Below, in pieces: positions 1 to 64,000 of a DNA stretch of 64,000 bases. The translations under genes were made by a program, and so were the position numbers. The stretch is from positions 370,510-434,509 of the IMG/VR virus record IMGVR_UViG_3300032236_001850, one strand, 5' to 3'. Below the pieces are notes generated by a model, which saw only the letters and a program-made list of their open reading frames with translations, made no database searches and had not been told where the DNA came from. Within the stretch, counting starts at the first letter, position 1; the number at the start of each line of letters is the position of its first letter.

Positions 1-399
1 ATATGGAATCTTCTTAGAGAATTAAATGGCGATAGAGAGGTGTTTTATGTCGATGGCGACACGAGTGAGGCTTTGAGAGAGGAATATAAGAGAAGAATGT
101 CAATTGGCTCTAATAAGGTCTTAATTGCGACATACGGAACTTTCTCAACAGGTATATCCATAAATAACTTACATAATATATTTCTTGTTGAGTCCTATAA
201 AAGTGAAATTTTAATTAAACAAAGTTTAGGTAGGGGAATGCGTAAGATGGAGGGCAAGGAAAAAGTTAATGTTATAGATTTCGTTGATGATTTTAGCACA
301 AGAAAATATAAGAGCTATTTAGCTAAGCATAGTCTGGAAAGAATAGAAATCTACAAGAAGGAAGGTTTTGAATATAAGATTTACAATGTTAAACTTTAA
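1..399 (+). CDS. uvsW: UvsW-like SF2 DNA helicase, C-terminal part (5' partial)
   Basis: ATYGTFSTGISINNLHN, QSLGRGMR (motif VI) and DFVDD motifs; frame is open from base 1. Confidence 0.8.
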   Translation: MWNLLRELNGDREVFYVDGDTSEALREEYKRRMSIGSNKVLIATYGTFSTGISINNLHNIFLVESYKSEILIKQSLGRGMRKMEGKEKVNVIDFVDDFSTRKYKSYLAKHSLERIEIYKKEGFEYKIYNVKL

Positions 400-410
400 T
401 TTTTATTAGG

Positions 411-418
411 GATATATA
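411..418 (+). promoter_or_regulatory. GATATATA putative late promoter
   Basis: Recurrent intergenic octamer; 18 nt before ATG 437. Confidence 0.6.
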
Positions 419-436
419 GAAAAACATTTTTTAGCA

Positions 437-985
437 ATGATTATAAAATCTTTTTCTGAATTTAACGAATCCAATCTGGATGAATCATATTATGATCAAT
501 ATCACGAAACCCATGGTAAGACATCTTTTACCAGATGGCTTAGAAAAATAGGTGATAAAATAGGAATAGGAGATAGTGGATATACCAGTTACTATGCAGA
601 TTCTGATCCCAATTCTGACGCTATACTTAGTGGGAGAAGAGCTATTGCAGCTACTGTAAGTGGACTCGCAAAAGGTACCGCTTCATTTATAGATTTTTTA
701 TCTCCTGGTGAAGATATAAAATCCTGGAAAGATCTTGACAAGGAAGAAATAAAAAGAAGAAAAGAGGAGATTATTAGAAAATGGGAAGCTGAGCATATAG
801 AGAATAAACATGTTACTGACCACGATGCCGAGGAATTTTATAAATCTGGAGTTCTTAGAGGGAAAAAATATTTTGGTAACGATTTTAAGCCACAAGATCC
901 TAAAAGTAAGGATGAAGAGATATACAGAGATTATCTTAGAGATGTAATGAATACCTATTATAGAAAAACCAAAAAGAAAAAATAG
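437..985 (+). CDS. Hypothetical protein with capsid-targeting-like N-terminus
   Basis: Begins MIIKSFSEFNESNLDE. Confidence 0.6.
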   Translation: MIIKSFSEFNESNLDESYYDQYHETHGKTSFTRWLRKIGDKIGIGDSGYTSYYADSDPNSDAILSGRRAIAATVSGLAKGTASFIDFLSPGEDIKSWKDLDKEEIKRRKEEIIRKWEAEHIENKHVTDHDAEEFYKSGVLRGKKYFGNDFKPQDPKSKDEEIYRDYLRDVMNTYYRKTKKKK

Positions 986-996
986 GATGAGTAACG

Positions 997-1917
997 ATGA
1001 ATAGGATACTCAATTTTTCTGATTTTATTTTTGAAGGTGGTGCTGCTATAAAAACTTCCAGAAGAATAAGGGAGGATGAATTTCCAGAAACACTGAAGAG
1101 TATACAGGAAAATCTTTTTCCGCTTATTGGTATGGTTCCTAGCAGAATCAACGATCAATATGTTGTTATTGGTAGTATAGGTAAAAAACAAAATCCCGAG
1201 GATACATCTGGTGATTTAGATATTGGTTATGATGCAATATGGTATTCACAGGATAATGGCATAGAGAAAAAGGAATGTTCTAGTTTTATTTATGAGAAAA
1301 TAAAAAATGGGATTGGTGATGTGCTTGGATTTGTACCAGAGATTAATTATATGAGAGGACTTAATATAGTTAGTTTGGGATGGCCAATAAAGGGTGATGA
1401 AAATAACGGTTTGGTTCAGCTTGACCTTATTCCTTTATCTGATATGGCATGGGCTGATTTCATATATTATTCACCAAACTACAAAGTTGGTGAGAGTAAA
1501 TATAAATCCGCTCATAGAAACTGGCTTTTAGCTGCTATATTATCAGCTAGGAAGGAGATTAGAGAAAGAGATCAATTTGGTGAAATATTGGATTATGATA
1601 CGCCTGTTCTTATTTTAAGTGATGGTCTATATTGGCACACTAAATCATATAGAGGTAAGATAAAAGACAGATTAAAGAATCCTAAAAAAATAGAGGGAAG
1701 CGAGAGATTTATCACTAATGATCCTCAGGAATTTATAGATTTTGCTTTAGGTAAAGGTTATACGGAAGATGACGTTAAAACTTTTGAGAAGTTATTTAAT
1801 ATAGTAATTTCACCTGATTTTGAATTAAAAGATAAATTACCAGAAATAAAGGAAAGATTTTTGGAATTTTTACAAAGAGTTGGACTAGAAATACCTACAG
1901 AGGTTAACGAAATATAA
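997..1917 (+). CDS. Pol-beta-superfamily nucleotidyltransferase with CTS-like N-terminus
   Basis: hGS...SGDLD motif, third Asp in VQLDL; N-terminus MNRILNFSDFIFE. Confidence 0.65.
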   Translation: MNRILNFSDFIFEGGAAIKTSRRIREDEFPETLKSIQENLFPLIGMVPSRINDQYVVIGSIGKKQNPEDTSGDLDIGYDAIWYSQDNGIEKKECSSFIYEKIKNGIGDVLGFVPEINYMRGLNIVSLGWPIKGDENNGLVQLDLIPLSDMAWADFIYYSPNYKVGESKYKSAHRNWLLAAILSARKEIRERDQFGEILDYDTPVLILSDGLYWHTKSYRGKIKDRLKNPKKIEGSERFITNDPQEFIDFALGKGYTEDDVKTFEKLFNIVISPDFELKDKLPEIKERFLEFLQRVGLEIPTEVNEI

Positions 1918-1937
1918 TAAACATTAAAAAGCTAATT

Positions 1938-3971
1938 ATGGCAGGCATCAGTCATTTATATGATATTTATAACAAAAAGGGTAAAGATTTTATTGATAAT
2001 CTCTTTAACTCCTATGTGACAATTAATGAAAAAATGGATGGTTCTGCTTTTGTCTTTGAGAGAGATCCAGAAACGGGCAGATTCAATTTTTACAAGAGGG
2101 ATCAAAGATATCCTATAACTTTAGTTGATCGTACTTTGATGAAATACTACGAGAAGCCCATAAATTATATAGAATCTTTACCTCCACACATTCTTAAGGA
2201 AATTCCTAGAGGATGGAGATTTGGACTTGAATATTTTTCAAACAACCAACCTGTTGAAATTGCTTATGATAGATTACCTAAGAATAATCTGATACTCTCG
2301 TACATCCACACCAAAAACGATAATGGTAAACCTGCATCCACAATACAGGATCAGGAACAACTCGATAATTGGGCAGATTTACTTGGTGTTGAAAGACCAC
2401 CGATCATATTCCAGGGTATGTTAACTGATGATCAGAAAAATCAGATACTTGATTTTTTAAGAACACCCTTTGATCAATTAGTTTCTGAATTCAAGACTAA
2501 AAGCTTTGTTAGGTACATAATTGGGGTTCTTAATCCCGAAGCTAAAACAAGCGCACTTAATAACGATCTTGATAAACCGATAGAAGGAATAGTCTTTAGA
2601 TTTGGTGAGGATGATAATGGTAAAGAACCTATTTTATCCAAAATGGTAGATCCGGTTTTCACCGAGATGGCCAAAGAAAAATATAATAAAAGATCGACTG
2701 AAAGACCTAGCGATTTTCTGGGTCTAACAATAATGGATATAATGAACTTCATTTTAGAGGAGGGAGTTGAATCTTTCAATGTTGCCGGCGATACTGATGA
2801 TGAGAGATACATTTCTTTCATATCTGACGTTTTTGTTAAGTTTCTTTCGGAGTATGCCTATAAATACAGAGGAGCAGATTTTCAGGAACCTGAATATTTA
2901 AAGAAGGATGAATTCAGACTTAATCACGATATGATAAAGGATAAAAGAGTTCTTAAATATCTTGATACTGATGATTCTTACGAATCTCTATTCAAGCTTA
3001 TGCTTAATTCTTTTAGAAAAATAAGAAAAAGAGCAAGCGGAATAATAACTCCCGGTATAATAGATCAATTTAATATAGTTGTTAGTGACATAGAAAGAGT
3101 TGTTTCTAAAGAACCTAAACCTGCTATACAAGAGTCCGAAGCTATACCATCATTCATGGATTTCAAGAAAAATAATCTGTCATCTAAGAGAATAGATTAT
3201 GTAACTAGCGAATCTGACAATTCTGAGGAAGCTGATACTGATGATCCATTTTATTCATATAACGAGTTCATATCGGCTCTAGAAACAATAGACACCACCA
3301 AGAAAGATAAATCAAAAGAAATCAACGAGGACACTGAGGAGGATAAAAAGAAACTTCAACCTGTTAATCTATTAGTTGGCAGATTTCAACCATTCCATAA
3401 TGGACATTTAAAAATGGTGGATCAGTTATACAAGGAAAATGATCTTCCTAGCATAATTGCAGTTGTGCATCCTGGTCATAATAAATCCGGTAAATCCCCA
3501 TATGATGAAAAATTAATTTCTCGATATATGGAGGGAATAGTTAGAGACAATCCCGGAAAAATAGCTGGCTACTTTGTGGTAAATAGAGGTCTTCTAGGAC
3601 CAATATACGGTAAGGCAAAGGAGCATGGATTTATTCCTAAAGTTATAGGTGCTGGTGATGATAGAATAGAAGATTATAATAAACAAGCAGATTATCTTAA
3701 AAAAGCTGGAGGTGATTTTCCGGAGGATATAAAAATAGTGCAAACGAAGAGATCTTCCAGTGGAACCGATGTTAGAAAAAAGATAGAAGCTGAAGATTAT
3801 GTTGGTTTCAAGAAACTTGTTCCTCAAGCTGTAGCTAATGTTTATAACTCATTAATAGATGCCCAAAAAGGTAAAGGTATTAAGGAGGATGAAGAAAAAG
3901 AGTTTGATGAGTCGGAACTTATATCAGAATCCATAATCGCTGAAGAGATAGAAAAAAATAACCAAGAATAA
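1938..3971 (+). CDS. Fusion of an ATP-dependent RNA-ligase-like domain and a HIGH (cytidylyl/NMN adenylyl-transferase-like) domain
   Basis: NEKMDGS (I), GLEYF (III), EGIVF (IV), SKMV (V); C-terminal GRFQPFHNGH and SSGTDVR. Confidence 0.7.
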   Translation: MAGISHLYDIYNKKGKDFIDNLFNSYVTINEKMDGSAFVFERDPETGRFNFYKRDQRYPITLVDRTLMKYYEKPINYIESLPPHILKEIPRGWRFGLEYFSNNQPVEIAYDRLPKNNLILSYIHTKNDNGKPASTIQDQEQLDNWADLLGVERPPIIFQGMLTDDQKNQILDFLRTPFDQLVSEFKTKSFVRYIIGVLNPEAKTSALNNDLDKPIEGIVFRFGEDDNGKEPILSKMVDPVFTEMAKEKYNKRSTERPSDFLGLTIMDIMNFILEEGVESFNVAGDTDDERYISFISDVFVKFLSEYAYKYRGADFQEPEYLKKDEFRLNHDMIKDKRVLKYLDTDDSYESLFKLMLNSFRKIRKRASGIITPGIIDQFNIVVSDIERVVSKEPKPAIQESEAIPSFMDFKKNNLSSKRIDYVTSESDNSEEADTDDPFYSYNEFISALETIDTTKKDKSKEINEDTEEDKKKLQPVNLLVGRFQPFHNGHLKMVDQLYKENDLPSIIAVVHPGHNKSGKSPYDEKLISRYMEGIVRDNPGKIAGYFVVNRGLLGPIYGKAKEHGFIPKVIGAGDDRIEDYNKQADYLKKAGGDFPEDIKIVQTKRSSSGTDVRKKIEAEDYVGFKKLVPQAVANVYNSLIDAQKGKGIKEDEEKEFDESELISESIIAEEIEKNNQE

Positions 3972-3974
3972 AAA

Positions 3975-4520
3975 ATGAAAAAATTTATTGCATCGTTTGA
4001 TCAATTTACAAATCCAATTAATGAAAATGATGGATTTGGTACATCACCATTCCTTATGAAAAAAGTAGGTGATGTTTATCATTATTTTTTCAGTCTTGAT
4101 AGTGAGGACGAAGAACATGAGATGGGATATCATTTAATTATAGGTAAATATTCTGAGAATGAACCTATAGAAGGTGCTAAAAATTCATATTGTGTACTCA
4201 ATATAAATCAGATAGGTCATGAGCTTATTGAAGATATAGCAGTAGATAAGGAGGATATACCTACTCCTGATACAACTGAATTTTTAGTTGATGGAAATGA
4301 GCTTTCAAGATTGGTGGAACAGATCTTTAAATGTGTTCTTGATTATCTTTCGTTGAATCCAAAGGTTGTTAGAATATATGACAATTTGCAAGACAATCTG
4401 GAGTATAAAGGTAAAGGAGAATATATAGAATATATGAAGTCAATATGTGTGTCCAAACTTGGTAAAAATTGGTCCGTTCAAAATGGATCAACACAAAAAT
4501 CATTAATTTTAAGCAGATAA
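3975..4520 (+). CDS. Hypothetical protein with CTS-like N-terminus
   Basis: MKKFIASFDQFTNPINE. Confidence 0.6.
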   Translation: MKKFIASFDQFTNPINENDGFGTSPFLMKKVGDVYHYFFSLDSEDEEHEMGYHLIIGKYSENEPIEGAKNSYCVLNINQIGHELIEDIAVDKEDIPTPDTTEFLVDGNELSRLVEQIFKCVLDYLSLNPKVVRIYDNLQDNLEYKGKGEYIEYMKSICVSKLGKNWSVQNGSTQKSLILSR

Positions 4521-4521
4521 G

Positions 4522-4550
4522 GGAACTTTTTGTAAAATCTTTGATATAAT
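4522..4550 (+). promoter_or_regulatory. GGAAC-N18-TATAAT putative middle promoter
   Basis: Member of a recurrent G(A/G)AA(C/T)-N17/18-TAnAAT-like class. Confidence 0.5.
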
Positions 4551-4573
4551 AATAAATTAAAATTAAATTTAAA

Positions 4574-4753
4574 ATGGAAAAATTCGAACAAATTAAGGCT
4601 CTATTAGAGCAAACACAAGGTGATGCTGAGAAATTTTTTAGCAAAGGAAACAGCGCAGCTGGAACTAGAGTTAGAAAAGCTATGCAAGAATTAAAAGCTC
4701 TTGCTCAGGAAGTAAGAACTGAAGTACAAGATGCTAAAAACAAAGCAGCTTAA
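4574..4753 (+). CDS. Histone H1-like Hc1-family small protein (59 aa, not in ORF track)
   Basis: MEKFEQIKALLEQTQGDAEKFFSKGNSAAGTRVRKAMQELKALAQEVR; KGNxAAGTRxRK is the Hc1 signature. Confidence 0.8.
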   Translation: MEKFEQIKALLEQTQGDAEKFFSKGNSAAGTRVRKAMQELKALAQEVRTEVQDAKNKAA

Positions 4754-4778
4754 TTATTAACCTTTAAAAAAGCATAAC

Positions 4779-5012
4779 ATGAGCTATTACTTAGCAAAAG
4801 TAAGATTCGAATCAGGAGAAGTTAAAAAGAATGGGGATCCAGTTTATACAATATCTCAATTTCTAGTTTCAGCAGAATCTGTATTAGACGTGGAAACGAA
4901 AGTTGCGTCATATATGGAAGGCACACTAGGAGACTTTGAAACCATCCAGGTTACAAAAACAAAAATAGAAACAGTCATTTATGACAAAGAAAGATACGAA
5001 GACTCAATCTAA
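4779..5012 (+). CDS. DUF4494-like protein (Bacteroidota family)
   Basis: YxxKVRF...NG...FLVxAES pattern. Confidence 0.55.
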   Translation: MSYYLAKVRFESGEVKKNGDPVYTISQFLVSAESVLDVETKVASYMEGTLGDFETIQVTKTKIETVIYDKERYEDSI

Positions 5013-5241
5013 ATCGGCCGATACTAATTCCTATGTTCCGCCGCAATCACCAATAGCAATACAACCAGGAGATACCGGGTTTGCTACAGTAGGTAAGGCA
5101 TATAATAGATTTATATGGACATTCGGAGATTGGTATAAAAAGAAGAAGAAGATAATCAATCCGGATACAAATTGGGATCTTAATAAGAAACCAATGTCAG
5201 ACTCAGACTGGGAAAAGAAAAAAAAGGACTTATACTTATAA
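4981..5241 (+). CDS. Hypothetical protein
   Basis: ORF in operon, followed by terminator. Confidence 0.5.
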   Translation: MTKKDTKTQSKSADTNSYVPPQSPIAIQPGDTGFATVGKAYNRFIWTFGDWYKKKKKIINPDTNWDLNKKPMSDSDWEKKKKDLYL

Positions 5242-5253
5242 GTCCTTTTTTTT
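5221..5253 (+). terminator. Rho-independent terminator
   Basis: AAAAAGGACTTATA-CT-TATAAGTCCTTTTT plus T tract. Confidence 0.8.
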
Positions 5254-5257
5254 GTTG

Positions 5258-5265
5258 GATATATA
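5258..5265 (+). promoter_or_regulatory. GATATATA putative late promoter
   Basis: Directly after terminator, before ATG 5284. Confidence 0.6.
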
Positions 5266-5283
5266 CATAAAATAAATCAAGAT

Positions 5284-5664
5284 ATGCCCTCAGTTAGTAT
5301 AGCCCAACAAAGATTAATGGCCCAAGCCTATGCAGTTAAAATAGGAGAATTATCACCATCTAAACTCAATCCTAAATACAGAGATGAGATAGTTAAATTG
5401 TCTAAGAATATGACTGAAAAAGAGCTGAAAGCTTTTGCTTCTACAAAATATAAGAATACTAAGAAGAAGCTTCCAGATCATGTTAACGAAGAGGATATGC
5501 CAATTAGCCTTGAACCAGTTAGCTCCGCAGGAATACCTAAATTTCAACCTAAGGGACCTGGTAAGATAGTTCCGTATTTGGACACAGATTCCAAACAAAC
5601 TAAAAAAGGTAAAAAAAATCTAGCTAATCTTAAGGATTATAGAGACTGGCTTTCAGGTAAGTAA
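5284..5664 (+). CDS. DUF3008-like protein
   Basis: MPSVSIAQQRLM...MTEKELKAFAST; C-terminal LKDYRDW motif. Confidence 0.5.
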   Translation: MPSVSIAQQRLMAQAYAVKIGELSPSKLNPKYRDEIVKLSKNMTEKELKAFASTKYKNTKKKLPDHVNEEDMPISLEPVSSAGIPKFQPKGPGKIVPYLDTDSKQTKKGKKNLANLKDYRDWLSGK

Positions 5665-5665
5665 G

Positions 5666-6091
5666 ATGAAAAAGCAGATGAAAAATCTTCTGAATTTTAA
5701 ATCATATTCACCCGAATATGAATATAAAACCGAGTACAGAAGAGAAATTGAATTGGATCGTGTAAGAAAATCTAGAGAATATAGAAGACTATTGGCTCTT
5801 GGATTCGATGAGGACACTTCACATCAGCAGGAAATAAACAACACTATGAAGTTTGTCAGAAGTGTTAAGAAACAAAAAGAGATTGGGCATGGTGACGTCT
5901 TTTATACCATACATCCATCAGGTACGGTTAGAAGATATAATCCAATAAAATCAAAGGAAGTAAAAGAAGGAAACGGTAACGATATAAAAAAATTCTCAGC
6001 ACCTTTTAAATCTGCTAAGGATTATGCTAAAGGATTAAATTTTCTTTGGCAGTATCTAAAAAGAAAAGAGGCTAGAGGAGATTACAGATAA
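5666..6091 (+). CDS. Hypothetical protein with CTS-like N-terminus
   Basis: MKNLLNFKSY. Confidence 0.55.
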   Translation: MKKQMKNLLNFKSYSPEYEYKTEYRREIELDRVRKSREYRRLLALGFDEDTSHQQEINNTMKFVRSVKKQKEIGHGDVFYTIHPSGTVRRYNPIKSKEVKEGNGNDIKKFSAPFKSAKDYAKGLNFLWQYLKRKEARGDYR

Positions 6092-6093
6092 TT

Positions 6094-6321
6094 ATGTGCG
6101 GATGCGGATCACCAAATGCTGTAGAGATCAGAAACATGACTCCCAGCAAAGAAGTCAGTAAGATTTTAAATTCATGGATTATTGATAATATGGGTAGGAA
6201 ATTACTCATAGATAGTCCGATATACGATAGCTATAATGATATAATAGGCTACGTAACAAAAAATGAGTCTGGTAATATAGTTAGAATATTTGCCAAGAAT
6301 ATAAAAGAAATATTAGAATAA
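6094..6321 (+). CDS. Hypothetical protein
   Basis: Tightly packed ORF in operon. Confidence 0.5.
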   Translation: MCGCGSPNAVEIRNMTPSKEVSKILNSWIIDNMGRKLLIDSPIYDSYNDIIGYVTKNESGNIVRIFAKNIKEILE

Positions 6322-6322
6322 T

Positions 6323-6823
6323 ATGTTTTACCCAACAGGAAATAGTACAAATGGAAGAAAATTAGTTTGTATCGATGACGAAAGAAAAAATTTAGATGAA
6401 TGTCTAGATGAATGCAACTGTAACGAGTCTTGTGATTGTGACGATTGCAACTGTAACGAATCTTGCAATTGTGTCGAGAATTGGCTTGGTGAGAATAATT
6501 ACTGTGTTGAAAAATGGCAACTAAAAAAGTATCTTAATGATAGAGGACTAAAAATGCAAAAACTCGATGAGGACATGGACGGAGGAGCAGCTCCAGCAGC
6601 TGGACTTGCAACACTGGGTAATGTGGGCGGAATGGGAAATCCAGCACCCCCTACTAATGGTGGTACAAACGCAGGTTTCTATGACGGTTCAAAAAATGGA
6701 AGCGGAGATAGGTTTGGCACGTTAACTGTTGGTACAGGCGCAGCTAATAAGAAAGGTAAAAGAAAAAAGAAAATGATTTCCTACAAAGAATTTGTTGATA
6801 AAAATAGAAAGAAAAAGAAATAA
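6323..6823 (+). CDS. Cys-rich/Gly-rich protein with C-terminal CTS-like motif
   Basis: CNCNESCxC duplicated; ends KKMISYKEFVDKNRKKKK. Confidence 0.55.
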   Translation: MFYPTGNSTNGRKLVCIDDERKNLDECLDECNCNESCDCDDCNCNESCNCVENWLGENNYCVEKWQLKKYLNDRGLKMQKLDEDMDGGAAPAAGLATLGNVGGMGNPAPPTNGGTNAGFYDGSKNGSGDRFGTLTVGTGAANKKGKRKKKMISYKEFVDKNRKKKK

Positions 6824-6824
6824 T

Positions 6825-6852
6825 AAAATCTCCCAATTGGGAGATTTTTTTT
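6825..6852 (+). terminator. Rho-independent terminator
   Basis: AAAATCTCCC-AATT-GGGAGATTTT plus Ts. Confidence 0.8.
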
Positions 6853-6876
6853 ATCCGCAAATATTTTTTACATTGC
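6845..6876 (+). promoter_or_regulatory. Host-type early promoter variant (T-tract..CG-N11-TACATTGC)
   Basis: Same architecture as six other sites; -7 element degenerate. Confidence 0.45.
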
Positions 6877-6892
6877 GTGAAAATTAAAAGAT

Positions 6893-7282
6893 ATGTCCAG
6901 AGAGATACTGATACAAGAAAATTATCCTAATGAACCTTGGAAAATGCTCGTTTGTTGTATATTATTAAACCAATCCCATAATAGATCTGTACGACCGATT
7001 TTAGACGCCGTATTTGAATTTATTCCTGATCCTGATTCTGCAATCAAGTGTGATGTTGAAAGTCTAGCAGCGATCATAAAACCAACCGGTTTGTACAACG
7101 TAAAGGCTAGAAGAATAAAATGGATGAGTGTGGGATACAAAAAAGGCTTTAAAAGAGTTACCGATCTACCAGGAATAGGTTTATATGGTAATGAATCCTG
7201 GGAGATATTTGTTAATGGTAATCTCGACATAAAGCCAACGGATAAAAAGCTTAGAGCTTATTTGGATGCCGTTTTATTTTGA
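6893..7282 (+). CDS. HhH-GPD DNA glycosylase, MBD4-like
   Basis: PWKMLVCCILLNQ, LPGIGLYG HhH motif, DKKL ending; no Fe-S cluster. Confidence 0.75.
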   Translation: MSREILIQENYPNEPWKMLVCCILLNQSHNRSVRPILDAVFEFIPDPDSAIKCDVESLAAIIKPTGLYNVKARRIKWMSVGYKKGFKRVTDLPGIGLYGNESWEIFVNGNLDIKPTDKKLRAYLDAVLF

Positions 7283-8245
7283 TATTTTTACTCTTAGATT
7301 TATTGGTTCTTTAAGTACTGGATTTGAAACATAGAAAGGTTTTGCAACTTCACATTTCACAAACTTTTTATTTTCACCTAATGGTAGATATATTACATCA
7401 CCAGGTTTAAACATCTTGTGAATTTTTAATTTTTTACCATCTCTTTCGAATTCAAGATCCATTTCTATATGATCGTCAAATATTGCCCAATTATCTGTTC
7501 TACCAAATTTTTTGAATTTCTTATTAATGATTCTGAAAACCTTACCTGTAACAAATCCATCTTCCCCTAATTTGGATGCAAATTTTATAGGTTTACCTTT
7601 CTTAAGATTATAAGTTTTTATTTTTGAATTATCAAGACCAAAGCTTTCTTTTGGTACTTTCTTTGATTCTTCTTCTGTGAGAACTGTACCATCACTTGAT
7701 ATAAACAATTTAAAATCGTAGTTTTCCTTAGGTTTGGTAACAATATATTTGAGTTTTTCCTCATCGTATTTCACCTTACTTAATCCTGCATGAAATTCTA
7801 TTGACTTGTTTATTTCTTCGTGTGACTCGTCATCTTTAAAAATTCTTATAGTTCTTGCTATATTTTCAATAATTGGGATGTAAATCTGATTTCCCTCTTT
7901 TGCTGATTGCTCGGCTTTTAGATTAGCTGGAACATAAACATTTAGTGGATAAAATTTACCCATAAATTTAAAATGTGTTTCCATCATGGGATAACCGGTT
8001 GCTGTTTTGTCTGGGAATTTTAACCATTTAAGAACCTCATTCAGTCTATGGTCATATTCCTTTGCAAGTAAATCAGCGCAAGATTTTTTAATTTCCTCTA
8101 TTTTTCCGTTATCGAAATAATTAGACAACATGGTGGGAAAATCTATATTTTCTGGTTTGTAAAATCTTTCAATCTCCTCAACATCAACCTTTATGGTTAA
8201 TCTTGCTTCATTTATCCAACCCTGAAATTTTTTTAAATTGTTCAT
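7274..8245 (-). CDS. Hypothetical protein with CTS-like N-terminus
   Basis: MNNLKKFQGWINEA. Confidence 0.6.
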   Translation of the reverse strand: MNNLKKFQGWINEARLTIKVDVEEIERFYKPENIDFPTMLSNYFDNGKIEEIKKSCADLLAKEYDHRLNEVLKWLKFPDKTATGYPMMETHFKFMGKFYPLNVYVPANLKAEQSAKEGNQIYIPIIENIARTIRIFKDDESHEEINKSIEFHAGLSKVKYDEEKLKYIVTKPKENYDFKLFISSDGTVLTEEESKKVPKESFGLDNSKIKTYNLKKGKPIKFASKLGEDGFVTGKVFRIINKKFKKFGRTDNWAIFDDHIEMDLEFERDGKKLKIHKMFKPGDVIYLPLGENKKFVKCEVAKPFYVSNPVLKEPINLRVKISK

Positions 8246-8550
8246 TATTCTTTTTTCTTTGAATTTTTTGCTTGAAATGTTGTTTTTAGATATTCTGTTA
8301 TATCTGATCCTGATTTCTTATCTTCATTCAGAAACTTATTAAATTCCTCGGATTTGCCACATTCATCTAAGAAATCATGAAAGTAGGCTTCTTCGTACAT
8401 GGCATCTATAGTTTCTGGCATTGTTGGATCTGCGCTCTGGTAGTTTCTGCTATTTACTTTGGTCTGATAAGAATCACCTGGAACATCAATACTTCCTGGA
8501 GAATCAATCCATTCATTAACAAAACCTTTAAATTTTTGTAAATTTTTCAT
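8245..8550 (-). CDS. Hypothetical protein with CTS-like N-terminus
   Basis: MKNLQKFKGFVNEW; GATATATA at 8557-8564 on minus strand. Confidence 0.6.
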   Translation of the reverse strand: MKNLQKFKGFVNEWIDSPGSIDVPGDSYQTKVNSRNYQSADPTMPETIDAMYEEAYFHDFLDECGKSEEFNKFLNEDKKSGSDITEYLKTTFQAKNSKKKE

Positions 8551-8619
8551 ATTATTTATATATCTGCCCGGAACATAAGTTTATTATGATGTAAAACATA
8601 TACATTAAAATATTTCTGA

Positions 8620-10026
8620 ATGATTATTGATATAGAGAATAAGGGAAGCTACTTAAATGTATCGCACTTCGGCCCTGAAGGAGAACTTGCATTCCTACAC
8701 GTCCCAATACCTGAGGAGGAAAGATTTAATTGGGAAAAATGCAATCCTGGAGATCCTAAGAGGGATAAGGAATGGACAAACTGGAAGGGAGAACCAGTAA
8801 AGAAGGTAAAGACCGAAAGATATGACAAATATCGTATGGCTCAAATCCTAATGGAAGCTCCGGATGAATTAACAAAGCCCTTATGGGAATATCAGGAACC
8901 TAAGAAATACTTCGTCGATATAGAGGTTGAGATAACCGAAGATAAAGCTGCATCACTGGATACTGAGAATGCTAGAAATAGGGTTCTTTCAATAGGTATT
9001 GGAACCGATAAAAGAAAAATATTAATTCTTGGACTCGACCCATTAACACCGGAACAGCAGGGAAGTATTTTTAATAAACTAAACTCATATTTCGAAAAAA
9101 CCGGAGACGAGTGGAGTTTCAAATATAAACAATTTGAAACCGAGTATGATATGATGTACACCTTTTTCCGTGAGCTTGGTCCTAAAATGTCAACCATTAC
9201 TGGATGGAACTGGCTTGGGTATGACTGGCCATATTTGGTTAATAGAGCTAAAAGACTTGGAATAGATCCAAAAATAATATCTCCTGGAAAAACCCTTATT
9301 GGCAAGGGACAATTACCACAGCACCTATTGATGTTTGACTACTTGGAGATTTATAAAAAATGGGACAGAGTTATTAAAATCAAGGAAAGTAATAGACTTG
9401 ATTATGTTGCAGAAAAAGCTGTTGGTTTCAAGAAGATAACTTATGATGGAACACTGAGAGATTTATACCAATCAAATTTTGAAGATTTTATCTACTATAA
9501 TGCTGTCGATTGTGCTCTAGTTCACTATATAGATCAGAAGCTTAAAACCATGCAAACTTTCTTTAAGATTGCGATGATATCTGGTGTTGAAATAAATAGA
9601 TGTCTTTCTCCTGTTTGGTCCACTGAGGTTCTTATGATGAAGAAATTTCTGGAAAGAAAACAGGTTCTTACCGCTGAGAAAAAAGAGGAGGTTCATGTTA
9701 AATTTGCTGGTGGATACGTTAAAGATCCTATAAAGGGATTGCATGGTTGGGTAGCATGTTACGATTTTGCTTCGCTATATCCTAATACAATGGTACAGTG
9801 GGGAATTTCACCTGAATCTTATAAAGGAAAAAATCTATTGAATCCTAAGGAAGCTTGGATAAAATGTGCTTCCGGTGCATACTTTGGAAATGATGACGAT
9901 AACCCAATATTAAAAATAATAATCAAGGATTTATATTCCAGAAGAAGAAAAACTAAGGATAAAATGCTTGAATTAGAGCTAGAAATTGATGCTTTGAAAA
10001 AAGAATTGGCCAAGGCGAAAAATTAA
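8620..10026 (+). CDS. Family-B DNA polymerase, N-terminal half (3'-5' exonuclease plus motif A)
   Basis: ExoI DIEV, ExoII GWNWLGYD, ExoIII YNAVD, motif A YDFASLYP; stops in the fingers helix. Confidence 0.9.
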   Translation: MIIDIENKGSYLNVSHFGPEGELAFLHVPIPEEERFNWEKCNPGDPKRDKEWTNWKGEPVKKVKTERYDKYRMAQILMEAPDELTKPLWEYQEPKKYFVDIEVEITEDKAASLDTENARNRVLSIGIGTDKRKILILGLDPLTPEQQGSIFNKLNSYFEKTGDEWSFKYKQFETEYDMMYTFFRELGPKMSTITGWNWLGYDWPYLVNRAKRLGIDPKIISPGKTLIGKGQLPQHLLMFDYLEIYKKWDRVIKIKESNRLDYVAEKAVGFKKITYDGTLRDLYQSNFEDFIYYNAVDCALVHYIDQKLKTMQTFFKIAMISGVEINRCLSPVWSTEVLMMKKFLERKQVLTAEKKEEVHVKFAGGYVKDPIKGLHGWVACYDFASLYPNTMVQWGISPESYKGKNLLNPKEAWIKCASGAYFGNDDDNPILKIIIKDLYSRRRKTKDKMLELELEIDALKKELAKAKN

Positions 10027-10028
10027 CG

Positions 10029-10094
10029 TATTAGTCTCGGTAGATCTGAATCTGGGTTGATATATAAAATCCAAGAGCGATCTAGAGTCTAGTA
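10029..10094 (+). other. Long imperfect hairpin with GATATATAA in the loop
   Basis: TATTAG/CTAGTA, CTC/GAG, TAGATC/GATCTA, TCT/AGA, GGGTT/AATCC arms. Confidence 0.6.
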
Positions 10095-10127
10095 ATAAGA
10101 TTATGAAATTAACAAAAATTAAATAAA

Positions 10128-10595
10128 ATGGCTAACATTGACAACAGTTGCTCAGAGTTAAATATCGAGGATCTTTATTCAAAAAGTAGTGACACTCTTG
10201 GGGACATACTGAATTTACAAGCAGACACGCAAAGGAATGTTTATAATTATAACTTCGATGAAATGAATCTTCGAGAAGTTATGGAATTTTGGCATATGAA
10301 CACTCATGCAATGATAGATGAGATTCATGAAGCAACAGATGCTCTTGGCGGAATTAAGGATGGCAACGGTAATGCGATTTGGAAAAAATGGAAACAAGCT
10401 TATGATACCTACGGGTCTAAAAAATTCTCAGACCTATCACCAAGCGATCAACTTGAATGTAAATTCGAGGTTATAGATATGCTTCATTTTTTCATGAATT
10501 ATGCAATATCTATAGGTATGACACCATCTGAAATGTACAATATGTACATGAGTAAAAACCTGGAAAACAGGAGAAGACAACAAAATAATTATTAA
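10128..10595 (+). CDS. Dimeric all-alpha dUTPase/dCTPase (T4 gp56/MazG-like)
   Basis: [27 protein letters not shown]. Confidence 0.85.
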
Positions 10596-10609
10596 AAAAA
10601 ATTAAAAAA

Positions 10610-11593
10610 ATGGAAGGAAGATACTCTTTACCAGAACCCATTCTGACTAATAACCCAGGCAGGTTCGTTATTTTTCCTATTGAGCACCATGATATATGGA
10701 AGCGATATAAGGAACAAGAAGCATGTATATGGACGGCGGAAGAAATAGATCTTTCTGCTGATCTTAACGATTGGAGAAATAAACTAAATGACGATGAGAG
10801 ATATTTCATCAAAAACGTCTTAGCTTTTTTTGCTGCATCGGATGGAATAGTTAATGAAAATTTAGCTGAGAATTTTGTGGCTGAAGTTCAATATGCAGAA
10901 GCAAAGTTTTTCTATGGCTTCCAAATCATGATGGAGAATATACACTCTGAAACATATTCATTGCTTATAGACACCTACATACAAGATCCAGCGGAAAAGG
11001 ATAGACTTTTTAATGCTATAGAAACAATACCAGCTGTTAAGAAAAAAGCTGAGTGGGCATTAAATTGGATATCAAATGCTAGCTTCCAAGAGAGACTTAT
11101 TGCTTTTGCTGCTGTGGAAGGTATATTTTTTAGTGGATCCTTTTGTTCCATTTTCTGGATGAAAAAAAGAGGTCTTTTACCTGGTTTATGTTTCTCTAAT
11201 GAGATGATTTCTAGAGATGAAGGTATGCACTGTGATTTTGCGGTACTGTTACACAACGAACATTTAGCTAACAAAGTTTCTGAAGAAAGAATAAAGGAAA
11301 TAATCACAAGCGCATTAGATATAGAAAAAGAATTTATAACTGAATCTTTACCTGTTAGATTGATTGGTATGAATCAGGATCTTATGAAACAATATCTTGA
11401 ATTTGTTGCTGATAGATTACTTGTTGATCTTGGTTGTTCAAAAGTTTATAATTCGACATGTCCATTCGATTTCATGGAGAATATAGCTTTACAAGGTAAA
11501 ACTAATTTCTTTGAAAAAAGAACTGGTGATTACCAAAAATCTGGAATAATGAATAAGAATTCAGATACGTTCGAGATGAATGATGACTTTTAA
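10610..11593 (+). CDS. nrdB: Ribonucleotide reductase class Ia beta subunit
   Basis: [35 protein letters not shown]. Confidence 0.95.
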
Positions 11594-11615
11594 AAATAAA
11601 AAATTAACTTAAAAT

Positions 11616-14108
11616 ATGTTTGTAACCAAAAGAGATGGCTCGAGAGAAGCTGTTAGATTTGAAAAAATATCGAATAGAATAAGAAAAATGACGTATGGTT
11701 TAAATACTGATTACGTCGATGCAATGGAAGTGGCTCAGAAGGTTATTGCTGGAATTTACGATGGTATATCAACACAGGAGCTTGATAACCTTACAGCAGA
11801 AACTGCAGCTTCCCTTATTCCTAGACATCCTGACTATTCCATATTGGCTTCCAGAATAGCGGTATCGAGACTACATAAAACAACTAAGAAAAAATTCTCA
11901 GAAACAATACAGGATCTTTATGATTACATAGATCCAGAAACAAATCAACCTGCTGGTTTGATCAACGATCTTACTTATGAGGTTGTGATGAAAAATAAAC
12001 AGAAACTTGACGGAGCAATTATACATGAAAGGGATTTCGATTTTGAATATTTTGGCTTTAGAACACTTGAGAAAAGTTATCTGTTAAAAACCAATGGACA
12101 AGTTTGCGAATCACCGCAGCACATGTACATGCGTGTAGCCGCGGGAATATGGGGTGATGATATAAAGAGTGTTATTAAAACTTACGAGCTTTTATCAACA
12201 CATATGATGACTCATGCTACTCCTACGTTATTTAATGCAGGTACCAAGAAACCTCAGTTATCGTCATGTTTCTTATTAATGATGTCAGATGATTCTATTC
12301 CTGGTATTTATAAAACCCTTTCTGACGTTGCAATCATATCACAAAATGCTGGTGGTATCGGTCTTGCTATACATAACGTGAGAGGAACTGGTTCCTATAT
12401 TAGAGGAACTAACGGTACTTCCAATGGAATAGTTCCAATGCTTAAGGTGTTTAATGAAACTGCTAGATATGTTGATCAGGGCGGAGGTAAAAGAAAGGGA
12501 TCTTTTGCCATCTATGTTGAGCCTTGGCATTCAGATATTGAAGATTTTATAGAGCTTAGAAAAAATCACGGTAAGGAAGAATTCAGAGCTAGAGATCTTT
12601 TCTTAGCTTTATGGACACCTGATTTATTCATGAAAAGAGTTGAGGAGGATAAAGATTGGAGCTTATTTTCTCCTTCTGAAGTTCCTGGTCTTTGGGAGTT
12701 ATATGGCGATGAATTTGAAGCTGCCTATGAGGCTGCAGAAGCTGCAGGTAAAGCTAAAAAAGTAATTAAGGCTAGAGAGCTTTGGTCTAGAATATTGGAT
12801 GCACAAATTGAAAATGGAACACCTTATATGCTTTATAAGGATGCTGCAAATAAAAAATCAAATCAAAAGAATCTTGGTACAATAAAGAGTTCAAATTTAT
12901 GTACCGAGATTATGGAATATACTGATAAGGATGAACAAGCAGTTTGTAATCTTGCTTCTATACCAGTTAATAAATTTCTTAAATCCACTGACAATAGAAC
13001 AGCAAAAATAACCAGAGGAAGATGTGAAGTTGACCATCAAGCTCTTTATGATGTTTCATATCAAACAACTCTAAATCTTAATAAGGTAATAGATGTTAAT
13101 TATTATCCCACAGCAGAAACTAAAAAATCAAATTTAAGACACAGACCTATAGGTATAGGTATTCAAGGACTTGCTGATTTATTTGCAATTATAGGTATTC
13201 CTTTCGCTTCTCCTGAAGCTAAAAGAATAAACGAAGAAGTATTTGAAACCATATATTTTGCTGCAATGAGTGCTTCTGTTGCACTTGCTAAGAAGGATGG
13301 AGCTTATGAAACTTTCCAAGGTTCACCTCTATCTAATGGTGAATTTCAATTTAATTTATGGGGATTCAATGACGAACAGTTGTCGGGAAGATGGGATTGG
13401 TCTAAACTTAGAAAGGATGTAATGAAAAATGGAGCTAGAAATTCATTATTACTAGCACCTATGCCAACAGCTTCAACAGCTCAGATTATGGGTAACAATG
13501 AAGCTTTCGAACCATTCACCTCGAATATATACACTAGAAGAACTCTAAGTGGTGAATTTATAGTCATAAACAAACACCTTGTGAAGGATCTTATTTCTCT
13601 AGGTTTATGGAGTGAAGATATGAAAAATCTTATAGTTCTAAATAAAGGATCTGTTCAGAATATAGAACAAATTCCTGAAAGTTTGCGTGAGGTTTATAGA
13701 ACAGTTTGGGAAATAAAGCAGAAAGATCTTATAGATATGTCAGCAGGAAGAGGTAAATTTATATGTCAATCACAGTCTCTCAATTTATTTATAGAAAATG
13801 TGAATTCAGCTAAATTGACTTCTGCGCATTTTTATTCATGGAAAGCAGGACTTAAAACAGGAATGTACTATCTAAGAACTAAAGCAGCAGTTGATGCTCA
13901 AGCAGGTCTTGGTATAGATATGGAGAAGGCTAAGAAAGCTATGAAGGAATCAAAAGAAATTAAGATAACTCCAGAACCAGTAAACACACCAAATGTTTTG
14001 GTTAACGGTATGACTAGCGAAGAACTTAGTAAAGCTGCTGAAGATGTACTTTCCGGTGTTGCTTGCAGTCTTGACGATCCGGAAGGATGCGAAATGTGCG
14101 GCTCCTAA
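11616..14108 (+). CDS. nrdA: Ribonucleotide reductase class Ia alpha subunit with ATP cone
   Basis: VTKRDG ATP cone, SSCF, SNLCTE, C-terminal CEMCGS. Confidence 0.95.
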   Translation: MFVTKRDGSREAVRFEKISNRIRKMTYGLNTDYVDAMEVAQKVIAGIYDGISTQELDNLTAETAASLIPRHPDYSILASRIAVSRLHKTTKKKFSETIQDLYDYIDPETNQPAGLINDLTYEVVMKNKQKLDGAIIHERDFDFEYFGFRTLEKSYLLKTNGQVCESPQHMYMRVAAGIWGDDIKSVIKTYELLSTHMMTHATPTLFNAGTKKPQLSSCFLLMMSDDSIPGIYKTLSDVAIISQNAGGIGLAIHNVRGTGSYIRGTNGTSNGIVPMLKVFNETARYVDQGGGKRKGSFAIYVEPWHSDIEDFIELRKNHGKEEFRARDLFLALWTPDLFMKRVEEDKDWSLFSPSEVPGLWELYGDEFEAAYEAAEAAGKAKKVIKARELWSRILDAQIENGTPYMLYKDAANKKSNQKNLGTIKSSNLCTEIMEYTDKDEQAVCNLASIPVNKFLKSTDNRTAKITRGRCEVDHQALYDVSYQTTLNLNKVIDVNYYPTAETKKSNLRHRPIGIGIQGLADLFAIIGIPFASPEAKRINEEVFETIYFAAMSASVALAKKDGAYETFQGSPLSNGEFQFNLWGFNDEQLSGRWDWSKLRKDVMKNGARNSLLLAPMPTASTAQIMGNNEAFEPFTSNIYTRRTLSGEFIVINKHLVKDLISLGLWSEDMKNLIVLNKGSVQNIEQIPESLREVYRTVWEIKQKDLIDMSAGRGKFICQSQSLNLFIENVNSAKLTSAHFYSWKAGLKTGMYYLRTKAAVDAQAGLGIDMEKAKKAMKESKEIKITPEPVNTPNVLVNGMTSEELSKAAEDVLSGVACSLDDPEGCEMCGS

Positions 14109-14122
14109 AAAAATAAATTGTA

Positions 14123-14791
14123 ATGGAAAACAACAAATGGTTTAATGACGATGTCATAAAAAAATTCGATGAATTTTTAAACGAGAGAGAATTACCAGAT
14201 TCTCAGGGGGATGTACTAGTTATGCTAGGAGCTCCTGGCTCCGGTAAAGGAACACTTTCAAAACAGCTGAATGAAAAATTTGGGATAAATCATATATCAA
14301 CTGGTGATCTAATAAGAAAATCCGATGATCCTGAATTGAAGAAAATAGTTGAGTCAGGAAAGTTCATATCCGATGAAATGATGCTTAAAATGCTAAGAAA
14401 AGAGCTAAAAAAGCTTGATCTTAATAAAGGTATAATTTTTGATGGATATCCAAGAACAATAAAACAAGCGAGAAAGCTTGATTCGTTATTGGGTAAATTG
14501 GGTCTTGGTTTAAATCATGCTATATTTATGGATCTTCCGGAGGATAAGGCTAAGGAGAGAATAAGAAATAGAGCTAAGAAGGAGGGAAGAAAGGATGATG
14601 CAAGTGATGAGGTTATAGATAAAAGATTTGCCGAATATCACGAGAAAACTTTTCCTCTTGTTGATTTTTACAAGAAAAGCAGAAAATTAATAAAAATTGA
14701 TGCTGATCTTGGTATGGAAGGAGTTCTTAAATCCATAGTTAAAAAGTTGGGTCTTAAAAAACCTAAAAAGAATAGAGATGAAAAAATCTAG
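14123..14791 (+). CDS. adk: Adenylate kinase with CTS-like N-terminal extension
   Basis: GAPGSGKGT, HISTGDLIR, DGYPRT, RKDD; leader IKKFDEFLNE. Confidence 0.9.
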   Translation: MENNKWFNDDVIKKFDEFLNERELPDSQGDVLVMLGAPGSGKGTLSKQLNEKFGINHISTGDLIRKSDDPELKKIVESGKFISDEMMLKMLRKELKKLDLNKGIIFDGYPRTIKQARKLDSLLGKLGLGLNHAIFMDLPEDKAKERIRNRAKKEGRKDDASDEVIDKRFAEYHEKTFPLVDFYKKSRKLIKIDADLGMEGVLKSIVKKLGLKKPKKNRDEKI

Positions 14792-15431
14792 TGAAGATTT
14801 TGTAAAATCGATAAAGGAAAAAGTAAATCAACAAAAGAATATAGAAATAATCCAGAGAAATCTACTACATGATTCTCTGGATTATTTTTCTTCTGTGATT
14901 CTACAGGATGGTGAAATAGAGATAAGAAGTTGCAAGAAATTTGATTCTGGTGAAATGAATTGTTTTCTTAATCTCTACAGCGAACATGATTCTATACCAG
15001 ATCAGATAGATTCAATATTACATAAAAACAATCTTGAATTCAAAAATTTAAGACTGGATGAAAGAAAATTGATATATTGTGTTAATTTTGGAAATAATAT
15101 ATTGTCCTCAGCACATAACGACAACTGGATATTTTTAGAATTTTATTTAAAAGGTAAACATATATTCGAATGTAAAATTTCCTCTAAATTGGGATCGATT
15201 GATTATTCTCTATATGATAGTAAATATTTTAATATAAAATTCTGGGTGTTTGACGGTGAATCATTTAATAAATATGAAATTCCTCTAATAAATATAAACA
15301 GAAATAAAAGAGGAATAACAAGATCACTCGATGAAAAGTATTCTGCTTCTATAAAATTTGATCAAATAGGTGAGGTTGAATCCATAAAAGTTACTAAAAA
15401 AAGGGAGCAAAACCAAACAACTAAGCTATAA
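14778..15431 (+). CDS. Hypothetical protein
   Basis: 217-aa ORF in operon. Confidence 0.5.
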   Translation: MKKSSEDFVKSIKEKVNQQKNIEIIQRNLLHDSLDYFSSVILQDGEIEIRSCKKFDSGEMNCFLNLYSEHDSIPDQIDSILHKNNLEFKNLRLDERKLIYCVNFGNNILSSAHNDNWIFLEFYLKGKHIFECKISSKLGSIDYSLYDSKYFNIKFWVFDGESFNKYEIPLININRNKRGITRSLDEKYSASIKFDQIGEVESIKVTKKREQNQTTKL

Positions 15432-15447
15432 TATTAAAAAGCTTTAA

Positions 15448-16716
15448 ATGAGTACTAAAAATAAAAAGAAACAGAAAAAAGTAGCATCACCTATTAGTAT
15501 CCCTAGGCCAATCCCCAATAACGTTCAAGTTATAGATCTTTGTTTGGTTATGATTGTTAAAGACGAGGAAGACACCATGGAAAGATGTCTTAGAGCAGTT
15601 GCTCCTTATATTAAATATTGGGTGATTGTTGATACAGGTTCCAAAGATAAAACCATAGAGGTAATAAATAAAACGATGGAATCTTTGGGTATTCCTGGAG
15701 AACTTCACGAAAGACCTTGGGTAAACTTTGAAGTTAATAGAACGGAAAGTTTAAATCTAGCTAAAGGAAAATGTGATTATAGATGGATAATAGATGCGGA
15801 TGATACATTCATACCTGAAAATCCAAACATTAATCCATTTGCTGGTCTTGATAAAGGCCCTGATTGTTACCAGGTATTATATAAATTGAATAATCTTCAA
15901 TACCACAGAGCCCAAATAGTTAAATCTGACCAAAATTGGGTTTATAAAGGTGTACTGCACGAGTATCTTCATTTGGAAGATAATAGAGGTGAAATATTTC
16001 AGGGACAGATACCAAATGCTTTTGTTATAGCTGATATCTCGCCTCTTAAAAGAGCTGCTTCACTTGAGGAAAAATATGCAAATGATGCAAAAATACTTGA
16101 AAAAGCACTTATTGATGAGCCTAATAATGAGAGATATATGTTTTATCTAGCTCAGAGTTATAGAGATTCTGATCAGCTTGAAAAATCTATAGAGGCATAC
16201 GGCAAAAGAATTGATATGGGTGGATGGGAAGAGGAGGTTTATTATTCCATGTATATGATTGCTAAAATGAGAGAAAAGATGGGTGCGCCGATAGAGGAAG
16301 TTGCTAATCTTTATTCCAGAGCATGGGAATATAGACCTTCTAGATTAGAAGCAGTTTTCCACACTATGAGAAAATATCGGGAACAGAAAAGATTTCTGAT
16401 TGCATTTGCATATGGTGATGTCGCTATAAAAACAAGAGGAACCCAGGATATACTTTTTATCGAGGCTGAGATATGGCAATGGAGATTGCTCGATGAATAC
16501 TCTTTAGCTGCACATTATATCGGAAATCCAGAAATAGCATTGGAAAAAACAAATGCCATTATAACTGCTCCGTTTTTCAAAACCCTTCCTATGGATGAGC
16601 AAAATAGATTAAATAAAAACATGGATTTTTATAGAAAAGCTGCACAGGAAAAAGCTAAACAGGTACAACTTGCAAACATGAATGCTAAACCACAACCTAA
16701 GAATAGAAAAAAGTAA
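15448..16716 (+). CDS. GT2 glycosyltransferase with TPR repeats
   Basis: MIVKDE, VDTGS, DADD, GVLHE; TPR FYLAQSY. Confidence 0.85.
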   Translation: MSTKNKKKQKKVASPISIPRPIPNNVQVIDLCLVMIVKDEEDTMERCLRAVAPYIKYWVIVDTGSKDKTIEVINKTMESLGIPGELHERPWVNFEVNRTESLNLAKGKCDYRWIIDADDTFIPENPNINPFAGLDKGPDCYQVLYKLNNLQYHRAQIVKSDQNWVYKGVLHEYLHLEDNRGEIFQGQIPNAFVIADISPLKRAASLEEKYANDAKILEKALIDEPNNERYMFYLAQSYRDSDQLEKSIEAYGKRIDMGGWEEEVYYSMYMIAKMREKMGAPIEEVANLYSRAWEYRPSRLEAVFHTMRKYREQKRFLIAFAYGDVAIKTRGTQDILFIEAEIWQWRLLDEYSLAAHYIGNPEIALEKTNAIITAPFFKTLPMDEQNRLNKNMDFYRKAAQEKAKQVQLANMNAKPQPKNRKK

Positions 16717-16756
16717 TCTAATTACTGGATATATACTATAAAAATTAGGAAGTAAA

Positions 16757-17290
16757 ATGAGACACCTTTTGGAATTTGAATCTTATGAAGGCTTAGATGA
16801 AGCTGGAATACCAATATATAATGCTGATGACTTTAGAAGGAGTCCTTCCAGTGAACCTGAGGATGAGGTATCAACCACTAAAATCTTCTCCTATATAAAG
16901 GATCTATTGGAACAACAAAAAGCTGGACAGATAGAAGAAATCAGTATGACTGTGGATTTACCATTACAAGGTAAAAAAGCTCCACAACACGTTCTTGATA
17001 CTCTTGACGCTGAAAGAAAAAGAATAGAGAAAGAACAGTATGCTATTAGAGGTAGCAGAACAGAAGCAGCTGATGTTGCTCCTGGTGATAATATCTACGG
17101 TGGTGAAGGTAGAAATCTTTTTGTTGATAGTGAGTATATAGTTACAGGAATCACCAATTTGGATGGAACAGATTACATTATAGGATTACCGGTTTCTAAG
17201 AAAAAAGAAGCTTTTAGTTCCCCTGAATCTATAGCTTATTATTCAACTTTTATAGAACCTAAACAAATAGAAGAAGTTTTTTATTCATAG
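16757..17290 (+). CDS. Hypothetical protein with CTS-like N-terminus
   Basis: MRHLLEFESYEGLDEA; GATATATA at 16728-16735. Confidence 0.6.
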   Translation: MRHLLEFESYEGLDEAGIPIYNADDFRRSPSSEPEDEVSTTKIFSYIKDLLEQQKAGQIEEISMTVDLPLQGKKAPQHVLDTLDAERKRIEKEQYAIRGSRTEAADVAPGDNIYGGEGRNLFVDSEYIVTGITNLDGTDYIIGLPVSKKKEAFSSPESIAYYSTFIEPKQIEEVFYS

Positions 17291-17307
17291 ATAGAAAAAT
17301 ATAAATT

Positions 17308-17338
17308 AAAACCCTCAATTAAACATTGAGGGTTTTTT
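17308..17338 (+). terminator. Rho-independent terminator
   Basis: AAAACCCTCAAT..ATTGAGGGTTTTTT. Confidence 0.8.
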
Positions 17339-17387
17339 ATTGAAATTAATTTTCGAAAAAGCATATAATATTAAACATAAAATTAAA

Positions 17388-19172
17388 ATGGATAACAAAA
17401 AGGTCAATAAAACTATAGAGGTACTTACTGATTTTGAGCATATCATTAAAAGACCAACGATGTATGTTGGATCTGTTAAGAAGAGTGAGGAAACATTACC
17501 CATAATAGGCGACGGCTTCATTAAGGCTGTAAATAAGGAACATTCCATCGGGATGTATAAATTGTTTGATGAAGTGTTTGCAAATTCAGTAGACGAAGCG
17601 AAAAGGATGTCTACGTCAATGAAGACGATCATCGTTGAAGTCGATAGCAAGGAAAATCTTGTTTCCATAACTGACACCGGTGATGGGTTCACTAACGGAT
17701 CAACAATAAACAAAAAGAGTAAGTTAACTAATATAGAGACGGCTGTTTCGATGCTTAGAGCAGGTTCTAATTTTGATAATGACGATATAGCGGAATCTAT
17801 AGTTGGTACAAATGGTATGGGTGTATCTCTAGTTAATGCTTTATCGAATATGTTTGAGATAGAAACAACAAATGCTAATGAAACGTATTTGCAAACCTGG
17901 ACATCTTTTAAATCCAATAAAGCAACAATAACACCGAAGAAGAAGGGCACAAAAACAGGAACGAGAGTTTCTTTTATACCGAATTCATCAGTCTTTGACA
18001 ATTCAAAGTGGGACTATTCAACCATAATATCGTATCTTTGTTTGAAAAAGAGAGTTCTAGAAACTGAGGAAAAAACTGCATCTCTGAAGATCGAGTTTAT
18101 CTGGAATGGTAAGAGTGAAATTATAGAATCTGGACTTAAGCCAGATTGGTCTGCAAAAGCAAATATTGGTGAAATTCTAATCTGGGAAAAAAGACCAGAA
18201 TCCGGAACCTTTTCTTTTGTTAATAGTGCACTTTGTACCGGGATACACCAAAAGATAATACAAGATAAAATAAACATAGAACTGGATGACACACTAGGTC
18301 ATCATTTTTATGATACACTAATTATCCTAAATATGTCACCAAGTATAGTTAGATTTGGTGATCAGAATAAAACTAAATTTGTTTCTAAGAGGGAGGAAGT
18401 TGAACCGACCATAATGAGACACTTCGATTCTGTTCTGAATAAATTCTTTAAAAGTGACGTTTACAAGAAAATTAAAAAATCCGTTGACGATAGGAGAAAG
18501 GAATCTGAATTAAAGAAAATTAGGAAAGAAAAGAAAGGTATTAGAATCAAGAATTCGAATAAGTACTTTCCACCAACAGCAATGAGAGCTGAAAATCTTT
18601 TTATAGTTGAAGGTTTAAGTGCAATGGGATCAATATTACAAAAAAGAGATCCTAAAAAGGATGGTGTTTATGCACTTAAGGGTAAGATAAAAAATGCTAG
18701 AAGTCTTTCAGATTTATCTGACAATAGAGAAATTCTCGAGCTCATGCAGATATTGAATTTAGATCCTGAAGGTCAGAATTTAACCTGCCCATTTGAAAAA
18801 GTTGTTATAGCTACAGACCAGGATCCGGATGGTGCACATATTACTTCACTTCTGATAAATCTTTTCTATACTTGGTTTCCGTGGATGATCAAACAAAACC
18901 GAATACATTTTCTTGATACCCCGTTAGTAACGGTGGGTGATCGTGTTAAAAAATATTATTATTCTCTTGATGAATTTAAAAAGGCAAAAGGAGACAAAAA
19001 TAATGTTAGGTACCTTAAGGGACTTGGTTCACTATCCTTGGAGGATTGGGATCATGTTATGAGTAATAGAAGAGTTACTGTACTTAGAGAAGATCCAGCC
19101 ACCAAAAAACATTTAGAGATGGCATTCGGAAAGTTATCAAGTGAAAGAAAAAAATGGCTAAGCTCCATGTAA
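17388..19172 (+). CDS. Type II topoisomerase ATPase/TOPRIM subunit (T4 gp39+60-like)
   Basis: RPTMYVGS, EVFANSVDE, GTNGMG, EGLSA, DQDPDG, YLKGLGS; start moved to ATG 17388, downstream of the promoter at 17342-17369. Confidence 0.9.
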   Translation: MDNKKVNKTIEVLTDFEHIIKRPTMYVGSVKKSEETLPIIGDGFIKAVNKEHSIGMYKLFDEVFANSVDEAKRMSTSMKTIIVEVDSKENLVSITDTGDGFTNGSTINKKSKLTNIETAVSMLRAGSNFDNDDIAESIVGTNGMGVSLVNALSNMFEIETTNANETYLQTWTSFKSNKATITPKKKGTKTGTRVSFIPNSSVFDNSKWDYSTIISYLCLKKRVLETEEKTASLKIEFIWNGKSEIIESGLKPDWSAKANIGEILIWEKRPESGTFSFVNSALCTGIHQKIIQDKINIELDDTLGHHFYDTLIILNMSPSIVRFGDQNKTKFVSKREEVEPTIMRHFDSVLNKFFKSDVYKKIKKSVDDRRKESELKKIRKEKKGIRIKNSNKYFPPTAMRAENLFIVEGLSAMGSILQKRDPKKDGVYALKGKIKNARSLSDLSDNREILELMQILNLDPEGQNLTCPFEKVVIATDQDPDGAHITSLLINLFYTWFPWMIKQNRIHFLDTPLVTVGDRVKKYYYSLDEFKKAKGDKNNVRYLKGLGSLSLEDWDHVMSNRRVTVLREDPATKKHLEMAFGKLSSERKKWLSSM

Positions 19173-19175
19173 ATA

Positions 19176-19208
19176 TTTTTTTATATCGAATAAATAATTT
19201 ATATTTGC
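19176..19208 (+). promoter_or_regulatory. Bacteroidota-type promoter (T-tract..CG-N11-TATATTTGC)
   Basis: TAnnTTTG -7 consensus 12 nt before ATG. Confidence 0.7.
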
Positions 19209-19220
19209 ATAAAAAATAAC

Positions 19221-20174
19221 ATGGATAGAAAATTAGGTTACTGCTGCATCAACATGACTCTTTCTGAGAGCAAAGAAAAGATCACTACAAACAGAGGAAT
19301 GGTTAAGAAAACATTCACCGAAAAGGGATTGGACTATGTTTCTGATCTTGCTTTGCAAAACGTTAAGGATCTTAGAAAAATACTAGAGTGGAATCATGCT
19401 AATGGTATAGGAATGTATAGAATGTCGAGTGATATGTTCCCATGGTGTTCTGAGTATGAAATATCTGATCTTAAGGACTATTCCGAGATATGCGGAATAC
19501 TTAAAGGCTGCGGAGATTTTGTTAAATCCGTTGAACAGAGAATAACCTTCCATCCCTCACCTTATGGGGTTCTTGCTTCTGAAAGACCCGATGTTGTAGT
19601 GAAAGCAATAAAGGAATTATCACAGCATGGTGAGATAATGGATATGATGGGATTGGATAGATCTGTTTATTACCCGATCAATATTCATGTTAATACAACA
19701 AAGCCAGATAAAGAAACAGCAGCAAACAGATTTTGTGAGAATTTTGAATTGTTACCAGATTCTGTTAAGACAAGGTTGGTTGTAGAGGTAGATGACAAGA
19801 AATCACAATATACCTCTCTTGATTTGCATAGAATGATTTATTCTAAAATTGGAATACCAGTTACTTTCGACTATTTGCATAACGAATGCAATCCACCAGA
19901 GAATATTTGCGAAGAGGCATCGCTTAGAGTTTGTTTATCCACGTGGCCAGAGAACATACCAGCAATTACCCATTACTCGGATTCTAAGAGAATGTTTGAG
20001 GATTCGACAGCTAAAGAGGTTGCTCATTCTGATTGGGTTTGGAGAGGACCCGAAACTTATGACCTTTTATTCGATATAGAATTCGAAATAAAAATGAAAG
20101 AGAAAGCTCTATTGAAATATATGGAGGAAAAAAATAATAAATTATATGAGCGAGAATGTAATACAGGAATTTGA
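19221..20174 (+). CDS. uvsE: UV damage endonuclease
   Basis: LGYCCIN, YRMSSDMFP, FHP, NIH, FDYLH, HYS, AHSD. Confidence 0.9.
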   Translation: MDRKLGYCCINMTLSESKEKITTNRGMVKKTFTEKGLDYVSDLALQNVKDLRKILEWNHANGIGMYRMSSDMFPWCSEYEISDLKDYSEICGILKGCGDFVKSVEQRITFHPSPYGVLASERPDVVVKAIKELSQHGEIMDMMGLDRSVYYPINIHVNTTKPDKETAANRFCENFELLPDSVKTRLVVEVDDKKSQYTSLDLHRMIYSKIGIPVTFDYLHNECNPPENICEEASLRVCLSTWPENIPAITHYSDSKRMFEDSTAKEVAHSDWVWRGPETYDLLFDIEFEIKMKEKALLKYMEEKNNKLYERECNTGI

Positions 20175-20379
20175 GGATTCGTTATCCAATAATATCCAGA
20201 ATCCCGACATAAAATATAGTTTGGATAGAGTTATAGAGGGAGAAGTTAAGTATGGATATTTAACTGAGAAATTCGGAAAGGAAAGGGTTGATGCTCTTGT
20301 TTCCGATTTTCTATTTTTATCTGATTTTGACTTTTTCCTTAAAATAAAAGAAAAATTAGAAAATAATGGGAATGATTAG
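20146..20379 (+). CDS. Hypothetical protein
   Basis: Overlapping ORF in operon. Confidence 0.5.
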   Translation: MSENVIQEFEDSLSNNIQNPDIKYSLDRVIEGEVKYGYLTEKFGKERVDALVSDFLFLSDFDFFLKIKEKLENNGND

Positions 20380-20722
20380 CTTTAATGGTGGATTTGGTGG
20401 ATTTCCAACTCATCCCCAATATGGTATATTAAAAAAACATATTGAAAGATCCATCCAGGATATATTTTTAAACTCATTAAGAGATCGTATGGATGATCTC
20501 GTTTATGTTTTCGATAACACTGAACAGATAGATTCCTTTATAGGAAGGATGCTTAAATATTGGGAGGGAACAGAAAATTATGAAACGTGCATGGAAATAA
20601 AAAATCTTTCCGAACCACTTAAAACTAAATGGAAGGGTAAGGGAGTTCTTGAACCTGGAGAAGCCTCCATAAAAATAAAGGATATTTTTAAATCCACACA
20701 GAATAATGAAGGACCACTATAA
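20366..20722 (+). CDS. Small protein with UVR-like ExxExYExC motif
   Basis: [14 protein letters not shown]. Confidence 0.5.
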
Positions 20723-21749
20723 AACATTAGGATTATCTAAAAATGCAACGGCTGACGAAATAAAGAAAGCTTACAGAAAATTAGCAGTTAAATACCATCC
20801 TGATAAAACTGGTAATGATCCTGTTTTGGAGGGTAAATTCAAGGAGATTAACGAAGCATATGAAATTCTATCTGACCCCAAGAAAAGAGAAAATTACGAT
20901 ACTCCAAATTCTTTCGGAGGAAGTTTTAACTGGGGTGGTAGCAATCAGGGTAATCCTTTCCAGAATGCGGATTTTGGAAATTTCTGGGGTGCTGGTAGAG
21001 GTTCTGCAAATCCATTCGGTAATCAAAGGATTAGAAAGGGAAACAATATAAACGTATATGTCACTGTTTCGTTGGAAGAGATGATGTCTGGAACTAACAA
21101 AAAAGTTAGAGTGAATCGTGCGACACAATGTTTGGATTGTAGTGGTACTGGTGCAGAATTTGGACACACTAATGATTGTGACGAATGTCATGGTTCTGGT
21201 AAGAAGACGAGAACAGTAAATCATGCTTTTGGTGTGATGGAGTCCGTTGAGGATTGTAGAAAATGTACAGGAAGCGGAAAGGTATCTGAGCATAAATGTT
21301 CCTTTTGTAGCGGGAGTGGTACAATAAGAAAAGACGAGGAGATGGAAATAAATATACCTAAGGGATCCATATCTGGGGTTTCATATATGGTTATGAGTAA
21401 GGGTGATTGGTTAAAATCCCCATGTAATCCCGGAGATCTTATAGTTAATATTAATGAATTTTTACATCCAGTTTATACGAGGGATGGAAATAATCTTATC
21501 CATGATGCACAGATCTCTTTCAAGGACGCCTGTCTTGGTACCGAGATAGAAATTAGCAATTTAAAGGGCTCAGCATATAGAATCAAAATACCCGCGGGTA
21601 CTTCGTCCGGCAAAATCTTCAGATTACCAGGAAAGGGTATACCTGAATTTAATGGTTTTGGTAGTGGTGATATACTAGTTAAAGCACATATAAAAATACC
21701 TACCGATTTAAACGAAGAGCAAATAAATGCTCTTGAATACTTTTCATAA
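20706..21749 (+). CDS. dnaJ: DnaJ chaperone
   Basis: J domain with HPD, G/F region, four CxxCxGxG repeats. Confidence 0.95.
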
Positions 21750-22090
21750 TGAATATACTTTTTATACTTTTCGTTGGTTGGTGTATAACATCAACCACAG
21801 TGAATGCTGATGTATTAGATCCAATAAGAAATTATCTATTAGTTAAATCACCAAAATTATCTAAGCTTATGACATGCGTTAGATGTCTTGGTTTTTGGGT
21901 TGGTGCTCTTCTTTTTGGTGTTATAAATTATCTTGGTAATCTTGATTCTTTTTTTGGCTTACCCATTTATTTTAATTATTTCATTTTTCCTTTTGTTCAA
22001 AGTTCAAGCGGAGTTATTATGGAATCTGTCCTTGTATTTTTACATAGCAGAAACACTGTTGTTATTAATAACAATGACAATCCCAAATAA
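21749..22090 (+). CDS. DUF1360-like membrane protein
   Basis: LMTCVRCLGFWVG, hydrophobic segments. Confidence 0.55.
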   Translation: MNILFILFVGWCITSTTVNADVLDPIRNYLLVKSPKLSKLMTCVRCLGFWVGALLFGVINYLGNLDSFFGLPIYFNYFIFPFVQSSSGVIMESVLVFLHSRNTVVINNNDNPK

Positions 22091-22146
22091 TTTCAAAAAG
22101 TTAAGAAACAATATCAAAAATGAACATAAAATAATAAAATCTTTAT

Positions 22147-23550
22147 ATGAACAATCATTTAAACATCACGGATCAAATAAACACTCAGTATAGATCCTAT
22201 GCTCTTTATGTTTTGCAAAGTAGAGGTATACCAAATTTTTATGATTCATTAACCCCAGTTCAGAGATTAATACTTGAGAATTCACCAAGCAGATTTAGTA
22301 AAACTGTTGGTCTTGTTGGTGAAGTAATTAAAACCGGATTATATCATCATGGTGATTCATCCCTGGCCGGAGCTATTTCTAAATTGGCTAGACCTTTTGG
22401 TTGTTCCTATGGAATATTGGAGGGTGATGGTTTTTTCGGTTCACCTGTAAATCCAAGTCCGTCCGCACCGAGATATACTGCTGTTAAGATAAATCAAAAA
22501 ATCAGAGATATTATAACCAAGAATTCTGATCTAAACGAAAAGAATGAGGAAGGTGGACATGATTGGGTGCACGTTGAGGTTCCTATCGGTTTATTAACAC
22601 ATATTGTTGGTATAGCAGTTGGATATAGAAGTAATATACTTCCTAGAAAATTCGAGGACATAGTTGAATACCTACAAGGCTCTACAAAGCTTTTAAAGCC
22701 CCATTTTAAGGACTTTAGCGGAAAGATAAGCAAATATATGAATGAGGAGAATTCGTGGCTGCTAGAGAGCGGTTTTGAGGTTGATTCACATAGAAAGATA
22801 ATAAGAATATTTGATCTTCCGCCAGTTATGAGATATGACAGTTTCATTAACAAACTGGAATTAAAATTGGAGAAATCTGGATATGATTACAGAATAGAAA
22901 ATAAGTCTCAAAGTAAGTGTGAATTGGCAGTCCAAATAAAGGGTAACGTTACATCGGAAACATTCACAGCTATAGCTGATCATATTTCCAAGCTTACTAA
23001 AATTATAGTTAAGGAGGATGTTATATTTGTTAGGGATGGTAATGTAATGGAATTTGGTTCGGTTAAGGAGTATCTAGATCACTTTAAACAACATCTGGAG
23101 TTAGTTAAGCTTAAAAGGATAATTAGAGATAATGAGGATAATATTAGAGAACTTAAATTTCTAGAAGCTAAGCTTCTTTTTCTTAATTTTATGATTGAAA
23201 AGAAAAGAAAAAATGATGAGATAATTAAATTTCTATCAGATTTTGAATCTTGGATATCCTCTAGACTACAAAGAATAGAAATAGTAAAGTTATCTCCTGA
23301 ATACATTAAGGAAACTAAAGAAGCTATAGACTCTATAAAAAAGGAGATTGAAAAAATTAAAAAATCAATATCAGCACAAGAAAAGATCTATAAGAAGGTA
23401 TCTGCCGATGTGGAAAAACTAGGTAACGGAGCTTCTAAAAAAATACAAAATAGTTTATTTGAAACATATCATGATGATGGAATAGAGGTATTCCAAGTTA
23501 ATGAGGAGGAATTTGAAGAAACAACAGAGGAAGAAAACGAAGAATTTTAA
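22147..23550 (+). CDS. Type II topoisomerase breakage-reunion subunit (T4 gp52-like)
   Basis: RGIPNFYDSLTPVQR, YHHGDSS, SAPRY (catalytic Tyr). Confidence 0.9.
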   Translation: MNNHLNITDQINTQYRSYALYVLQSRGIPNFYDSLTPVQRLILENSPSRFSKTVGLVGEVIKTGLYHHGDSSLAGAISKLARPFGCSYGILEGDGFFGSPVNPSPSAPRYTAVKINQKIRDIITKNSDLNEKNEEGGHDWVHVEVPIGLLTHIVGIAVGYRSNILPRKFEDIVEYLQGSTKLLKPHFKDFSGKISKYMNEENSWLLESGFEVDSHRKIIRIFDLPPVMRYDSFINKLELKLEKSGYDYRIENKSQSKCELAVQIKGNVTSETFTAIADHISKLTKIIVKEDVIFVRDGNVMEFGSVKEYLDHFKQHLELVKLKRIIRDNEDNIRELKFLEAKLLFLNFMIEKKRKNDEIIKFLSDFESWISSRLQRIEIVKLSPEYIKETKEAIDSIKKEIEKIKKSISAQEKIYKKVSADVEKLGNGASKKIQNSLFETYHDDGIEVFQVNEEEFEETTEEENEEF

Positions 23551-23571
23551 TAATTAAATATTTTAATAAAA

Positions 23572-24339
23572 ATGAGGTTAAGAATAACAAGTATACCTAA
23601 TTTGATTGTCTTTTTGAAAAGACTAAAAGCAGTAGAAAAAAGTGTTATATTGGAAATAAACAAAGATAATATTTTCAGTAAAGTTCACACACCAGATAAG
23701 GCAACAATGAAATATTCGAGTCTTGATATGGACAAAGTTTTTGAAACAAATTTCGATTGGACTTCAATTAAGCATGATCGTGTTAAAATTGGACTTAATG
23801 ATGTTACCAGATTAATGGAAGCATTTAAACACTTCAGACCTGAAGAGGAAGTTAATTTGGAACTCGACATTGCAACAGTTGACGATTCTAGTGTTTCCAC
23901 TGAATTAAGACTTGTTTCTCCATCGTTGACTATTAGATTAAGATGTTCTGATCTTACTATGCTTTCCTATGTTGAGGATAAGATATTATCAATGGTTCAT
24001 TCTAAGGATGATTGTCTTGTTAATTTCAAAATGTATCAATCAGATTTCACGACAATCAGTTCACTTTGTGGAATGGACAGCGATAGCCAGGAGATACTTT
24101 GTTTTGAAATTGATGATAAAACGGTTCATGCAATAGGTAACTCGTTCAATTATAAATTGAATATAGGCTCTAGTGAAATTATATTAGATGATAGCGACAA
24201 AGAAACTGCTAACATTTACAAAAGTCAGCTTGGGTATATGGAATCTGAATTTTGTGATGTTTTTGTGCATGATAATAGATTAGTTTTATTTTCGGAACAA
24301 TCTGCAACTTCCATAGCAATAGGTTTAGTTGAGAAATAA
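23572..24339 (+). CDS. Probable sliding clamp (gp45/PCNA-like)
   Basis: 255 aa alpha/beta pattern, next to polymerase; position-based inference. Confidence 0.5.
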   Translation: MRLRITSIPNLIVFLKRLKAVEKSVILEINKDNIFSKVHTPDKATMKYSSLDMDKVFETNFDWTSIKHDRVKIGLNDVTRLMEAFKHFRPEEEVNLELDIATVDDSSVSTELRLVSPSLTIRLRCSDLTMLSYVEDKILSMVHSKDDCLVNFKMYQSDFTTISSLCGMDSDSQEILCFEIDDKTVHAIGNSFNYKLNIGSSEIILDDSDKETANIYKSQLGYMESEFCDVFVHDNRLVLFSEQSATSIAIGLVEK

Positions 24340-24352
24340 TAATTGATAGAAA

Positions 24353-25498
24353 ATGACTCCAGAAGAAATTAAAGAGATTGAAGAAAAAATAGAGAGGCTC
24401 ACCGCTCTTAAAAATGAGTATAAGAACGAGGAGCAAGCAGTAAAGTTAACAATGAACTCCATCTATGGAGCGATTGGTAACAACTATTTCGTTTGCTTCA
24501 ATCCTGATGTTGCCGAGGCGGTAACCCTCCAGGGTCAGGATCTTATCAAATACTCTGAAAAAATATTACATAAGTATTTCCATGAACATTGGCATCTTGA
24601 CACGGAGCTGCACGAAAAACTTGGATTGACTCAGGTTAAAAGAGTTACAAATCCATTAGTCGTTTATGGAGATACTGATTCTAATTATGTTACATTTCAG
24701 GAGGTGGTGGATTCCTGTGATTATCAGGGGGATGCTAAGGATCTAATTATTAAGATAAATCAATATAGACTTAATGATTATCTTAAAAAATGTTTTGATA
24801 TCTACTCCAAAAAATGGAACACCGAGAACTATCAGGATTTTGAGCTTGAAACACTTGCTATAAATGCTATATTTCTCGGTAAGAAAAAATATGTTGCAAA
24901 TCTTGTTTATGATTCGGGATTGCACATGGAACCTCTTTCAACATTAAAAACCACTGGTGTTGAGATGATTAAGGGAGGTACACCGCCTTTCGTTAGAGAG
25001 AAACTTATCTACTTAACCAAATTGATCTTTAGTAAAGGTAGATCTTTCGATATACGTGAGTTTGTGAAGGAACTTAAATCAATTAAGAAGGAGTTCAAGT
25101 TACAGGAACCTCAGAATATATCGGCTTCCATAAATGTGAATAGCTATGATAAGATACTGAACGATACAACAGGATTTGAAGTTGCTAAGGCTTGTCCTAT
25201 ACATGTTAGAGCATCAGGTTATCACAACTATCTTTTGAACAATTCACCATACAAGACCAAGTACTCGCTCATCCGTGCGGGAGATAAAGTTAATTTATAT
25301 TTTGTAAAAACTAAAAATATAAATGATAGTAACATATTTGCATATCCACAGGGAACATTTCCGTACGAATTTGCTCCGCCTTTGGATTACGATGAACAAT
25401 TCACAAAAACCATTCTTGATCCCATAAACAGATTCATCGAGGTGATGGGATACAACCAAATAAGTCCCAATCTATTTATGGTTAACGCTCTTTTTTAA
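24353..25498 (+). CDS. Family-B DNA polymerase, C-terminal half (motifs B, C, thumb)
   Basis: KLTMNSIYG, YGDTDS, KKKY, CPIHVR. Confidence 0.9.
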   Translation: MTPEEIKEIEEKIERLTALKNEYKNEEQAVKLTMNSIYGAIGNNYFVCFNPDVAEAVTLQGQDLIKYSEKILHKYFHEHWHLDTELHEKLGLTQVKRVTNPLVVYGDTDSNYVTFQEVVDSCDYQGDAKDLIIKINQYRLNDYLKKCFDIYSKKWNTENYQDFELETLAINAIFLGKKKYVANLVYDSGLHMEPLSTLKTTGVEMIKGGTPPFVREKLIYLTKLIFSKGRSFDIREFVKELKSIKKEFKLQEPQNISASINVNSYDKILNDTTGFEVAKACPIHVRASGYHNYLLNNSPYKTKYSLIRAGDKVNLYFVKTKNINDSNIFAYPQGTFPYEFAPPLDYDEQFTKTILDPINRFIEVMGYNQISPNLFMVNALF

Positions 25499-25499
25499 T

Positions 25500-25769
25500 A
25501 TGGATAATTTTTTTGAAAATCTGGATAAAGATGATTTTGGAGATTATGTTGTTTTGCTTATAGAAGAAGCAAACTATATAATACACAATAGAGTTGAATA
25601 TCTTAAGGATAAGAGAATGTCAGAGGATGAAAAAATCGATAGGCTTAAGGAGCTTATGGATTTTTTCATTCTTGAGGATCATATGATAATTTATGATGAT
25701 CTTTGGTCCATCATGAATATGATACTTCTCAAAAAATATATCCAGTGTAGCGCATCTGATCTTATATAA
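25500..25769 (+). CDS. Hypothetical protein
   Basis: ORF in operon. Confidence 0.5.
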   Translation: MDNFFENLDKDDFGDYVVLLIEEANYIIHNRVEYLKDKRMSEDEKIDRLKELMDFFILEDHMIIYDDLWSIMNMILLKKYIQCSASDLI

Positions 25770-25811
25770 TTGTATTGTCTTTAGGATATATACATGATAA
25801 AATAATCAAGG

Positions 25812-27287
25812 ATGATGATATCAAAAAATGTACTGGACTTTTCCTCTTTTCTAAACGAAGCAAAATCCAATGCTGTTCAGGTAATTATGCTAATAGGAGG
25901 TGGAACCAATGAGTTCTCAAGATCCTTTGAAGCAGAGTGTAAGAAGAAAAAAATAAAGGTAACTGTATTTGACGTTGATCTTGCCGAAGTTACCAGAAAT
26001 AAAACCGGTGGTGGACACACAGTAACGGAAGGCAAAAAAATTGCTTCCATAGATCCATCAAATACTGTTGTTATTGCTAGATCTGGGTGTCTTAAGAGCA
26101 CACATAATAAGGAGCTTCTTATGGAGCTTGAAAATTCTAAATATTATGTTGTGAATAGATTAAGACCGATGGAAATATGTGAAAATAAATACATCACATC
26201 AGAGTTTCTTGAAAATTTAGATTTACCCGTTCCTAGATATTCTCTTATAGCATCTGAAGATCATATAGATGCAGCAGTTAAAAAAATCGGTGGTAAATTT
26301 CCAGTTGTTATGAAACTTCTTACTGGATCTCAAGGTATTGGTGTTTCCATTATTGATTCTCCAAATTCACTTAAATCTGTTTATCAAACAATTAAAAAAC
26401 TTGACGAGAAGAGTGAGGTATTAATACAGGAAAAAATAGAATCCAAATACGATCTAAGGATACATGTTATTATTAGAGACACAAGTATTAAAAATATAAA
26501 TAACACTGATAACTTCAAGGTTATTGGTGCTATGAGAAGAAATGCAGTTGGTAAGGATTTCAGAACAAATTATTCCCTTGGTGGAACGGTATCTAATGTT
26601 AAACTTAGTAAGGAAGTAATTGAAACAGCAATTAAAGCTGCTAGTGCAGTTGGATGTAATTGGTGTGGTGTTGATATAATGATCGACGAGAAAACTAAAA
26701 AACCTTACATATTGGAAGTTAATTCATCTCCTGGTACTGAGGGCATATCTAAAGCATTAGGTAAACCTATTGTGGATGATGTTATAAAATTTGTAATGAA
26801 CAGAGAAAATTGGGTTATACCTTCATCAGAAGTTGGTTACTTAGAGGTTATGGAAATAGAGGGTCTAGGTAAGGTGATAGCTAAATTTGATACTGGTAAT
26901 GGTACTCTTTGTTGTTGTTTACATGGTGATAAATTGGAGGTTAAAGGTAAAACCTTACATTTCCAAATAGGTCATAAAAAATTCACAAAAAAAATAACTG
27001 GATATACTGATGTTTCTGGTGGTATGCACACTAAAGGAACAAAGAAAATGCCAACGGTTAAGATGGATTTAAAATTTGATGGTGCATGGACAAAAGATGT
27101 TGATGTTGCAATAGTAGATAGAACAGATAAGAGCACACCATTTTTAGTTAATAGAAAAACTATGAGACAAATGAATGTTATAGTAAATCCAAACACAAAA
27201 TTCATAGTTACTGAAAATTTTGACGATAGATATAGTCAATATACATCAAAAGGAAAACCTCATGCAGGTATTGAATTTGAAAAATAA
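25812..27287 (+). CDS. rimK: RimK-family ATP-grasp ligase fused to a retropepsin-like (RimB / 'ATP-dependent Zn protease') domain
   Basis: GSQGIGV, DFRTNYSLGG, GVD, EVNSSPG; AKFDTG..LVNR protease motif; leader VLDFSSFLNEA; GATATATA at 25785. Confidence 0.8.
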   Translation: MMISKNVLDFSSFLNEAKSNAVQVIMLIGGGTNEFSRSFEAECKKKKIKVTVFDVDLAEVTRNKTGGGHTVTEGKKIASIDPSNTVVIARSGCLKSTHNKELLMELENSKYYVVNRLRPMEICENKYITSEFLENLDLPVPRYSLIASEDHIDAAVKKIGGKFPVVMKLLTGSQGIGVSIIDSPNSLKSVYQTIKKLDEKSEVLIQEKIESKYDLRIHVIIRDTSIKNINNTDNFKVIGAMRRNAVGKDFRTNYSLGGTVSNVKLSKEVIETAIKAASAVGCNWCGVDIMIDEKTKKPYILEVNSSPGTEGISKALGKPIVDDVIKFVMNRENWVIPSSEVGYLEVMEIEGLGKVIAKFDTGNGTLCCCLHGDKLEVKGKTLHFQIGHKKFTKKITGYTDVSGGMHTKGTKKMPTVKMDLKFDGAWTKDVDVAIVDRTDKSTPFLVNRKTMRQMNVIVNPNTKFIVTENFDDRYSQYTSKGKPHAGIEFEK

Positions 27288-27302
27288 AAATAAATAAATA
27301 GA

Positions 27303-27530
27303 ATGGAAAACTTAAGAGAATTCGGAAAAATTAACTCTAGATTAAGCGAGTCCGAAGAAAAAGCAGAAAAAGACGAAAAGATCCAAGTTTTGCTTTCTGG
27401 TGAAGATTTAAGTGATCTAACAAGAAAGATAGCGAAAAAAGCTTTATCTAAAGGTGAAGCTCCTGTATCTGTATCTCACTATGTTAGATCACTAATTAGA
27501 AGAGATCTTGGTAAAACTACTAAAGACTAA
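27303..27530 (+). CDS. Ribbon-helix-helix-like DNA-binding protein
   Basis: IQVLLS..DL..SVSHYVRSLIRRDL. Confidence 0.5.
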   Translation: MENLREFGKINSRLSESEEKAEKDEKIQVLLSGEDLSDLTRKIAKKALSKGEAPVSVSHYVRSLIRRDLGKTTKD

Positions 27531-28006
27531 TTCTTACCGAAAAAATCAGTGTATGATAAAACCCTACGGTCATTAGATTGTGGGGTTTCTTCTTGATTAC
27601 CAGTTTCCATCTCTGCATCATCAGGTTCAGATAAATCATCTTCATCCTCCTCGTCGTAATCTGCATCGTCGTCATCCTCATACTCCTCATCTGGATTTTC
27701 TACCTCCTCGTCATCCTCGTACTCTTCGTCTGGATTTTCTACCTCTTCATCATCATCGTAGTCTGAGTTGTCTTCATCTTCCTCATACTCTGAGTCGTCA
27801 TAGTCCTCATCCTCCTCGTCGTATTCATCATCATAATCCTCATCTTCTGATTCGTCGTCATATGTTTCATAATCATCGTTACCGTAGTCTGAGTCATCGG
27901 TATCATAAGTTTCATACTCCTCTCCATATTCACCTGATTGTGAATCGTCACCAGATAGATATGAATCGTCATTAATAAACTCGTCTTCTTCTTTTAAATG
28001 TTTCAT
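27527..28006 (-). CDS. Extremely acidic (Asp/Glu/Tyr) protein
   Basis: D/E-dominated; EEVENPDEEYEDD twice; ends VLSYTDFF. Confidence 0.7.
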   Translation of the reverse strand: MKHLKEEDEFINDDSYLSGDDSQSGEYGEEYETYDTDDSDYGNDDYETYDDESEDEDYDDEYDEEDEDYDDSEYEEDEDNSDYDDDEEVENPDEEYEDDEEVENPDEEYEDDDDADYDEEDEDDLSEPDDAEMETGNQEETPQSNDRRVLSYTDFFGKN

Positions 28007-28028
28007 AGTTTTAATATTTATAAATTAG

Positions 28029-28040
28029 AATATATATATC
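28029..28040. promoter_or_regulatory. Possibly bidirectional (TA)n late promoter
   Basis: GATATATA on minus strand (28033-28040) between two divergent CTS-motif genes. Confidence 0.5.
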
Positions 28041-28064
28041 TACTTTAAATTAAACTGTGTTATT

Positions 28065-28376
28065 ATGTCCGCTATACTGGAATTTTCCGAATTTAATGAT
28101 TCTAATCTAACAGATTCTGAAATGAGAACGATTAAGGAATGGGTTAAGAAATATGAAAAATATTTTAATTTTCACGATGGTGAAAATTTTGATTCCTCTA
28201 TAGATCAGTTAGCATCAGATGTTATGTCACAGACTGGCATAGATCAATCAAAAACTAATGATGTTGTTTCTTATCTTGAGGAGCTATATTCACTGTCGGA
28301 CGGATTATCTGTTGTTATGGCACCGGATAGACAATTTCAAGATACCGATATAGACCAATTAACAAGATTTTGGTAA
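28065..28376 (+). CDS. Hypothetical protein with CTS-like N-terminus
   Basis: MSAILEFSEFND. Confidence 0.6.
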   Translation: MSAILEFSEFNDSNLTDSEMRTIKEWVKKYEKYFNFHDGENFDSSIDQLASDVMSQTGIDQSKTNDVVSYLEELYSLSDGLSVVMAPDRQFQDTDIDQLTRFW

Positions 28377-28393
28377 AAATATCAGGTAAATAA

Positions 28394-28426
28394 TTTTTTT
28401 AATTCGTGATCTTTCCATATATTTGC
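28394..28426 (+). promoter_or_regulatory. Bacteroidota-type promoter
   Basis: TTTTTTTAATTCG-N11-TATATTTGC. Confidence 0.7.
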
Positions 28427-28443
28427 GTCATAATTAAAGAAGA

Positions 28444-29361
28444 ATGAAACCAGTTAAAGCAATATATGTGGATTGGCATATGCCAAAAAAGGATGCTGGG
28501 AAGAATATACCAGAAAAAAGACCATGGGAGATTGCCATGATTATAAGATCCGTTTATTTTGCTAAAAAATATAATGATCTTTCACCGGTTCTTTATTGTG
28601 ATCCTGATACATATTCATATTATGACGAGATTGGATTACTTAAACATTTCGACGAGGTTAAACCCATATTACCAACAAATCTTAATTTTGATGCCTCTGT
28701 ATTCTGGGCTGCTGGAAAATTTTATGCAATTCTTGATTGTAATGAGCCCTTTATATTAATAGATCTTGATGCTGAGGTTAGATTCAAAATAGATTTTGGT
28801 GATTGTGATATTTACTGTACACATCTGGAAAAAGTAATTAAGGATGATTTAAAATTCTATCCTGATGCTGAATATCTGGATCGGGATAACTATATAGCAA
28901 ATAAATTTGGTATAACCTGGAGCAATCATGCTTGTAACACATGTTTACTTGCTTTTAACGATCTTGATTTTGCCAAGGAGTATGCAACTATGGCTTTGGA
29001 TTTTATCGATCATATTTATGAACTTAATCCAGCATTTAGCAATGTTTCGTACATTGTTTTAATAGAGCAAAGATTCCTTTATGATTTGGCAATGAGTAGA
29101 GGAAAAAAGATAAATTGTCTCATTAGTGGAAACTATTTACCAACGAATCATACCGTTGGACTTCCTTCCTTTGAAGATTCAGATGTTGATGAAATTGCGG
29201 ATAAGGGATTTTTCCATGTTTGGGGTTTTAAAAACGACATAAAAAGAAGTAAGGATGTCGAGGATTCCTTTCTTGGTGATCTTGTAACTGGTGTTGATGA
29301 CATACATAATGATCTTATTTACTCAATTTCCATGAACCATAAATTATATATAGATAAATAA
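28444..29361 (+). CDS. GT-A-fold protein (DUF6734-like)
   Basis: FWAAGK, IDLD (DxD), EQRFL, HVWG. Confidence 0.6.
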   Translation: MKPVKAIYVDWHMPKKDAGKNIPEKRPWEIAMIIRSVYFAKKYNDLSPVLYCDPDTYSYYDEIGLLKHFDEVKPILPTNLNFDASVFWAAGKFYAILDCNEPFILIDLDAEVRFKIDFGDCDIYCTHLEKVIKDDLKFYPDAEYLDRDNYIANKFGITWSNHACNTCLLAFNDLDFAKEYATMALDFIDHIYELNPAFSNVSYIVLIEQRFLYDLAMSRGKKINCLISGNYLPTNHTVGLPSFEDSDVDEIADKGFFHVWGFKNDIKRSKDVEDSFLGDLVTGVDDIHNDLIYSISMNHKLYIDK

Positions 29362-29539
29362 TGAATTGGTTTTGGAAGATCAAGATAACGATTTGATGAA
29401 CGAAGCTAAGAAATTGGCTGATGAACTCGGTATTACACTAACAGAGGTAATGTTAACACCAAGATTATTAAATCTTATAAGTAAAATCATTCAGGAAAAA
29501 CGAAACAAATCATAGGATTGTTTCTTTAATATATTAAAC

Positions 29540-30001
29540 GGGCCAACACGGTATTGATTGGCAGAGTTCGTTCTTTGAGATGCAGGCAGAGTTAGTATTG
29601 GAAACTCTTAAATAACCTATACAACGCTTTAAACGGCAAAAACAACGTTTGGGAAACTATCAACGCGTTTGGTACTCCCGTAGCTAAGACTGAGCTTGCG
29701 ATAGCGGCATAGTCGACCTGGTCTCACTTACCAAGGAAAGTAAAGGTGAAAATCCCGGGTGGCTCCCTCAAGACTTCGGTCGTCGTCAAGGCGTACCTTG
29801 AGCATCCAGATCCTAGAGATCTATACAGGGGGTGAAAGAAAACCGTTTTAGAAACATGTACGTAACATGTTGTTCCGACGTATGATACCTTTAGTCGTAA
29901 AAGAAGGGAATTATTTGGTAGCATTAGAAAAAGTTACTAAGCCTGTGAATGAGTCCTTTGGCTATCTGAACAAGACGAGGGTTCGAATCCCTCTTGGTCC
30001 A
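29540..30001 (+). ncRNA. ssrA: tmRNA (about 462 nt)
   Basis: Acceptor GGGCCAA/TTGGTCC-A with G3:U wobble; T-arm GAGGG-TTCGAAT-CCCTC; GCAGGC/GCCTGT helix; PK1 AGAGTT/AACTCT; tag ORF ends in AA-stop. Confidence 0.93.
29635..29712 (+). other. tmRNA tag reading frame GKNNVWETINAFGTPVAKTELAIAA*
   Basis: Resume codon GGC after TTAAAC, downstream of PK1. Confidence 0.8.
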
Positions 30002-30010
30002 CACGGAATT

Positions 30011-30040
30011 TCGAGGATCTTAATCGATCCTCGATTTTTT
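30011..30040 (+). terminator. Terminator after tmRNA
   Basis: TCGAGGATC-N6-GATCCTCGA-TTTTTT. Confidence 0.8.
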
Positions 30041-30067
30041 ATTAAATTAACTAAATCAAATCAAAAA

Positions 30068-30448
30068 ATGGAAGCTGTAATTATTTTATTAGTGTGTATC
30101 GTATTACCTGTTGTTATAATGGTAATAGGTATTAAGAAATCGAAAAAAGAAAGAATCGAGGAAAGAGACGAAATGTTTTATGAAGGTGACGTAAAGTTTG
30201 GAGAAAATGCTGACGGTACACCAATAGAAATCAATGACACTCCTGCTCCTATAGATGCTGTTGAAGAGGTTACTAAAATATTAACTGATGAGGTTGAAAA
30301 GATAACAAAGCCTAAAAAGAAAAAACCAGGTAGAAAGAAAAAATCTGAATTTCCTATAGAACCAGTAGCACCTAAACCAAAATCAAAAAGAGGTAGAAAA
30401 CCAAAGAATAAAGATAAGAAAGGTGGAGATCAGATGTTATTAAGCTAA
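30068..30448 (+). CDS. Membrane-anchored protein with Lys-rich tail
   Basis: True start is ATG 30068 (MEAVIILLV...); the track's extension overlaps the tmRNA. Confidence 0.65.
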   Translation: MEAVIILLVCIVLPVVIMVIGIKKSKKERIEERDEMFYEGDVKFGENADGTPIEINDTPAPIDAVEEVTKILTDEVEKITKPKKKKPGRKKKSEFPIEPVAPKPKSKRGRKPKNKDKKGGDQMLLS

Positions 30449-30487
30449 TACTATAAACTTAATAATTCACTATTGATTTACATCATA

Positions 30488-30519
30488 AGGCTCTATAATA
30501 TTTTAATAGAGCCTTTTTT
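30488..30519 (+). terminator. Rho-independent terminator
   Basis: AAGGCTCTAT..ATAGAGCCTTTTTT. Confidence 0.75.
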
Positions 30520-30539
30520 ATTATATCTAAATTATACCT

Positions 30540-30980
30540 ATGAAATTTTTAATCGCATTATTATTTTTTATATCCTTTGGATATTCACAAAAGTCTGGTA
30601 TTTGTGGTGCATCCTTTTCATATTCTAAGAAAAGTAACAGTATCCTACTAAATACCCCTATTTCATTATTTCAAACCGAGGATGCAGATTACCACGTTAG
30701 AGTTAGGCTGAGAAGAGAAGTTCCGATTGGTGCGATTAATGGTGTTGAATATGGAAACATGATAGAACAACCATTTTTTGAATATGATGGTTATAAAACA
30801 TCCATGTTTTGGGCATTTAGCACATTAACATCAGTAAAACATAAAGTAAAAAAGAAAGGCACAATAGACACTAATTTTGAACTATTTTACACCAAAAAAG
30901 GTGAGTATTTTATGACAATAGATAAAATGTGCTATGATAATGTAATAGAATCAAATGAGGTTTCAATAACAATAAAATAA
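30540..30980 (+). CDS. Secreted hypothetical protein
   Basis: Signal peptide ending GYS|Q. Confidence 0.55.
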   Translation: MKFLIALLFFISFGYSQKSGICGASFSYSKKSNSILLNTPISLFQTEDADYHVRVRLRREVPIGAINGVEYGNMIEQPFFEYDGYKTSMFWAFSTLTSVKHKVKKKGTIDTNFELFYTKKGEYFMTIDKMCYDNVIESNEVSITIK

Positions 30981-31717
30981 TGGAAGCATTTTTAGAAAAG
31001 ATAAATGGCGAGTGGTTGGATGATTTTGTTTATATAGCAAAACAACCATTAATAGATATGGGATATAAAATAGTCCCGTATGATGGTGATGATTTGGAAC
31101 ACACGCTAGTGATGAGAAATCCAGATCCCAACACTGATATTTGTATAGGATCTGTGCAGGGAACTGAAAGATTTTTTCAAGCCTGTGGAGTTGAGATCCC
31201 TAAATATTTGGGTTATCCTGAGCAGCTTAGAAAGTATCTTGGTAGAAAAATAGAAACAACAACCTTTGGGGAACTTGGTACAGATTTTCCATATTTTGTG
31301 AAGCCTGCTGAATCTATTAAAATGTTTACCGGTGATGTTGTGGATAATTCTAAACATCTTGAATACCTGGTTGCTTTTGATAAATGCCTTCCAGATACAC
31401 CCGTTATAAAATCAGAGGTCATGGAATTTCTCTCAGAATATAGAGTTTTTGTTAGTCATGGTAAAATCTATGACGTTAAACACTACAAAGGAACATGGAA
31501 GGAACATATTAGCTCTAATATCATTGAGTTAATGGTTAAGGATTACACAGACTGTCCTTCTGCATACACATTGGATGTGGGTCTGAATTCAAAAGGTCTA
31601 ACAAAGTTAGTTGAGGTGAATGATATGTGGGCTATAGGATCTTATGGTATGGATGGAAGGGACTATGCATTATTGTGTGCCAGAAGAATGAAAGAAATAT
31701 TAAAAAATTATAAATAA
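30980..31717 (+). CDS. ATP-grasp protein (DUF4343/R2K-like)
   Basis: FVKP, SEYRVFV, YTLDVG, LVEVND. Confidence 0.75.
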   Translation: MEAFLEKINGEWLDDFVYIAKQPLIDMGYKIVPYDGDDLEHTLVMRNPDPNTDICIGSVQGTERFFQACGVEIPKYLGYPEQLRKYLGRKIETTTFGELGTDFPYFVKPAESIKMFTGDVVDNSKHLEYLVAFDKCLPDTPVIKSEVMEFLSEYRVFVSHGKIYDVKHYKGTWKEHISSNIIELMVKDYTDCPSAYTLDVGLNSKGLTKLVEVNDMWAIGSYGMDGRDYALLCARRMKEILKNYK

Positions 31718-31750
31718 TTTTTTTATTCCGAATTTTTAATCTATATTTGC
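31718..31750 (+). promoter_or_regulatory. Bacteroidota-type promoter
   Basis: TTTTTTTATTCCG-N11-TATATTTGC. Confidence 0.7.
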
Positions 31751-31768
31751 ATCACTAAATTTAAAATT

Positions 31769-32275
31769 ATGAGCTTGAGACATCTAAAAAAAAGAATTAG
31801 TTTGGCCATGCCTAAACTTAAAAGAACAGTTAAAAGAGATATTTTTCAAATGTGTCCTAAGATGACAAGGGAGGAGAGGGCAATATCTGCAATGATACGA
31901 AATCTTTTGAGCAATCAGGAGAATAGAATAATTTACTCCATAAGAAGTAAATCTATAAGAATCCAAACCAAGGATAAAAAATATGTTGTTTCACTCACAA
32001 GCAGCTACATCAGGATAAATTTTGTTTTAATCTCGCTCAATGAAAGAATCGGTAACGTTCTTGTTGACCGAGTTATTGATAGAATGGAATCGGATATAGC
32101 AAATATGGATAATGATGTTATGTCAGATCAGAAAGAGTTTCTATCCGGGATGAATGATGTTTTTGTGAAAGCAAATGTCGAATCTGCTAAAAGATCACAG
32201 CTGATTAAAAATGCCTCATCCAGAAATATCGAAAGCACACTTTCTAGAATAATGAAAGAACCAATAAATGCCTAA
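31769..32275 (+). CDS. Hypothetical protein
   Basis: First gene after promoter. Confidence 0.5.
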   Translation: MSLRHLKKRISLAMPKLKRTVKRDIFQMCPKMTREERAISAMIRNLLSNQENRIIYSIRSKSIRIQTKDKKYVVSLTSSYIRINFVLISLNERIGNVLVDRVIDRMESDIANMDNDVMSDQKEFLSGMNDVFVKANVESAKRSQLIKNASSRNIESTLSRIMKEPINA

Positions 32276-32542
32276 AAACGAAAGTTACGGAACTCATGAG
32301 GAATTGAAGGATGTAGCTGTAATTATGAGAAAAGCAATGTTTGATTTTATAATGGGTAAAATAACAAAGTATGCTTTTCTCCAGATATATTATGGGTATG
32401 AGTGCTTCCTACTTGAACATGGCTATGTCGAGACTGAAGATCCTTATTTTGAGATGGATCTCCCTGATGGTGAAAGATTCGTTCATGATGCATTATACAA
32501 CCATAATGTTGTTTGGAAAGAAATTAAAAAATAAATTATAAT

Positions 32543-33250
32543 ATGTTGAAGATAACACTAATTAGTGATACACACAATAAACATCGTCAGTTAACGGAAG
32601 ATCTTCCTGGTGGAGATCTTCTTCTTTTTGCTGGTGACATAATGGGTACAGGGTACAAAAAGGAGGAACTTCGGGATTTCTGTGAATGGTTTAATTCACT
32701 GGATCAATATGAAACTAAAATATTCATAGCTGGAAATCACGATCGCATATTCGAAAATTTTCCTGTTGAAGCTAATATGATAGTTAATGAATATCCAAAT
32801 ATTACCTATCTACAGGATGATTGCGATTCCCATTTTATAAATGGTAGTCAAGATAATTTTGTTAGTATCTATGGATCACCTTGGCAACCATGGTTTTATA
32901 ACTGGGCTTTCAATTTACCAAGAAGAGGTCCTGGGCTTATGTCTAAATGGGAAGCTATACCGGAGCTAACAGATATTCTAATAACTCATGGTCCAGCTTT
33001 CGGATATTTAGATACTGTTGAAGGTAGAAGAAATGAGAATCTTGGGTGTGAATTATTAACCGAGAGAATAAAGGAGATAAAACCAAAAATCCACCTTTGT
33101 GGCCACATCCATACGGGTTATGGTTATGTTTTCGATGGGGATACACACTTCTTTAATGCGTCGGTTCTTAATGAGGATTATAACTATGCTCATAAACCAT
33201 TTGTCTTCGAATGGGATCCTGTTACTAATGAGATAATTTTTCCGGAATAA
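32543..33250 (+). CDS. Calcineurin-like metallophosphoesterase
   Basis: SDTH, AGD, AGNHD, THGP, GHIH. Confidence 0.9.
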   Translation: MLKITLISDTHNKHRQLTEDLPGGDLLLFAGDIMGTGYKKEELRDFCEWFNSLDQYETKIFIAGNHDRIFENFPVEANMIVNEYPNITYLQDDCDSHFINGSQDNFVSIYGSPWQPWFYNWAFNLPRRGPGLMSKWEAIPELTDILITHGPAFGYLDTVEGRRNENLGCELLTERIKEIKPKIHLCGHIHTGYGYVFDGDTHFFNASVLNEDYNYAHKPFVFEWDPVTNEIIFPE

Positions 33251-33309
33251 ATTCATATACTGTTGAAATTTATCCAGATTTTTGTCATATAAAAAGACAA
33301 ACATCATAA

Positions 33310-34089
33310 ATGAAAACCTTCTCTAAACCTTCTGAAGCAATAAAATGGACAAAGGAAAGACTATCCAATTATGGATATGTTGTTAAAACCGAAAGATGGC
33401 AAGGCATCGAATCACCCGACGACATGTGGGAAACTATGAATCATTCTTTTCAGTTTTTTATACCTGATACACTAGAGGAACTTAAAGAGGAGGTTAGACC
33501 AAACCTTCCCTGGGCTGATGATCATTTCGGTGAAAGAATTAGTGGAAGTCCACTTAATCCGCCGCCTTCTCATAATTGGTGGCCATTTGCCCAAAAGAAT
33601 AACGAACAGTTTGGTGGTAACGAAAAATTCTCTCATACATATCCAGAGAGAATATGGCCAAAGAATGCTGGTGAAAATGGAGATGATGCTATACTTTCTG
33701 GTATTAGATTTGCTTATGGTGATTTTGGAGATGTTATAGATTTAATGTATAGAGAACCTTTCACTAGACAAGCATTTTTACCCATATGGTTTCCCGAAGA
33801 TACTGGTACAGTTCATGGAGAAAGGGTTCCATGCACAATAGGTTATCACTTTATGAGAAGAGGTGAAAATCTTCATATTGTTTATTATATCAGATCCTGC
33901 GATTACATAAGACACTTCAGGGACGATGTTTATATGGCCTGTAGAAAGCTGATGTATATCCTGGATATGTTGAAGCTAAGAGATTGGGAAAGATGGAAAG
34001 ATGTTAAACCTGGATATTTTGCAATGCACATAACTTCGTTACATTGTTTCAATAGTGAGAAAGGAATATTAAAACAATCAAAATTATAA
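33310..34089 (+). CDS. Thymidylate-synthase-family enzyme, probably dCMP-modifying
   Basis: TRQA, PC (catalytic Cys), RSCD..D with Asp at the TS Asn position, SLH. Confidence 0.7.
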   Translation: MKTFSKPSEAIKWTKERLSNYGYVVKTERWQGIESPDDMWETMNHSFQFFIPDTLEELKEEVRPNLPWADDHFGERISGSPLNPPPSHNWWPFAQKNNEQFGGNEKFSHTYPERIWPKNAGENGDDAILSGIRFAYGDFGDVIDLMYREPFTRQAFLPIWFPEDTGTVHGERVPCTIGYHFMRRGENLHIVYYIRSCDYIRHFRDDVYMACRKLMYILDMLKLRDWERWKDVKPGYFAMHITSLHCFNSEKGILKQSKL

Positions 34090-34677
34090 AGATGGAAAAA
34101 CCTGTAATATTAGGACCGGATTTCAAGGCCATAAACGAACCTTCGGAAAGCATAAAAAAGCACTATGCTAAACTTTATGAAAGAAATCAAAATAAATTCA
34201 TAAGAAGATCCAAACTTGAACAATCCCACTTGGGAAGTGAGTTTGAACACAATGGTAGAACCCTTAGACTTATAGGATCAGCTGATAGTGATAGAATGGT
34301 GGTTGTTGACGAATCAGATAACACTTACTATTTTATACATTCGGATATCCCAACCAATGCAATATTAAACAAAGAATAAGATTTTGTTAGAATATTATAT
34401 AAAAACTATAGACCCAAGATCACATATAGGCGTATGTGAAATTATCTCTTTAATGGGGATAGAAATACTTGAGGATGGATTTGGTGATTCTACTGATGAT
34501 TACTATGGTATTTTTAAAGTTTTCTCTGATACTGATGCTCTTGACGTTCTTTCCGACCTTCCGGATGTCCAAATAGATTTTCCTAGCGAAAGAGTAATTA
34601 GATAAAAATCCTGATAATACTTGGATATATAAGTCAAATAAACTTTAGGTGTATTGGGCGATAAACCAAAAGTAATT

Positions 34678-35061
34678 ATGGACGAAAAAGAAATAACTCA
34701 AGCTTTTCTGATGAAGGAGATATTAGGCGAGATCAAAGATCTCAAATCTAATATGCCTAATGGAGAAATAAAAATTCTTCAAACCAGCATGGATGATATA
34801 AAGAGGGAGCAAAAATCCATCAAAGATGACATGTCTGATATAAAGAAGAAATTATTAGATCCAGATGATGGTGTAATAGTAAAGGTTAACGAAAACACAA
34901 AGTTTAGGATCCAAGAACAGGATCGCTATGACGATTATATGCAATTCACTATCGATATTCAGGAGATGAAAACCTGGAAGAAGGGAGTTAATCAGGCATT
35001 GTGGATTCTTTTCGGTGCACTCATAGCAGTAGCTGCTAAAGTAATATTTGGCGTAGGGTAA
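34678..35061 (+). CDS. Coiled-coil protein with C-terminal TM helix (late promoter)
   Basis: Heptads plus ALWILFGALIAVAA; GATATATA at 34624; ATG 34678 preferred. Confidence 0.5.
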   Translation: MDEKEITQAFLMKEILGEIKDLKSNMPNGEIKILQTSMDDIKREQKSIKDDMSDIKKKLLDPDDGVIVKVNENTKFRIQEQDRYDDYMQFTIDIQEMKTWKKGVNQALWILFGALIAVAAKVIFGVG

Positions 35062-35065
35062 TATC

Positions 35066-35810
35066 ATGGATATAGATTCACACACATTTAGAGATTTTAT
35101 TTATATAAAAGATAAAAGTGGTGTGTATCTTGGTGATCTTTTTTACGAGAGAATTAAATTAGCTCTAGCAAAGAATAAAAAACTAGCTTCCCTTTTTACC
35201 TCGGTGGATAATGATCCAAACAACCCAGGCACCTCACAAATATTTATGTGCACTATAGAGAGTGAAAATTTTCCCACATTTCTTCGAGAATATTTAAGCT
35301 GGTGTGAATCCAAGGAGGATTACGAGAAATGTTCAGAAATAATGAGTTTAAATATTTTATGATTCATTATGAAAGATTCGGATATAAAAAAATATGACAT
35401 TTACTTAAAATTATATTCCGAAATAATGAGTAATGGGGGAAAAACCAAAACCATTTCGGAAATAAAAGAATGTCTGGAAACTTTTGAAGCTTTGGAAGAT
35501 TATGACAAATGTAAGGATCTTCTAAATATCATAAGAATGGAACGTAAGAATAAAGATGTTAATAAACAGTAGAGAGAATCAAAGATTTGTTTTTGAAAAC
35601 GCATACAATAGTATGCTTAAATACGGAAAGGAAAGCATGATGTCTCACAAAATATTATCAAGAAGAGACGAGATAGAATCCTCCATGATAAAATATTATG
35701 AATCAACGGAGGAATTTGAAAAGTGTAAATTCATATTGGATTTCTTTAAGGACTTGGAAGAAACACTACAAAAAGGACTGGAAACGGTTGATATAGAAGA
35801 CATTAAGTAA
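35066..35810 (+). CDS. Three tandem small genes (35066-35362, 35369-35572, 35556-35810), each with a UVR-like ExxE(D/E)(Y/F)(E/D)KC motif
   Basis: ESKEDYEKCSEI, EALEDYDKCKDL, ESTEEFEKCKFI. Confidence 0.6.
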
Positions 35811-35825
35811 ATATACCATAAAAAA

Positions 35826-35861
35826 ATAAAGGTTTCAGCAATATTACTGAAACCTTTATTT
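35826..35861 (+). terminator. Terminator hairpin overlapping a GAAAC-N18-TATAAA promoter
   Basis: AATAAAGGTTTCAG..CTGAAACCTTTATT. Confidence 0.65.
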
Positions 35862-35903
35862 TGTTGCTAGATATAAATATCATTAAACATTAAAAAACAA
35901 TTA

Positions 35904-37475
35904 ATGAAATTTTCAGATCTAACTACAGAACAGATTACAACAATTTCGGATGTTTATTGGGATAGAAATTTAGCTTGGGATGATAGAATGGCCAAACTTA
36001 AAAATTATCTAGGTAAATCTGAAAGAACTGTTCAATCCTGGGTTTCCAAATTGGGAATAACGGAGAAGGCTTTGCAAGAATCCCCGCAATTTATAAAAGC
36101 TAAAGAAAGAAAATTCAATAAGAAGAAGAAAAGATTCATTATCACATGGGCTCAGAACGATACGCCTGTACACGATACTTTCATCGAGAATATTGAAGCC
36201 TATGCTGATTTTATAAATGCAGATATTCATATAATAGCAGGAAGATATAAAAATCCAACATCAGTATTTAGTGATAGGAATTATGATACTTGGTCGGAAA
36301 GAATCGAACAGTATTTGGATGCTGGTAGACACGAGGTTCATAAGCACATGTGGATCATGTCCGATGTTAAGATTCAACCAACTGCGGTGGATCCAATGAC
36401 AGGATTACAAGGTATGAGTGGTATAAATTCATGCGTTTTTGGATCACCCAAGGTTCACATGGAAACAATTCCCGTATTGGAGGGAAATCTACCAAAGATG
36501 ATGATGACTACTGGAGCATGTACAGTTAATAATTATACAGATTCTAAAGCTGGTAAAAAAGGTGAATTTCACCACACTCTTGGTTTTGTTGTTATAGAAA
36601 TAAAGGACAAGGACACATTCTTTGCCAGACAAGTTACTGCAAATGATTATGGTGATTTCACGGATCTTTATTATAATGTTTCCTATGATGCAGGTGAGGA
36701 GAGAGGTTTGGTAAAAAGAATCGAAAAGGTTTCTGCTGCCATATTAGGAGACCTACACTATGGTCAACATGACGAGAGAGTGATAAGTAAGACTTTGGAT
36801 TTATTTTCTCTTATACATCCAGAAAACGTTGTTTTACACGATGTCTTTGATGGTCTTTCAATTAACCATCACGAATCGAAAGATCCGTTCATTCAATTCC
36901 AAAGGGAGATTGATGGAACTAACTCACTAAAGAAGGAAGTTGATGAAATGCTGGAAGGCTTAGAGGTATTTAAAGATTATAATACAATCATAGTTAGAAG
37001 TAACCACGATGACTTTTTGGACAGATGGTTAAAAGGCACAGACTGGAGAAAAGCTTCAACGTTAAAGAACTCAATAGAGTACATGGAATACAGTGCTTTG
37101 TTACTTAAAGGTAAAGCACCAAATGGTATAATCCCATATCTAATAAATGAAAAATTCCCAAATTATATAACTTTAGGTCGTAGCGATAGTTTTGTTATAA
37201 ATGGATGGGAACTTGGACAACATGGTGATATAGGTTCCAATGGAACTAGAGGATCATTACTTCAGTTTAGAAAATTAAACACAAAGATAGTTGTTGGCCA
37301 CTATCATTCACCAGGTAGAAAAGACGGAGCTTTAGCCGTTGGTACATCAACCAAATTAAGAGTTAATTACAACATAGGACCTAGTGGATGGCTTCAATCT
37401 CACGTCATTATACATGAGGATGGGAAAGCACAACATATAAACTTCATAAAAGGAGAATTTACAACTTTAAAATAA
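35904..37475 (+). CDS. Large metallophosphoesterase-fold nuclease (T5 A1-like) with N-terminal HTH
   Basis: GDLH, HDVFDG, SNHD, HGD, GHYHSP; AQNDT and GEFHH resemble A1-like proteins as I recall them. Confidence 0.55.
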   Translation: MKFSDLTTEQITTISDVYWDRNLAWDDRMAKLKNYLGKSERTVQSWVSKLGITEKALQESPQFIKAKERKFNKKKKRFIITWAQNDTPVHDTFIENIEAYADFINADIHIIAGRYKNPTSVFSDRNYDTWSERIEQYLDAGRHEVHKHMWIMSDVKIQPTAVDPMTGLQGMSGINSCVFGSPKVHMETIPVLEGNLPKMMMTTGACTVNNYTDSKAGKKGEFHHTLGFVVIEIKDKDTFFARQVTANDYGDFTDLYYNVSYDAGEERGLVKRIEKVSAAILGDLHYGQHDERVISKTLDLFSLIHPENVVLHDVFDGLSINHHESKDPFIQFQREIDGTNSLKKEVDEMLEGLEVFKDYNTIIVRSNHDDFLDRWLKGTDWRKASTLKNSIEYMEYSALLLKGKAPNGIIPYLINEKFPNYITLGRSDSFVINGWELGQHGDIGSNGTRGSLLQFRKLNTKIVVGHYHSPGRKDGALAVGTSTKLRVNYNIGPSGWLQSHVIIHEDGKAQHINFIKGEFTTLK

Positions 37476-37481
37476 AAATCA

Positions 37482-38069
37482 ATGTTCAATAATATAGACG
37501 TTTCTCAATTGAAACTAGTAGCCGGAGTGGATGAAGTTGGACGTGGATGCCTTTCAGGCGCGGTTGTAGCTGCAGCTGTTATATTGCCACCTGGATTTAA
37601 TGATCCTAGAATAAAAGATAGCAAAAAAATTAAAAGCCTTAAGAAAAGAGAGGAAGCAGAAAAAATCATAATGGATAATGCTATTTGTTGGGGTATAGGT
37701 GCAGCTTCACCGGAGGAAGTTGATAGGATAAATATACTACAAGCAACTTTTTTAGCAATGAAAAGAGCTCTAGATTGTTGTGGTAAGGTTCCTGAATTTT
37801 TGTACATTGATGGTGACAAATTTCCTGGATACAACGGAATACCATACGAATGTGTTATAAAAGGTGATTCCCTAATACCTTCAATTGCAGCAGCATCCAT
37901 ACTTGCTAAAGTTCACAGAGATAGGTTAATGAAATCTTTGGATAATGAATTTCCTAAATATGGCTGGATAACAAATGTTGGTTATGGAACAGCAGACCAC
38001 ATAAAGGCCATAAAGGAAATAGGTATAACAAAACATCACAGAAAAACTTTCTGTCAAAATTTTATTTAA
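37482..38069 (+). CDS. rnhB: Ribonuclease HII
   Basis: GVDEVGRG, DSKK, IDG, KGD, AASILAKV, GYGT. Confidence 0.95.
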   Translation: MFNNIDVSQLKLVAGVDEVGRGCLSGAVVAAAVILPPGFNDPRIKDSKKIKSLKKREEAEKIIMDNAICWGIGAASPEEVDRINILQATFLAMKRALDCCGKVPEFLYIDGDKFPGYNGIPYECVIKGDSLIPSIAAASILAKVHRDRLMKSLDNEFPKYGWITNVGYGTADHIKAIKEIGITKHHRKTFCQNFI

Positions 38070-38070
38070 T

Positions 38071-38903
38071 ATGGAAAACAACGAAGAAAAAGAATTTTTA
38101 GTGGCTGACGAGTTTAGCATCATGGATGAGGATCAAATCCAAAAAGTAATAGGAGTAGAAAATTATGACCAAGCTGAATGGTGCTTCCAGTTTGACGACG
38201 AGGACCCAATCGTTATTGCCTGGAGCAATGATCAGAACGAACCTGGAGAATTAACTTTCATGTTGAAAGCAAACAGTGAAAGTAGAATAGCTTTCCAATC
38301 TGAGGATGGTTCTAAAACTCTAAGAATATTTGCAAGATCCATGTCCGAAGAGAAAAGACAAGAATTAGGTAGAAGCAATAATTCTGAAAAATAATTACAA
38401 AGATCTATAAAAATTTATAATTTTTTGGTATATACAACTAAAAAAAGTTAATAATGAAAAGTAATTATTTTTTAACAGTTGACTTAACGTCAAATAAAAA
38501 ATTCCTCAAGGATCAAATAGAAGAAATAAAATCCAATTTAGAACTCAATGAGGATTTCCTAAAATTCTGTACTTTATTTAGCACAGCATTAGATGTGAAT
38601 TTTAACGGCTATGTTGAAATTTATATTGAAGACCAACCATTCGATAATGACATTTTAAGTGAAGTTGAGGATTTGGTTGAAAATCTAGATTCATTCATTC
38701 CAGGAGGTTGGGTTAGCGATTCTAAAATAGAATGGATAAGCGAAATTCCAGATCAAACATACGTTTGGTTTAAGGATGGAAGTGAATGGTCAAGCGTGGT
38801 TAGAGAACACGACAGAGGATTCATAGGAGAAGAGGAAGAATGGGACGATGATTCTACAGATTCTTACAGTTCTTATGATGATTATGATGAAGATTCCTGG
38901 TAA
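38071..38903 (+). CDS. Two acidic hypothetical proteins (38071-38394, 38454-38903)
   Basis: ORF track. Confidence 0.5.
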
Positions 38904-38915
38904 GGATATATAATA

Positions 38916-39000
38916 TCAATTGTATTGAAGGTGCCTTTAGTACTTGATGTCCCGGGTCTAACGACCCTCGAGATGTTTGAATGAGCATCAAAGGGATTTT
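38916..39000 (+). ncRNA. Structured 5' leader complementary to the 3' UTR of the same gene
   Basis: TTGATGT/GCATCAA stem, GGGTC-TAAC-GACCC hairpin; 38919-38943 pairs with 39894-39916. Confidence 0.6.
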
Positions 39001-39020
39001 AAAAAATAAATAAGGTAAAA

Positions 39021-39884
39021 ATGAAAAACAAAAAACCCGGTATACTTAGCGGAATGACCGTTAGTAAACCACAAGCATGGATCGCAGTATCCAACAATCG
39101 TCAAAGAATCTATGACGCAAACACAGAAAACGAAAAAGTTTATCTGGAAGACGGACAAGAGTTTCAAATCGAACTCTACAATCCCACTGAAATTTCTTAT
39201 GTAGCTAAGATCTACGTAAATGGTCAGCTTATTAGCTCCTCTGGTTTGGTTTTAAAACCAGGACAGAGATATTTCCTTGATCGATTCATAGATGAAAACA
39301 AAAAACTAGTTTTCTCCACTTATGATGTCGAAAACACAGCAGGGGCTAAGGCTGCAATTGCAAAAAATGGTGATCTGAGAGTTGATTTCCATGCGGAGTA
39401 TTTCCAAAACTTTGCTTGGACAGCGGGAACGGGTACGGTAACAACTTGGGGTCTTCCTCATACTCTTACAGTAAACACCCCACCATTCTTTAGAGATTAT
39501 GGTAATTATTCCACACCAGTCTCTACATTTACCACTGCAACAACAGGTAACATAACTTACACTAGCGGAACAACAAACACATACTTTTGTTCAAATAGTG
39601 GAACTTTATCAACCAATATTAATTCTAGTTCTACAAGATCTAAATCTTCAAAAAGTATAGAGACAGGAAGAATAGAAAAAGGTGGTAAATCAAATCAAAG
39701 TTTCGATAATGATAACGGAACCTATAATTCATATGCTTCCTGGAGTTCTGCTTATAAAATACTTCCAAGATCAGCTAAGCCTGTGGAGGTTTCCGAAATC
39801 AGATCATATTGTCCAGGATGTGGTACCAGAATGAAAAAACAAAACTGGAAATTTTGCCCTACATGTGGGGAGTCACTAGACTAA
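39021..39884 (+). CDS. Uncharacterised protein: beta-rich domain, Thr/Ser linker, C-terminal zinc ribbon
   Basis: VYLEDGQEFQIELYNP; CPGCG..FCPTCG. Confidence 0.7.
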   Translation: MKNKKPGILSGMTVSKPQAWIAVSNNRQRIYDANTENEKVYLEDGQEFQIELYNPTEISYVAKIYVNGQLISSSGLVLKPGQRYFLDRFIDENKKLVFSTYDVENTAGAKAAIAKNGDLRVDFHAEYFQNFAWTAGTGTVTTWGLPHTLTVNTPPFFRDYGNYSTPVSTFTTATTGNITYTSGTTNTYFCSNSGTLSTNINSSSTRSKSSKSIETGRIEKGGKSNQSFDNDNGTYNSYASWSSAYKILPRSAKPVEVSEIRSYCPGCGTRMKKQNWKFCPTCGESLD

Positions 39885-39958
39885 TCTAGTATCGTACAAA
39901 GGCACCACGATACAATAAAATTTAATCTAAGTGGATATATAATAATAAAATCTACAAA

Positions 39959-40351
39959 ATGGAAAGAATAAAAAGTTTTGATTTATTTGAGGATGAAAGT
40001 ATTGGTCCTCCTGAACAAAAAATATACAGTAAATATTACCAGGGACCTTCTGCCTGGCCTACAGTTGTTGATGCGTTAGCTATTATTAGTAAAAATCAAA
40101 ACGGAGATGGAGATGGAGATGGTTTAGTAAAGCCATCACAGGAGCTAGTTGATTTTATTAAAGACAACAGTTCGGAGGATGGATTAGATAGTTCAATAGC
40201 AGGATTTTTTACTGAAATATTGAAAGCAGTTAAAATTGCTAATAGTAGTTTATATACCAAACTGGGTGGAGAATCAATGATTAGAGCTATTGAGGGAATG
40301 CAGAACGATTACGTTGCTACCCACAACACAGATGGTACTAAAAAATTCTAA
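39959..40351 (+). CDS. Hypothetical protein with CTS-like N-terminus
   Basis: MERIKSFDLFEDES; GATATATA at 39934. Confidence 0.6.
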   Translation: MERIKSFDLFEDESIGPPEQKIYSKYYQGPSAWPTVVDALAIISKNQNGDGDGDGLVKPSQELVDFIKDNSSEDGLDSSIAGFFTEILKAVKIANSSLYTKLGGESMIRAIEGMQNDYVATHNTDGTKKF

Positions 40352-40395
40352 ATCATTAGAAAGCAGCAAAGATAAATTAAAAAAAATACACAAAA

Positions 40396-40830
40396 ATGGA
40401 AAGAATAGCTTCATTTGAACAATTCAAAAGAAATGGCGCATCAATGGATGAATATAATTCTGAGATAGAGGCAACAAACGAAAATAGTACGGATGACAAA
40501 AAACATTATATGTTTTTTAGAAATGTGCAATCAATCAAGCACTATATTGATGAGATCATGAAAATGGACAAAGATAAAATCGATGAACTTCTTGAGGATG
40601 GTCATGATTGGGCTGCTGATCACATATCAACCGCTAAAACAGACATTGAGGAAGTTGCTGAATGGTTAAGAGACGAATTTGAAGATGCAGAGGAATCTGA
40701 CGATGAGGAAGAAAATGAACCGGAGGAAGCAGAAGAAACTGAGGAGGAACCAGAAGGTGAGGAATCTGATGAAACAGGAGAAGAACCAGAAGGGGAGGAA
40801 GAGGAAAAAACAGGAAAGGAACCTCTATAA
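40396..40830 (+). CDS. Hypothetical protein with CTS-like N-terminus and Glu-rich tail
   Basis: MERIASFEQF; EEPEGEE repeats. Confidence 0.6.
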   Translation: MERIASFEQFKRNGASMDEYNSEIEATNENSTDDKKHYMFFRNVQSIKHYIDEIMKMDKDKIDELLEDGHDWAADHISTAKTDIEEVAEWLRDEFEDAEESDDEEENEPEEAEETEEEPEGEESDETGEEPEGEEEEKTGKEPL

Positions 40831-40848
40831 TTCCAAATAAATAAAAAC

Positions 40849-40874
40849 AAAACCAGCCAAAGGCTGGTTTTTTT
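40849..40874 (+). terminator. Rho-independent terminator
   Basis: AAAACCAGCC-AAA-GGCTGGTTTTTTT. Confidence 0.8.
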
Positions 40875-40913
40875 GTGAAACATAATTATTATTTAAAATA
40901 TGATATCTGATTA

Positions 40914-40946
40914 TTTTTTTAATCCGAATTTTTAAATTATATTTGC
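40914..40946 (+). promoter_or_regulatory. Bacteroidota-type promoter
   Basis: TTTTTTTAATCCG-N11-TATATTTGC. Confidence 0.7.
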
Positions 40947-43900
40947 ATTCTAAAAGATTGAATATGGAAACAACACACCTCGCATTGAACGTATTAGGCT
41001 GGATATTCTTGATTGGTTCATGGATAATTTATTTTTTTAATAAAAAGAAAGAAATGCGTCTTTTCAAAGTACAACTTGCAGTTAATGTATTAGCATTAAT
41101 TTGCTTTGCTGCTAATCTAATATTAAAATTTGTTTAATGACTGATTTAGCAGAGGATACTAGGGACTTTTTTGAGGATCTGAAAAACAGACCAAGACCAA
41201 ACTTCTTCAGAAGAGTGTGGCTTTGGTGGGATCATGATGGTAGATATGCGCATAAAACTTTTGCCAATGGTGTAAAGAATCTTTGGTATTGGTTTCCTGT
41301 AATATGGAAAGATAGAAACTGGGATAGTCATTATCTTTTTGAGATAATGAAGCATAAATTGGTTTCTCAGTCTAATTACATAGGCAGAAGAGATTTTCAT
41401 ACTAGAGCACAACAGGATGCTCGTAATATGAGAATCTGTGTTAAACTGATTCAAAACATACAGGATGACGTTTACACCCTGGAGTATATGGACTATGCTA
41501 AAGATAGACATTGGTTCGAACCTTGTAATGATGGCACAGGAAACTCAACCTGGGAATCCGAAAACATCTGGGAGAAGTATGATGATTACTTCAAAAAATA
41601 CCCACTTGTCTACAAAAGAGTAATGAACGGAGAAGGATTTACCTCCTTGGAAGGTAGAGAAGACGATAAGCACGTGATTGCTTTGAGTATGGCTCACTTA
41701 AATCACCAAAGAGCTAAGTCTCTATTGTTTAAAATAATGGACACCCAAATCGAGGGGTGGTGGGACTAGTATGGGATGGTTAATAATTTTAATAGTTGCT
41801 GCGGCAGTTATAGGATGCTGCGTTATGTGGGTTACCGGAATACATCACATGAATAAACATTTTCCAAATTATAAAGCTGAGGATTTTTTAAATGATAAAG
41901 AAGACGATGAATAGAAAACTTAATGATCACATAGGTGAAGTAATAGGCGATTCAAATGAACCTGAAAAATCACCCAGGGTCCACCACGAAAGTAGATTTT
42001 TTGGTGATATCTATTTTAAAAGAAAAAAATCCAAGATTGACAAAATCGTGGATGAGTGTAAAAAGGCCACACCTTACGAGATCTGGGAGGGAATAAGAGA
42101 TAATTTTGTTTTTGGATTTTTAGGTGCAATGCTTGTTGTTTTTATTGCTACTCGTACCGATGTTGCTGTCCTATTAGGTTATTTCCTTTATTATTCATTT
42201 ATGGGTAAGATTGTAAATAGGCCAAAATATGTTACAGATCTTGGAAAACTTATTGTCTTTCCAATTCCTTCCGCCCTCGGTGCATTTACAGGATATAAGG
42301 TGTCATACATTCTACTACATTTAATTTAAACTAACAATCTATGTCATACTCAAGATGGTCAAATAGTCGATGGTATACATTCTGGACTTCCTTTAGTGGT
42401 GACACTAAGGAATCTCAGGCTTTCGAGGTGATGATAGATTTTGCTAGAAGCAGAGTATTTACATACTCAGAGTTAACTAAAAATATAGACGGGTGTCTTA
42501 CTGAAATACAGAAACTGTGTGCAAATCCAATCGAATACAGTTCACCTCAAGAAATAATAACAGAGGAACCTAAAAAAGAACAAACCACCATATTTGATAG
42601 AATGATTTATGTAACTGAGATATCCGGACCAGATCCAGCAACGGATGAAGAACTGGCTGAGCTTAGGATTTACATGGAGAATTTTATTACTGACGTTGAT
42701 TGGGACTATTCAATACCAGGAAAACTTATTGATTTTCTAATATCAGAAACAAGACTCAGTAAATTTGGATGGTGGCTAAAGTTTAAACTTGAACCTAAAA
42801 GGAAAAAATATGCAGGAAGCAGTTATAGAGAAATGTGATGATTGTGATGCTCCCGCGGTGTGGTTTTACATGCCTGGAGACTATCAAAGATGTGATGAGC
42901 ATGTCCATAGGGGATGTAGCTGCAATCATAGATATGTTAGTCCCGATGCGTACCATCCACCACTGAAAGAAGCGGATCTTCCATATTCTGAAGGAGTTGA
43001 AAATGTTGATTGGAAATGGTTGGATGACGAAAAAACACATTGGTGTAGAATAGACAGTAAAGGTAGGGAATGGCCATGCTGCGAATGGGATTATGATGGT
43101 CCAGATATGGACTAAAATAAGCTCGTTTAAGGGACTTTATTTTTTTCGTGTATGTTTTTAATCTAAACCGTTTTTGATTTGGATGCGATAAAGTAAACGA
43201 CCAATTAAGTATTAATGAGAGTATATCTATAAAAATAAAATATATGAACAGTGAAATTATCAAGGAAAAATTAGGTGAGAAATCAATCTGGAACGATTCA
43301 GATTTCGCAGAAGCTTTCGATAAGTACAAAGATGAGCACACATCGGAAATTACTGAAACTAATAAACCTTGGAGGTATGATATAGACCCGGAAGATCTTG
43401 GGCTCGGAGAGCTGAAAGTGGAACCGGTTTTTATGTATAATGGGAATCCTCAAACATGTAGACTTACGAAGCTTCCGATATTTAGAAACACGGATCTTAA
43501 TAAGAACTTCTCACAAATAAAACCCAAGAAGCTTAGTAAAGAATTAGCTTCGTATGTAAAAGAAAACTACACCCACGTTAACAGTATAATTGAACATAGG
43601 CAATCAGCAATCGTTGCTGACAGAGTTATAGATATGGTTTATTATATGATCCACGGTGTTAAAATTGGATATTAATGGAAACAACTAAACCACTAAGACA
43701 AGTTGGTGATAAGGTCTTATTAGACGGATACACCTCAATGGCTCAGCAGAATGCTGAGATAGTAACAATCAAAAAAGTTGATTGGAGATTTGATGAAAAG
43801 ACTGGAGAGAAATTCCCAATCTATCATATCGGCGACGGTGAATGGTATGACGGCAGAGATGGCGGATGCTATAGTAAAAAACAATCAATGTATTATTTAG

Positions 43901-44568
43901 ATCTATGAAAATATCAAAACAAGACAAACTATTACCTCATTTAGGTTTATTAAACTTTGAGGGTGATGCTGTAAGAGCATACAAAAAACCAGACGGTGAT
44001 CGCTACATCATAGTGGACGAAAGACTTGAAATTATAGCAGAGTGGGATTCTCTTGAGATCTTTGAGTTTATAAGAGGTGATTTTGCAGTAACTACTAGTT
44101 ACGGTAAGGATTACAGATACACAGACTGGAACGACGATTGCAAGCCAAGGAAAGAAGTATTGGATCTTTTCATTGGTATAGTTGATTTACCTGAAGTGGT
44201 TAAGAGATTATCAGCCCTTGCTTCTGGTTTAAGCGAGGAAGATCTTGGTAGACATTCAATAGAAAGCATACAACTAATATCGGAAAAAACCATGCCACCC
44301 GTTCTTTGTGTTAAGTATAAGGACGAGGTAATTGAAAGTTTCAAGGATATTAGTGAGATGGTTAGATTCATGGAGGCTTTGAAAAATGGTTAATGAGAAT
44401 GTAAGAGTTGGATTTAGATCAGATGATCCCAACTTTGATTGGCAATCTGTTATCGGGAAACAACCCGGATATGAGTTTGTAAGATCAAGAACCATAGAAA
44501 ACAACGAGAATCCAAACTGGCCAAAATGGACAATTATTATTGATTATAAAAGAAATAAAATTAAATAA
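40943..44568 (+). CDS. Run of small hypothetical (probably early) genes, several membrane-associated
   Basis: Packed ORFs 40943, 41137, 41892, 42341, 42789, 43244, 43675, 43905, 44386; no recognised motifs. Confidence 0.5.
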
Positions 44569-44569
44569 A

Positions 44570-45001
44570 ATGAGTAAAGTAAAAATTTCAACAGACAAAG
44601 GTGATATGGTTGCAGAACTATATGACAACGAAACACCAATCACAGCAGGCAATTTTTTAAAATTAGCTAATGATGGATTCTATAACGGACTAAATTTCCA
44701 TAGAGTTATCCCTAATTTTGTTATCCAAGGTGGATGTCCAACAGGTACTGGTCAAGGTGGACCTGGTTATAATATCCCTTGTGAGGTAACTGCACCAAAT
44801 CAATTCCACGACAGAGGAGTTCTTTCTATGGCACATGCCGGAAGAAACACAGGAGGATCCCAGTTCTTTATTTGTCACAGCAGACAAAACACAGCTCACT
44901 TGGACGGTAACCACACATGCTTTGGTAAGGTAACTGAGGGTCTAGATGTTATCGACCAGATCCAGCAAGGTGACAAGATAATATCAATTTCTGAAATATA
45001 A
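44570..45001 (+). CDS. Cyclophilin-type peptidyl-prolyl isomerase
   Basis: [29 protein letters not shown]; start ATG 44570. Confidence 0.95.
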
Positions 45002-45767
45002 TCCAATATGAGTGGAGGTCACTGGGAATATTTGCAATATAGATTCACTGATGTTGCCGAAGATATAGAAAAGCTGGTTGTTAAAAACGGCCAGCCTAAA
45101 ACCGAGGAGGAAAAGAAATATGAGAATTGGCACGATTCCGAATGGTATGAGAAGTACCCGGAGGAGAATTTTCACCATAAATATTCCGATGAAGTTATAG
45201 AAGAGTTTAAAAAGGGAGCAGCGGCAATAAAACTAGCTCAGATCTATATGCAAAGATTGGATTGGCTGCTATCTGGTGACGATGGTGAAGAATCATTTAT
45301 AAGTAGATTGAGAGAGGATTTAAAAAAATTGGAAGATGAAAACATACGAGGATAAAATAAAAGAAACCATCGATTCCATCTGTGATGAACACAAATTGGC
45401 AAAGCCGATCACAGTTCCATCCGCAGGTAAACTTATCTATGAATATAGGGGAATTGATACCGCAATTGAATTGTTTGAAGGTGCTGCTAATGAAACTAAA
45501 TCTAATATATTTAGATCGTCAGCGTTTGAATCAACATTAGAATCTATATTAATGCCAATAAAAACAGGAATAAAATGGGAGCCGAATCACAAAAAATAGT
45601 TACTTGGAAATTGGATTATAATGACACTAATCCGGAAGCCCTTTCTGATTATCTTAAATTAGAATCTGAAAATGGATGGGGTGTTCATTTAATACAACCG
45701 ACACTTTTTGGTAATGATCCATACGGACCAAAGAAACTTCTTATGGCCGTAATAATATTTAGAAAAT

Positions 45768-46013
45768 ATGAATAATTCTGATAACAAAATACCAGAACTT
45801 AATCTAAAGATGGAAACTAGGACTATGGAAGCAAAGACTAGAGTACTACGTACTCCTTATGTTTTAGTAACAACTCCTTATATGATACTTTCTGATAAAG
45901 ATGGAACTAGAAGAGTGTGGACAAGAAACAAAAGAAGCATAATTCTGTATTATCTTTATAAAATAACAAGGATTGAATGGTTTATAAAAAAATATAATGA
46001 ACAGGCTAGATAA
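45768..46013 (+). CDS. Small protein carrying a gp23 major-capsid-like segment
   Basis: IPELNLKMETRTMEAKTRVLRTPY resembles the gp23 ExxFxIxKxxxEAKSRxLKAxY segment. Confidence 0.5.
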   Translation: MNNSDNKIPELNLKMETRTMEAKTRVLRTPYVLVTTPYMILSDKDGTRRVWTRNKRSIILYYLYKITRIEWFIKKYNEQAR

Positions 46014-47247
46014 ACAATACACAGATCTACTTGCAACCATATTGGAGCATGGGGTAGATAAAAAAGATAGAACAGGAACCGGCACAAGGTCAATATTTGG
46101 TTATACCATCCGACATAATATGAAAGATGGGTTTCCACTTCTTACAACCAAGAAAATGTCATTCAAAACAATCGTAACAGAACTTATCTGGTTCTTACGA
46201 GGTGATACAAACATTAAGTTTTTGGTTGATAATAATTGTCATATTTGGGATGGTGATGCTTATAAAGCGTTTGGAAAATGGAAACAAGAAACAGACGCTA
46301 AAATAAGAAAAGAAAACCCAACAATAGATTTTCAGCCTTTGGAATATGAATCACAAGAAGAATTTATCAACAAAATAAAAACAGATGATGAGTTTGCTAA
46401 GAAGTGGGGTGAGTTAGGTCCAATTTATGGAGCTCAATGGAGAAGTTGGGGAGAACATTTACCTCAGGATCCTCAATATAAATTAGCAGCTAGAACATAT
46501 ATCGATCAGATCCATAACTCTATAGATTTGCTTATAATTGACCCTGACTCAAGAAGAAACAGAGTTTCAGCATGGAATGTTGGTGAACTGAACATGATGG
46601 TTCTTCCGCCATGTCATACTGATTTTCAATTTTATTCCGTTGAGATGACAAACGAAGAAAGGTGTCAATATTTTGCAAGTAGTCTGAATAAGAATATTTC
46701 ATTTACAAAAAATCTTACCAATAAAAAACTTGATGAACTTGGTTGTCCCTCACGTAGATTGTCACTAATGTGGAATCAGCGTTCGGTAGATACTTTCTTG
46801 GGTTTACCCTTTAATATTGCTTCCTATGGATTATTATTAGAAATAATTGGGAGATGTGTTAATATGATTCCTGACCAGTTGATTGGTAATTTGGGTGATG
46901 TTCATTTGTATTCAAATCACATTCAGCAAGCTAAAGAACAGATTGGAAGAAAATATACACACGAGGAAAGAACCTCCATGTTGATCTCCGCTATGGGTGA
47001 AGAAAAATATAATAAAGCACTTGGTGAACTGATGCCATTTGGTGGAGGTATGAGTGAATATTATGACTCTTATAACATACCTCACAGAACTAGAGAACCC
47101 TTTGATTTACCTAAATTGATTCTAAATCCAATATTTTTAGCGGATCTGGAACATAAAGGATTTGATGCAGCTATAAATGGCGAGATTAATTTCAAAATTG
47201 AAAATTATCAAGCTCATCCACATATACCAGCACCTCTAAGCAACTAA
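45997..47247 (+). CDS. thyA: Thymidylate synthase with insertions
   Basis: DRTGTGT, LPPCH, QRSVD..GLPFN, DVHLYSNH. Confidence 0.95.
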   Translation: MNRLDKQYTDLLATILEHGVDKKDRTGTGTRSIFGYTIRHNMKDGFPLLTTKKMSFKTIVTELIWFLRGDTNIKFLVDNNCHIWDGDAYKAFGKWKQETDAKIRKENPTIDFQPLEYESQEEFINKIKTDDEFAKKWGELGPIYGAQWRSWGEHLPQDPQYKLAARTYIDQIHNSIDLLIIDPDSRRNRVSAWNVGELNMMVLPPCHTDFQFYSVEMTNEERCQYFASSLNKNISFTKNLTNKKLDELGCPSRRLSLMWNQRSVDTFLGLPFNIASYGLLLEIIGRCVNMIPDQLIGNLGDVHLYSNHIQQAKEQIGRKYTHEERTSMLISAMGEEKYNKALGELMPFGGGMSEYYDSYNIPHRTREPFDLPKLILNPIFLADLEHKGFDAAINGEINFKIENYQAHPHIPAPLSN

Positions 47248-47426
47248 AGATATGAGAAAATTTTTATTAATAACGGGTATCCTTTCCGTAGCTAGCTTTT
47301 ACATTTGCGGAGCATTTGCATTTGGCGATGCTTTAGCAAAAGAATCTGAATTAAGAGCACACAGAGAACATGTAAGATTCGAAAGAGACAGCTTACAATT
47401 AGAAATCTATAAAAAACAATTAAAGA

Positions 47427-47810
47427 ATGAAAGCAATAATAGCAGTAAATGAGCTAGGATACATAGGTCTAAATGATTCACTTCCTTGGAGATGCTCCGA
47501 GGATCTTAAGCACTTCAAGAAAATGACGGATGGTTGCACACTGTTGGTGGGTCATAACACCTCCCAGAAAATGCCACCACTTCCAGGTAGAACAGTAATT
47601 AACGACGAAAGAGGTGTTATCATATCTGAGGGTATAGATTGGTGCATAGGTGGTAAAAAGACCTATGAGAAATACTGTCATCTATTCACTGAGCTTCACA
47701 TCTCAAGAATAGAAAACAAATCTGAAGGTGATACAGTTTATCCGGATCTGTCCTCATTGAATCCAGAATGCCAAATTTTTGAATATAATTTCAAAGAAAA
47801 TCAGAAATAA
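47427..47810 (+). CDS. folA: Dihydrofolate reductase
   Basis: IG..LPW..EDLKHFK, LPGR, IGG, GDT. Confidence 0.9.
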   Translation: MKAIIAVNELGYIGLNDSLPWRCSEDLKHFKKMTDGCTLLVGHNTSQKMPPLPGRTVINDERGVIISEGIDWCIGGKKTYEKYCHLFTELHISRIENKSEGDTVYPDLSSLNPECQIFEYNFKENQK

Positions 47811-47843
47811 TTTTTTATTCTCGAGAGCCTGATCTATATTTGT
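47811..47843 (+). promoter_or_regulatory. Bacteroidota-type promoter
   Basis: TTTTTTATTCTCG-N11-TATATTTGT. Confidence 0.65.
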
Positions 47844-47872
47844 TGATATTTTTATATTAAAATCGTTAAAAT

Positions 47873-48382
47873 ATGAGAAATCTTTTATTGATGCTGATTC
47901 TTCTTATGACTTCGCTTGGAGTGTCACAGAACAAATGCACACTGGACGTCAAAAAATATGGACTGATTACTAAACCTGGATATCTAAAAACAGGAATACA
48001 TTTGAATCTCCCAGATAGCTATTACTTTTATCTCGTGGGCGAGAGAATAACACTTGGGATAGAAAGATTCGATAGCATAGCACAATTCAGAGGTGTTGAG
48101 GAAGATTTTACAAAAATGTACCAAGATAGACTCTGTGAATATATGAGTAAGAAACACGAGGACTGTGGGGACACTGAAATTGTATATGAAATACAGAATA
48201 GTCCAATGTTTGAATACTGTAACGTAACATATTACTACTATGATAGTTACATGTCTACTAATTACATATGTAACTCTTGGTCAGCAATTAGTGATGGCGA
48301 TTATGAAATAATTATCACTTCTGACGATAAGATATACTATACAAGAAAGATTAAAGTTAGAAAAGGTAATCTAGTAAAATAA
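47873..48382 (+). CDS. Secreted hypothetical protein
   Basis: Signal peptide ending GVS|Q. Confidence 0.55.
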   Translation: MRNLLLMLILLMTSLGVSQNKCTLDVKKYGLITKPGYLKTGIHLNLPDSYYFYLVGERITLGIERFDSIAQFRGVEEDFTKMYQDRLCEYMSKKHEDCGDTEIVYEIQNSPMFEYCNVTYYYYDSYMSTNYICNSWSAISDGDYEIIITSDDKIYYTRKIKVRKGNLVK

Positions 48383-48674
48383 TGGATAAAATAATATTGG
48401 CACATTATATCAATGTGGGAAACGTTAGTCCCTCCAAGGTAGCTGAGGTACTTTCAAGGATAAGCAAATCTCTAGTTGGTCAAGATGATGTTCTTCATTA
48501 CGTTTATCCAATAACACAGGGTGATACTAGGGTCGATTGCATCAATCCAAAATTAGTTACTGGAGATGAATACAAATATGCCAAAGAGGTTTTATCTTTC
48601 AACGAGAAACTAATAAAAACAGTAATTGACAAAAGCATGAACGATTTTAAATTCGATATGCAAAAAATAAAATA

Positions 48675-49088
48675 ATGGAACTAATATCATCACACCCAAT
48701 AAAGAAATCAGATTTAGGATTTCATGGTAATCTATTCGGAGGAAAATTAATGGCCTGGATGGATGCAGGAGCTGCTGTTTATGCAATGGAAGCTTGTGAT
48801 TCACCAAGAATGGTAACTATACTCATAGATAAATGTGTTTTCAAGAAACCTGCCAAGGAAGGACAGATCATTAAGATCTATGGTGAGGTACTAAGTATTG
48901 GTAACACATCAATCACTCTTTATATGGAAGCTAGATCGCATAATGTTTATTCAGGAACACAATCTGTGATTCTGTCAACAAATATGAAATTCGTACGAAT
49001 TGACGAGAATGGTGATCCTATTCCTATCTCCGATAAAGTGAAGGAGAAATACAAGGACAATGGGGAAAAGGAAAAAGAATCCAGATAG
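48675..49088 (+). CDS. Acyl-CoA thioesterase (hotdog fold, YciA-like)
   Basis: HGNLFGGKLMAWMD, FKKP, GNTSI, FVRID. Confidence 0.85.
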   Translation: MELISSHPIKKSDLGFHGNLFGGKLMAWMDAGAAVYAMEACDSPRMVTILIDKCVFKKPAKEGQIIKIYGEVLSIGNTSITLYMEARSHNVYSGTQSVILSTNMKFVRIDENGDPIPISDKVKEKYKDNGEKEKESR

Positions 49089-49404
49089 GGATCTGGATAG
49101 AAAAAAATGGGCTGATGATCTTATGGGTCGCTACGGTCAATTACAGGAAATAATGGACAATACACCAATTTCTGAAATTGAATGGAAACCTGATAATACT
49201 GACATTTTCCTACCAATACAAAGAGTTTTTGCAAAAACTGTTGGTCTAGATCTGGTCGAGGTTGCACCAATGTCTGCACCGACTGGGATGTTATTCTACA
49301 TGGATCCAGCTACAATTCTTACCGACGAGGAACAAATTGAGAGAGATGCAGCCAAATGGATGAGAGAAAATATTGAATGGGTAAAAATAAAATTAGATAA
49401 ATGA
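49060..49404 (+). CDS. Small protein carrying a gp23 Gol-region-like segment
   Basis: LPIQRVFAKTVGLDLVEVAPMSAPTGMLFYMD. Confidence 0.65.
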   Translation: MGKRKKNPDRDLDRKKWADDLMGRYGQLQEIMDNTPISEIEWKPDNTDIFLPIQRVFAKTVGLDLVEVAPMSAPTGMLFYMDPATILTDEEQIERDAAKWMRENIEWVKIKLDK

Positions 49405-49937
49405 AAAAAACACTAGTTATAAATTTCTACGGAGGACCTGGATCAGGTAAAAGCACAACTGCTGCTCGTATATTTTCAGAGCTTAAGGATAAAGGATATA
49501 ATGTCGAACTTGCTACCGAATATGCAAAGGATATGACCTGGCAAAAATCTTTTCATGTTCTTGGAAATCAGGTTTATATATTTGCTAAACAACAACATAG
49601 AATATGGAGACTTGATGGTATGGTTGATATGATAATAACTGATGCGCCTCTATTAAATAGTCTCGTATATGGTGACACTAGTGATACTTTCAAGTCTCTT
49701 GTTATTGAGGAATATTGGAAGAGACCAACTTTCGACGTTTATTTGAATAGGGTAAAGAAATACAATCCTGCAGGAAGATCCCAGCATCTTGAAGAGGCAA
49801 TAGAGATAGATAAAATAACAACCAGAAGAGTCGAGGAGGTTAAAGAGTTTGATCTTATAGTCGATGGTGAGAAGAATTCAACCGAAGAAATAGTAAACGG
49901 CATATTAGAAAAATATAAAGAATTACAAAAATACTAA
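49401..49937 (+). CDS. P-loop kinase (NadR/AAA_28-like)
   Basis: GGPGSGKST, EYAK, ITDAPL, GR. Confidence 0.75.
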   Translation: MKKTLVINFYGGPGSGKSTTAARIFSELKDKGYNVELATEYAKDMTWQKSFHVLGNQVYIFAKQQHRIWRLDGMVDMIITDAPLLNSLVYGDTSDTFKSLVIEEYWKRPTFDVYLNRVKKYNPAGRSQHLEEAIEIDKITTRRVEEVKEFDLIVDGEKNSTEEIVNGILEKYKELQKY

Positions 49938-50581
49938 TAATGATACATTTTTTAAGAAACCCTAAGGGTCAAACACTAATAGAATGCGAAGCAATGGAGG
50001 AAGATCTTAGTGCTTCAATGTATGTTTGGAACTACACAATGGAAGTTCTTTACAGAGCTAAACAATCAACAACTGAGGTTCTTGAATTTGCACGTACCAT
50101 GGACGACCTTGATGAGATAAGAGGCCTATGGTGGGAGAAAGCAAGAGACATGGAGGATTGGCAAAGCATAGATGATTTCGTTGCCCATCATTTCAAAGCT
50201 GCTGCTAAAAAATATGATCTGAATTACGTAACGGATTAAATATGAAAAAGAGATTTGAATGCCAAAGAAAAAATATGCGATGTCTAAATTGGACCGCTAT
50301 TATAACCTGGACTATTATATTTACTATAGCCTATAACCTATTCAAATGGTTATATGGTCTTGTATTTTAATTTCTATTAGGGAATAAAGGATCTGGTTGT
50401 ATATCTGGATCCTTCTTATTCTTTAAATATTCCATGGCGGACATACCGACCTGGTCTATAAAACTTGGCATCTTGAATGGCTCTCTACATTCACCACCAA
50501 CATTAACACTCCCCACCAGACCTGGATTCATAGCTTCCAGTCTTTTAGAGATCATGTCTAAATATTCTTGACTTGGTTTCA

Positions 50582-51553
50582 TTATTTTAGCTTACCTACT
50601 AATTTCTTTATCTTTTCTGGATCTTCCAATAGTCCTGGATTCTGTGCATCATAATCCATGAATTTCTTGCTTAATTTTGGATTTTCTAGAACCGCAGTTA
50701 TTAGATCCATAGCTTTATTGTCCGGTATATTTACTATGGCTTTAAAGAACGTCTTCATGTCAAGGTCATCAAAAAGGGAAACTATTCTTTTGCATGCTTC
50801 AATTGATAATTCATCATTAATAGATGTTCCATATGTTTTTACGAAAGTTGGGATGTTGACATTCCCTTCCAATATCGATTTTATAGCTGATGGTCCTAAA
50901 TTTATTGCCGATGCATATAAGATGTCCTCAATTATATTTATAACGTCCAATTTTTCTTCTCTTGTATAGAATGGATGATCCTTGGTTATAACGGTAGCAT
51001 GAAATCCTCCGTTATAATCATTAACTGTATCCACATTGGGGTTACCATATATCGTTACATAACCAGGTGCAGGAGCGCTCAATCTTATTGCCATATTATC
51101 AATTAGTTCCTTTGCTGAATCACGTCGAGATGAATATCCTCTGGTTCCTCTATAATGAGGCCATCCGCTAGAAGTGCTCTCAGCTGGTAAGCTTATATCT
51201 GCTTTTCTAAAAGTTCTTTTATTTATAAGATTGCTTATAATATTAACAGTTGATGTTCTTCTTTCTGGTCTTTGTGTAACAAGACCATTTTCATCGTCTC
51301 TATATAAATCAAAATCACTAAATGGAACTAGATCGAATTTCTTTTTTAGCTCAGCAAACTCTGGTATCTGAAGAAGCTCCTCAAACTTAGGAAGATATTT
51401 GGTGATTTCCTTTTTAGGTGGTTTCTTCATACCAGCAAATCCCGACTTCTTAAGAATGTTATTAACCTTCTGTAGCTTTTTAAAATTTTCTATATCTAGT
51501 GGCTTTTCTTCCTCGTTTTCGTTCATGAGGAATTCTTTGAATTTTTTAATCAC
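50582..51553 (-). CDS. Hypothetical protein with CTS-like N-terminus
   Basis: MIKKFKEFLMNE; GATATATA on minus strand at 51572-51579. Confidence 0.65.
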   Translation of the reverse strand: MIKKFKEFLMNENEEEKPLDIENFKKLQKVNNILKKSGFAGMKKPPKKEITKYLPKFEELLQIPEFAELKKKFDLVPFSDFDLYRDDENGLVTQRPERRTSTVNIISNLINKRTFRKADISLPAESTSSGWPHYRGTRGYSSRRDSAKELIDNMAIRLSAPAPGYVTIYGNPNVDTVNDYNGGFHATVITKDHPFYTREEKLDVINIIEDILYASAINLGPSAIKSILEGNVNIPTFVKTYGTSINDELSIEACKRIVSLFDDLDMKTFFKAIVNIPDNKAMDLITAVLENPKLSKKFMDYDAQNPGLLEDPEKIKKLVGKLK

Positions 51554-51596
51554 AGCAATTCTTATTTTATCTATATATCGAAAAAATTGAATATCA

Positions 51597-51629
51597 TTTT
51601 TTTATTTCGAATCTTTTTATTATATTTGC
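51597..51629 (+). promoter_or_regulatory. Bacteroidota-type promoter
   Basis: TTTTTTTATTTCG-N11-TATATTTGC. Confidence 0.7.
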
Positions 51630-52104
51630 ATAAAATAATAAATAATGGGAACATACACAGGAATTCATTTGGGTGTCTTCATAAAGGTGCCAATAAGGGA
51701 AATAGAAATCACAGAAACCAAATTTGTAGATCCCGAGACAGGTAAAACAAAGAAAACCAAATTCTGTCCGGATACTGGTAAAGAATTTAAAACAGAAACT
51801 TTTACTAGAAAAGAGAAAGATTACCCATCTGCTTATATAGAGAAGGAAGGTTATAGAGAGGATGAATTTTGGCAACCTGCATATCATGGAGGTGGAGAGG
51901 AGTTTCAGGTTTTTTTATTGAATTCCAAAAATCCTAAGTATGTTATAGATGCTGATGTTGATGATCTTGATTGTATAAACTTCATCGGTAGAAACAATAA
52001 CTATGAATCGATAGTTGAGGAATTCACTAAGGAATACGAAAAATATATTAACTATTATAAGGAGCAGTATGGAGAAATCCAAATCTGCTACGGTCTAACA
52101 ATTT

Positions 52105-52572
52105 ATGCACACTAAAATGAAAAAAATTAGAAATGCTGTTTTCGAAACTAACAGCTCAAGTTCACACAGTATCTCAGTTTCGGATGTAAATTCTGACGAA
52201 TTGATGGATAACGTCATGGTCATGGATGAAAATGATAATGTCGTAGTGGAACCCGGAGAATTTGGATGGGAGGAAGAAGTTTATAATGATTCTGTGACGA
52301 AGGCAAGTTATATGCTTACTTATATTAAGAATTACTGTGGTGACAGGGAATCAGAATTCGAGGAGATGCTTAAGGATGTAATCAAGGAGCAAACAGGATG
52401 CAACGATGTTATCTTTAATGAATCTGGTGACAAATACTATAATTATGGTTATATCGATCATCAGTCATCATCAAACGATCAGCTTCACTGGGTTTTTGAG
52501 AATAAAGAAACACTTAGACAGTTTATTTTCAACAGAGAATCAATACTAGAGACAGACAATGACAACCATTAA
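52105..52572 (+). CDS. FETNSSSxHS-motif protein
   Basis: IRNAVFETNSSSSHS at N-terminus, YIDHQS, ends DNDN. Confidence 0.65.
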   Translation: MHTKMKKIRNAVFETNSSSSHSISVSDVNSDELMDNVMVMDENDNVVVEPGEFGWEEEVYNDSVTKASYMLTYIKNYCGDRESEFEEMLKDVIKEQTGCNDVIFNESGDKYYNYGYIDHQSSSNDQLHWVFENKETLRQFIFNRESILETDNDNH

Positions 52573-53437
52573 TACATACCAAAATGGTAACACAACCGTT
52601 ACCCTAATGAGCGATGGTACAAAAATAAGGGAGTATGAAGGTACTCCCGTTGTTTATCATCCAGAAAGCATAGATGTGAAGATCACGGACTATTGTGACA
52701 TGGGATGTGCTTATTGTCACGAGAGCTCCACCAAAGCTGGGGTTCATGGTGATCTTGGCGTGCTTCTTGAAACCCTGAAGGATCTTCCTGCCGGTGTGGA
52801 GTTAGCTATAGGTGGGGGTAATCCTCTAGCTCATCCGGATCTTATCCCTTTCCTTCAAACCCTGAAGGCAAGAGGTATCGTTGCAAATCTAACCATAAAT
52901 CAAGGACATCTTAAAACATTCCAAGATCTTATTGTTTATTTAATCAAGGACAATCTAGTAAAGGGTGTTGGTATTTCTATAACCAGCAACAACTTCACTT
53001 ATGTTAAACCTCTATTGGAAATAAGTGATAATATAGTTTACCATATTATTGCTGGTGTAAACAAGGTGGACGACATGGAAAAACTAATCTCACTTGGGAA
53101 ATGTAAAGTGCTTGTACTTGGATATAAGCATTTTGGATTTGGCGTTAACTTCCATAGCGAAGCGGTGGAGAAAGAAATTAGAAGATGGTATATTCATTTA
53201 CCAAAATATCTTGGTAAGTGCGTGGTTTCTTTTGATAATCTAGCAATCGAACAACTTAATGTTAAGAGACTATTCACTAATCGAGGATGGGAGAAATTCT
53301 ACATGGGTGATGACTTCTGTTTCACTATGTATATTGACGCTGTTAAGCAAAATTATGCTCCGACCAGTAGAAGTAGTGACCGAAGATCTTTTGCTCAGTA
53401 TACGCTGCTAGAATACTTTAATACGGAAAGAAAATAG
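52559..53437 (+). CDS. Radical SAM protein
   Basis: CDMGCAYCHE (CxxxCxxC), GGGNP. Confidence 0.9.
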   Translation: MTTINTYQNGNTTVTLMSDGTKIREYEGTPVVYHPESIDVKITDYCDMGCAYCHESSTKAGVHGDLGVLLETLKDLPAGVELAIGGGNPLAHPDLIPFLQTLKARGIVANLTINQGHLKTFQDLIVYLIKDNLVKGVGISITSNNFTYVKPLLEISDNIVYHIIAGVNKVDDMEKLISLGKCKVLVLGYKHFGFGVNFHSEAVEKEIRRWYIHLPKYLGKCVVSFDNLAIEQLNVKRLFTNRGWEKFYMGDDFCFTMYIDAVKQNYAPTSRSSDRRSFAQYTLLEYFNTERK

Positions 53438-53439
53438 CT

Positions 53440-55272
53440 ATGGCAGTAATAGGAATACATTACGATGGCGGCAATTACTACGATGATGATGACCAATTAG
53501 TTGAATTTCCAATTGGGTATCAAAATGTTTATCTTCATACAGGCAAGGGTGAATTTATATTCGACTCTGGAGATTTTGTGAAGGATTGGTTTAACGCTAA
53601 GAAGAAATATGTTGAGGTTATGGACGAGGAACCATGGCTTTCTGGATCTTCAAGTTGCGATCATTTCATAACAGATGGAGCAAAATTCGACAGCGCGTAT
53701 TTACATACAGACGAGGAGGGAAATCCTGAACTTAGATACATTGATTATTCAGATGAAAACTATCTATATAATCAGAGAGATGTATACGAGAAGGGATGGG
53801 AGATGTTTGTGAATCCTGGAGAAACACCGACGTGGAAGGAATTAAGTGAATATTGTAAAAAAGAATAATATGAAATTACAAGATGTAATAAATGGACTTA
53901 ATGATGGATCGATAACAATAATGGGAACTCATTATACAAATCCACTTGTTGATAAATTGGAGTATGAGATTAATCATCTCCAGGATATGATTAAGGAGTA
54001 TACACAAAAAATAAAGGATAAAGAACCAGAAATTAGAGAGAATCAACATCAGGGAATGCTGGATTGGTACATCAGGGATCTTAATATGGATCTGGAATTT
54101 GGTGATGATCTAATGAGAGCCGAAAATTATTGTTTTGATTGTGACGAACATCTTCGTGTTGTTCTTATTGACGAGAAAACAATTGCATATTCAGATCAAC
54201 ATCATTTCTATTCAATAGTATCCGAAAAGAGAGGTGAGGGCAGGAAATTTTTGGTTTCTGACGTGAAGTCTTGTTCCTGTGGTGATCTTAGAGAAAAATC
54301 CAAAATGGTTTCCAGAATAGAGGTTCCAACCGGTGAATTAGTTTTTTCTAACTTCTTCAGAACCAAAGAATTATACTGTGATCCTGACAACGAATGGGGT
54401 AAACCTGGCATAAATTCTCTTTTGGGTAGAGATGCACTTATGCAGAATTTAGCAACCCGAAATGTTGGGTATGGTCAGATGGGAAATATGAGTGCTGGTA
54501 TTTGTAGTAATGGGAGGGATGAGATCTACGTTTGTGACACTTATCCAGTAGCTCTTGATAATGCTAGATACTATGAGGATCATCCAGAAAGGCTCGAGGA
54601 GATGTCGGAGAAGGAGAAAAGGATGCTTTATAAGGATGTTGAGGACTCTAAAAATCTGGAGAAAAAATTTGAAACCGAAGGATTTACAAATCATGGTAAT
54701 GTTTCAATGAGTGTTTGGAGATGGCAATGTGCGGATAAATCTGTACTTGATGCTCATGGAGAAGATCTGGAAGCACTCAAGAAGGATTATGTTGATGTTA
54801 TTACAGTGAAAGTTGAACCTGGAACTTGGGAAATAGAACACTACTACGACTTCCCTTGCAATGGTGATGTCATATATTCTAAATTAACAAAAGTAAAATA
54901 ATGGAATATTCTAAGTTTGAGGAGATAATCAAAAGAATGAAAAGCCACGGCGAAAGAAACAGCAAGGCTTATGAACTTAATATAGACCTTATTAATTTCT
55001 GTGACGATCTGGAAACCATAGTCAGCCTACTTATTCGCGAAGTCTATGGTGAAGAGGGTGCTGGTTGGTTTGATTGGTTCTGCTTTGATGCGGATTTCGG
55101 TGAGAAGGACTGGAGCAAATCTGCAACATACGAAAACGTTAATGGGATTATGAGAAAGATTAAGGAGGAGGGAGATCCAAAATGGGGAGCTAGCGACGAA
55201 AACGGCAATCCCATTTGTTACTCTGTTAGATCAACGTGGGAATATTTAGAAGCTAACTATAATAAGAAATAA
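53440..55272 (+). CDS. Three hypothetical proteins (53440, 53846, 54901)
   Basis: ORF track. Confidence 0.5.
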
Positions 55273-55273
55273 A

Positions 55274-56092
55274 ATGCCAGAATTACCAGAAGTAGCAAGA
55301 ACCGTACATTCTTTAAGTCAAATAATAAAAGGTGGTACTTTAGAGGAGGTCATTATCCATTCCGGCCGATATGCAAAGCACGGTGATCCTGCTGGATTGG
55401 AGAATTTTAGAAATGATCTCCCAGCAAAAATAGACGATATTAATTTCCAGGGCAAACTCATAATATTTGAATTTACTGGGAGTAGCGGAAAGAAGTGGTG
55501 GGCTTGGAACACATTAGGTATGTCCGGTGGCTGGAGAAATGATTGGTCTAAACATGGACATGTAGAATTTAGATGTAAGTTTCTATCTGTTTTCTTCACA
55601 GATATACGAAATTTTGGTACACTCAAATTTACTGATAGCCTGGATGAAACGAATAAAAAGAAAAGAACAATTGGACCGAATCATTTAAGTGACGAGATTT
55701 CTAATGAACTTTTTAAACAAAGGCTGATGAAATATCCAAATAAAACACTGCCAGAGGTTCTAATGAATCAGTCGCTGATAGGCGGAATCGGAAACTATAT
55801 AAAGGCTGAGGTTCTTTATAGAGCTGGTGTATCACCACATAGACTTGTTGGCTCTCTTAACGATGAGGAATTTTCAGCTCTGAATCGAGAAACAAGGGAC
55901 GTTGTCAGGAGTTCTTATGCCAGAAGAGGTGCAACAATTAGCACATATCGAGACATTGAAGGGAATGGTGGTGAGTTTGTTTTTTACTTCAAAGTTTATG
56001 GTAGACCGATATGTGAAAATGGATACCAAGTAGTTAGAGAAATAACTAAGGATAAAAGAATGACCCACTGGGTACCACAAATACAAAGATAA
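55274..56092 (+). CDS. mutM: Fpg/Nei DNA glycosylase with zinc-less finger
   Basis: MPELPEV, LGMSG, DIRNFG, GIGNYI; lacks the four Zn-finger Cys. Confidence 0.85.
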   Translation: MPELPEVARTVHSLSQIIKGGTLEEVIIHSGRYAKHGDPAGLENFRNDLPAKIDDINFQGKLIIFEFTGSSGKKWWAWNTLGMSGGWRNDWSKHGHVEFRCKFLSVFFTDIRNFGTLKFTDSLDETNKKKRTIGPNHLSDEISNELFKQRLMKYPNKTLPEVLMNQSLIGGIGNYIKAEVLYRAGVSPHRLVGSLNDEEFSALNRETRDVVRSSYARRGATISTYRDIEGNGGEFVFYFKVYGRPICENGYQVVREITKDKRMTHWVPQIQR

Positions 56093-56278
56093 TGCCATAC
56101 CCAAAGTACAAAAAAGGAGAGAAGGTAGAAATCATTGGTAACACCATTGGTTTTATAAAAGATGGAAAAATTGGACCTTTTTATGGAACAATTAGAGAAA
56201 TTGACGGTAAAGATATTTATATAAAACCTAGATATCAAAGATGGACAGGCCACTGGTATATGTGGGAGATTAAAAAGA

Positions 56279-57301
56279 TTGAAGATGTCAAAGCGAGCAA
56301 GATCTGAGGAAATAAGACAAACACTTAAGAAAATTAAAACCTATAGTATGAATGAGTATCACCCAAATCACCCGAGATCCATATCTGAATTATTGGAGGA
56401 GGAAGAAGAAACTAAAAGAAAAAATGATTTCACACAGTGGAACATAGTCGGAGATGGTAGTTATATAGCTGCACCTAAAACACAGAAGATTTTATTTCCA
56501 GGTCTTTATGAACCACACTATAACAATAGAGCTAGTGAATGGGGATTGATGAAACAGGATGTTAATACTGATGAGCTTTATGAGCTACCAACAAAGGAGA
56601 TTGAGGTTATCCTAACAGATCTTAAAAGCTTCTGGGATAAGAAGGATGAATATGCAAAGTATAAACTTATGCACAAAAGGGGTATACTTCTTTACGGAGA
56701 TCCCGGATGTGGTAAATCTGGTATACTTCAGCTTTGTATGAAACACATCATCAAGGATCTTGGTGGAATAGTGATTAATGTTAAAGATGAAGATACTGTT
56801 AGAGGTTACTTGGAAGTTATTGGTAAACTAAGACAAATCGAACCAGATAGACCAATCATAGTTATCATAGAGGATATTGACGGTATAGCAGCGGAAGGAA
56901 GCTATGTTACATCTCAACTTCTTAACATGTTGGATGGTATTAAGCAAATTGAGAATGTTGTTTATATAGCAACAACAAATTACCCTGAGAAGTTAGCGGA
57001 AAGGATCACAAACCGTCCGTCTCGCTTCGATAGAAGGTATTATATAGCTCCTCCGTCTCCAGAAGTAAGAATGTCTTATTTGAAAAATAAACTCGGTAGT
57101 GAAGCCGAAATCGACTTTAATATGTGGGTTAAAGATACTGAGGGCATGTCAATCTCTCACCTTAAGGAGCTATTCATATCTGTTTTCCTATTGGATAATA
57201 AATATGAGGAAGCTCTTAAGCATCTGAAGGAACTTAAGAAAACACCGAGAGGGAAGGGACAAAAAGGAGTTGGGTTCAGTACATCTAAAGACAACGATTA
57301 G
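56279..57301 (+). CDS. AAA+ ATPase
   Basis: GDPGCGKS, IEDID, LLNMLDG, TTN, RPSRFDR. Confidence 0.9.
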   Translation: MKMSKRARSEEIRQTLKKIKTYSMNEYHPNHPRSISELLEEEEETKRKNDFTQWNIVGDGSYIAAPKTQKILFPGLYEPHYNNRASEWGLMKQDVNTDELYELPTKEIEVILTDLKSFWDKKDEYAKYKLMHKRGILLYGDPGCGKSGILQLCMKHIIKDLGGIVINVKDEDTVRGYLEVIGKLRQIEPDRPIIVIIEDIDGIAAEGSYVTSQLLNMLDGIKQIENVVYIATTNYPEKLAERITNRPSRFDRRYYIAPPSPEVRMSYLKNKLGSEAEIDFNMWVKDTEGMSISHLKELFISVFLLDNKYEEALKHLKELKKTPRGKGQKGVGFSTSKDND

Positions 57302-57644
57302 TCATGAAAAAATACGATAACTCAGTTCTTATTAAATTAAGAAGAACTTACTCTGAAAACGAAGCAGTTATGTGGGCTTTGAATAAGCTTAAAGAGATGT
57401 ATGTTGAGAGAGGGCAGAATAATGCTTATATCCATGAGCTTGAAGACAAAGTTAGAAAATTAGAAAAAGAACTTCTCAAAAGAGAAAAGCAAGTTCCATT
57501 AACAGATGAGCAAAGAAGCGAATATGATCAATATATGAGCATGAAATCAGAGATGGAAAGCAAAACTCAGATGAAGAAAGAAATAGAAAGATTAACAAAG
57601 GACAACAAGGATCTTGTTGGACGTATAGCTAGAATGCAGCAATA

Positions 57645-58211
57645 ATGAAGGTGGTATTTTTGGACAACGATGGCGTGATTTGTCTTTCCAATAATTGGGG
57701 AGGTAGAACAAGAAAATATGAGGAGTATAGAAAATTGCATCCTGATGCAGTATCATACAAAGAGGTTGACGTTTTTCATAGATTTGATAATTTCGACAGA
57801 AAGGCTATTAGAGTTCTTAATTCCATCTTGGAAGAAACCGGTGCCGAAATAGTTGTAAGTTCAGATTGGAAGAAGCATGCAACATTGGAGGAGCTTGGTG
57901 ATTATTACGAATCTCAGGGAATCATTAAAAGACCTATAGCTGTTACTAGAAGTTTCATTGGATGTGATAGACCTGCGGATTTCAATTGGAACAGATCTCT
58001 TCATTATGAACAGGAAAGATCTTTCGAGATTAATCAGTACGTAAAGGATAATCCACAGATAACCCACTGGGTAGCGGTGGATGATCTCGATATGTCAATG
58101 CGAAAGGACTGGGGAGTTGAAAATTTTGTCCTCACCCCTAAGATGAGCGAGGGTATAAAACAATCAGGTATAAAAGAAAAAATTATGACTTTTTTGTCCG
58201 ATAATATATAG
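57645..58211 (+). CDS. HAD-family phosphatase (Swiss-Army-knife RNA-repair type)
   Basis: FLDNDGV, VSSDW, AVDD. Confidence 0.8.
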   Translation: MKVVFLDNDGVICLSNNWGGRTRKYEEYRKLHPDAVSYKEVDVFHRFDNFDRKAIRVLNSILEETGAEIVVSSDWKKHATLEELGDYYESQGIIKRPIAVTRSFIGCDRPADFNWNRSLHYEQERSFEINQYVKDNPQITHWVAVDDLDMSMRKDWGVENFVLTPKMSEGIKQSGIKEKIMTFLSDNI

Positions 58212-58214
58212 AGG

Positions 58215-58727
58215 ATGGAAAAATGTATATTCTTTTTGCTTTTACCAATATTGATATTTAGCCAGGATTGTAATCCTGCAAAAAGGAACGTGATAATTGG
58301 AGATTCTTGCACCCCTCTAATTGCTAAGCACACAGAAAATGCTAAGCTTTCAATCTGGAAATCTGGTATTGGAGTTAATTGGTTGATTCATTCACTTGAT
58401 GTTAGAAAGGCTGATGAGAAGGTTTCTAATGTAATAATAAATATTGGAACTAACGATGCTTTCAATCCACTTGCTAATATACGCAGACTTTTCTATAGTC
58501 TAAGAAGGGCTTATCCGTGTGCCAATTTTATTGCAGTCCAAGGATCTTGGGGATGGGGTAACAATAGAAGAATAAAGGAAAGCAAGGTTAAAGCTTTTTA
58601 TGAAATCTTCAAATCGTATGGTGCTTATATTATAGATCCACCGATTGGATTTGTTAGAAATCCACATTTGGATTTATCAGTCTATACTCTAATCGGAAAA
58701 GAGATAGATAAAAAATTAAAAAATTAA
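58215..58727 (+). CDS. Secreted SGNH/GDSL-like hydrolase
   Basis: IGDS, G, IGTND, NPH; signal peptide IFS|Q. Confidence 0.65.
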   Translation: MEKCIFFLLLPILIFSQDCNPAKRNVIIGDSCTPLIAKHTENAKLSIWKSGIGVNWLIHSLDVRKADEKVSNVIINIGTNDAFNPLANIRRLFYSLRRAYPCANFIAVQGSWGWGNNRRIKESKVKAFYEIFKSYGAYIIDPPIGFVRNPHLDLSVYTLIGKEIDKKLKN

Positions 58728-58732
58728 AAATT

Positions 58733-59017
58733 ATGTCGCAATTGAAAGTGATGGACTTCTATGCAGAATGGTGTGGTCCATGTAAAACATTAGCTCCGAT
58801 CATCAAAGATCTTATGGATGAATACGGGGATGGAGAAAAATCGGGTGTACTCGTTGAAAAAATAAACGTCGATGACCATAGAGAATTGGCTGATAAATAT
58901 TCAATTAGAAGCATACCTACGATTGTCTTCGAGAAAGATGGTGAGGTACTCGAGAGAGTTACTGGATTACAATCAAAGGCCGTTTTAGTAGCCAAGATTG
59001 ATAGTTACACCAATTAA
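58733..59017 (+). CDS. trxA: Thioredoxin
   Basis: WCGPC, SIPT. Confidence 0.95.
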   Translation: MSQLKVMDFYAEWCGPCKTLAPIIKDLMDEYGDGEKSGVLVEKINVDDHRELADKYSIRSIPTIVFEKDGEVLERVTGLQSKAVLVAKIDSYTN

Positions 59018-59031
59018 ACATAACAAAAAAG

Positions 59032-59057
59032 AAAGCCGAGCATCGCTCGGCTTTTTT
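59032..59057. terminator. Bidirectional terminator between convergent operons
   Basis: AAAGCCGAGC-ATC-GCTCGGCTTT flanked by A and T tracts. Confidence 0.85.
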
Positions 59058-59196
59058 ATCTTCCCTGACCTCTATAAGCTTTCTTATAATTCTTAGAATT
59101 CTTATTTTTTGATTCGTTACTCTTAGCGTGACGATCACAAGATTTTCTTGCTTTAGCTACGAATTTGTTTTCTGATGAGGTTTTTGCTTTTGCCAT
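59056..59196 (-). CDS. Small basic protein (46 aa, not in track)
   Basis: MAKAKTSSENKFVAKARKSCDRHAKSNESKNKNSKNYKKAYRGQGR. Confidence 0.65.
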   Translation of the reverse strand: MAKAKTSSENKFVAKARKSCDRHAKSNESKNKNSKNYKKAYRGQGR

Positions 59197-59221
59197 GTTT
59201 TTTATTTTTTTCCTTATATAT

Positions 59222-59674
59222 TTATTTTTTGCTGTAAAAAATGATCATATCTATGACATTTTTAAATAACCATCCCTCAACTTTGGGTAATTTGCAAAGA
59301 AAATCATATTCGTACTTATAGCAAATTAATTCCTCCTCGCTTTCTTTTAGTTTTTCAACTTTTGAATAAAGATAGAGATGATATGATTCATGTACTAAAA
59401 CTGATGCTACATCGTTTACCGAACCTAGGTACATATCTCTAGTGTTAATCACAATTGTCTTAGGTGGTTTAGTTGTTGAAAAATCACCAATCATAAATTC
59501 TATGTTATTGCAATTTTCCATCAGAAGATCGTATTTTGGTCTATCTGTATTTTTTATAAGCTCTATTGCTTCCTCTATTATTGGCTTCCAATTGGAGATG
59601 TCAGATATTTTTATCTGAGAAAAAGAAAAAATTGGAAATAGTAACAAAAAAATTATTGAAGTCCAGATACGCAT
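59222..59674 (-). CDS. Secreted HExxH metallopeptidase-like protein
   Basis: Signal peptide SFS|Q; VLVHESYH..EE. Confidence 0.6.
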   Translation of the reverse strand: MRIWTSIIFLLLFPIFSFSQIKISDISNWKPIIEEAIELIKNTDRPKYDLLMENCNNIEFMIGDFSTTKPPKTIVINTRDMYLGSVNDVASVLVHESYHLYLYSKVEKLKESEEELICYKYEYDFLCKLPKVEGWLFKNVIDMIIFYSKK

Positions 59675-60099
59675 TCCTCTATAGCTTTTTTTATAGCAGT
59701 TGACACGGTCATTTTAGAAAATGGCACTTTACCATCAACCAATTCTATAAATGCTGCTCTGACCTCCGTATCGGATTCACCTATTCCCTCGTAGGTTTTA
59801 CCCTTATAATATAATTTTATACCAACCTGTGTTACCTGGTTTGTTCTTTCTATTCCAACAACTCTTAGGGATTTTTTAGGAACTCCGAAGTAATAAATTT
59901 CCACAGAAATCTTTTCTCCGCTGTCAGATAAGCAAAATTTATTCGAAAGTTGTTCTTCCAATATTTGTTTCACGCCAAATCTTATATCCCTATTGCCAAG
60001 TTCTCTAACCTTAGCTGTGGAATAGATAGTGTCAACTTTAACACAATTCTGTGCTATTCCTAAAAGTGGAAATAGCATAATAAATAATAGTTTTTTCAT
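59653..60099 (-). CDS. Secreted protein, possibly CsgG/TolB-N-like
   Basis: Signal peptide GIA|Q; beta-alpha-beta pattern ending STAIKKA. Confidence 0.4.
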   Translation of the reverse strand: MKKLLFIMLFPLLGIAQNCVKVDTIYSTAKVRELGNRDIRFGVKQILEEQLSNKFCLSDSGEKISVEIYYFGVPKKSLRVVGIERTNQVTQVGIKLYYKGKTYEGIGESDTEVRAAFIELVDGKVPFSKMTVSTAIKKAIEECVSGLQ

Positions 60100-60107
60100 G
60101 TTTGTTT

Positions 60108-62870
60108 TTATTTTAAATATCCAGTTCTTATTAGATAAAAGTTTGTGCTACCCCCGGTTAATATGCCATCTATGTTCATTACTTGTAAGCCTGGATATGT
60201 AGATTTTAGATTGGCAGTTCCCGAATTTATTTGTGACCATTCAACTGGTGTGAATATTCTATATGTTGGTGTTGAATTTGTCCATCCCGTAGATCCTCCG
60301 CTCTTAAAGTAAATTAAGAATATATCTGTTACTGATAAATTGTTATCGTTATTAACATCCATTCTGTAGAAATCCTTAGAATTGAATATTCTATTTAGAA
60401 CTTTTGTATTGAAGCTATATGCATCATTTATGGTTGGTGCAGAGATCGGAATGTTTTCTAATGCAATTCTGAAATCATTCGAAACTGATGACAATGTGGT
60501 TGTTATAAGATACTTCCCCGTTGAATCTGTCGGATATATTCCGTATAAGGTGTAAATTATCTGGCTTTTTACTCTGTAATATAATTTAACTGGAATTGCA
60601 TTTATGCCAGTATTTTCTGAATCGTAAACGTATCCATTATATGTGAATGGTGTGCTTACTAGGCCAGATTGGGAATAAGTGGTACATGAACCATTTGTTA
60701 CAACAGCTCTAAATAAAACACCATCTGTCTGATTAGTAAAAGTATATGAAGTTGTTGTGTTTGAAATATCCGTCCAGGTTACACCACTATCAGTGGATCT
60801 TTGCCATTTGGATACTGTTCCCGTATTTCCACTTAGATTTATAGTTCCTGATGTACCTGCATAAGAAGAAACAGAGCCTCCCGTTGGTGGTGCAAGTACA
60901 GAAACACTTACAACATTTGGATAAGTTACTACAGTACAACCTGTTGCTTGTATTTCAACTCTATAGTAATAAGTACCTGGTGCTGTAATTACTCCATTAG
61001 TCCAGTTTGATGTTGTTCCAGTAAGTGCAAAGTTATATAAAGTACCTGTGTTATTATTACCGCTTGTATCAGTTAAAGAAGTAATAGTATTTGTGCCGTT
61101 TGGATTTCCTTGATTAAATCTATAATATTCTACAAGTGAACTTGATGTACCTATCTCGGAATTCATATTTGATTGAATATCAGATTGTGAACGTACAACA
61201 TTCCAAATTCTTAACTCGTCTATTGTTCCATTAAAATATTGAATACCTGTTTGTATTGATCCTATACGTATTGAGGGTGGTGCACTTCTAAGACCTGTGG
61301 CACCGGTTGTACTGGCTTCTAATACACCATTAATATAAAGTTTCATGGCACCAGTTGAACCATCCCAAGTAGCCGCAACGTGTACCCAATTTCCAGTATT
61401 AATACTTGTAGTTGATTGAATGGTAACATCAGGAAGTCCAACACCAAATGCTAACTTACTATTAAGTAATGATGTACCAAAATCTGTTGTAGCACCACCA
61501 ACTTCAGCATCAACTATACCATTACCCTGATACCATTGTGATCCTGAAGGTGATGCTTGTGTTGTTTTAACCCAATACTCTATTGTAAAGGCATTAAGAC
61601 TAGGTTTAGGTATATTTACATAATCATTAGAACCATCTGTATTTAAAGCACCGCCATAAATAGTTTCACTTAAACTTGTGGTTGTATTTGCTATATCAGT
61701 CCAATTTACATTATCAGTTGATCTTTGCCATTTATTTATATTTCCGCTTTGTCCTGAAAGTGTTAATTGTACATTACCACCCGTACAAATTGTTCCTGTA
61801 GTTGTTGCCAGGGTTCCACCAATTGGAACTGTTCCTGTTTTTGTAACGACGACAGTACCATAAGCACCAACATTAGGTTCTTCTGCTCTAATAGTATTTG
61901 AAGCTAATGTTCCTGCGTTAGATGTGAAAACAACAGTTCCTATACCCGAAGCATTTGTTGTTAAGGTATAAGCTGATAAAGTTCCACCACCAACATCAGA
62001 AGACATAACTAAGTTAGTAGGCATTCCAACACCATTAACATCTTTTGTTGTAACGGTTATAGTTGATGTTAGAGCAGTACAAGAAATTGAATTAGATGAT
62101 GTTAAAACAATAGAAGCTACACCTTGTGAATAACTTCCGGTACTTGATAAAGGTGTTGAATTAGGTGCCACTAAAGCACTATAAACATCATGTTCTTCTG
62201 TTGCACCACCTGTTGCGGCAGTATATCCAAAATAGAAATCAGAAATTCCTACAAAATTTGTAGCTAGGTTAATTGAAACGGATAACGTAGCTGCAGTAGG
62301 ACGAGTAGTTGTATTTGATATACGTACTTCCAATATGTGAGTTACTCCGTTATACTCTATCCAATTATATTTCATTGCACCATCTGCTAAGTTAACTGGA
62401 GAAGCAACCACGTTTGTACTACCGGAGTGTAATACCCCATTTATGTCGAGTGCTATATGATTATTACCACCAACTTCACCATTGTCATAAGTATCATACT
62501 CAACTGCAATAGACTTTCCCGGCATTCCTTGATACCCTAGACCACCACCAGAACTACCTGCATTATTACTAGCTTGTTGAATACAGAATGTCATACCATC
62601 CGCTCTTGAACCAGGTATCATTTTTGATGTGAAATATGTGGAGAATGACATATCATCAGGAAGAGAAATTTTCTGTTTCCAGAAAGCTGATCCTGCTTGA
62701 TTACCAGCATTAGGGGTTAATCTTAAATATGAACTACTAATAATGGAAGCATTACCGTTAATTTGCCATCCACCAGCCGAACTAAAGTTTGGTGAATAGA
62801 TAGGAAGTGGAGTTTGTGCATTAATTAGTGTGCTTGTTATTATGCACAGGAATAATAATATTTTTCTCAT
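60108..62870 (-). CDS. Secreted multidomain adhesin: L-type lectin, LamG/ConA, Ig-like repeats, dockerin-like EF hand
   Basis: ADGMTF/AVEYDT lectin motifs; WVHVAAT, GTIDELRIWN; KWQRSTD repeat twice; DVNNDNNLSVTD. Confidence 0.75.
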   Translation of the reverse strand: MRKILLFLCIITSTLINAQTPLPIYSPNFSSAGGWQINGNASIISSSYLRLTPNAGNQAGSAFWKQKISLPDDMSFSTYFTSKMIPGSRADGMTFCIQQASNNAGSSGGGLGYQGMPGKSIAVEYDTYDNGEVGGNNHIALDINGVLHSGSTNVVASPVNLADGAMKYNWIEYNGVTHILEVRISNTTTRPTAATLSVSINLATNFVGISDFYFGYTAATGGATEEHDVYSALVAPNSTPLSSTGSYSQGVASIVLTSSNSISCTALTSTITVTTKDVNGVGMPTNLVMSSDVGGGTLSAYTLTTNASGIGTVVFTSNAGTLASNTIRAEEPNVGAYGTVVVTKTGTVPIGGTLATTTGTICTGGNVQLTLSGQSGNINKWQRSTDNVNWTDIANTTTSLSETIYGGALNTDGSNDYVNIPKPSLNAFTIEYWVKTTQASPSGSQWYQGNGIVDAEVGGATTDFGTSLLNSKLAFGVGLPDVTIQSTTSINTGNWVHVAATWDGSTGAMKLYINGVLEASTTGATGLRSAPPSIRIGSIQTGIQYFNGTIDELRIWNVVRSQSDIQSNMNSEIGTSSSLVEYYRFNQGNPNGTNTITSLTDTSGNNNTGTLYNFALTGTTSNWTNGVITAPGTYYYRVEIQATGCTVVTYPNVVSVSVLAPPTGGSVSSYAGTSGTINLSGNTGTVSKWQRSTDSGVTWTDISNTTTSYTFTNQTDGVLFRAVVTNGSCTTYSQSGLVSTPFTYNGYVYDSENTGINAIPVKLYYRVKSQIIYTLYGIYPTDSTGKYLITTTLSSVSNDFRIALENIPISAPTINDAYSFNTKVLNRIFNSKDFYRMDVNNDNNLSVTDIFLIYFKSGGSTGWTNSTPTYRIFTPVEWSQINSGTANLKSTYPGLQVMNIDGILTGGSTNFYLIRTGYLK

Positions 62871-64000
62871 AATAATAATCTTGTGCCCATCATCACTGTG
62901 TAATTCATGGCGCTATTTTTTAGATCGAATGCACCCCCAACATTTACGTTTATTTTAAATCTCTTGGTTAATCCTATATTTGTACCAACTATTGGTAAAA
63001 CAACTTGCGGGGATTTCAATAATATGTCATTATAATAACTAACATATGGACAATAGACATACAGAAGTAGCATTTTCATTTGGTATCTTTTTGACACCTT
63101 AAGATCATACATACCACCTGCTATTGCAGCTGTTCCTATAAATGGTTCTCCGTATACTTTTCCGAATGAGCCACTAATCATATAAACAACCTTAAAATTT
63201 TTAATCTTCTTGAATGATCTCATTTCTCCAAGTGCTATTGTTCCATAATATGACGTTTTAGTGTCAAAACCAAAAGTCAATGTTGTAGATATTAGATCAA
63301 TTTTTTTATCGCCTATAAAGGCATAAAATCCAGTTAAATTAGGTCCTTTTAATGCTGTTGTATAATCAGCCATCAATCCTGATGACCTTAATCCATCCCA
63401 TCTTGTTGATGTGAAACCACCTGTAAATTTACCTCCGTATGATGTTTCACTTTTCTTAAAATTAAATCCAACAAAATCACTACTCGCAAGAACTGTAGGT
63501 CTATTACCATTTTTACTTGCAGCAGATGATGCTGATTTTCCACCAGGTGTACTATTACCTATTGAATTTACTGAACTACCAACAAGATTTGTGGCTGGTT
63601 TATCTTCTTGTATGCTAGATGTTCCATTATTCTGTGTATTTGTATTACTATTTGCTTGTCCATTACCACTTGTTCCACTTGATGCTGATTGACCATTATA
63701 GTTTATTGATCCATTAGAACCTGAGGAACCATTAGAAGATACTGAACCATTAGAACCTGAGGAACCATTAGAACCATTAGAAGATACTGAACCATTAGAA
63801 CCTGATGAACCATTAGAAGATACTGATCCATTAGAACCTGAGGAACCATTAGAACCTGAGGAACCATTAGAAGATACTGAACCATTAGAACCTGAGGAAC
63901 CATTAGAAGATACTGAACCATTAGAACCTGATGAACCATTAGAACCTGAGGAACCATTAGAAGATACTGAACCATTGGAGCCATTAGAACCATTAGTACC
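62867..64000 (-). CDS. Ser/Gly/Asn-repeat protein with probable C-terminal outer-membrane beta-barrel (5' partial)
   Basis: Frame stays open from 64000 to the stop at 62867 (translated by hand); alternating beta-strand pattern at the C-terminus. Confidence 0.65.
   Translation of the reverse strand, partial: GTNGSNGSNGSVSSNGSSGSNGSSGSNGSVSSNGSSGSNGSVSSNGSSGSNGSSGSNGSVSSNGSSGSNGSVSSNGSNGSSGSNGSVSSNGSSGSNGSINYNGQSASSGTSGNGQANSNTNTQNNGTSSIQEDKPATNLVGSSVNSIGNSTPGGKSASSAASKNGNRPTVLASSDFVGFNFKKSETSYGGKFTGGFTSTRWDGLRSSGLMADYTTALKGPNLTGFYAFIGDKKIDLISTTLTFGFDTKTSYYGTIALGEMRSFKKIKNFKVVYMISGSFGKVYGEPFIGTAAIAGGMYDLKVSKRYQMKMLLLYVYCPYVSYYNDILLKSPQVVLPIVGTNIGLTKRFKINVNVGGAFDLKNSAMNYTVMMGTRLLL
63710..63996 (-). 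repeat. Coding tandem repeat of 18-nt units (SNGSSG / SNGSVS)
   Basis: GAACCATTAGAACCTGAG and GAACCATTAGAAGATACT interleaved. Confidence 0.9.

What the first reader, a model, noticed from the sequence alone, without database searches (positions are those of the whole stretch)
437..51553. Shared capsid-targeting-like motif marks about 15 proteins, including enzymes, as a predicted packaged and injected cargo set
Seen: unrelated ORFs share (I/L)xx(F/Y)xx(F/Y/W), often followed by (L/I)NE. N-terminal copies: 437 IKSFSEFNE, 997 ILNFSDFIFE, 3975 IASFDQF..INE, 5666 LLNFKSY, 7274 LKKFQGWINE, 8245 LQKFKGFVNE, 14123 IKKFDEFLNE, 16757 LLEFESY, 25812 VLDFSSFLNE, 28065 ILEFSEF, 39959 IKSFDLF, 40396 IASFEQF, 50582 IKKFKEFLMNE. 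C-terminal copies: 5284 LKDYRDW, 6323 MISYKEF, 27527 VLSYTDF. Internal copies lie in the 1938 linker. Most of these genes follow GATATATA. Known: T4 internal proteins use an N-terminal CTS (MKTYQEFIAE) removed by gp21 after (I/L)xE. Inference: this phage loads adenylate kinase, a RimK-protease, a nucleotidyltransferase and a ligase-HIGH fusion into the head as a pre-made takeover kit, and the tag also works at C-terminal and internal positions.
Basis: partly seen in the sequence, partly recalled or inferred. Interest (0 to 1): 0.85.

Follow-up and report, generated by a model that had tools for sequence, protein, structure and literature searches.

The report
T4-like head-targeting tags in huge phage
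Thirteen otherwise unrelated proteins of this 434-kb uncultivated Bacteroidota phage start with a short tag that matches phage T4's capsid-targeting sequence at every functionally mapped position, so they are probably loaded into the phage head, and the tag may let us read the packaged proteins of a whole uncultured phage group from sequence alone.

Summary
The N-terminal motif is real and non-random. Thirteen proteins carry h-x-x-F-x-x-[FYW]-(h)-N-E within residues 2-21, against about 2 expected (z=7.4). A scoring matrix trained only on another genome (LR756500.1) recovers them (p=1.5e-8). The proteins share nothing beyond the tag.

The conserved positions equal those mapped in T4's tag MKTYQEFIAE: aromatics 4 and 7 for targeting, I8 and E10 for gp21 cleavage after L/I-x-E.

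The window is the last 64 kb of a 434.5-kb IMG/VR contig, from a clade related to LR756500.1. That clade has T4-type portal, Peptidase_S77 protease-scaffold and Gp23 capsid genes. In relatives, tagged genes sit between and just after the protease and capsid genes.

All 11 GATATATA sites are intergenic and co-oriented. In relatives the same element precedes portal, protease, tail-fibre and endolysin genes.

Not supported:
- The 1938 ligase-HIGH fusion as tagged cargo; one "internal copy" is its HxGH catalytic motif.
- The C-terminal copies, which are marginal (p=0.044, post hoc).

Untested: cleavage, packaging and injection. This contig's own head genes were not retrieved.

Verdict: a new member of a known kind, unreported in the literature searched, at unusual scale (13 of 105 genes here, about 32 in LR756500.1).

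The parts
443..469 (+). Tag IKSFSEFNE (residues 3-11) of ORF 437-985, 182 aa, no known family
   Evidence: matrix score 8.8; orthologues keep I-K-S-F-x-E-F and a downstream L/I-x-E; GATATATA 26 nt upstream
1006..1035 (+). Tag ILNFSDFIFE (residues 4-13) of ORF 997-1917, 306 aa, Pol-beta-like nucleotidyltransferase candidate
   Evidence: 11.6; orthologues keep F-x-x-F ... [IL]-F-E-GG; structural neighbours of its Atlas cluster are nucleotidyltransferases
3987..4025 (+). Tag IASFDQFTNPINE (residues 5-17) of ORF 3975-4520, 181 aa
   Evidence: conserved in five orthologues
5687..5716 (+). Weak tag LLNFKSYSPE (residues 8-17) of ORF 5666-6091, 141 aa
   Evidence: not among the top matrix hits
8207..8236 (-). 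Tag LKKFQGWINE (residues 4-13) of ORF 7274-8245, 323 aa
   Evidence: orthologues vary at x positions but keep F, W and [IV]-N-E
8512..8541 (-). Tag LQKFKGFVNE (residues 4-13) of ORF 8245-8550, 101 aa
   Evidence: (10.7); GATATATA 14 nt upstream
14156..14185 (+). Tag IKKFDEFLNE (residues 12-21) in the 30-residue N-terminal extension of adenylate kinase, ORF 14123-14791
   Evidence: ADK domain 34-186; best matrix score, 20.6; solved adenylate kinases start aligning at residue 31-32
16766..16801 (+). Tag LLEFESYEGLDE (residues 4-15) of ORF 16757-17290, 177 aa
   Evidence: GATATATA 29 nt upstream
25830..25859 (+). Tag VLDFSSFLNE (residues 7-16) of the RimK-like ATP-grasp protein with a conserved C-terminal domain, ORF 25812-27287
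   Evidence: Mosig homologue starts MQVQPFKNYLEE; 12.7; GATATATA 27 nt upstream
28074..28100 (+). Tag ILEFSEFND (residues 4-12) of ORF 28065-28376, 103 aa
   Evidence: 7.4; AATATATA variant 36 nt upstream
39968..39997 (+). Tag IKSFDLFEDE (residues 4-13) of ORF 39959-40351, 130 aa
   Evidence: GATATATA 25 nt upstream; weak by the LR756500.1 matrix (3.8)
40405..40452 (+). Tag IASFEQF ... MDE (residues 4-19) of ORF 40396-40830, 144 aa, very acidic (net charge -41)
   Evidence: second gene behind the promoter at 39934
51518..51550 (-). Tag IKKFKEFLMNE (residues 2-12, GTG start) of ORF 50582-51553, 323 aa
   Evidence: 12.8; the ESM Atlas record of this protein starts at residue 10, read as M, so it lacks the tag; GATATATA 26 nt upstream of the GTG
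27968..27997 (-).
   Evidence: (second-best matrix score, 13.5); GATATATA 34 nt upstream
411..418 (+). GATATATA promoter-like element before 437
5258..5265 (+). GATATATA before 5284 (run includes tagged 5666)
8557..8564 (-). GATATATA before 8245-8550 (run includes tagged 7274-8245)
10059..10066 (+). GATATATA before 10128; the same-strand run continues through nrdB and nrdA to tagged adenylate kinase
16728..16735 (+). GATATATA before 16757
25785..25792 (+). GATATATA before 25812
28033..28040 (-). GATATATA before 27527-28006; its A/T run also gives AATATATA on the + strand before 28065
34624..34631 (+). GATATATA before untagged 34654
38905..38912 (+). GATATATA 116 nt before untagged 39021
39934..39941 (+). 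GATATATA before 39959 and 40396
51572..51579 (-). GATATATA before 50582-51553

Best explanation
The shared N-terminal peptide, (I/L/V)-x-x-F-x-x-(F/Y/W)-(L/I/V)-N-E, is a T4-type capsid-targeting sequence, that is, a propeptide.

Proposed mechanism:
1. The tagged genes are transcribed from a phage-specific single-element promoter, GATATATA. This is the same promoter class that drives portal, protease-scaffold, tail-fibre and lysis genes in relatives.
2. The tag's hydrophobic residues fall at positions 0, 3, 6 and 7, which lie on one face of a helix. This face binds the scaffolding core of the assembling prohead.
3. Once the shell closes, the gp21-family (Peptidase_S77) prohead protease cuts after the hydrophobic-x-Glu site that ends the tag.
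4. The mature protein stays in the head with the DNA.

What is shown: the motif, its position-specific enrichment, its conservation in orthologues, its identity with the T4 determinants, the T4-type head genes of the clade, tagged genes inside head gene clusters, and the shared promoter.

What is inferred by analogy with T4: binding to the core, cleavage, retention in the head and ejection into the host. I put head targeting and processing at about 0.75, and delivery of active enzymes into the host at about 0.5.
For: 1. Statistics. 12 proteins carry the strict motif against 1.9 +/- 1.4 in N-terminal shuffles. The independent LR756500.1 matrix gives p=1.5e-8. There is no paralogy and no DNA-level repeat.

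2. T4 match. T4's tag is MKTYQEFIAE (PMC8442874). Residues 4 and 7 target, residues 8 and 10 govern processing, and gp21 cuts after L/I-x-E (PMC9026906). These are exactly the conserved positions here. Relatives even carry MKNYREFIAE (L021) and MKRVKSYNEFIAE.

3. Orthologues at 77-85% identity vary the x positions but keep the motif positions.

4. Clade. gp32, a split topoisomerase II and a split family-B DNA polymerase are present. The nearest GenBank genome, LR756500.1, has a portal, an S77 protease-scaffold fusion and a Gp23 capsid gene in T4 order, plus about 32 tagged proteins.

5. Head clusters. Across about 80 relatives, the gene between protease and capsid carries a tag in 10 of 16 distinct N-termini, and the gene after the capsid gene in 27 of 67.

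6. Cleavage-site consistency. Capsid proteins of the clade begin ..QLINE-AE and the proteases ..LLILE-RS, both hydrophobic-x-E.

7. Promoter. All 11 window sites are intergenic. [GA]ATATATA directly precedes 7 of 13 tagged genes against 6 of 92 others, p=9e-5. NATATATA lies upstream of portal in 52 of 64 and protease in 68 of 75 distinct upstream regions. It also precedes Mtd_N/collagen tail-fibre genes and a PG_binding/GH19 lysin. Host-type TATATTTG promoters never precede tagged genes.

8. Add-on nature. Adenylate kinase has a 30-residue extension absent from solved adenylate kinases.
Against: - This contig's own protease, scaffold and capsid genes were not retrieved, so their presence is inferred from relatives.
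- No proteomic or cleavage data exist.
- Adenylate kinase sits in a run with the ribonucleotide reductase genes. GATATATA also heads that run and other untagged genes, so the promoter is not proof of strictly late timing.
- Four of the 13 copies are weak by the independent matrix, and four lack a clean hydrophobic-x-E right after the second aromatic.
- In Adk and the RimK-like protein the tag starts at residues 12 and 7, not at the extreme N-terminus as in T4 IPIII.
- The 'structural protein' label on the YerA41 homologue is weak, because that record also reports ribonucleotide reductase in particles.
Confidence: 0.75

Rival explanations
1. The tag does target proteins to the prohead, but most tagged proteins are scaffold or core components, or assembly factors. 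Like T4 gp22, gp67 and gp68, they would be degraded or expelled rather than delivered as cargo. The 'pre-made takeover kit' reading would then be wrong even though head targeting is right.
For: Tagged genes lie exactly where T4 has its core genes, between protease and capsid. Many tagged proteins are small orphans with no known family. T4 core proteins are cut into fragments that leave the head (PMC9026906).
Against: Folded enzymes (adenylate kinase; ATP-grasp plus C-terminal domain) make unlikely scaffolds. The tagged proteins are very diverse in charge and size. T4 precedents exist for retained, ejected tagged proteins (the internal proteins and Alt).
Confidence: 0.2
2. The peptide is a docking motif for a replication or nucleotide-metabolism hub, such as the sliding clamp, the single-strand binding protein or a dNTP-synthesis complex. 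It would recruit enzymes to the replisome rather than to the capsid.
For: Tagged genes are scattered through a replication and nucleotide-metabolism region. Adenylate kinase follows nrdB and nrdA. Short aromatic terminal peptides are typical of clamp binders (my own recollection of the RB69 polymerase tail, not checked here).
Against: The same tag marks genes inside head gene clusters of relatives. It matches the T4 tag position by position, including the cleavage site. It is strongly tied to the N-terminus. The DNA polymerase C-terminus ends in a different tail..NLFMVNALF. Most tagged proteins are orphans rather than replication enzymes.
Confidence: 0.05
3. The shared start is a leader spread by recombination along with the promoter, or a feature favoured for translation initiation in an A+T-rich genome. 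It would have no targeting function.
For: The tag often follows the promoter at a fixed 25-29 nt. F, K, N and E are A/T-rich codons.
Against: Shuffling each protein's own first 25 residues, which keeps composition, gives 1.9 +/- 1.4 hits against 12 observed. Nucleotide identity between copies is only 0.48 and codon choice varies. Tagged genes also occur as second or third genes without their own promoter (997, 3975, 7274, 40396, Adk). The pattern persists across genomes from 24% to 40% G+C.
Confidence: 0.04

Closest known systems
[quoted passage not shown]
   Same: A short N-terminal peptide on otherwise unrelated proteins, with an aromatic pair spaced i/i+3 followed at once by hydrophobic-x-Glu. 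The clade has gp20, gp21 and gp23 homologues. An enzyme cargo has a precedent in Alt. A single 8-bp A/T-rich promoter is shared with the head genes.
   Different: The consensus adds a hydrophobic residue three positions before the first aromatic, and Asn at P2. The tag can start as late as residue 12. The number of tagged genes is far larger (13 of 105 here, about 32 in LR756500.1, against a handful in T4). The cargo includes adenylate kinase, an ATP-grasp protein and hyper-acidic proteins. The protease is fused to a roughly 400-residue scaffold-like extension. The host is a Bacteroidota member. Nothing has been shown experimentally.
Propeptides of head and ejection proteins of phiKZ-like giant phages (phiKZ gp175, SPN3US gp245; cleavage after S/A-x-E or A-x-E)
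   Same: A giant phage with many internal head proteins processed by a gp21-related protease that cuts after Glu (PMC5694885 and PMC9026906).
   Different: Those propeptides are mostly over 100 residues with no shared targeting consensus, and they have a small residue at P3. Here the tag is 10-20 residues, has a strong consensus and has a hydrophobic P3, as in T4.
Phage P1 Dar system (DarA/Hdf-dependent head incorporation of anti-restriction proteins)
   Same: Head-packaged proteins delivered with the DNA (papers listed; not read in detail).
   Different: P1 incorporation depends on a hierarchy of specific proteins rather than on a common cleavable N-terminal tag. No homology was seen.

Membership tests
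T4-type capsid-targeting sequence (cleavable N-terminal propeptide) | Short peptide within the first 10-20 residues, shared by proteins that are otherwise unrelated | tested here: met
   13 ORFs; similarity limited to the first 13-18 residues; position-specific enrichment
T4-type capsid-targeting sequence (cleavable N-terminal propeptide) | Two aromatic residues spaced i/i+3 (T4 residues Y4 and F7, the targeting determinants) | tested here: met
   F-x-x-[FYW] in all 13 copies; T4 determinants from PMC9026906 and PMC8442874
T4-type capsid-targeting sequence (cleavable N-terminal propeptide) | A gp21-type cleavage site (L/I)-x-E directly after the second aromatic (T4 residues I8 and E10) | tested here: met
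   Hydrophobic-x-E at or within 10 residues after the aromatic pair in 9 of 13 (INE, VNE, LNE x2, IFE, INE, LDE, MDE, MNE). The others have E or D without the hydrophobic P3. Orthologues keep or shift the site.
T4-type capsid-targeting sequence (cleavable N-terminal propeptide) | The same genome encodes a gp21-family (Peptidase_S77) prohead protease with a scaffolding core | tested here: inconclusive
   Not found in the 75 kb of this contig that could be read, and four collection scans did not return the contig. Present next to a Gp23 capsid gene in LR756500.1, in the L058 phage and in about 75 relatives.
T4-type capsid-targeting sequence (cleavable N-terminal propeptide) | Expressed together with head genes | tested here: inconclusive
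   Tagged genes share the GATATATA/NATATATA element with portal, protease, tail-fibre and lysin genes of relatives. The element also heads the nrdB-nrdA-adk run. No expression data.
T4-type capsid-targeting sequence (cleavable N-terminal propeptide) | The tag is removed in the prohead and the mature protein is present in virions | not testable with these tools
   Needs virion proteomics or N-terminomics
T4-type late promoter (gp55-dependent TATAAATA) | A single A/T-rich octamer without a -35 element, a short distance upstream of virion genes | tested here: met
   Octamer 14-36 nt before starts in 9 of 11 window sites. Found upstream of portal and protease genes in most relatives. It matches TATAAATA (consensus from my own knowledge of T4) at 6 of 8 positions, so it is a variant, not the same sequence.
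T4-type late promoter (gp55-dependent TATAAATA) | The phage encodes a gp55-like late sigma factor | tested here: inconclusive
   A weak homologue in LR756500.1 only (phmmer E=5e-7 to Mosig gp55; Sigma70_r2 below cut-off). None in the window.
Sliding-clamp-binding terminal peptide | Found on polymerase and other replisome proteins, usually at the extreme C-terminus | tested here: not met
   The tags are N-terminal and mostly on orphan proteins. The polymerase tail is a different sequence.
phiKZ-type giant-phage propeptides | Small residue (S/A/G) at P3 of the cleavage site, and long propeptides without a consensus | tested here: not met
   P3 is L/I/V/M, and the tag is 10-20 residues with a strong consensus (comparison)

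The most novel reading that the evidence does not exclude
The tag defines a very large virion-delivered protein arsenal, covering tens of proteins or roughly 5-12% of genes. It would run across a whole clade of uncultivated Bacteroidota huge phages (relatives of LR756500.1 and LR756504.1, and hundreds of IMG/VR contigs). The cargo would include a metabolic enzyme (adenylate kinase), an ATP-grasp ligase fused to a further domain, a Pol-beta-type nucleotidyltransferase and hyper-acidic proteins that look like DNA mimics. A second, C-terminal signal may exist (NADDFGF[FL]DN in LR756500.1; acidic-aromatic tails in the window). If so, the packaged and injected proteome of uncultured megaphages could be read directly from sequence.
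Probability: 0.45. Interest if true: 0.75.

Novelty: new member of a known kind. Interest (0 to 1): 0.62.

Why it matters
Huge phages of this kind have never been cultured, so nothing is known about what they carry in their heads. A tag that can be read from sequence, backed by the T4 experiments, gives a direct and testable list of candidate head-internal or injected proteins for each genome. It also shows that T4's packaging address label is much older and more widely used than the handful of T4 internal proteins suggests. It flags unexpected cargo: a nucleotide kinase, an ATP-grasp enzyme and extremely acidic proteins. Finally, it offers a portable tag and protease pair for packaging foreign proteins in phages of Bacteroidota. 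In the full-text search made here, no paper held 'capsid targeting sequence' together with 'huge phage', 'megaphage' or 'jumbo phage' among the 15 listed of 285 matching at least two terms.

Tried and rejected
- Paralogy of the tagged proteins: rejected; all-against-all BLASTP finds only the tag itself.
- A DNA-level repeat or cassette: rejected.
- A compositional artefact of A/T-rich gene starts: rejected by shuffling within the first 25 residues.
- Function of the orphan tagged proteins: Pfam, PHROGs and PDB sequence searches gave nothing for 437, 3975, 7274, 16757, 39959, 40396 and 50582. The Atlas hit of 7274 to an 'IpIV internal head protein' cluster scores only 0.62 and is not evidence.
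- Megablast of the window against GenBank phages: no match.
- Retrieving this contig's own head genes: four IMG/VR scans with capsid or protease queries from relatives did not return the contig. The searches saturate at 600 hits, of which 80 are kept.
- The 46.5-kb contig from the same sample (L058): it turned out to be a different phage with its own RNR and polymerase, 46% identical.
- Orthology between 997 and the tagged LR756500.1 gene next to the ligase-NTase gene: not detectable.
- C-terminal use of the tag: marginal.
- Basic charge of tagged proteins, as in the T4 internal proteins: not seen.
- One 50-kb piece of Prevotella phage Lak-B1: no clear tags. A 50-kb piece of LR756504.1 has about three.
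- tRNA and Rfam scans of the window: nothing.
- The YerA41 'structural protein' annotation: judged weak.

Full report
**What the window is.**
The window is the last 64 kb (positions 370,510-434,509) of a 434,509-bp contig. The contig is JGI Ga0335263_1453039, also held as IMGVR_UViG_3300032236_001850. It is 33-37% G+C. It encodes T4-style replication genes:
- a split topoisomerase II, a split family-B DNA polymerase, and ribonucleotide reductase;
- gp32, just upstream of the window.

Proteins with Bacteroidota-type signal peptides, and type-IX-secretion sorting domains in the orthologous cluster of relatives, point to a Bacteroidota host. There is no near relative among GenBank phages by DNA. 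By gp32 the nearest records are LR756500.1 (an uncultured 462-kb phage, 44% identity), LR756504.1 (636 kb) and the Prevotella Lak phages.

**The observation.**
All 13 N-terminal copies are present. The consensus is (I/L/V)-x-x-F-x-x-(F/Y/W)-(L/I/V)-N-E, starting at residue 2-12.

The enrichment is strong:
- Twelve proteins match a strict form. The rate at internal positions predicts 1.7, and composition sampling predicts 2.7.
- Shuffling each protein's own first 25 residues predicts 1.9 +/- 1.4, z=7.4.
- A position matrix built only from 32 N-termini of LR756500.1 places its eight best window hits all at N-termini. At score >=8 that is 8 N-terminal against 1 internal hit, p=1.5e-8.

The tagged proteins share nothing else. 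The tag is written with varied codons. Five orthologous contigs at 77-85% identity change the x positions and keep the motif positions.

They are not enriched beyond a post hoc p of 0.044.

The two "internal copies" in ORF 1938 are explained away. One is the HxGH signature of its cytidylyltransferase-like domain. The other is at chance level. ORF 1938 has no N-terminal tag: its ..TINEK.. stretch lies at the very start of the Pfam RNA_ligase match (residues 26-222) and, from my own knowledge of ligase motif I (KxDG), looks like the catalytic lysine motif rather than a tag.

**What the motif corresponds to.**
T4's capsid-targeting sequence is MKTYQEFIAE (PMC8442874). Amber-suppressor mapping placed targeting at residues 4 and 7 and processing at residues 8 and 10. 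The gp21 protease cuts after L/I-x-E (PMC9026906). Aligned on the aromatic pair, T4's Y-Q-E-F-I-A-E and the window's F-D-E-F-L-N-E agree at exactly those four positions.

More distant relatives carry near-copies of the T4 tag:
- MKNYREFIAE in L021;
- MKRVKSYNEFIAE next to capsid genes;
- about 32 proteins in LR756500.1 that begin MK[YF]I..Y..F[LI].E.

**Does the clade have the machinery?**
LR756500.1 encodes three adjacent genes in T4 order:
- a portal (Portal_T4);
- a 632-residue protein whose N-terminal part is Peptidase_S77, the gp21 family;
- a Gp23-family major capsid protein.

A second relative, the L058 phage, has the same arrangement, with a tagged 182-residue gene (MQHIKLFEDFLNE) between protease and capsid and two tagged genes after the capsid gene.

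About 80 IMG/VR relatives were retrieved by capsid similarity. Among them the gene between protease and capsid is tagged in 10 of 16 distinct cases, and the gene after the capsid gene in 27 of 67. The capsid proteins start ..QLINE-AE and the proteases ..LLILE-RS. Both are hydrophobic-x-Glu sites near the N-terminus, as noted for T4 gp21.

I could not retrieve the head genes of this particular contig. Their presence is inferred from the clade.

**The promoter.**
GATATATA occurs 11 times, no more than chance (6.6 +/- 3.1). But all 11 are in the 4.3% of the window that is intergenic, and all point at the next gene, usually 25-36 nt before the start. [GA]ATATATA directly precedes 7 of 13 tagged genes and 6 of 92 others (p=9e-5). 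The remaining tagged genes are later members of runs that start at such a site. This includes adenylate kinase, behind the site at 10059.

In relatives, NATATATA lies within 60 nt upstream of:
- portal genes, in 52 of 64 distinct upstream regions, and protease genes, in 68 of 75;
- two Mtd_N/collagen tail-fibre genes and a peptidoglycan-binding GH19 lysin.

A second promoter class ends in TATATTTG. This is the Bacteroidota -7 type, an attribution from my own knowledge. It precedes 19221, 28444, 31769, 47873 and 51645, and never a tagged gene.

GATATATA differs from the T4 late promoter TATAAATA (my own knowledge) at two of eight positions. Because the element also heads the reductase run, it marks a phage-specific class shared with virion genes, not proven late-only timing.

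**The cargo candidates.**
- Adenylate kinase carries the tag (residues 12-21) inside a 30-residue extension. Solved adenylate kinases align from its residue 31-32.
- The RimK-like ATP-grasp protein carries it at residues 7-16. Its homologue in the T4-like Pelagibacter phage Mosig begins MQVQPFKNYLEE.
- ORF 997 falls in a viral cluster whose predicted structure resembles Pol-beta-type nucleotidyltransferases (a lead only).
- The rest are orphans.
- Two promoter-linked proteins are extremely acidic: 27527-28006 has net charge -79 and a tag-like start, and 40396 has net charge -41.

**Mechanism and rivals.**
The best reading is a T4-type targeting propeptide. An amphipathic N-terminal peptide docks on the prohead core. 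The S77 protease removes it after hydrophobic-N-E. The mature protein stays in the head. Docking, cleavage, retention and injection are inferred by analogy.

The main rival keeps head targeting but makes many tagged proteins disposable core parts. A replisome-docking motif, a recombining leader and chance are each contradicted by the head-cluster location, the shuffles and the codon variation.

**Novelty.**
This is the known T4 system found in a new, uncultivated clade and at much larger scale. In the full-text search made here, none of the 15 listed papers on huge phages, megaphages or jumbo phages (of 285 matching at least two terms) contains the phrase "capsid targeting sequence".

Noticed in passing
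window 19150-19220, 28380-28443, 31720-31768, 47815-47872, 51590-51644 (also about 40850-40942): A second, host-like promoter class: a T-rich stretch (TTTTTTATTCCGAATTTTT-like) followed by TATATTTG shortly before the start. It is never found before tagged genes. At 51.55-51.65 kb it sits back to back with a GATATATA site driving the opposite strand.
   Followed up: partly
window 49060-49404 (+): A 114-residue ORF contains a 34-residue stretch (..VGLDLVEVAPMSAPTGMLFYMD) that is 53% identical to residues 90-123 of the LR756500.1 major capsid protein. Pairwise E=5e-9; Pfam Gp23 at 18.8 bits, below cut-off. It may be a capsid-protein fragment or mimic, far from any head gene.
   Followed up: partly
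window 59222-64000 (-): A conserved cluster of secreted proteins with Bacteroidota-type signal peptides (150, 148 and 920 aa, plus a gene cut by the contig end). The contig ends inside a Ser/Asn/Gly-rich repeat of that last gene. Relatives add a Cohesin + Por_Secre_tail (type IX secretion) protein upstream. The 430-kb sister contig ends near the same place, which suggests both assemblies broke at this repeat.
   Followed up: partly
window 27527-28006 (-) and 40396-40830 (+): Extremely acidic proteins (net charge -79 over 159 aa, and -41 over 144 aa), both behind GATATATA and with tag-like starts. Their composition is reminiscent of DNA-mimic anti-restriction proteins.
   Followed up: no
LR756500.1 (L032-L041), e.g. 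11601-17016, 180972-181730, 198758-199531, 313382-313912: Twelve proteins end in (N)ADDFGF(F/L)DN or a close variant, and most also start with the N-terminal tag. Several look like paralogues (shared ..LELIAKLAK..). This could be a second, C-terminal signal or just a family signature.
   Followed up: partly
window 8620-10026 and 24353-25498 (+): The family-B DNA polymerase is split into two genes 14 kb apart, as in LR756500.1 and the L058 phage. The C-terminal piece ends ..SPNLFMVNALF, a candidate clamp-binding tail distinct from the tag.
   Followed up: no
window 1938-3971 (+): An RNA-ligase-like domain is fused to a cytidylyltransferase-like (HxGH) domain. The fusion is conserved at 35% identity in LR756500.1 (265948-267909) and is flanked by tagged genes in both genomes.
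   Followed up: partly
window 50582-51553 (-): The tag is visible only with the GTG start at 51553, which sits at the usual 26-nt distance from GATATATA. The ESM Atlas holds this protein only from residue 10, read as M, so automatic annotation may undercount tags.
   Followed up: yes
window 29516-29866: A 351-nt stretch without an ORF of 45 aa or more. No tRNA or Rfam match was found anywhere in the window.
   Followed up: partly
LR756500.1 193332-197824 (-): The large terminase matches three separate ORFs (E=2e-46, 4e-27, 2e-15). This suggests a gene interrupted by introns, inteins or homing elements.
   Followed up: no

Follow-up and report, generated by a model that had tools for sequence, protein, structure and literature searches.

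This locus raises the question of how a family-B DNA polymerase (PolB) could serve replication when it is encoded by two genes whose halves lie 14.3 kb apart. The window analyzed, a 64,000-nucleotide stretch of the IMG/VR record IMGVR_UViG_3300032236_001850, is part of a complete phage genome of 434,509 bp (direct terminal repeats, CheckV 100%). With a probability of roughly 85%, the two genes, here called polB-N and polB-C, encode the subunits of one heterodimeric T4 gp43-like replicative PolB, joined non-covalently and without splicing. The palm would be divided, its motif-A half coming from subunit N and its motif-C half from subunit C. Subunit N would also bring the N-terminal domain, the exonuclease for proofreading and, in the fingers, helix 1, whose Arg binds the triphosphate; finger helix 2, carrying motif B, would belong to subunit C, together with the thumb and the C-terminal tail. 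The polypeptide would thus be broken in the fingertip loop, with the subunits made separately and then folding together non-covalently; the palm sheet would be common to both chains, the finger helices would pair as a normal antiparallel hairpin, and neither RNA nor protein splicing would take part.

A preliminary description of this DNA, made from the letters alone, had placed the exonuclease and motif A in an ORF at 8620-10026 and motifs B and C in another at 24353-25498. Both ORFs were found at exactly these coordinates, on the + strand, and the window uses the standard genetic code. The polymerase features are:

8620..10026, + strand: polB-N, 468 aa; N-terminal domain, Exo I-III, palm motif A, finger helix 1 with the conserved R442
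9910..10023, + strand: finger helix 1 of polB-N (residues ~431-468), ending in the fingertip; the first heptad helix of the preliminary description
24353..25498, + strand: polB-C, 381 aa; finger helix 2 with motif B, motif C, KKKY, thumb, C-terminal tail
24353..24550, + strand: residues 1-66 of polB-C, with finger helix 2 and motif B; the second heptad helix of the preliminary description

Profile searches bear out both the split and the assignment of motifs. Against Pfam, polB-N matches DNA_pol_B_exo1 (E 4e-07) and positions 16-140 of the 453 in DNA_pol_B (E 2.9e-10), and polB-C matches positions 146-352 of the latter (E 3.6e-17). Against the PHROG full-length polymerase phrog_262 (856 positions), polB-N covers positions 63-498 (E 3.6e-70) and polB-C positions 492-840 (E 9.9e-63); E-values of 1e-60 to 1e-70 exclude chance. 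Since the matches fall in complementary ranges of the profiles, the two ORFs tile one PolB, with neither gap nor surplus at the junction. Dedicated PHROGs families also exist for each polymerase half.

The residues agree with the profiles. In polB-N, the exonuclease motifs Exo I (D100/E102), Exo II (N197/D202) and Exo III (Y293/D297) are invariant across 24 aligned N-halves, and motif A (YDFASLYP, 381-388, with D382) and the finger Arg R442 are invariant in the alignments of relatives. Equally invariant among aligned relatives of polB-C are K31, N35, S36, Y38 and G39 of motif B (31-39), D107, T108, D109 and S110 of motif C (105-110), and the KKKY at 177-180. Judged by sequence, the pair thus has the marks of a family-B (gp43-like) proofreading polymerase: the exonuclease motifs (DxE, Nx3FD-like and Yx3D), motifs A (DxxSLYPS), B (Kx3NSxYG) and C (YGDTDS), and KKxY. 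With an 898-residue solved gp43 chain as reference, polB-N aligns up to residue 502 and polB-C from residue 540, so that the cut falls at the fingertip and separates the two finger helices, with R442 (helix 1) on the N side and K31 of motif B on the C side.

Prediction of a complex of the two halves gave a score of 0.83 in three runs, compared with 0.00 for the best control, although the score may partly mirror the model's memory of single-chain PolB structures. In calibration, the mark for this score was reached by 51 of 78 solved complexes and by 2 of 108 mismatched pairs. The runs show 360-380 contacts, at least 97% of which agree between runs, with a partner pLDDT of 84. Read as a model result, the score indicates that together the halves can make up a whole PolB fold; it is not proof of binding in the cell. 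Taken with the precedents described below, the prediction suggests that the halves would assemble physically, and the assembled pair would be expected to have enzyme activity.

A different arrangement had been proposed in the preliminary description, in which the halves are held mainly by an antiparallel coiled coil of their terminal heptad helices and separate operons allow their independent regulation. The model agrees with it insofar as the halves reassemble and the helical terminal segments (polB-N 431-467, polB-C 1-66) touch, with a heptad-like i/i+3/i+4 contact pattern, but this is native hairpin packing, and the C-terminal helix of polB-N aligns with finger helix 1 of solved gp43 chains. 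The 'heptad helices' are thus the ordinary two antiparallel finger helices of a PolB. The most confident and most extensive contacts lie in the palm, where one sheet is built from both chains (polB-N 362-399, including motif A, with polB-C 103-116, containing motif C, and 155-178). In the predicted complex the coiled coil contributes to the interface but is not what assembles the halves.

The operon part of the proposal depends on the 14,326 bp between the halves, which hold 15 ORFs, all on the + strand (functions by Pfam/PHROG for the MazG-like, RNR, adenylate kinase and glycosyltransferase genes):

10128-10595, + strand: MazG-like NTP pyrophosphohydrolase
10610-11593, + strand: RNR small subunit
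11616-14108, + strand: RNR large subunit
14123-14791, + strand: adenylate kinase
14778-15431, + strand: ORF, unknown
15448-16716, + strand: GT2 glycosyltransferase
16757-17290, + strand: ORF, unknown
17310..17337, + strand: terminator-like hairpin (12-bp stem then T-run; consensus match only)
17340-19172, + strand: topoisomerase II ATPase/Toprim subunit
19221-20174, + strand: UvdE
between the UvdE and DnaJ genes, + strand: small ORFs
20706-21749, + strand: DnaJ
21749-22090, + strand: membrane ORF
22147-23550, + strand: topoisomerase II A subunit
23572..24339, + strand: PCNA-type sliding clamp, 255 aa, ending 13 bp before polB-C

Separate operons find support in the terminator-like hairpin between the genes, and among the largest relatives, where the halves lie 100-280 kb apart on opposite strands, co-transcription is clearly not required. 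Here, however, polB-N heads a co-directional block of ~19 genes for replication and nucleotide metabolism, and polB-C lies in the same block. Independent regulation is unsupported, as an obligate 1:1 enzyme has no obvious gain from unequal expression. A sigma-70 promoter scan was uninformative (58 matches, 79 in shuffles); no Shine-Dalgarno sequences are present in the leaders, so the host may use a type of promoter outside the reach of a sigma-70 scan. The sequencing runs matched by the sequence are all DNA metagenomes (pond, aquatic), with no RNA runs among them; a single one contains it in full and may be its source.

The ORF directly upstream of polB-C gave no match in a PHROGs search, and its single-sequence AF2 model had a pLDDT of 34. 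With a 61-sequence alignment, the AF2 model reached pLDDT 94 and pTM 0.89 and returned at least 500 Foldseek matches at E <= 0.001; the best among those listed are all PCNA-type clamps (best E 5.6e-13, TM 0.66-0.69). A profile of the ORF searched against PDB sequences found archaeal PCNA (E 6e-4). By its modeled structure, the ORF is a PCNA-type sliding clamp with a two-domain fold of ~250 aa. The gene is single-copy in the genome and lies directly upstream of polB-C in 58 distant loci, so that a clamp-then-polB-C pair, new to this analysis, is conserved across the family. PolB-C is probably co-expressed with the adjacent upstream clamp gene. By analogy with gp43, the C-terminal tail of polB-C, which is hydrophobic and has LF as its last residues, should dock on the clamp.

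Both halves occur on the same strand, N upstream, in 35 independent viral contigs (13 close, 22 distant), with gaps of 1.0-23.9 kb. The minimal arrangement is polB-N, clamp, polB-C inside 3.5 kb; other lineages carry 4 to 24 kb of genes between polB-N and the clamp. What is kept is the clamp-then-polB-C adjacency, not separation as such, and a gap ranging from 1 to 24 kb looks like neutral gene accretion. Set beside the shared palm sheet and the single block, this makes assembly by coiled coil with separately regulated operons unlikely.

The two proteins could also have separate jobs, for instance with polB-N acting alone as a proofreading or repair exonuclease and polB-C working with another partner. 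The exonuclease domain does lie wholly within polB-N, and the N-fragment of Pfu PolB is soluble alone (PMC3061061). The active site, however, requires the motif A Asp of the N-half together with the motif C Asp residues of the C-half, all of which are invariant, and the genome holds no alternative partner for either half; we regard such a division of labor as improbable.

Joining into a single chain after expression, by a split intein, RNA trans-splicing or a very long intron, is less probable still. Inteins do occur in this polymerase among relatives: two close relatives have an intein domain within the C-half, and LR756500 and Lak-A2 have split inteins in the same gene, but at another site (motif C). 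At the junction studied here, too little sequence is left over for an intein, as only ~3-5 residues per end fall outside the polymerase profile; the phrog_262 match reaches within ~3 residues of the polB-N end and begins at about residue 5 of polB-C. No intein blocks fit at either junction end, and no Cys/Ser/Thr +1 nucleophile context is present there. An Rfam gathering search of the whole window returned 0 matches and hence no intron family, in keeping with the lack of intein or intron signatures noted earlier, and no homing endonuclease was found at the junction or between the halves. Each half has its own start and stop, kept across all relatives, and the same stop site is used in 25/25 close N-half relatives, among the closest of which stand-alone N-halves are the majority. 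As far as the sequence allows, these are two independently translated ORFs without a splicing element; it points to co-expression and to no join at the RNA level.

As a refutation, the preliminary description had named an intact polB elsewhere, with these ORFs as decayed copies. A search of the whole genome with Pfam PF00136 and phrog_262 matched only the two halves and no intact gene. PolA and PolIII-alpha likewise had no match in the genome, although the Pfam model might miss a minimal split PolIII of the kind known from some jumbo phages (PMC7824862). On this evidence, the split PolB is the sole recognizable DNA polymerase of this 434-kb phage. Both halves are under strong purifying selection (dN/dS 0.027-0.041 for polB-N and 0.021-0.024 for polB-C, with dS ~1 or saturated). 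A reading in which the ORFs are the remains of a once intact polB that decayed or was broken up in assembly, with another polymerase replicating the genome, is the least probable and is refuted as far as sequence data go: no supporting point was found, no other polymerase matched in the complete genome, dN/dS is 0.02-0.04 in both halves with every catalytic residue kept, and independent assemblies, 13 of them close and 22 distant, repeat the arrangement. The split is genuine and conserved, and strong selection maintains it.

The non-covalent heterodimer has close parallels. As the preliminary description had pointed out, some T4-like phages encode a replicative family-B polymerase cut between the finger helices, as two polypeptides (gp43A/gp43B) and with no splicing, from genes 2 bp to 3 kb apart (PMC3061061, PMC2988022); the Aeromonas and Acinetobacter phages 25, 31, 44RR, 65 and 133 are so described by Petrov et al. 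(2006, 2010), as cited in PMC3061061 and PMC2988022. For phage 25, gp43A and gp43B purify together and have activity (PMC2988022). Between the gp43A and gp43B genes there is an untranslated spacer or a homing endonuclease gene, and the lineages are otherwise unsplit T4-like phages. In the window, by contrast, the spacing of 14.3 kb exceeds those 3 kb and is filled by 15 ordinary genes of replication and nucleotide metabolism, with no mobile element, and most members of a large separate clade have the split. The window thus carries a dispersed version of the fingertip split already known in T4-like phages.

Within the same family, gp105/gp110 of the cultured Sphingomonas jumbo phage PAU (29% identity to polB-N) has the same split site, with N upstream and the two genes co-directional; the gene immediately before the C-half encodes a clamp homologue, gp109 (profile search E 1.7e-20; BLASTP of the clamp ORF against gp109 was not significant). 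The PAU halves are separated by only 2.4 kb and four genes. The nearest named relatives, at 30-38% identity, are the huge phages LR756500-4 and LR745206 and the Lak megaphages, which share the fingertip split; the N-halves of LR756500 and Lak-A2 end at the same fingertip site as polB-N. The distance between their halves ranges from 10 kb in LR756500 to 100-280 kb, and most pairs lie on opposite strands. The C-halves of LR756500 and Lak-A2 (pieces of the latter translated with TAG = Gln, table 15) are cut a second time by the motif C split intein, giving a three-piece gene; in LR756500 a homing endonuclease gene accompanies this intein. The parts of such an intein, an N-intein closing one piece and a C-intein that ends in HN ahead of a Ser/Cys/Thr nucleophile in the next, are absent at the window junction. 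Among papers readable without subscription, we found none on the split in Lak, PAU or the huge phages.

Other split polymerases are cut elsewhere. DNAP-N (gp82) and DNAP-C (gp50) of PhiKZ, likewise a jumbo-phage B-family polymerase from two distant genes, form a stable, interdigitated and active 1:1 heterodimer by cryoEM and work with a clamp-related factor (PMC13648687). The PhiKZ cut, however, lies in a large palm insertion, the subunits have 638 and 731 aa, and there is no true sliding clamp (PMC13648687), whereas the window has a fingertip cut, subunits of 468 and 381 aa and no palm insertion. The archaeon Methanothermobacter thermautotrophicus makes one active PolB from two genes 85 kb apart (Kelman et al. 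1999, as cited in PMC3061061), cut, as far as that account goes, in the palm ~83 residues past the fingertip position. An engineered Pfu PolB cut near the fingertip, an artificial construct expressed from a single bicistronic gene, remains fully active, and fragments produced separately can be combined to restore activity (PMC3061061). Combined with a point mutation, the Pfu split gives wider tolerance of gamma-phosphate-modified nucleotides (PMC3061061); by analogy, an open fingertip might alter nucleotide selectivity, and natural fingertip-open polymerases offer a possible screening set for altered nucleotide tolerance.

How the split arose can be addressed in part from trees. Split and unsplit states change 17 times on the tree, which has no root, and a single clade of unsplit forms is rejected (p-AU 0.0002). 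In unsplit relatives the clamp gene lies upstream of the whole polB (directly in L237, by 1.7 kb in L239), so each interconversion needs a rearrangement and not just a stop codon, and for re-fusion that rearrangement would have to span the clamp gene. On a midpoint-rooted FastTree, a history that allows no fusions takes 51 independent fissions, which seems implausible; in the absence of a root, the trees fit fission as well as fusion. Tentatively, and with somewhat less than even odds, polB-N ... clamp, polB-C with its fingertip split may have been the ancestral layout of the replicative polymerase, and may be the dominant one, throughout a very large radiation of big phages that are mostly uncultured, in which case the split would not be a sporadic accident. 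At least one sister lineage (L240) was split by a homing endonuclease gene instead.

These observations mark the fingertip as a place where a break can last: strong selection has maintained the cut through deep divergence, and it can persist even when the two halves have become fully unlinked. With its conserved clamp-then-polB-C pair and its frequent switches between split and unsplit forms, the family offers a tractable system for how essential enzymes become, and stay, multi-subunit. There are also practical consequences, since annotation pipelines and marker-gene phylogenies take PolB as one gene, whereas in this clade, a group abundant in aquatic metagenomes and with the Lak-type megaphages among its members, it comes in two pieces, or three with an intein, that may sit hundreds of kilobases apart. 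Pieces left unpaired lead to wrong completeness checks, PolB trees and replisome reconstructions. For PAU, record JQ362498.1 annotates gp110 alone as a polymerase, and RefSeq NC_019521.1 labels gene 105 as DNA polymerase too.

The source record, 434,509 bp long, has direct terminal repeats and a CheckV completeness estimate of 100%, and thus represents the complete genome of a huge phage; the window covers its bases 370,510-434,509 and has a GC content of ~0.34 along its whole length. Both ORFs that the preliminary description had taken for the two parts of one family-B DNA polymerase (PolB) were found where it had placed them, with a predicted sliding clamp gene just 5' of the second:

8620-10026 (+), N-half (polB-N), 468 aa
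23572-24339 (+), predicted PCNA-type sliding clamp, 255 aa
24353-25498 (+), C-half (polB-C), 381 aa

Against Pfam, the N-half matches DNA_pol_B_exo1 and the first 140 positions of DNA_pol_B, and the C-half matches DNA_pol_B positions 146-352. On phrog_262, the PHROG model of the full-length phage polymerase (856 positions), the N-half occupies positions 63-498 (E 3.6e-70) and the C-half 492-840 (E 9.9e-63). In addition, there are end-to-end matches to two PHROG families that consist of half-length proteins only: the N-half to phrog_2062 (502 positions) and the C-half to phrog_1918 (382 positions). The full set of catalytic residues is kept and, based on the alignment, is invariant in relatives.

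Catalytic and conserved residues, in the numbering of each half
Exo I: D100, E102 (N-half)
Exo II: N197, D202 (N-half)
Exo III: Y293, D297 (N-half)
Motif A: D382 (N-half)
Finger helix 1: R442 (N-half)
Motif B: K31, N35, S36, Y38, G39 (C-half)
Motif C: D107, T108, D109, S110 (C-half)
KKKY: 177-180 (C-half)

On a solved gp43 chain of 898 residues, the N-half match ends at residue 502 and the C-half match begins at residue 540, and chains of RB69 length give the same match pattern for both halves (we take the PDB entries aligned to be T4 and RB69 gp43). The cut therefore lies in the fingertip loop, between two long antiparallel helices. In the unsplit relative P0018 (877 aa, 43% identical) the uncut form is a helix, a loop of ~20 residues and a second helix. 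Either end of the window's halves extends past the polymerase profile by no more than a handful of residues, which leaves no space for parts of an intein, and a search for RNA families (Rfam) found none in the whole window.

The split polB is neither an artefact nor a wrecked gene. The complete genome contains exactly two PolB matches, the N-half and the C-half, and none to PolA or PolIII-alpha; the intact polB that would have made the halves decayed copies was thus sought genome-wide and not found. All 25 close N-halves in IMG/VR (70-96% identity) stop at one position, and C-halves at ≥74% identity form >120 clusters (90% identity), nearly all of ~381 aa. Compared with relatives at 95-97% identity, the N-half has a dN/dS of 0.027-0.028 and the C-half one of 0.021-0.024 (dS ~1-1.5); against locus L013 (84% identity) the N-half gives 0.041. 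The remaining, more distant relatives show saturation at synonymous sites, with proteins that are still 70-86% identical. ORFs, profile matches, relatives and dN/dS together bear out the initial observation of a polymerase split into two genes.

Both halves are present on 35 independent viral contigs, with N upstream of C on the same strand in every case. Distances in these contigs and in named genomes range widely. LR756500 and Lak-A2, the two read in detail, have an N-half that ends at the same fingertip position as that of the window.

Distance between N-half and C-half in relatives
~1.0 kb: 1 contig
3.8-4.7 kb: 14 contigs
6.9, 7.2, 10.9, 12.8 and 13.9 kb: 1 contig each
14.3-17.6 kb: 12 contigs, all closest relatives among them
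21.5 and 23.9 kb: 1 contig each
PAU (cultured phage), gp105 and gp110: 2.4 kb
LR756500: 10.3 kb
LR745206: 101 kb, opposite strands
LR756502: 132 kb, opposite strands
LR756504: 281 kb, opposite strands
LR756501: ≥116 kb, opposite strands
Lak-A2: 221 kb, opposite strands

The gap in the window is 14,326 bp long and holds 15 ORFs, all on the + strand. They encode a MazG-like pyrophosphohydrolase, RNR small and large subunits, adenylate kinase, a GT2 glycosyltransferase, a T4-style two-gene topoisomerase II, UvdE, DnaJ and several unknowns; homing endonucleases, inteins and transposases are absent. The topoisomerase II ATPase/Toprim (17340-19172, +) and A subunit (22147-23550, +) genes, encoded separately in the manner of T4, are parted by UvdE, DnaJ and small ORFs in the window and are adjacent in the unsplit relative L237. 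Within the gap block, the + strand ORFs 20146-20379, 20366-20722, 20706-21749 and 21749-22090 have stop/start overlaps of 1-29 nt, which suggests that they may be translationally coupled.

The last gap gene (23572-24339) ends 13 bp 5' of the C-half and, based on structure and profile comparisons, is predicted to encode a PCNA-type sliding clamp. Its AF2 model (61-sequence alignment) has a pLDDT of 94 and a pTM of 0.89, the top Foldseek matches are all PCNA (E 5.6e-13, TM 0.66-0.69), and its profile matches archaeal PCNA sequences (E 6e-4). The ORF is not recognized by PHROGs, and Pfam gives only a sub-threshold match to Hus1. It is single-copy in the genome. A homologue occupies the position directly 5' of the C-half in almost every close relative, in 58 of ~80 distant loci and in PAU (gp109); in LR756500 one small ORF intervenes. 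In IMGVR_UViG_3300007759_000037 the clamp is the sole gene between the halves (polB-N, 208 bp, clamp, 16 bp, polB-C), and in the unsplit P0018 it is directly 5' of the whole polB, after two topoisomerase genes, as in the neighborhood of the window. The position of the clamp next to polB-C, or next to the entire polB where that gene is unsplit, is a conserved trait of the family. The varying N-to-C gap in relatives looks like gene accretion between the N-half and the clamp.

The proposal that separate operons allow independent regulation of the halves is unsupported: a divergent intergenic region of 69 bp precedes the N-half, which is the first gene of a co-directional block that contains both halves and extends past the C-half. 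One good terminator-like candidate, a hairpin followed by a T-run, occurs in the block (17310-17337), and a sigma-70 promoter scan gave no informative signal. A search of sequencing runs for the sequence turned up no RNA run that contains it. Intergenic leaders between 8551 and 25811 are A-rich before start codons and are without Shine-Dalgarno sequences; these leaders and the relationship to Lak phages (Prevotella) suggest a Bacteroidota-like host.

Complex prediction for the two halves scored 0.83-0.84 in three runs vs 0.00 for the best control, with 360-380 contacts, ≥97% run-to-run agreement and a partner pLDDT of 84; in calibration, 51 of 78 solved complexes and 2 of 108 mismatched pairs attained this mark. 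Since single-chain PolB structures are familiar to such models, the score means that the halves complete a PolB fold, not that they bind in the cell. Strong experimental precedent for reassembly comes, by analogy, from other split PolBs: gp43A/B of phage 25 were co-purified and active (PMC2988022), a fingertip cut leaves Pfu polymerase with its full activity, and the enzyme can also be rebuilt from its separate fragments (PMC3061061), and PhiKZ PolB, which is split differently, forms a stable 1:1 complex (PMC13648687). Prediction and precedent thus support the suggestion that the halves would reassemble. The coiled coil proposed to join them holds in part. In the model, N-half residues 431-467 touch C-half residues 1-66 with 3/4 spacing as a finger hairpin, but the emphasis on this contact was overstated: contacts with the lowest expected error are those of N-half 375-381 (the strand into motif A) with C-half 112-116 and 167-172, in the palm sheet, to which both chains contribute.

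With the N-half as query, 1.84 billion representative proteins yielded 4,848 matches at E ≤ 0.001 and 222 at E ≤ 1e-30. Among the best 150 representatives, 122 are 430-580 aa long, and those with ends inspected stop in finger helix 1, while 18 are 750-980 aa long; the full-length relatives checked are genuine single ORFs in table 11. Full-length forms are scattered over N-part trees, with 17 state changes, of which well-supported FastTree branches force at least 14; an IQ-TREE quick tree (56 rows) also has 17, and a single clade of full-length forms is rejected by the AU test (delta lnL 1692, p 0.0002). Tips with a known layout of N-half, then clamp directly before C-half, delimit a part of the tree that takes in 205 of the 217 tips, and 17 of the 18 full-length forms fall inside it. 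P0091 is split and is the sister of P0090, which is unsplit; the halves of P0091 are adjacent, with a 524-aa gene between them that is 38% identical to the LR756500 homing endonuclease (E 3e-82). This gene and the scatter of full-length forms mean that fission or re-joining at the fingertip has happened repeatedly and by more than one route.

Genes of this endonuclease family separate the adjacent halves in locus L240 (2843-4417) and directly follow the N-half in Lak-A2 (L073, 2997-4010), with the C-half 221 kb away. Such positions hint that endonuclease invasion of fingertip-coding DNA may be one origin of the split.

The C-half of LR756500 (L005, LR756500.1 246000-266000, minus strand, 5414-6184, 3718-5421 and 2784-3725) is cut again inside motif C by a split intein, as is that of Lak-A2 (L074, 1414-2235 and 2591-3565). 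The site in both is after DTD and before Ser, with Ser at intein position 1 and Ser at +1, and the intein halves of LR756500 flank the gene of a free-standing homing endonuclease of 567 aa (phrog_3339, E 7.6e-131), an arrangement known as a 'fractured gene'. With the fingertip cut, the polymerase in these two genomes is therefore made from three genes. P0220 and P0279, close relatives of the window C-half, carry an Intein_splicing domain.

The molecular solution is already known from T4-related phages, which share the fingertip cut, the two polypeptides and the absence of splicing, and the arrangement in this clade is a variant of it. In T4-related phages, however, the halves are adjacent with a spacer or an endonuclease between them, which is not the case for the window genes, and the latter belong to a different, much larger clade. 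In that clade a split polymerase is the norm, with the clamp gene placed between N-half and C-half, and linkage can vanish altogether. Half-length polymerase families were already present in PHROGs; within the portion of the literature covered, we found no description of a fingertip split in PAU, Lak or huge phages.

Four further ORFs lie near the polymerase genes:

6323-6823 (+), 166 aa, tandem Cys-rich CNCNESC-like repeats followed by a Gly/Ala/Asn-rich low-complexity tail
6893-7282 (+), short HhH-GPD glycosylase-like ORF, 5' of the N-half
25812-27287 (+), RimK-like ATP-grasp ligase (E 1.2e-32), just 3' of the C-half
27527-28006 (-), 159 aa, nearly all Asp/Glu/Tyr repeats, extremely acidic

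What the first reader, a model, noticed from the sequence alone, without database searches (positions are those of the whole stretch)
25812..28006. Writer-eraser fusion: RimK ligase plus retropepsin-like domain, next to a poly-acidic protein
Seen: RimK and a DTG-motif protease in one chain with a CTS-like leader and late promoter; a convergent, extremely D/E-rich protein lies nearby. Known: RimK glutamylates ribosomal S6, and the adjacent RimB protease trims poly-Glu in Pseudomonas. Inference: an injected enzyme that resets ribosome glutamylation or makes poly-Glu, with acidic phage proteins (27527, 40396) as possible substrates.
Basis: partly seen in the sequence, partly recalled or inferred. 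Interest (0 to 1): 0.6.

Follow-up and report, generated by a model that had tools for sequence, protein, structure and literature searches.

The report
Phage RimK–RimB fusion with capsid-targeting leader
A 434-kb freshwater phage encodes one protein that joins a glutamate-adding ligase (RimK) to a glutamate-trimming protease (RimB-like), behind a short leader that looks like the tag phage T4 uses to load proteins into its head; the fusion itself was first seen in 2008, but its likely delivery into the host with the DNA is new and testable.

Summary
ORF 25812..27287 (+, 491 aa) has three parts. Residues 1-19 are a disordered leader. Residues about 22-334 are a RimK-family ATP-grasp ligase. Residues about 338-462 are a DUF785/RimB-type retropepsin-like domain with an invariant FDTGNG motif, and a model predicts it pairs through that motif. 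A convergent ORF (27527..28006) is 53% Asp+Glu.

The fusion is not new. Marine T4-like phage RimK with a C-terminal DUF785 was reported in 2008, and a bacterial RimB-RimK hybrid in the opposite order was shown to be an active protease in 2025.

Two things are new. First, the leader has the spacing of the T4 capsid-targeting sequence. It recurs on 22 unrelated ORFs of this genome (1.7 expected) and on nearly all phage homologues. Second, a conserved GATATATA promoter-like motif precedes the gene, and also the portal and prohead-protease genes.

My best reading is a late-made, head-packaged enzyme that is ejected into the host, analogous to T4 Alt, and sets poly-glutamate tails, with S6 the canonical but untested target.

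The acidic neighbour is probably not its substrate. It has no Glu run longer than 2, whereas characterised RimB needs 5-6.

Packaging, enzyme activity and target are all inferred.

The parts
25785..25792 (+). Promoter-like motif GATATATA (within GGATATATAC), 27 nt upstream of the ATG. Probably this phage group's late-type promoter.
   Evidence: The sequence was read directly. The motif [GA]ATATATA precedes 85 of 630 ORFs, including the portal (C1:282552) and prohead protease (C1:296799). It precedes 11 of 23 leader ORFs (Fisher p=5e-5). It is kept at -24..-34 in 37 of 48 distinct upstream regions of homologues whose flanking sequence has diverged.
25812..25859 (+). N-terminal leader, residues 1-16, ending ...F-S-S-F-L-N-E. 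The inferred cleavage point is after E16.
   Evidence: Residues 1-19 are disordered in the model (pLDDT below 50). N15 and E16 are invariant and F10 and F13 nearly invariant in 25 homologues. The spacing [FYW]-x-x-[FYW]-[LIV]-x-E equals that of the T4 CTS MKTYQEFIAE. The motif occurs at the N-termini of 22 ORFs of the genome, against 1.74 expected.
25875..26813 (+). RimK-family ATP-grasp alpha-L-glutamate ligase domain (residues about 22-334), with ExN motif E302-V-N304.
26823..27197 (+). DUF785/RimB-type retropepsin-like aspartic peptidase domain (residues about 338-462). The catalytic motif D360-T-G lies at nt 26889-26897.
   Evidence: The homodimer model places the DTG motif at the interface (score 0.47 against a best control of 0.00).
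27198..27287 (+). C-terminal tail (residues 463-491) with conserved G481, G486 and I487 (...HAGIxF...). It is mostly disordered and its role is unknown. The range includes the stop codon.
27303..27530 (+). Conserved 58-76 aa protein immediately downstream (core KIQVLLS...PVS-SHYVR-LIR). By eye it has a ribbon-helix-helix-like pattern, but no family match supports this.
   Evidence: It is conserved in five relatives. There is no Pfam or PHROG hit.
27527..28006 (-). Convergent acidic, low-complexity protein (159 aa, 53% D+E) with a conserved C-terminal motif (R/K)-V-(L/M)-x-(F/Y)-x-D-(F/Y)-(F/V/I). It overlaps the previous gene's end by 4 nt and has its own GATATATA motif at 28033-28040 (-).
28065..28376 (+). 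Conserved 103-112 aa protein with a leader-like N-terminus (ILEFxEF). It is the last member of the conserved four-gene block.

Best explanation
The gene encodes a bifunctional poly-alpha-glutamate 'tail-setting' enzyme that the phage makes late, loads into its head and delivers into the next host with the DNA.

Shown by sequence and models:
- a RimK-family ATP-grasp ligase fused to a DUF785/RimB-type retropepsin-like domain;
- a catalytic DTG motif that is invariant and lies at a predicted symmetric dimer interface;
- a 16-20 residue add-on at the N-terminus with the spacing of the T4 capsid-targeting sequence (aromatic at -7 and -4, L/I/V at -3, Glu at -1);
- a conserved promoter-like motif that the gene shares with head genes.

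Inferred:
1. The leader docks the protein in the prohead core.
2. The T4-type prohead protease cuts after E16.
3. The mature enzyme stays in the capsid and is ejected into the host, as T4 Alt is.
4. In the host, the ligase adds alpha-linked Glu to a protein C-terminus or makes free poly-Glu. The canonical target would be host ribosomal protein bS6.
5. The dimeric protease domain trims the tail and stimulates the ligase, as RimB does with RimK. Tail length would then be fixed independently of the host's own regulation.
For: Domains:
- Both domains, the ExN motif and the DTG motif are invariant across homologues down to 48% identity.
- More than 900 full-length homologues were found, and at least 94 IMG/VR contigs of up to 430 kb carry one. 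This indicates strong purifying selection on the whole fusion.
- Dimer model: ipSAE 0.47 (three runs: 0.47-0.49) against a best control of 0.00. Partner pLDDT was 86 and the runs shared at least 83% of contacts. The mark was reached by 20 of 30 solved homodimers and 1 of 23 monomers. The interface is residues 24-29 (KFDTGN) and 122-127 of the domain.

Function of the parts in bacteria (PMC11957791):
- RimB is a retropepsin-like endopeptidase whose catalytic Asp lies in a DTG motif.
- It removes Glu from glutamylated RpsF and stimulates poly-Glu synthesis by RimK.
- A natural RimB-RimK hybrid is an active protease.

Leader:
- It matches the T4 CTS, in which positions 4 and 7 govern targeting and positions 8 and 10 govern processing. 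The CTS sequence is confirmed.
- It occurs 22 times at ORF N-termini, against 1.74 +/- 1.34 in shuffles that keep N-terminal composition (maximum 7 in 1000).
- The strict form occurs 8 times at N-termini, against 0.18 expected from the rate at internal positions.
- It sits on unrelated enzymes as an add-on ahead of the catalytic domain: adenylate kinase, RNase T-type exonuclease, a MoxR-type AAA ATPase, and CHAP, glucosaminidase and YkuD/Tlde1 cell-wall enzymes.
- It is present in nearly all of 59 distinct phage homologues and in Pelagibacter phage Mosig.
- Bacterial-context relatives of the C-terminal domain lack it.

Other support:
- The genome encodes a T4-type prohead protease.
- The promoter-like motif is shared with the portal and protease genes and is conserved upstream of homologues.
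- The YerA41 homologue was detected in purified particles.
Against: - There is no direct evidence of cleavage, packaging, ejection or either enzyme activity.
- The YerA41 particle proteome also lists ribonucleotide reductase, dUTPase, ligase and polymerases, so carry-over is likely. The gene is classed as middle-expressed there, and its N-terminus fits the leader poorly.
- Looser leader-like N-termini appear on perhaps 50 ORFs. That is a very large cargo set, and it could instead reflect a shared 5' gene cassette or a translation-related constraint.
- The protein scores far below the S6-ligase equivalog model (89.5 bits against 331) and scores similarly on MptN (132 bits), so the acceptor is open.
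- The host is unknown and no S6 sequence could be examined.
- The protease domain is below Pfam's threshold as a single sequence.
Confidence: 0.5

Rival explanations
1. The enzyme chemistry is the same but the protein is not packaged. It would be an ordinary cytoplasmic phage enzyme acting during the infection that makes it. The shared N-terminal motif would then serve another purpose: a translation-initiation or mRNA constraint, a common 5' cassette spread by recombination, or a tag for another phage structure or chaperone.
For: The gene lies in the replication module next to the topoisomerase, a clamp-like gene and DNA polymerase, and lies between regA and gene 43 in Mosig. The YerA41 homologue is a middle gene. 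Leader-like N-termini and the promoter motif occur together at a fixed distance on many small ORFs, as mobile promoter cassettes would. Monier et al. proposed a T7-kinase-like role in translation during infection.
Against: The motif is kept at the protein level, with invariant Asn-Glu and aromatic residues, across homologues of 33-50% identity whose DNA has diverged. Its enrichment survives shuffles that preserve N-terminal composition. Cell-wall hydrolases that carry the leader have no signal peptide and need some route out of the cytoplasm. The spacing equals that of the T4 CTS.
Confidence: 0.3
2. The enzyme works on phage proteins, and the neighbouring acidic protein (27527..28006) and the acidic-tailed protein at 40396 are its substrates. 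They would be glutamylated by the ligase or cut by the protease, for instance inside the prohead.
For: The acidic ORF keeps its place two genes downstream in relatives down to about 50% identity. It has a promoter motif of the same class. Its C-terminal motif resembles the leader, so both proteins might meet at the same site.
Against: The longest Glu run is 2 (3 in relatives), whereas characterised RimB needs 5-6 contiguous Glu and ignores poly-Asp. In two relatives the protein is only 26-28% acidic. Its C-terminus is not acidic. The pairing is absent in Mosig and YerA41. The whole genome has a single run of five Glu. The C-terminal tail could equally be a sliding-clamp-binding tail like those of T4 gp33 and gp43; that comparison is from memory and untested.
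Confidence: 0.08
3. The ligase domain acts on a small molecule or a nucleic-acid base rather than a protein. It could glutamylate a cofactor, as MptN and CofF do, or take part in DNA hypermodification. The C-terminal domain would then be a regulatory or binding module.
For: The MptN model scores nearly as high as the RimK family model (132 against 144 bits). The gene sits among nucleotide and replication genes in three unrelated phages. YerA41 has heavily modified thymidine.
Against: The closest structures and sequences are true RimK proteins. An invariant DTG motif at a predicted retropepsin-type dimer interface argues for a peptide substrate. The bacterial RimB/RimK pair acts on a protein tail and on poly-Glu. 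No known base-modification genes were seen beside it in this window.
Confidence: 0.07

Closest known systems
Putative phage RimK with C-terminal DUF785 from marine metagenomes (Monier, Claverie and Ogata 2008, PMC2530865)
   Same: The domain order is the same (ATP-grasp, then DUF785). The T4-like phage context next to regA, DNA polymerase and clamp-loader genes is the same. The sequences are closer to each other than to cellular RimK. The Mosig homologue (33% identity) sits between regA and gene 43.
   Different: The 2008 report treated DUF785 as a domain of unknown function and did not note the N-terminal leader, the promoter or any link to the virion. The present copy is in a 434-kb freshwater phage whose polymerase is nearest to huge uncultured phages.
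Pseudomonas RimK with RimB, and the bacterial RimBK hybrid from Desulfotalea (Little et al. 2025, PMC11957791; Grenga et al. 2020)
   Same: The two catalytic modules are the same. The ATP-grasp domain matches RimK (target TM-score 0.87). The protease domain has the DUF785 fold with a DTG motif. The expected dimeric protease is reproduced in the model.
   Different: The domain order is reversed: the bacterial hybrid has RimB at the N-terminus. There is no RimA or c-di-GMP partner. There is an added leader. Identity to RimK is 24-26% and identity to DUF785 structures is about 20%. Activity and specificity are untested.
T4 internal proteins and Alt, loaded through the capsid-targeting sequence
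   Same: The leader is N-terminal and has the same spacing of the residues that matter in T4 (Y4 and F7 for targeting, I8 and E10 for processing). The genome encodes a T4-type prohead protease. The cargo is a host-modifying enzyme, as Alt is.
   Different: The leader is longer and variable before the motif. It is used on at least 22 different proteins, against a handful in T4. Nothing has been shown experimentally for this phage group.
Cyanophage RimK-only genes (PHROG 2599, annotated 'ribosomal protein S6 glutaminyl transferase')
   Same: The ATP-grasp domain is homologous (27-30% identity).
   Different: In those records the tblastn match ends at about query residue 316-333. No protease domain or leader was matched, and I did not inspect those proteins directly.

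Membership tests
RimK family alpha-L-glutamate ligases (PF08443 / TIGR00768) | ATP-grasp fold of the RimK type, scoring above the family thresholds | tested here: met
   PF08443 scores 113.5 bits (cut-off 21). TIGR00768 scores 143.9 bits (cut-off 143.4, a bare pass). Foldseek gives target TM-score 0.87 to RimK 7qys.
RimK family alpha-L-glutamate ligases (PF08443 / TIGR00768) | Conserved nucleotide- and metal-binding motifs, including the ExN motif | tested here: met
   K168, the G-rich loop G172-G177, D288 and E302-x-N304 are invariant in 25 homologues and align with RimK 7qyr. ExN is the standard ATP-grasp motif.
30S ribosomal protein S6--L-glutamate ligase (equivalog NF007764) | A score above the equivalog cut-off, which implies the same substrate | tested here: not met
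   The score is 89.5 bits against a cut-off of 331. MptN scores 132 bits (cut-off 350) and LysX 93.5 bits.
30S ribosomal protein S6--L-glutamate ligase (equivalog NF007764) | Adds Glu to the C-terminus of S6 | not testable with these tools
   The host is unknown and the phage encodes no S6.
DUF785 / RimB / RloA retropepsin-like peptidases (PF05618) | Retropepsin-like fold of the DUF785 type | tested here: met
   Foldseek matches 2pma at 1.5e-7 and 9g59 at 5.3e-7 (target TM-scores 0.74-0.78), then HIV-1 protease. The domain profile hits 2pma at 5.4e-8 over the whole domain.
DUF785 / RimB / RloA retropepsin-like peptidases (PF05618) | Pfam gathering score for the single sequence | tested here: not met
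   The score is 18.2 bits against 27, and only the C-terminal half matches. RloA2 scores 31.9 bits against 250. This is a divergent subfamily.
DUF785 / RimB / RloA retropepsin-like peptidases (PF05618) | Catalytic Asp in a D-T/S-G motif | tested here: met
   D360-T-G is invariant and aligns with the DTG of 2pma and 9g59. RimB D31 in its DTG motif is essential.
DUF785 / RimB / RloA retropepsin-like peptidases (PF05618) | Homodimer that brings the two catalytic Asp residues together | tested here: met
   This rests on a model only. The score is 0.47 against a best control of 0.00, with D26-D26, T27-T27 and G28-G28 contacts. Likeness to solved retropepsin dimers may help the score.
DUF785 / RimB / RloA retropepsin-like peptidases (PF05618) | Cleaves runs of glutamate | not testable with these tools
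   This needs an enzyme assay.
Bacterial RimBK hybrid | RimB domain N-terminal to RimK in one chain | tested here: not met
   Both domains are present but in the reverse order.
Phage RimK with C-terminal DUF785 (Monier et al. 2008) | ATP-grasp followed by DUF785, in a T4-like phage and near replication genes | tested here: met
T4-type capsid-targeted (CTS) head proteins | N-terminal propeptide with aromatic residues at -7 and -4, L/I/V at -3 and Glu at -1 | tested here: met
   The leader reads F10-S-S-F13-L14-N-E16. The T4 rule is given, and the genome-wide enrichment.
T4-type capsid-targeted (CTS) head proteins | A T4-type prohead protease encoded by the phage | tested here: met
   PF03420 scores 36.3 bits (cut-off 27) at C1:296907-297239.
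T4-type capsid-targeted (CTS) head proteins | Expressed with head genes | tested here: inconclusive
   The gene shares a promoter-like motif with the portal and protease genes. No RNA data exist. The YerA41 homologue is a middle gene.
T4-type capsid-targeted (CTS) head proteins | Cleaved and present inside the capsid | not testable with these tools
   The only evidence is indirect: the YerA41 homologue appears in a particle proteome of 63 proteins.

The most novel reading that the evidence does not exclude
This clade of huge phages uses a T4-like capsid-targeting leader to load dozens of different enzymes into the head: cell-wall hydrolases, an exonuclease, adenylate kinase, a MoxR ATPase and the RimK-RimB fusion. 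The fusion would then be the first known ribosome-modifying enzyme delivered ready-made with the phage DNA, rewriting the poly-Glu tail of host S6, or flooding the cell with poly-Glu, before any phage gene is expressed.
Probability: 0.22. Interest if true: 0.8.

Novelty: new variant of a known kind. Interest (0 to 1): 0.55.

Why it matters
RimK/RimB is a recently understood way for bacteria to retune their ribosomes. This phage family is widespread, with more than 900 full-length homologues and at least 94 IMG/VR viral contigs. The ligase and protease are welded together in it and appear to be tagged for the capsid. That would mean viruses hijack this switch, possibly from the first seconds of infection.

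The leader also gives a simple sequence rule for predicting the ejected-protein cargo of huge uncultured phages. These phages cannot yet be grown, and most of their proteins have no assigned function. Both ideas can be tested with standard biochemistry and with virion proteomics on cultured carriers (Mosig, YerA41).

Tried and rejected
- T4 late-promoter consensus TATAAATA. It is not enriched in the window (14 found, 11.1 expected) and is not upstream of the gene. Only 8 of 630 ORFs have it within 80 nt. I replaced it with the GATATATA motif.
- Near-identical DNA in cultured phages: none.
- Family searches for the acidic ORF, the 75-aa ORF and the 103-aa ORF: nothing credible, even at E<=5. 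The ribbon-helix-helix reading of the 75-aa protein therefore remains a guess.
- A phage-encoded S6 or a second RimK: none.
- Poly-Glu substrates in the phage proteome: only one run of five Glu.
- tRNAs in the window: none.
- RNA runs to map transcript starts: none are held.
- Bacterial genomes with the same domain order. The nine hits were either phage-like contigs binned into Bacteroidota or Firmicutes MAGs, or 57% GC bacterial proteins whose N-terminal part gives no RimK Pfam hit. I did not establish a cellular RimK-then-RimB form here; Monier et al. cite one in Halobacteria.
- The downstream genes in Mosig and YerA41 are unrelated to the window's module.
- I did not test the idea that the acidic protein's tail binds the sliding clamp, because the single complex job went to the protease dimer.
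Full report
**What is there**

The window is the last 64 kb of a complete 434,509-bp virus genome with direct terminal repeats and 35% G+C. The genome encodes a T4-type major capsid protein, two portal paralogues and a T4-type prohead protease. Its DNA polymerase is closest to uncultured huge phages of 634-735 kb and to Lak phages. Near-identical DNA occurs in pond, aquatic and viral metagenomes from at least three independent studies.

The flagged ORF is 25812..27287 on the + strand and encodes 491 aa. It follows genes for a topoisomerase II subunit, a clamp-like protein and a separately encoded C-terminal piece of DNA polymerase B.

**Domain calls**

- **RimK domain.** Residues about 22-334 are a RimK-family ATP-grasp domain.
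  - Pfam PF08443 gives E=1.2e-32.
  - TIGR00768 scores 143.9 bits against a cut-off of 143.4.
  - The best solved relatives are Pseudomonas and E. coli RimK, at E=1.9e-23 to 6e-20.
  - The AlphaFold model (mean pLDDT 80.9) superposes on RimK with target TM-score 0.87.
- **Protease domain.** Residues about 338-462 match Pfam's PF05618 only weakly as a single sequence (18.2 bits, below the cut-off).
  - A profile of 25 homologues hits the DUF785 structure 2pma (5.4e-8) and the Pseudomonas retropepsin-like peptidase RloA2, 9g59 (6e-8). The match runs over the whole domain and the DTG motifs align.
  - A separate model of the domain (pLDDT 83.6) matches 2pma, 9g59 and 9g58, then HIV-1 protease.
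- **Conservation.** In an alignment of 25 homologues down to 48% identity, several motifs are invariant: the ATP-grasp lysine, the glycine loop, the E-x-N motif and F-D-T-G-N-G.
- **Dimer.** A two-copy prediction of the protease domain passed the tool's mark.
  - The score was 0.47 against a best control of 0.00.
  - The runs shared at least 83% of contacts and partner pLDDT was 86.
  - The mark was reached by 20 of 30 solved homodimers and 1 of 23 monomers.
  - The DTG motifs of the two copies face each other.
  - This is a model that may lean on known retropepsin dimers, not a measurement.

**How common it is, and what was known**

- The word search found 942 relatives, and the listed ones are almost all 480-515 aa and full length.
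- At least 94 IMG/VR contigs of up to 430 kb carry the fusion.
- Among cultured phages, Pelagibacter phage Mosig (33% identity, annotated as glutathione synthetase, between regA and gene 43) and Yersinia phages YerA41 and GN1 have the full fusion. Cyanophages match over the ligase part only.
- The architecture is not new. Monier, Claverie and Ogata (2008) described phage-like marine contigs with RimK next to regA and noted a C-terminal DUF785 domain in several of them.
- In 2020-2025 the Malone laboratory characterised RimB of Pseudomonas.
  - It belongs to this same domain family.
  - It is a retropepsin-like endopeptidase that removes glutamates from glutamylated RpsF and stimulates poly-Glu synthesis by RimK.
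  - A natural hybrid, RimBK, with the protease at the N-terminus, is active.
- The phage protein therefore has the known parts in the reverse order to that bacterial hybrid.

**The leader**

Residues 1-19 are disordered in the model and lie ahead of the RimK fold. They end in F-S-S-F-L-N-E. The Asn-Glu pair is invariant and the two Phe residues are nearly invariant among homologues. Mosig has F-K-N-Y-L-E-E at the same place, and nearly all of 59 distinct IMG/VR homologues carry a variant.

The spacing is aromatic, two residues, aromatic, L/I/V, one residue, Glu. That is exactly the spacing of the T4 capsid-targeting sequence MKTYQEFIAE. In that sequence, residues 4 and 7 govern targeting and residues 8 and 10 govern processing by the prohead protease.

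Across 630 ORFs of the genome:
- The motif occurs 22 times within the first 21 residues. Shuffles of each protein's own N-terminus give 1.74 +/- 1.34, with a maximum of 7 in 1000.
- A stricter form occurs 8 times at N-termini, against 0.18 expected from its rate at internal positions.

The carriers are unrelated to one another. They include adenylate kinase (window 14123..14791), an RNase T-type exonuclease, a MoxR-type AAA ATPase, and CHAP, glucosaminidase and YkuD/Tlde1-type cell-wall enzymes, plus many proteins with no family match. In the adenylate kinase and in the RimK fusion, the leader is an add-on ahead of a domain that in cellular enzymes starts at the N-terminus. The cell-wall enzymes have no signal peptide, which fits delivery from the virion.

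Relatives of the C-terminal domain that sit in a bacterial, 57% G+C context lack the leader.

**The promoter**

The T4 late consensus TATAAATA is not upstream and is not enriched. Instead GATATATA lies 27 nt before the ATG.

- The motif [GA]ATATATA precedes 85 of 630 ORFs, mostly at -25 to -35.
- These include a portal gene, the prohead protease gene and many large genes of the structural region.
- It precedes 11 of the 23 leader ORFs (odds ratio 6.6, p=5e-5).
- Upstream of the fusion gene it is kept at -24 to -34 in 37 of 48 distinct homologous loci whose surrounding sequence differs.

I read it as a promoter class shared with head genes. Timing could not be checked because no RNA runs hold this phage.

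**The neighbours**

In relatives of 50-90% identity the fusion is followed by the same block:
- A small protein of 58-76 aa.
- A convergent acidic protein of 103-159 aa, whose end usually overlaps the previous gene by 4 nt.
- A protein of 103-112 aa with a leader-like N-terminus.

The acidic protein's body is low-complexity and drifts freely, from 26% to 53% D+E. Its last dozen residues are conserved as (R/K)-V-(L/M)-x-(F/Y)-x-D-(F/Y)-(F/V/I). That motif resembles the leader but has no Glu at the cleavage position. It also resembles, from memory only, the clamp-binding tails of T4 gp33 and gp43.

The acidic protein is a poor candidate substrate, for four reasons:
- Characterised RimB needs five to six contiguous Glu and does not cut poly-Asp.
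- This protein has no Glu run longer than two, and the whole genome has one run of five.
- Its C-terminus is not acidic.
- The block is absent from Mosig and YerA41.

**Most likely mechanism**

- **Shown:** the two catalytic modules with intact motifs, the add-on leader with T4 CTS spacing, a prohead protease of the T4 family, and a shared promoter-like motif.
- **Inferred:**
  1. The protein is expressed late.
  2. The leader docks it in the prohead core.
  3. The prohead protease cleaves it after Glu16.
  4. It is retained in the capsid and ejected with the DNA.
  5. In the host it synthesises and trims alpha-linked Glu tails.
- **Target:** host S6 is the textbook target, but the sequence misses the S6-ligase equivalog model (89.5 bits against 331) and scores similarly on MptN. 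The acceptor is therefore open.
- **YerA41:** the homologue was found in purified particles. That list of 63 proteins includes ribonucleotide reductase, dUTPase and polymerases, and the gene is middle-expressed there, so it is weak support.
- **My estimates:**
  - about 0.95 for the domain identities;
  - about 0.7 that both activities are real;
  - about 0.5 for packaging;
  - about 0.3 for S6 as the target.

**Rivals**

The rivals are an unpackaged cytoplasmic enzyme whose leader has another role, action on the acidic phage proteins, and a small-molecule or DNA-modification ligase. The evidence for and against each is listed in the Rival explanations section.

**Verdict**

The fusion is a member of a phage family first noticed in 2008 and is now interpretable through RimB. 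The new element is the capsid-targeting-type leader and head-gene-type promoter, which this gene shares with a large set of other enzymes in the same genome.

No alternative genetic code was used.

Noticed in passing
window 437..985, 997..1917, 7274..8245 (-), 8245..8550 (-), 14123..14791, 16757..17290, 28065..28376, 39959..40351, 40396..40830; elsewhere in the genome e.g. C1:103412-104257, 138358-139179, 139734-140414, 201730-203992, 229735-230541: Many unrelated ORFs start with the same kind of leader (M-x-x-I/L-K-x-F-x-x-F-I/L-x-E). Twenty-two fit the CTS-like rule, and perhaps 50 fit looser forms such as F-E-x-F-E. Carriers include adenylate kinase, an exonuclease, a MoxR ATPase and three cell-wall enzymes. 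This may define the phage's ejected cargo.
   Followed up: partly
genome-wide; in the window e.g. 25785-25792 (+), 28033-28040 (-), 28029-28036 (+): The promoter-like motif [GA]ATATATA lies 25-35 nt (or 12 nt) before 85 ORFs, including the portal and prohead protease. Between 28007 and 28064 one alternating AT stretch serves both divergent genes. The T4 TATAAATA consensus is not used.
   Followed up: partly
window 30980..31717 (+): A second ATP-grasp enzyme lies 3.7 kb downstream. It belongs to the R2K.2 family (PF18299, E=1.6e-40), a clade predicted to modify proteins in phage-host conflicts (PMC4431377). The phage may carry two different peptide-ligase-type modifiers.
   Followed up: no
window 27527..28006 (-) and relatives L020:8617-9027, L021:7666-8019, L022:6677-7027, L023:6671-6994, L024:6662-6973: An acidic disordered protein with a free-drifting body has a conserved C-terminal motif (R/K)V(L/M)x(F/Y)xD(F/Y)(F/V/I). 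It resembles the N-terminal leader, and also clamp-binding tails of T4 late-transcription and replication proteins (from memory). It could be a gp33-like factor or a head-core component.
   Followed up: partly
window 27303..27530 (+): A small conserved protein lies right after the ligase gene and has no family match. By eye it has a ribbon-helix-helix-like pattern. Five of six orthologues end in Asp. Its end overlaps the convergent acidic gene by 4 nt in four of six loci. It is a possible regulator or, less likely, a carrier-protein-type substrate.
   Followed up: partly
window 24353..25498 (+); L021:2403-3107: DNA polymerase B is split. The C-terminal 381 aa (with the YGDTDS motif) is a separate ORF, and in one relative a neighbouring polymerase piece carries a weak intein hit.
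   Followed up: no
genome C1:282552-284186 and 284461-285717; C1:296799-298763: There are two tandem T4-type portal paralogues. The prohead protease domain lies inside a 654-aa ORF, much longer than T4 gp21.
   Followed up: no
L027-L030 (freshwater Bacteroidota MAG contigs, 57% G+C): Bacterial-context proteins of about 400 aa have a C-terminal domain 34-39% identical to the phage protease domain. Their N-terminal part gives no RimK Pfam hit and they have no leader. Their neighbours are FabD, polyprenyl synthetase and PhoH.
   Followed up: partly
L031-L033 (gut Firmicutes MAG contigs, one of 410 kb): More distant fusions (29-38% identity in the protease domain) have a leader-like start (for example M-K-R-F-S-D-F-L). 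In L032 and L033 an acidic low-complexity linker lies before the RimK domain. I did not check whether these contigs are phages.
   Followed up: no
window 28444..29361 (+): A DUF6734 protein (E=5.4e-12) is conserved near the module in relatives. Its function is unknown.
   Followed up: no
L002:9988-10368 (Yersinia phage YerA41_074): The record notes similarity to LysW, the carrier protein used by the RimK-family ligase LysX. The gene lies 4 kb from the YerA41 fusion gene, so it is a possible protein substrate in that phage.
   Followed up: no
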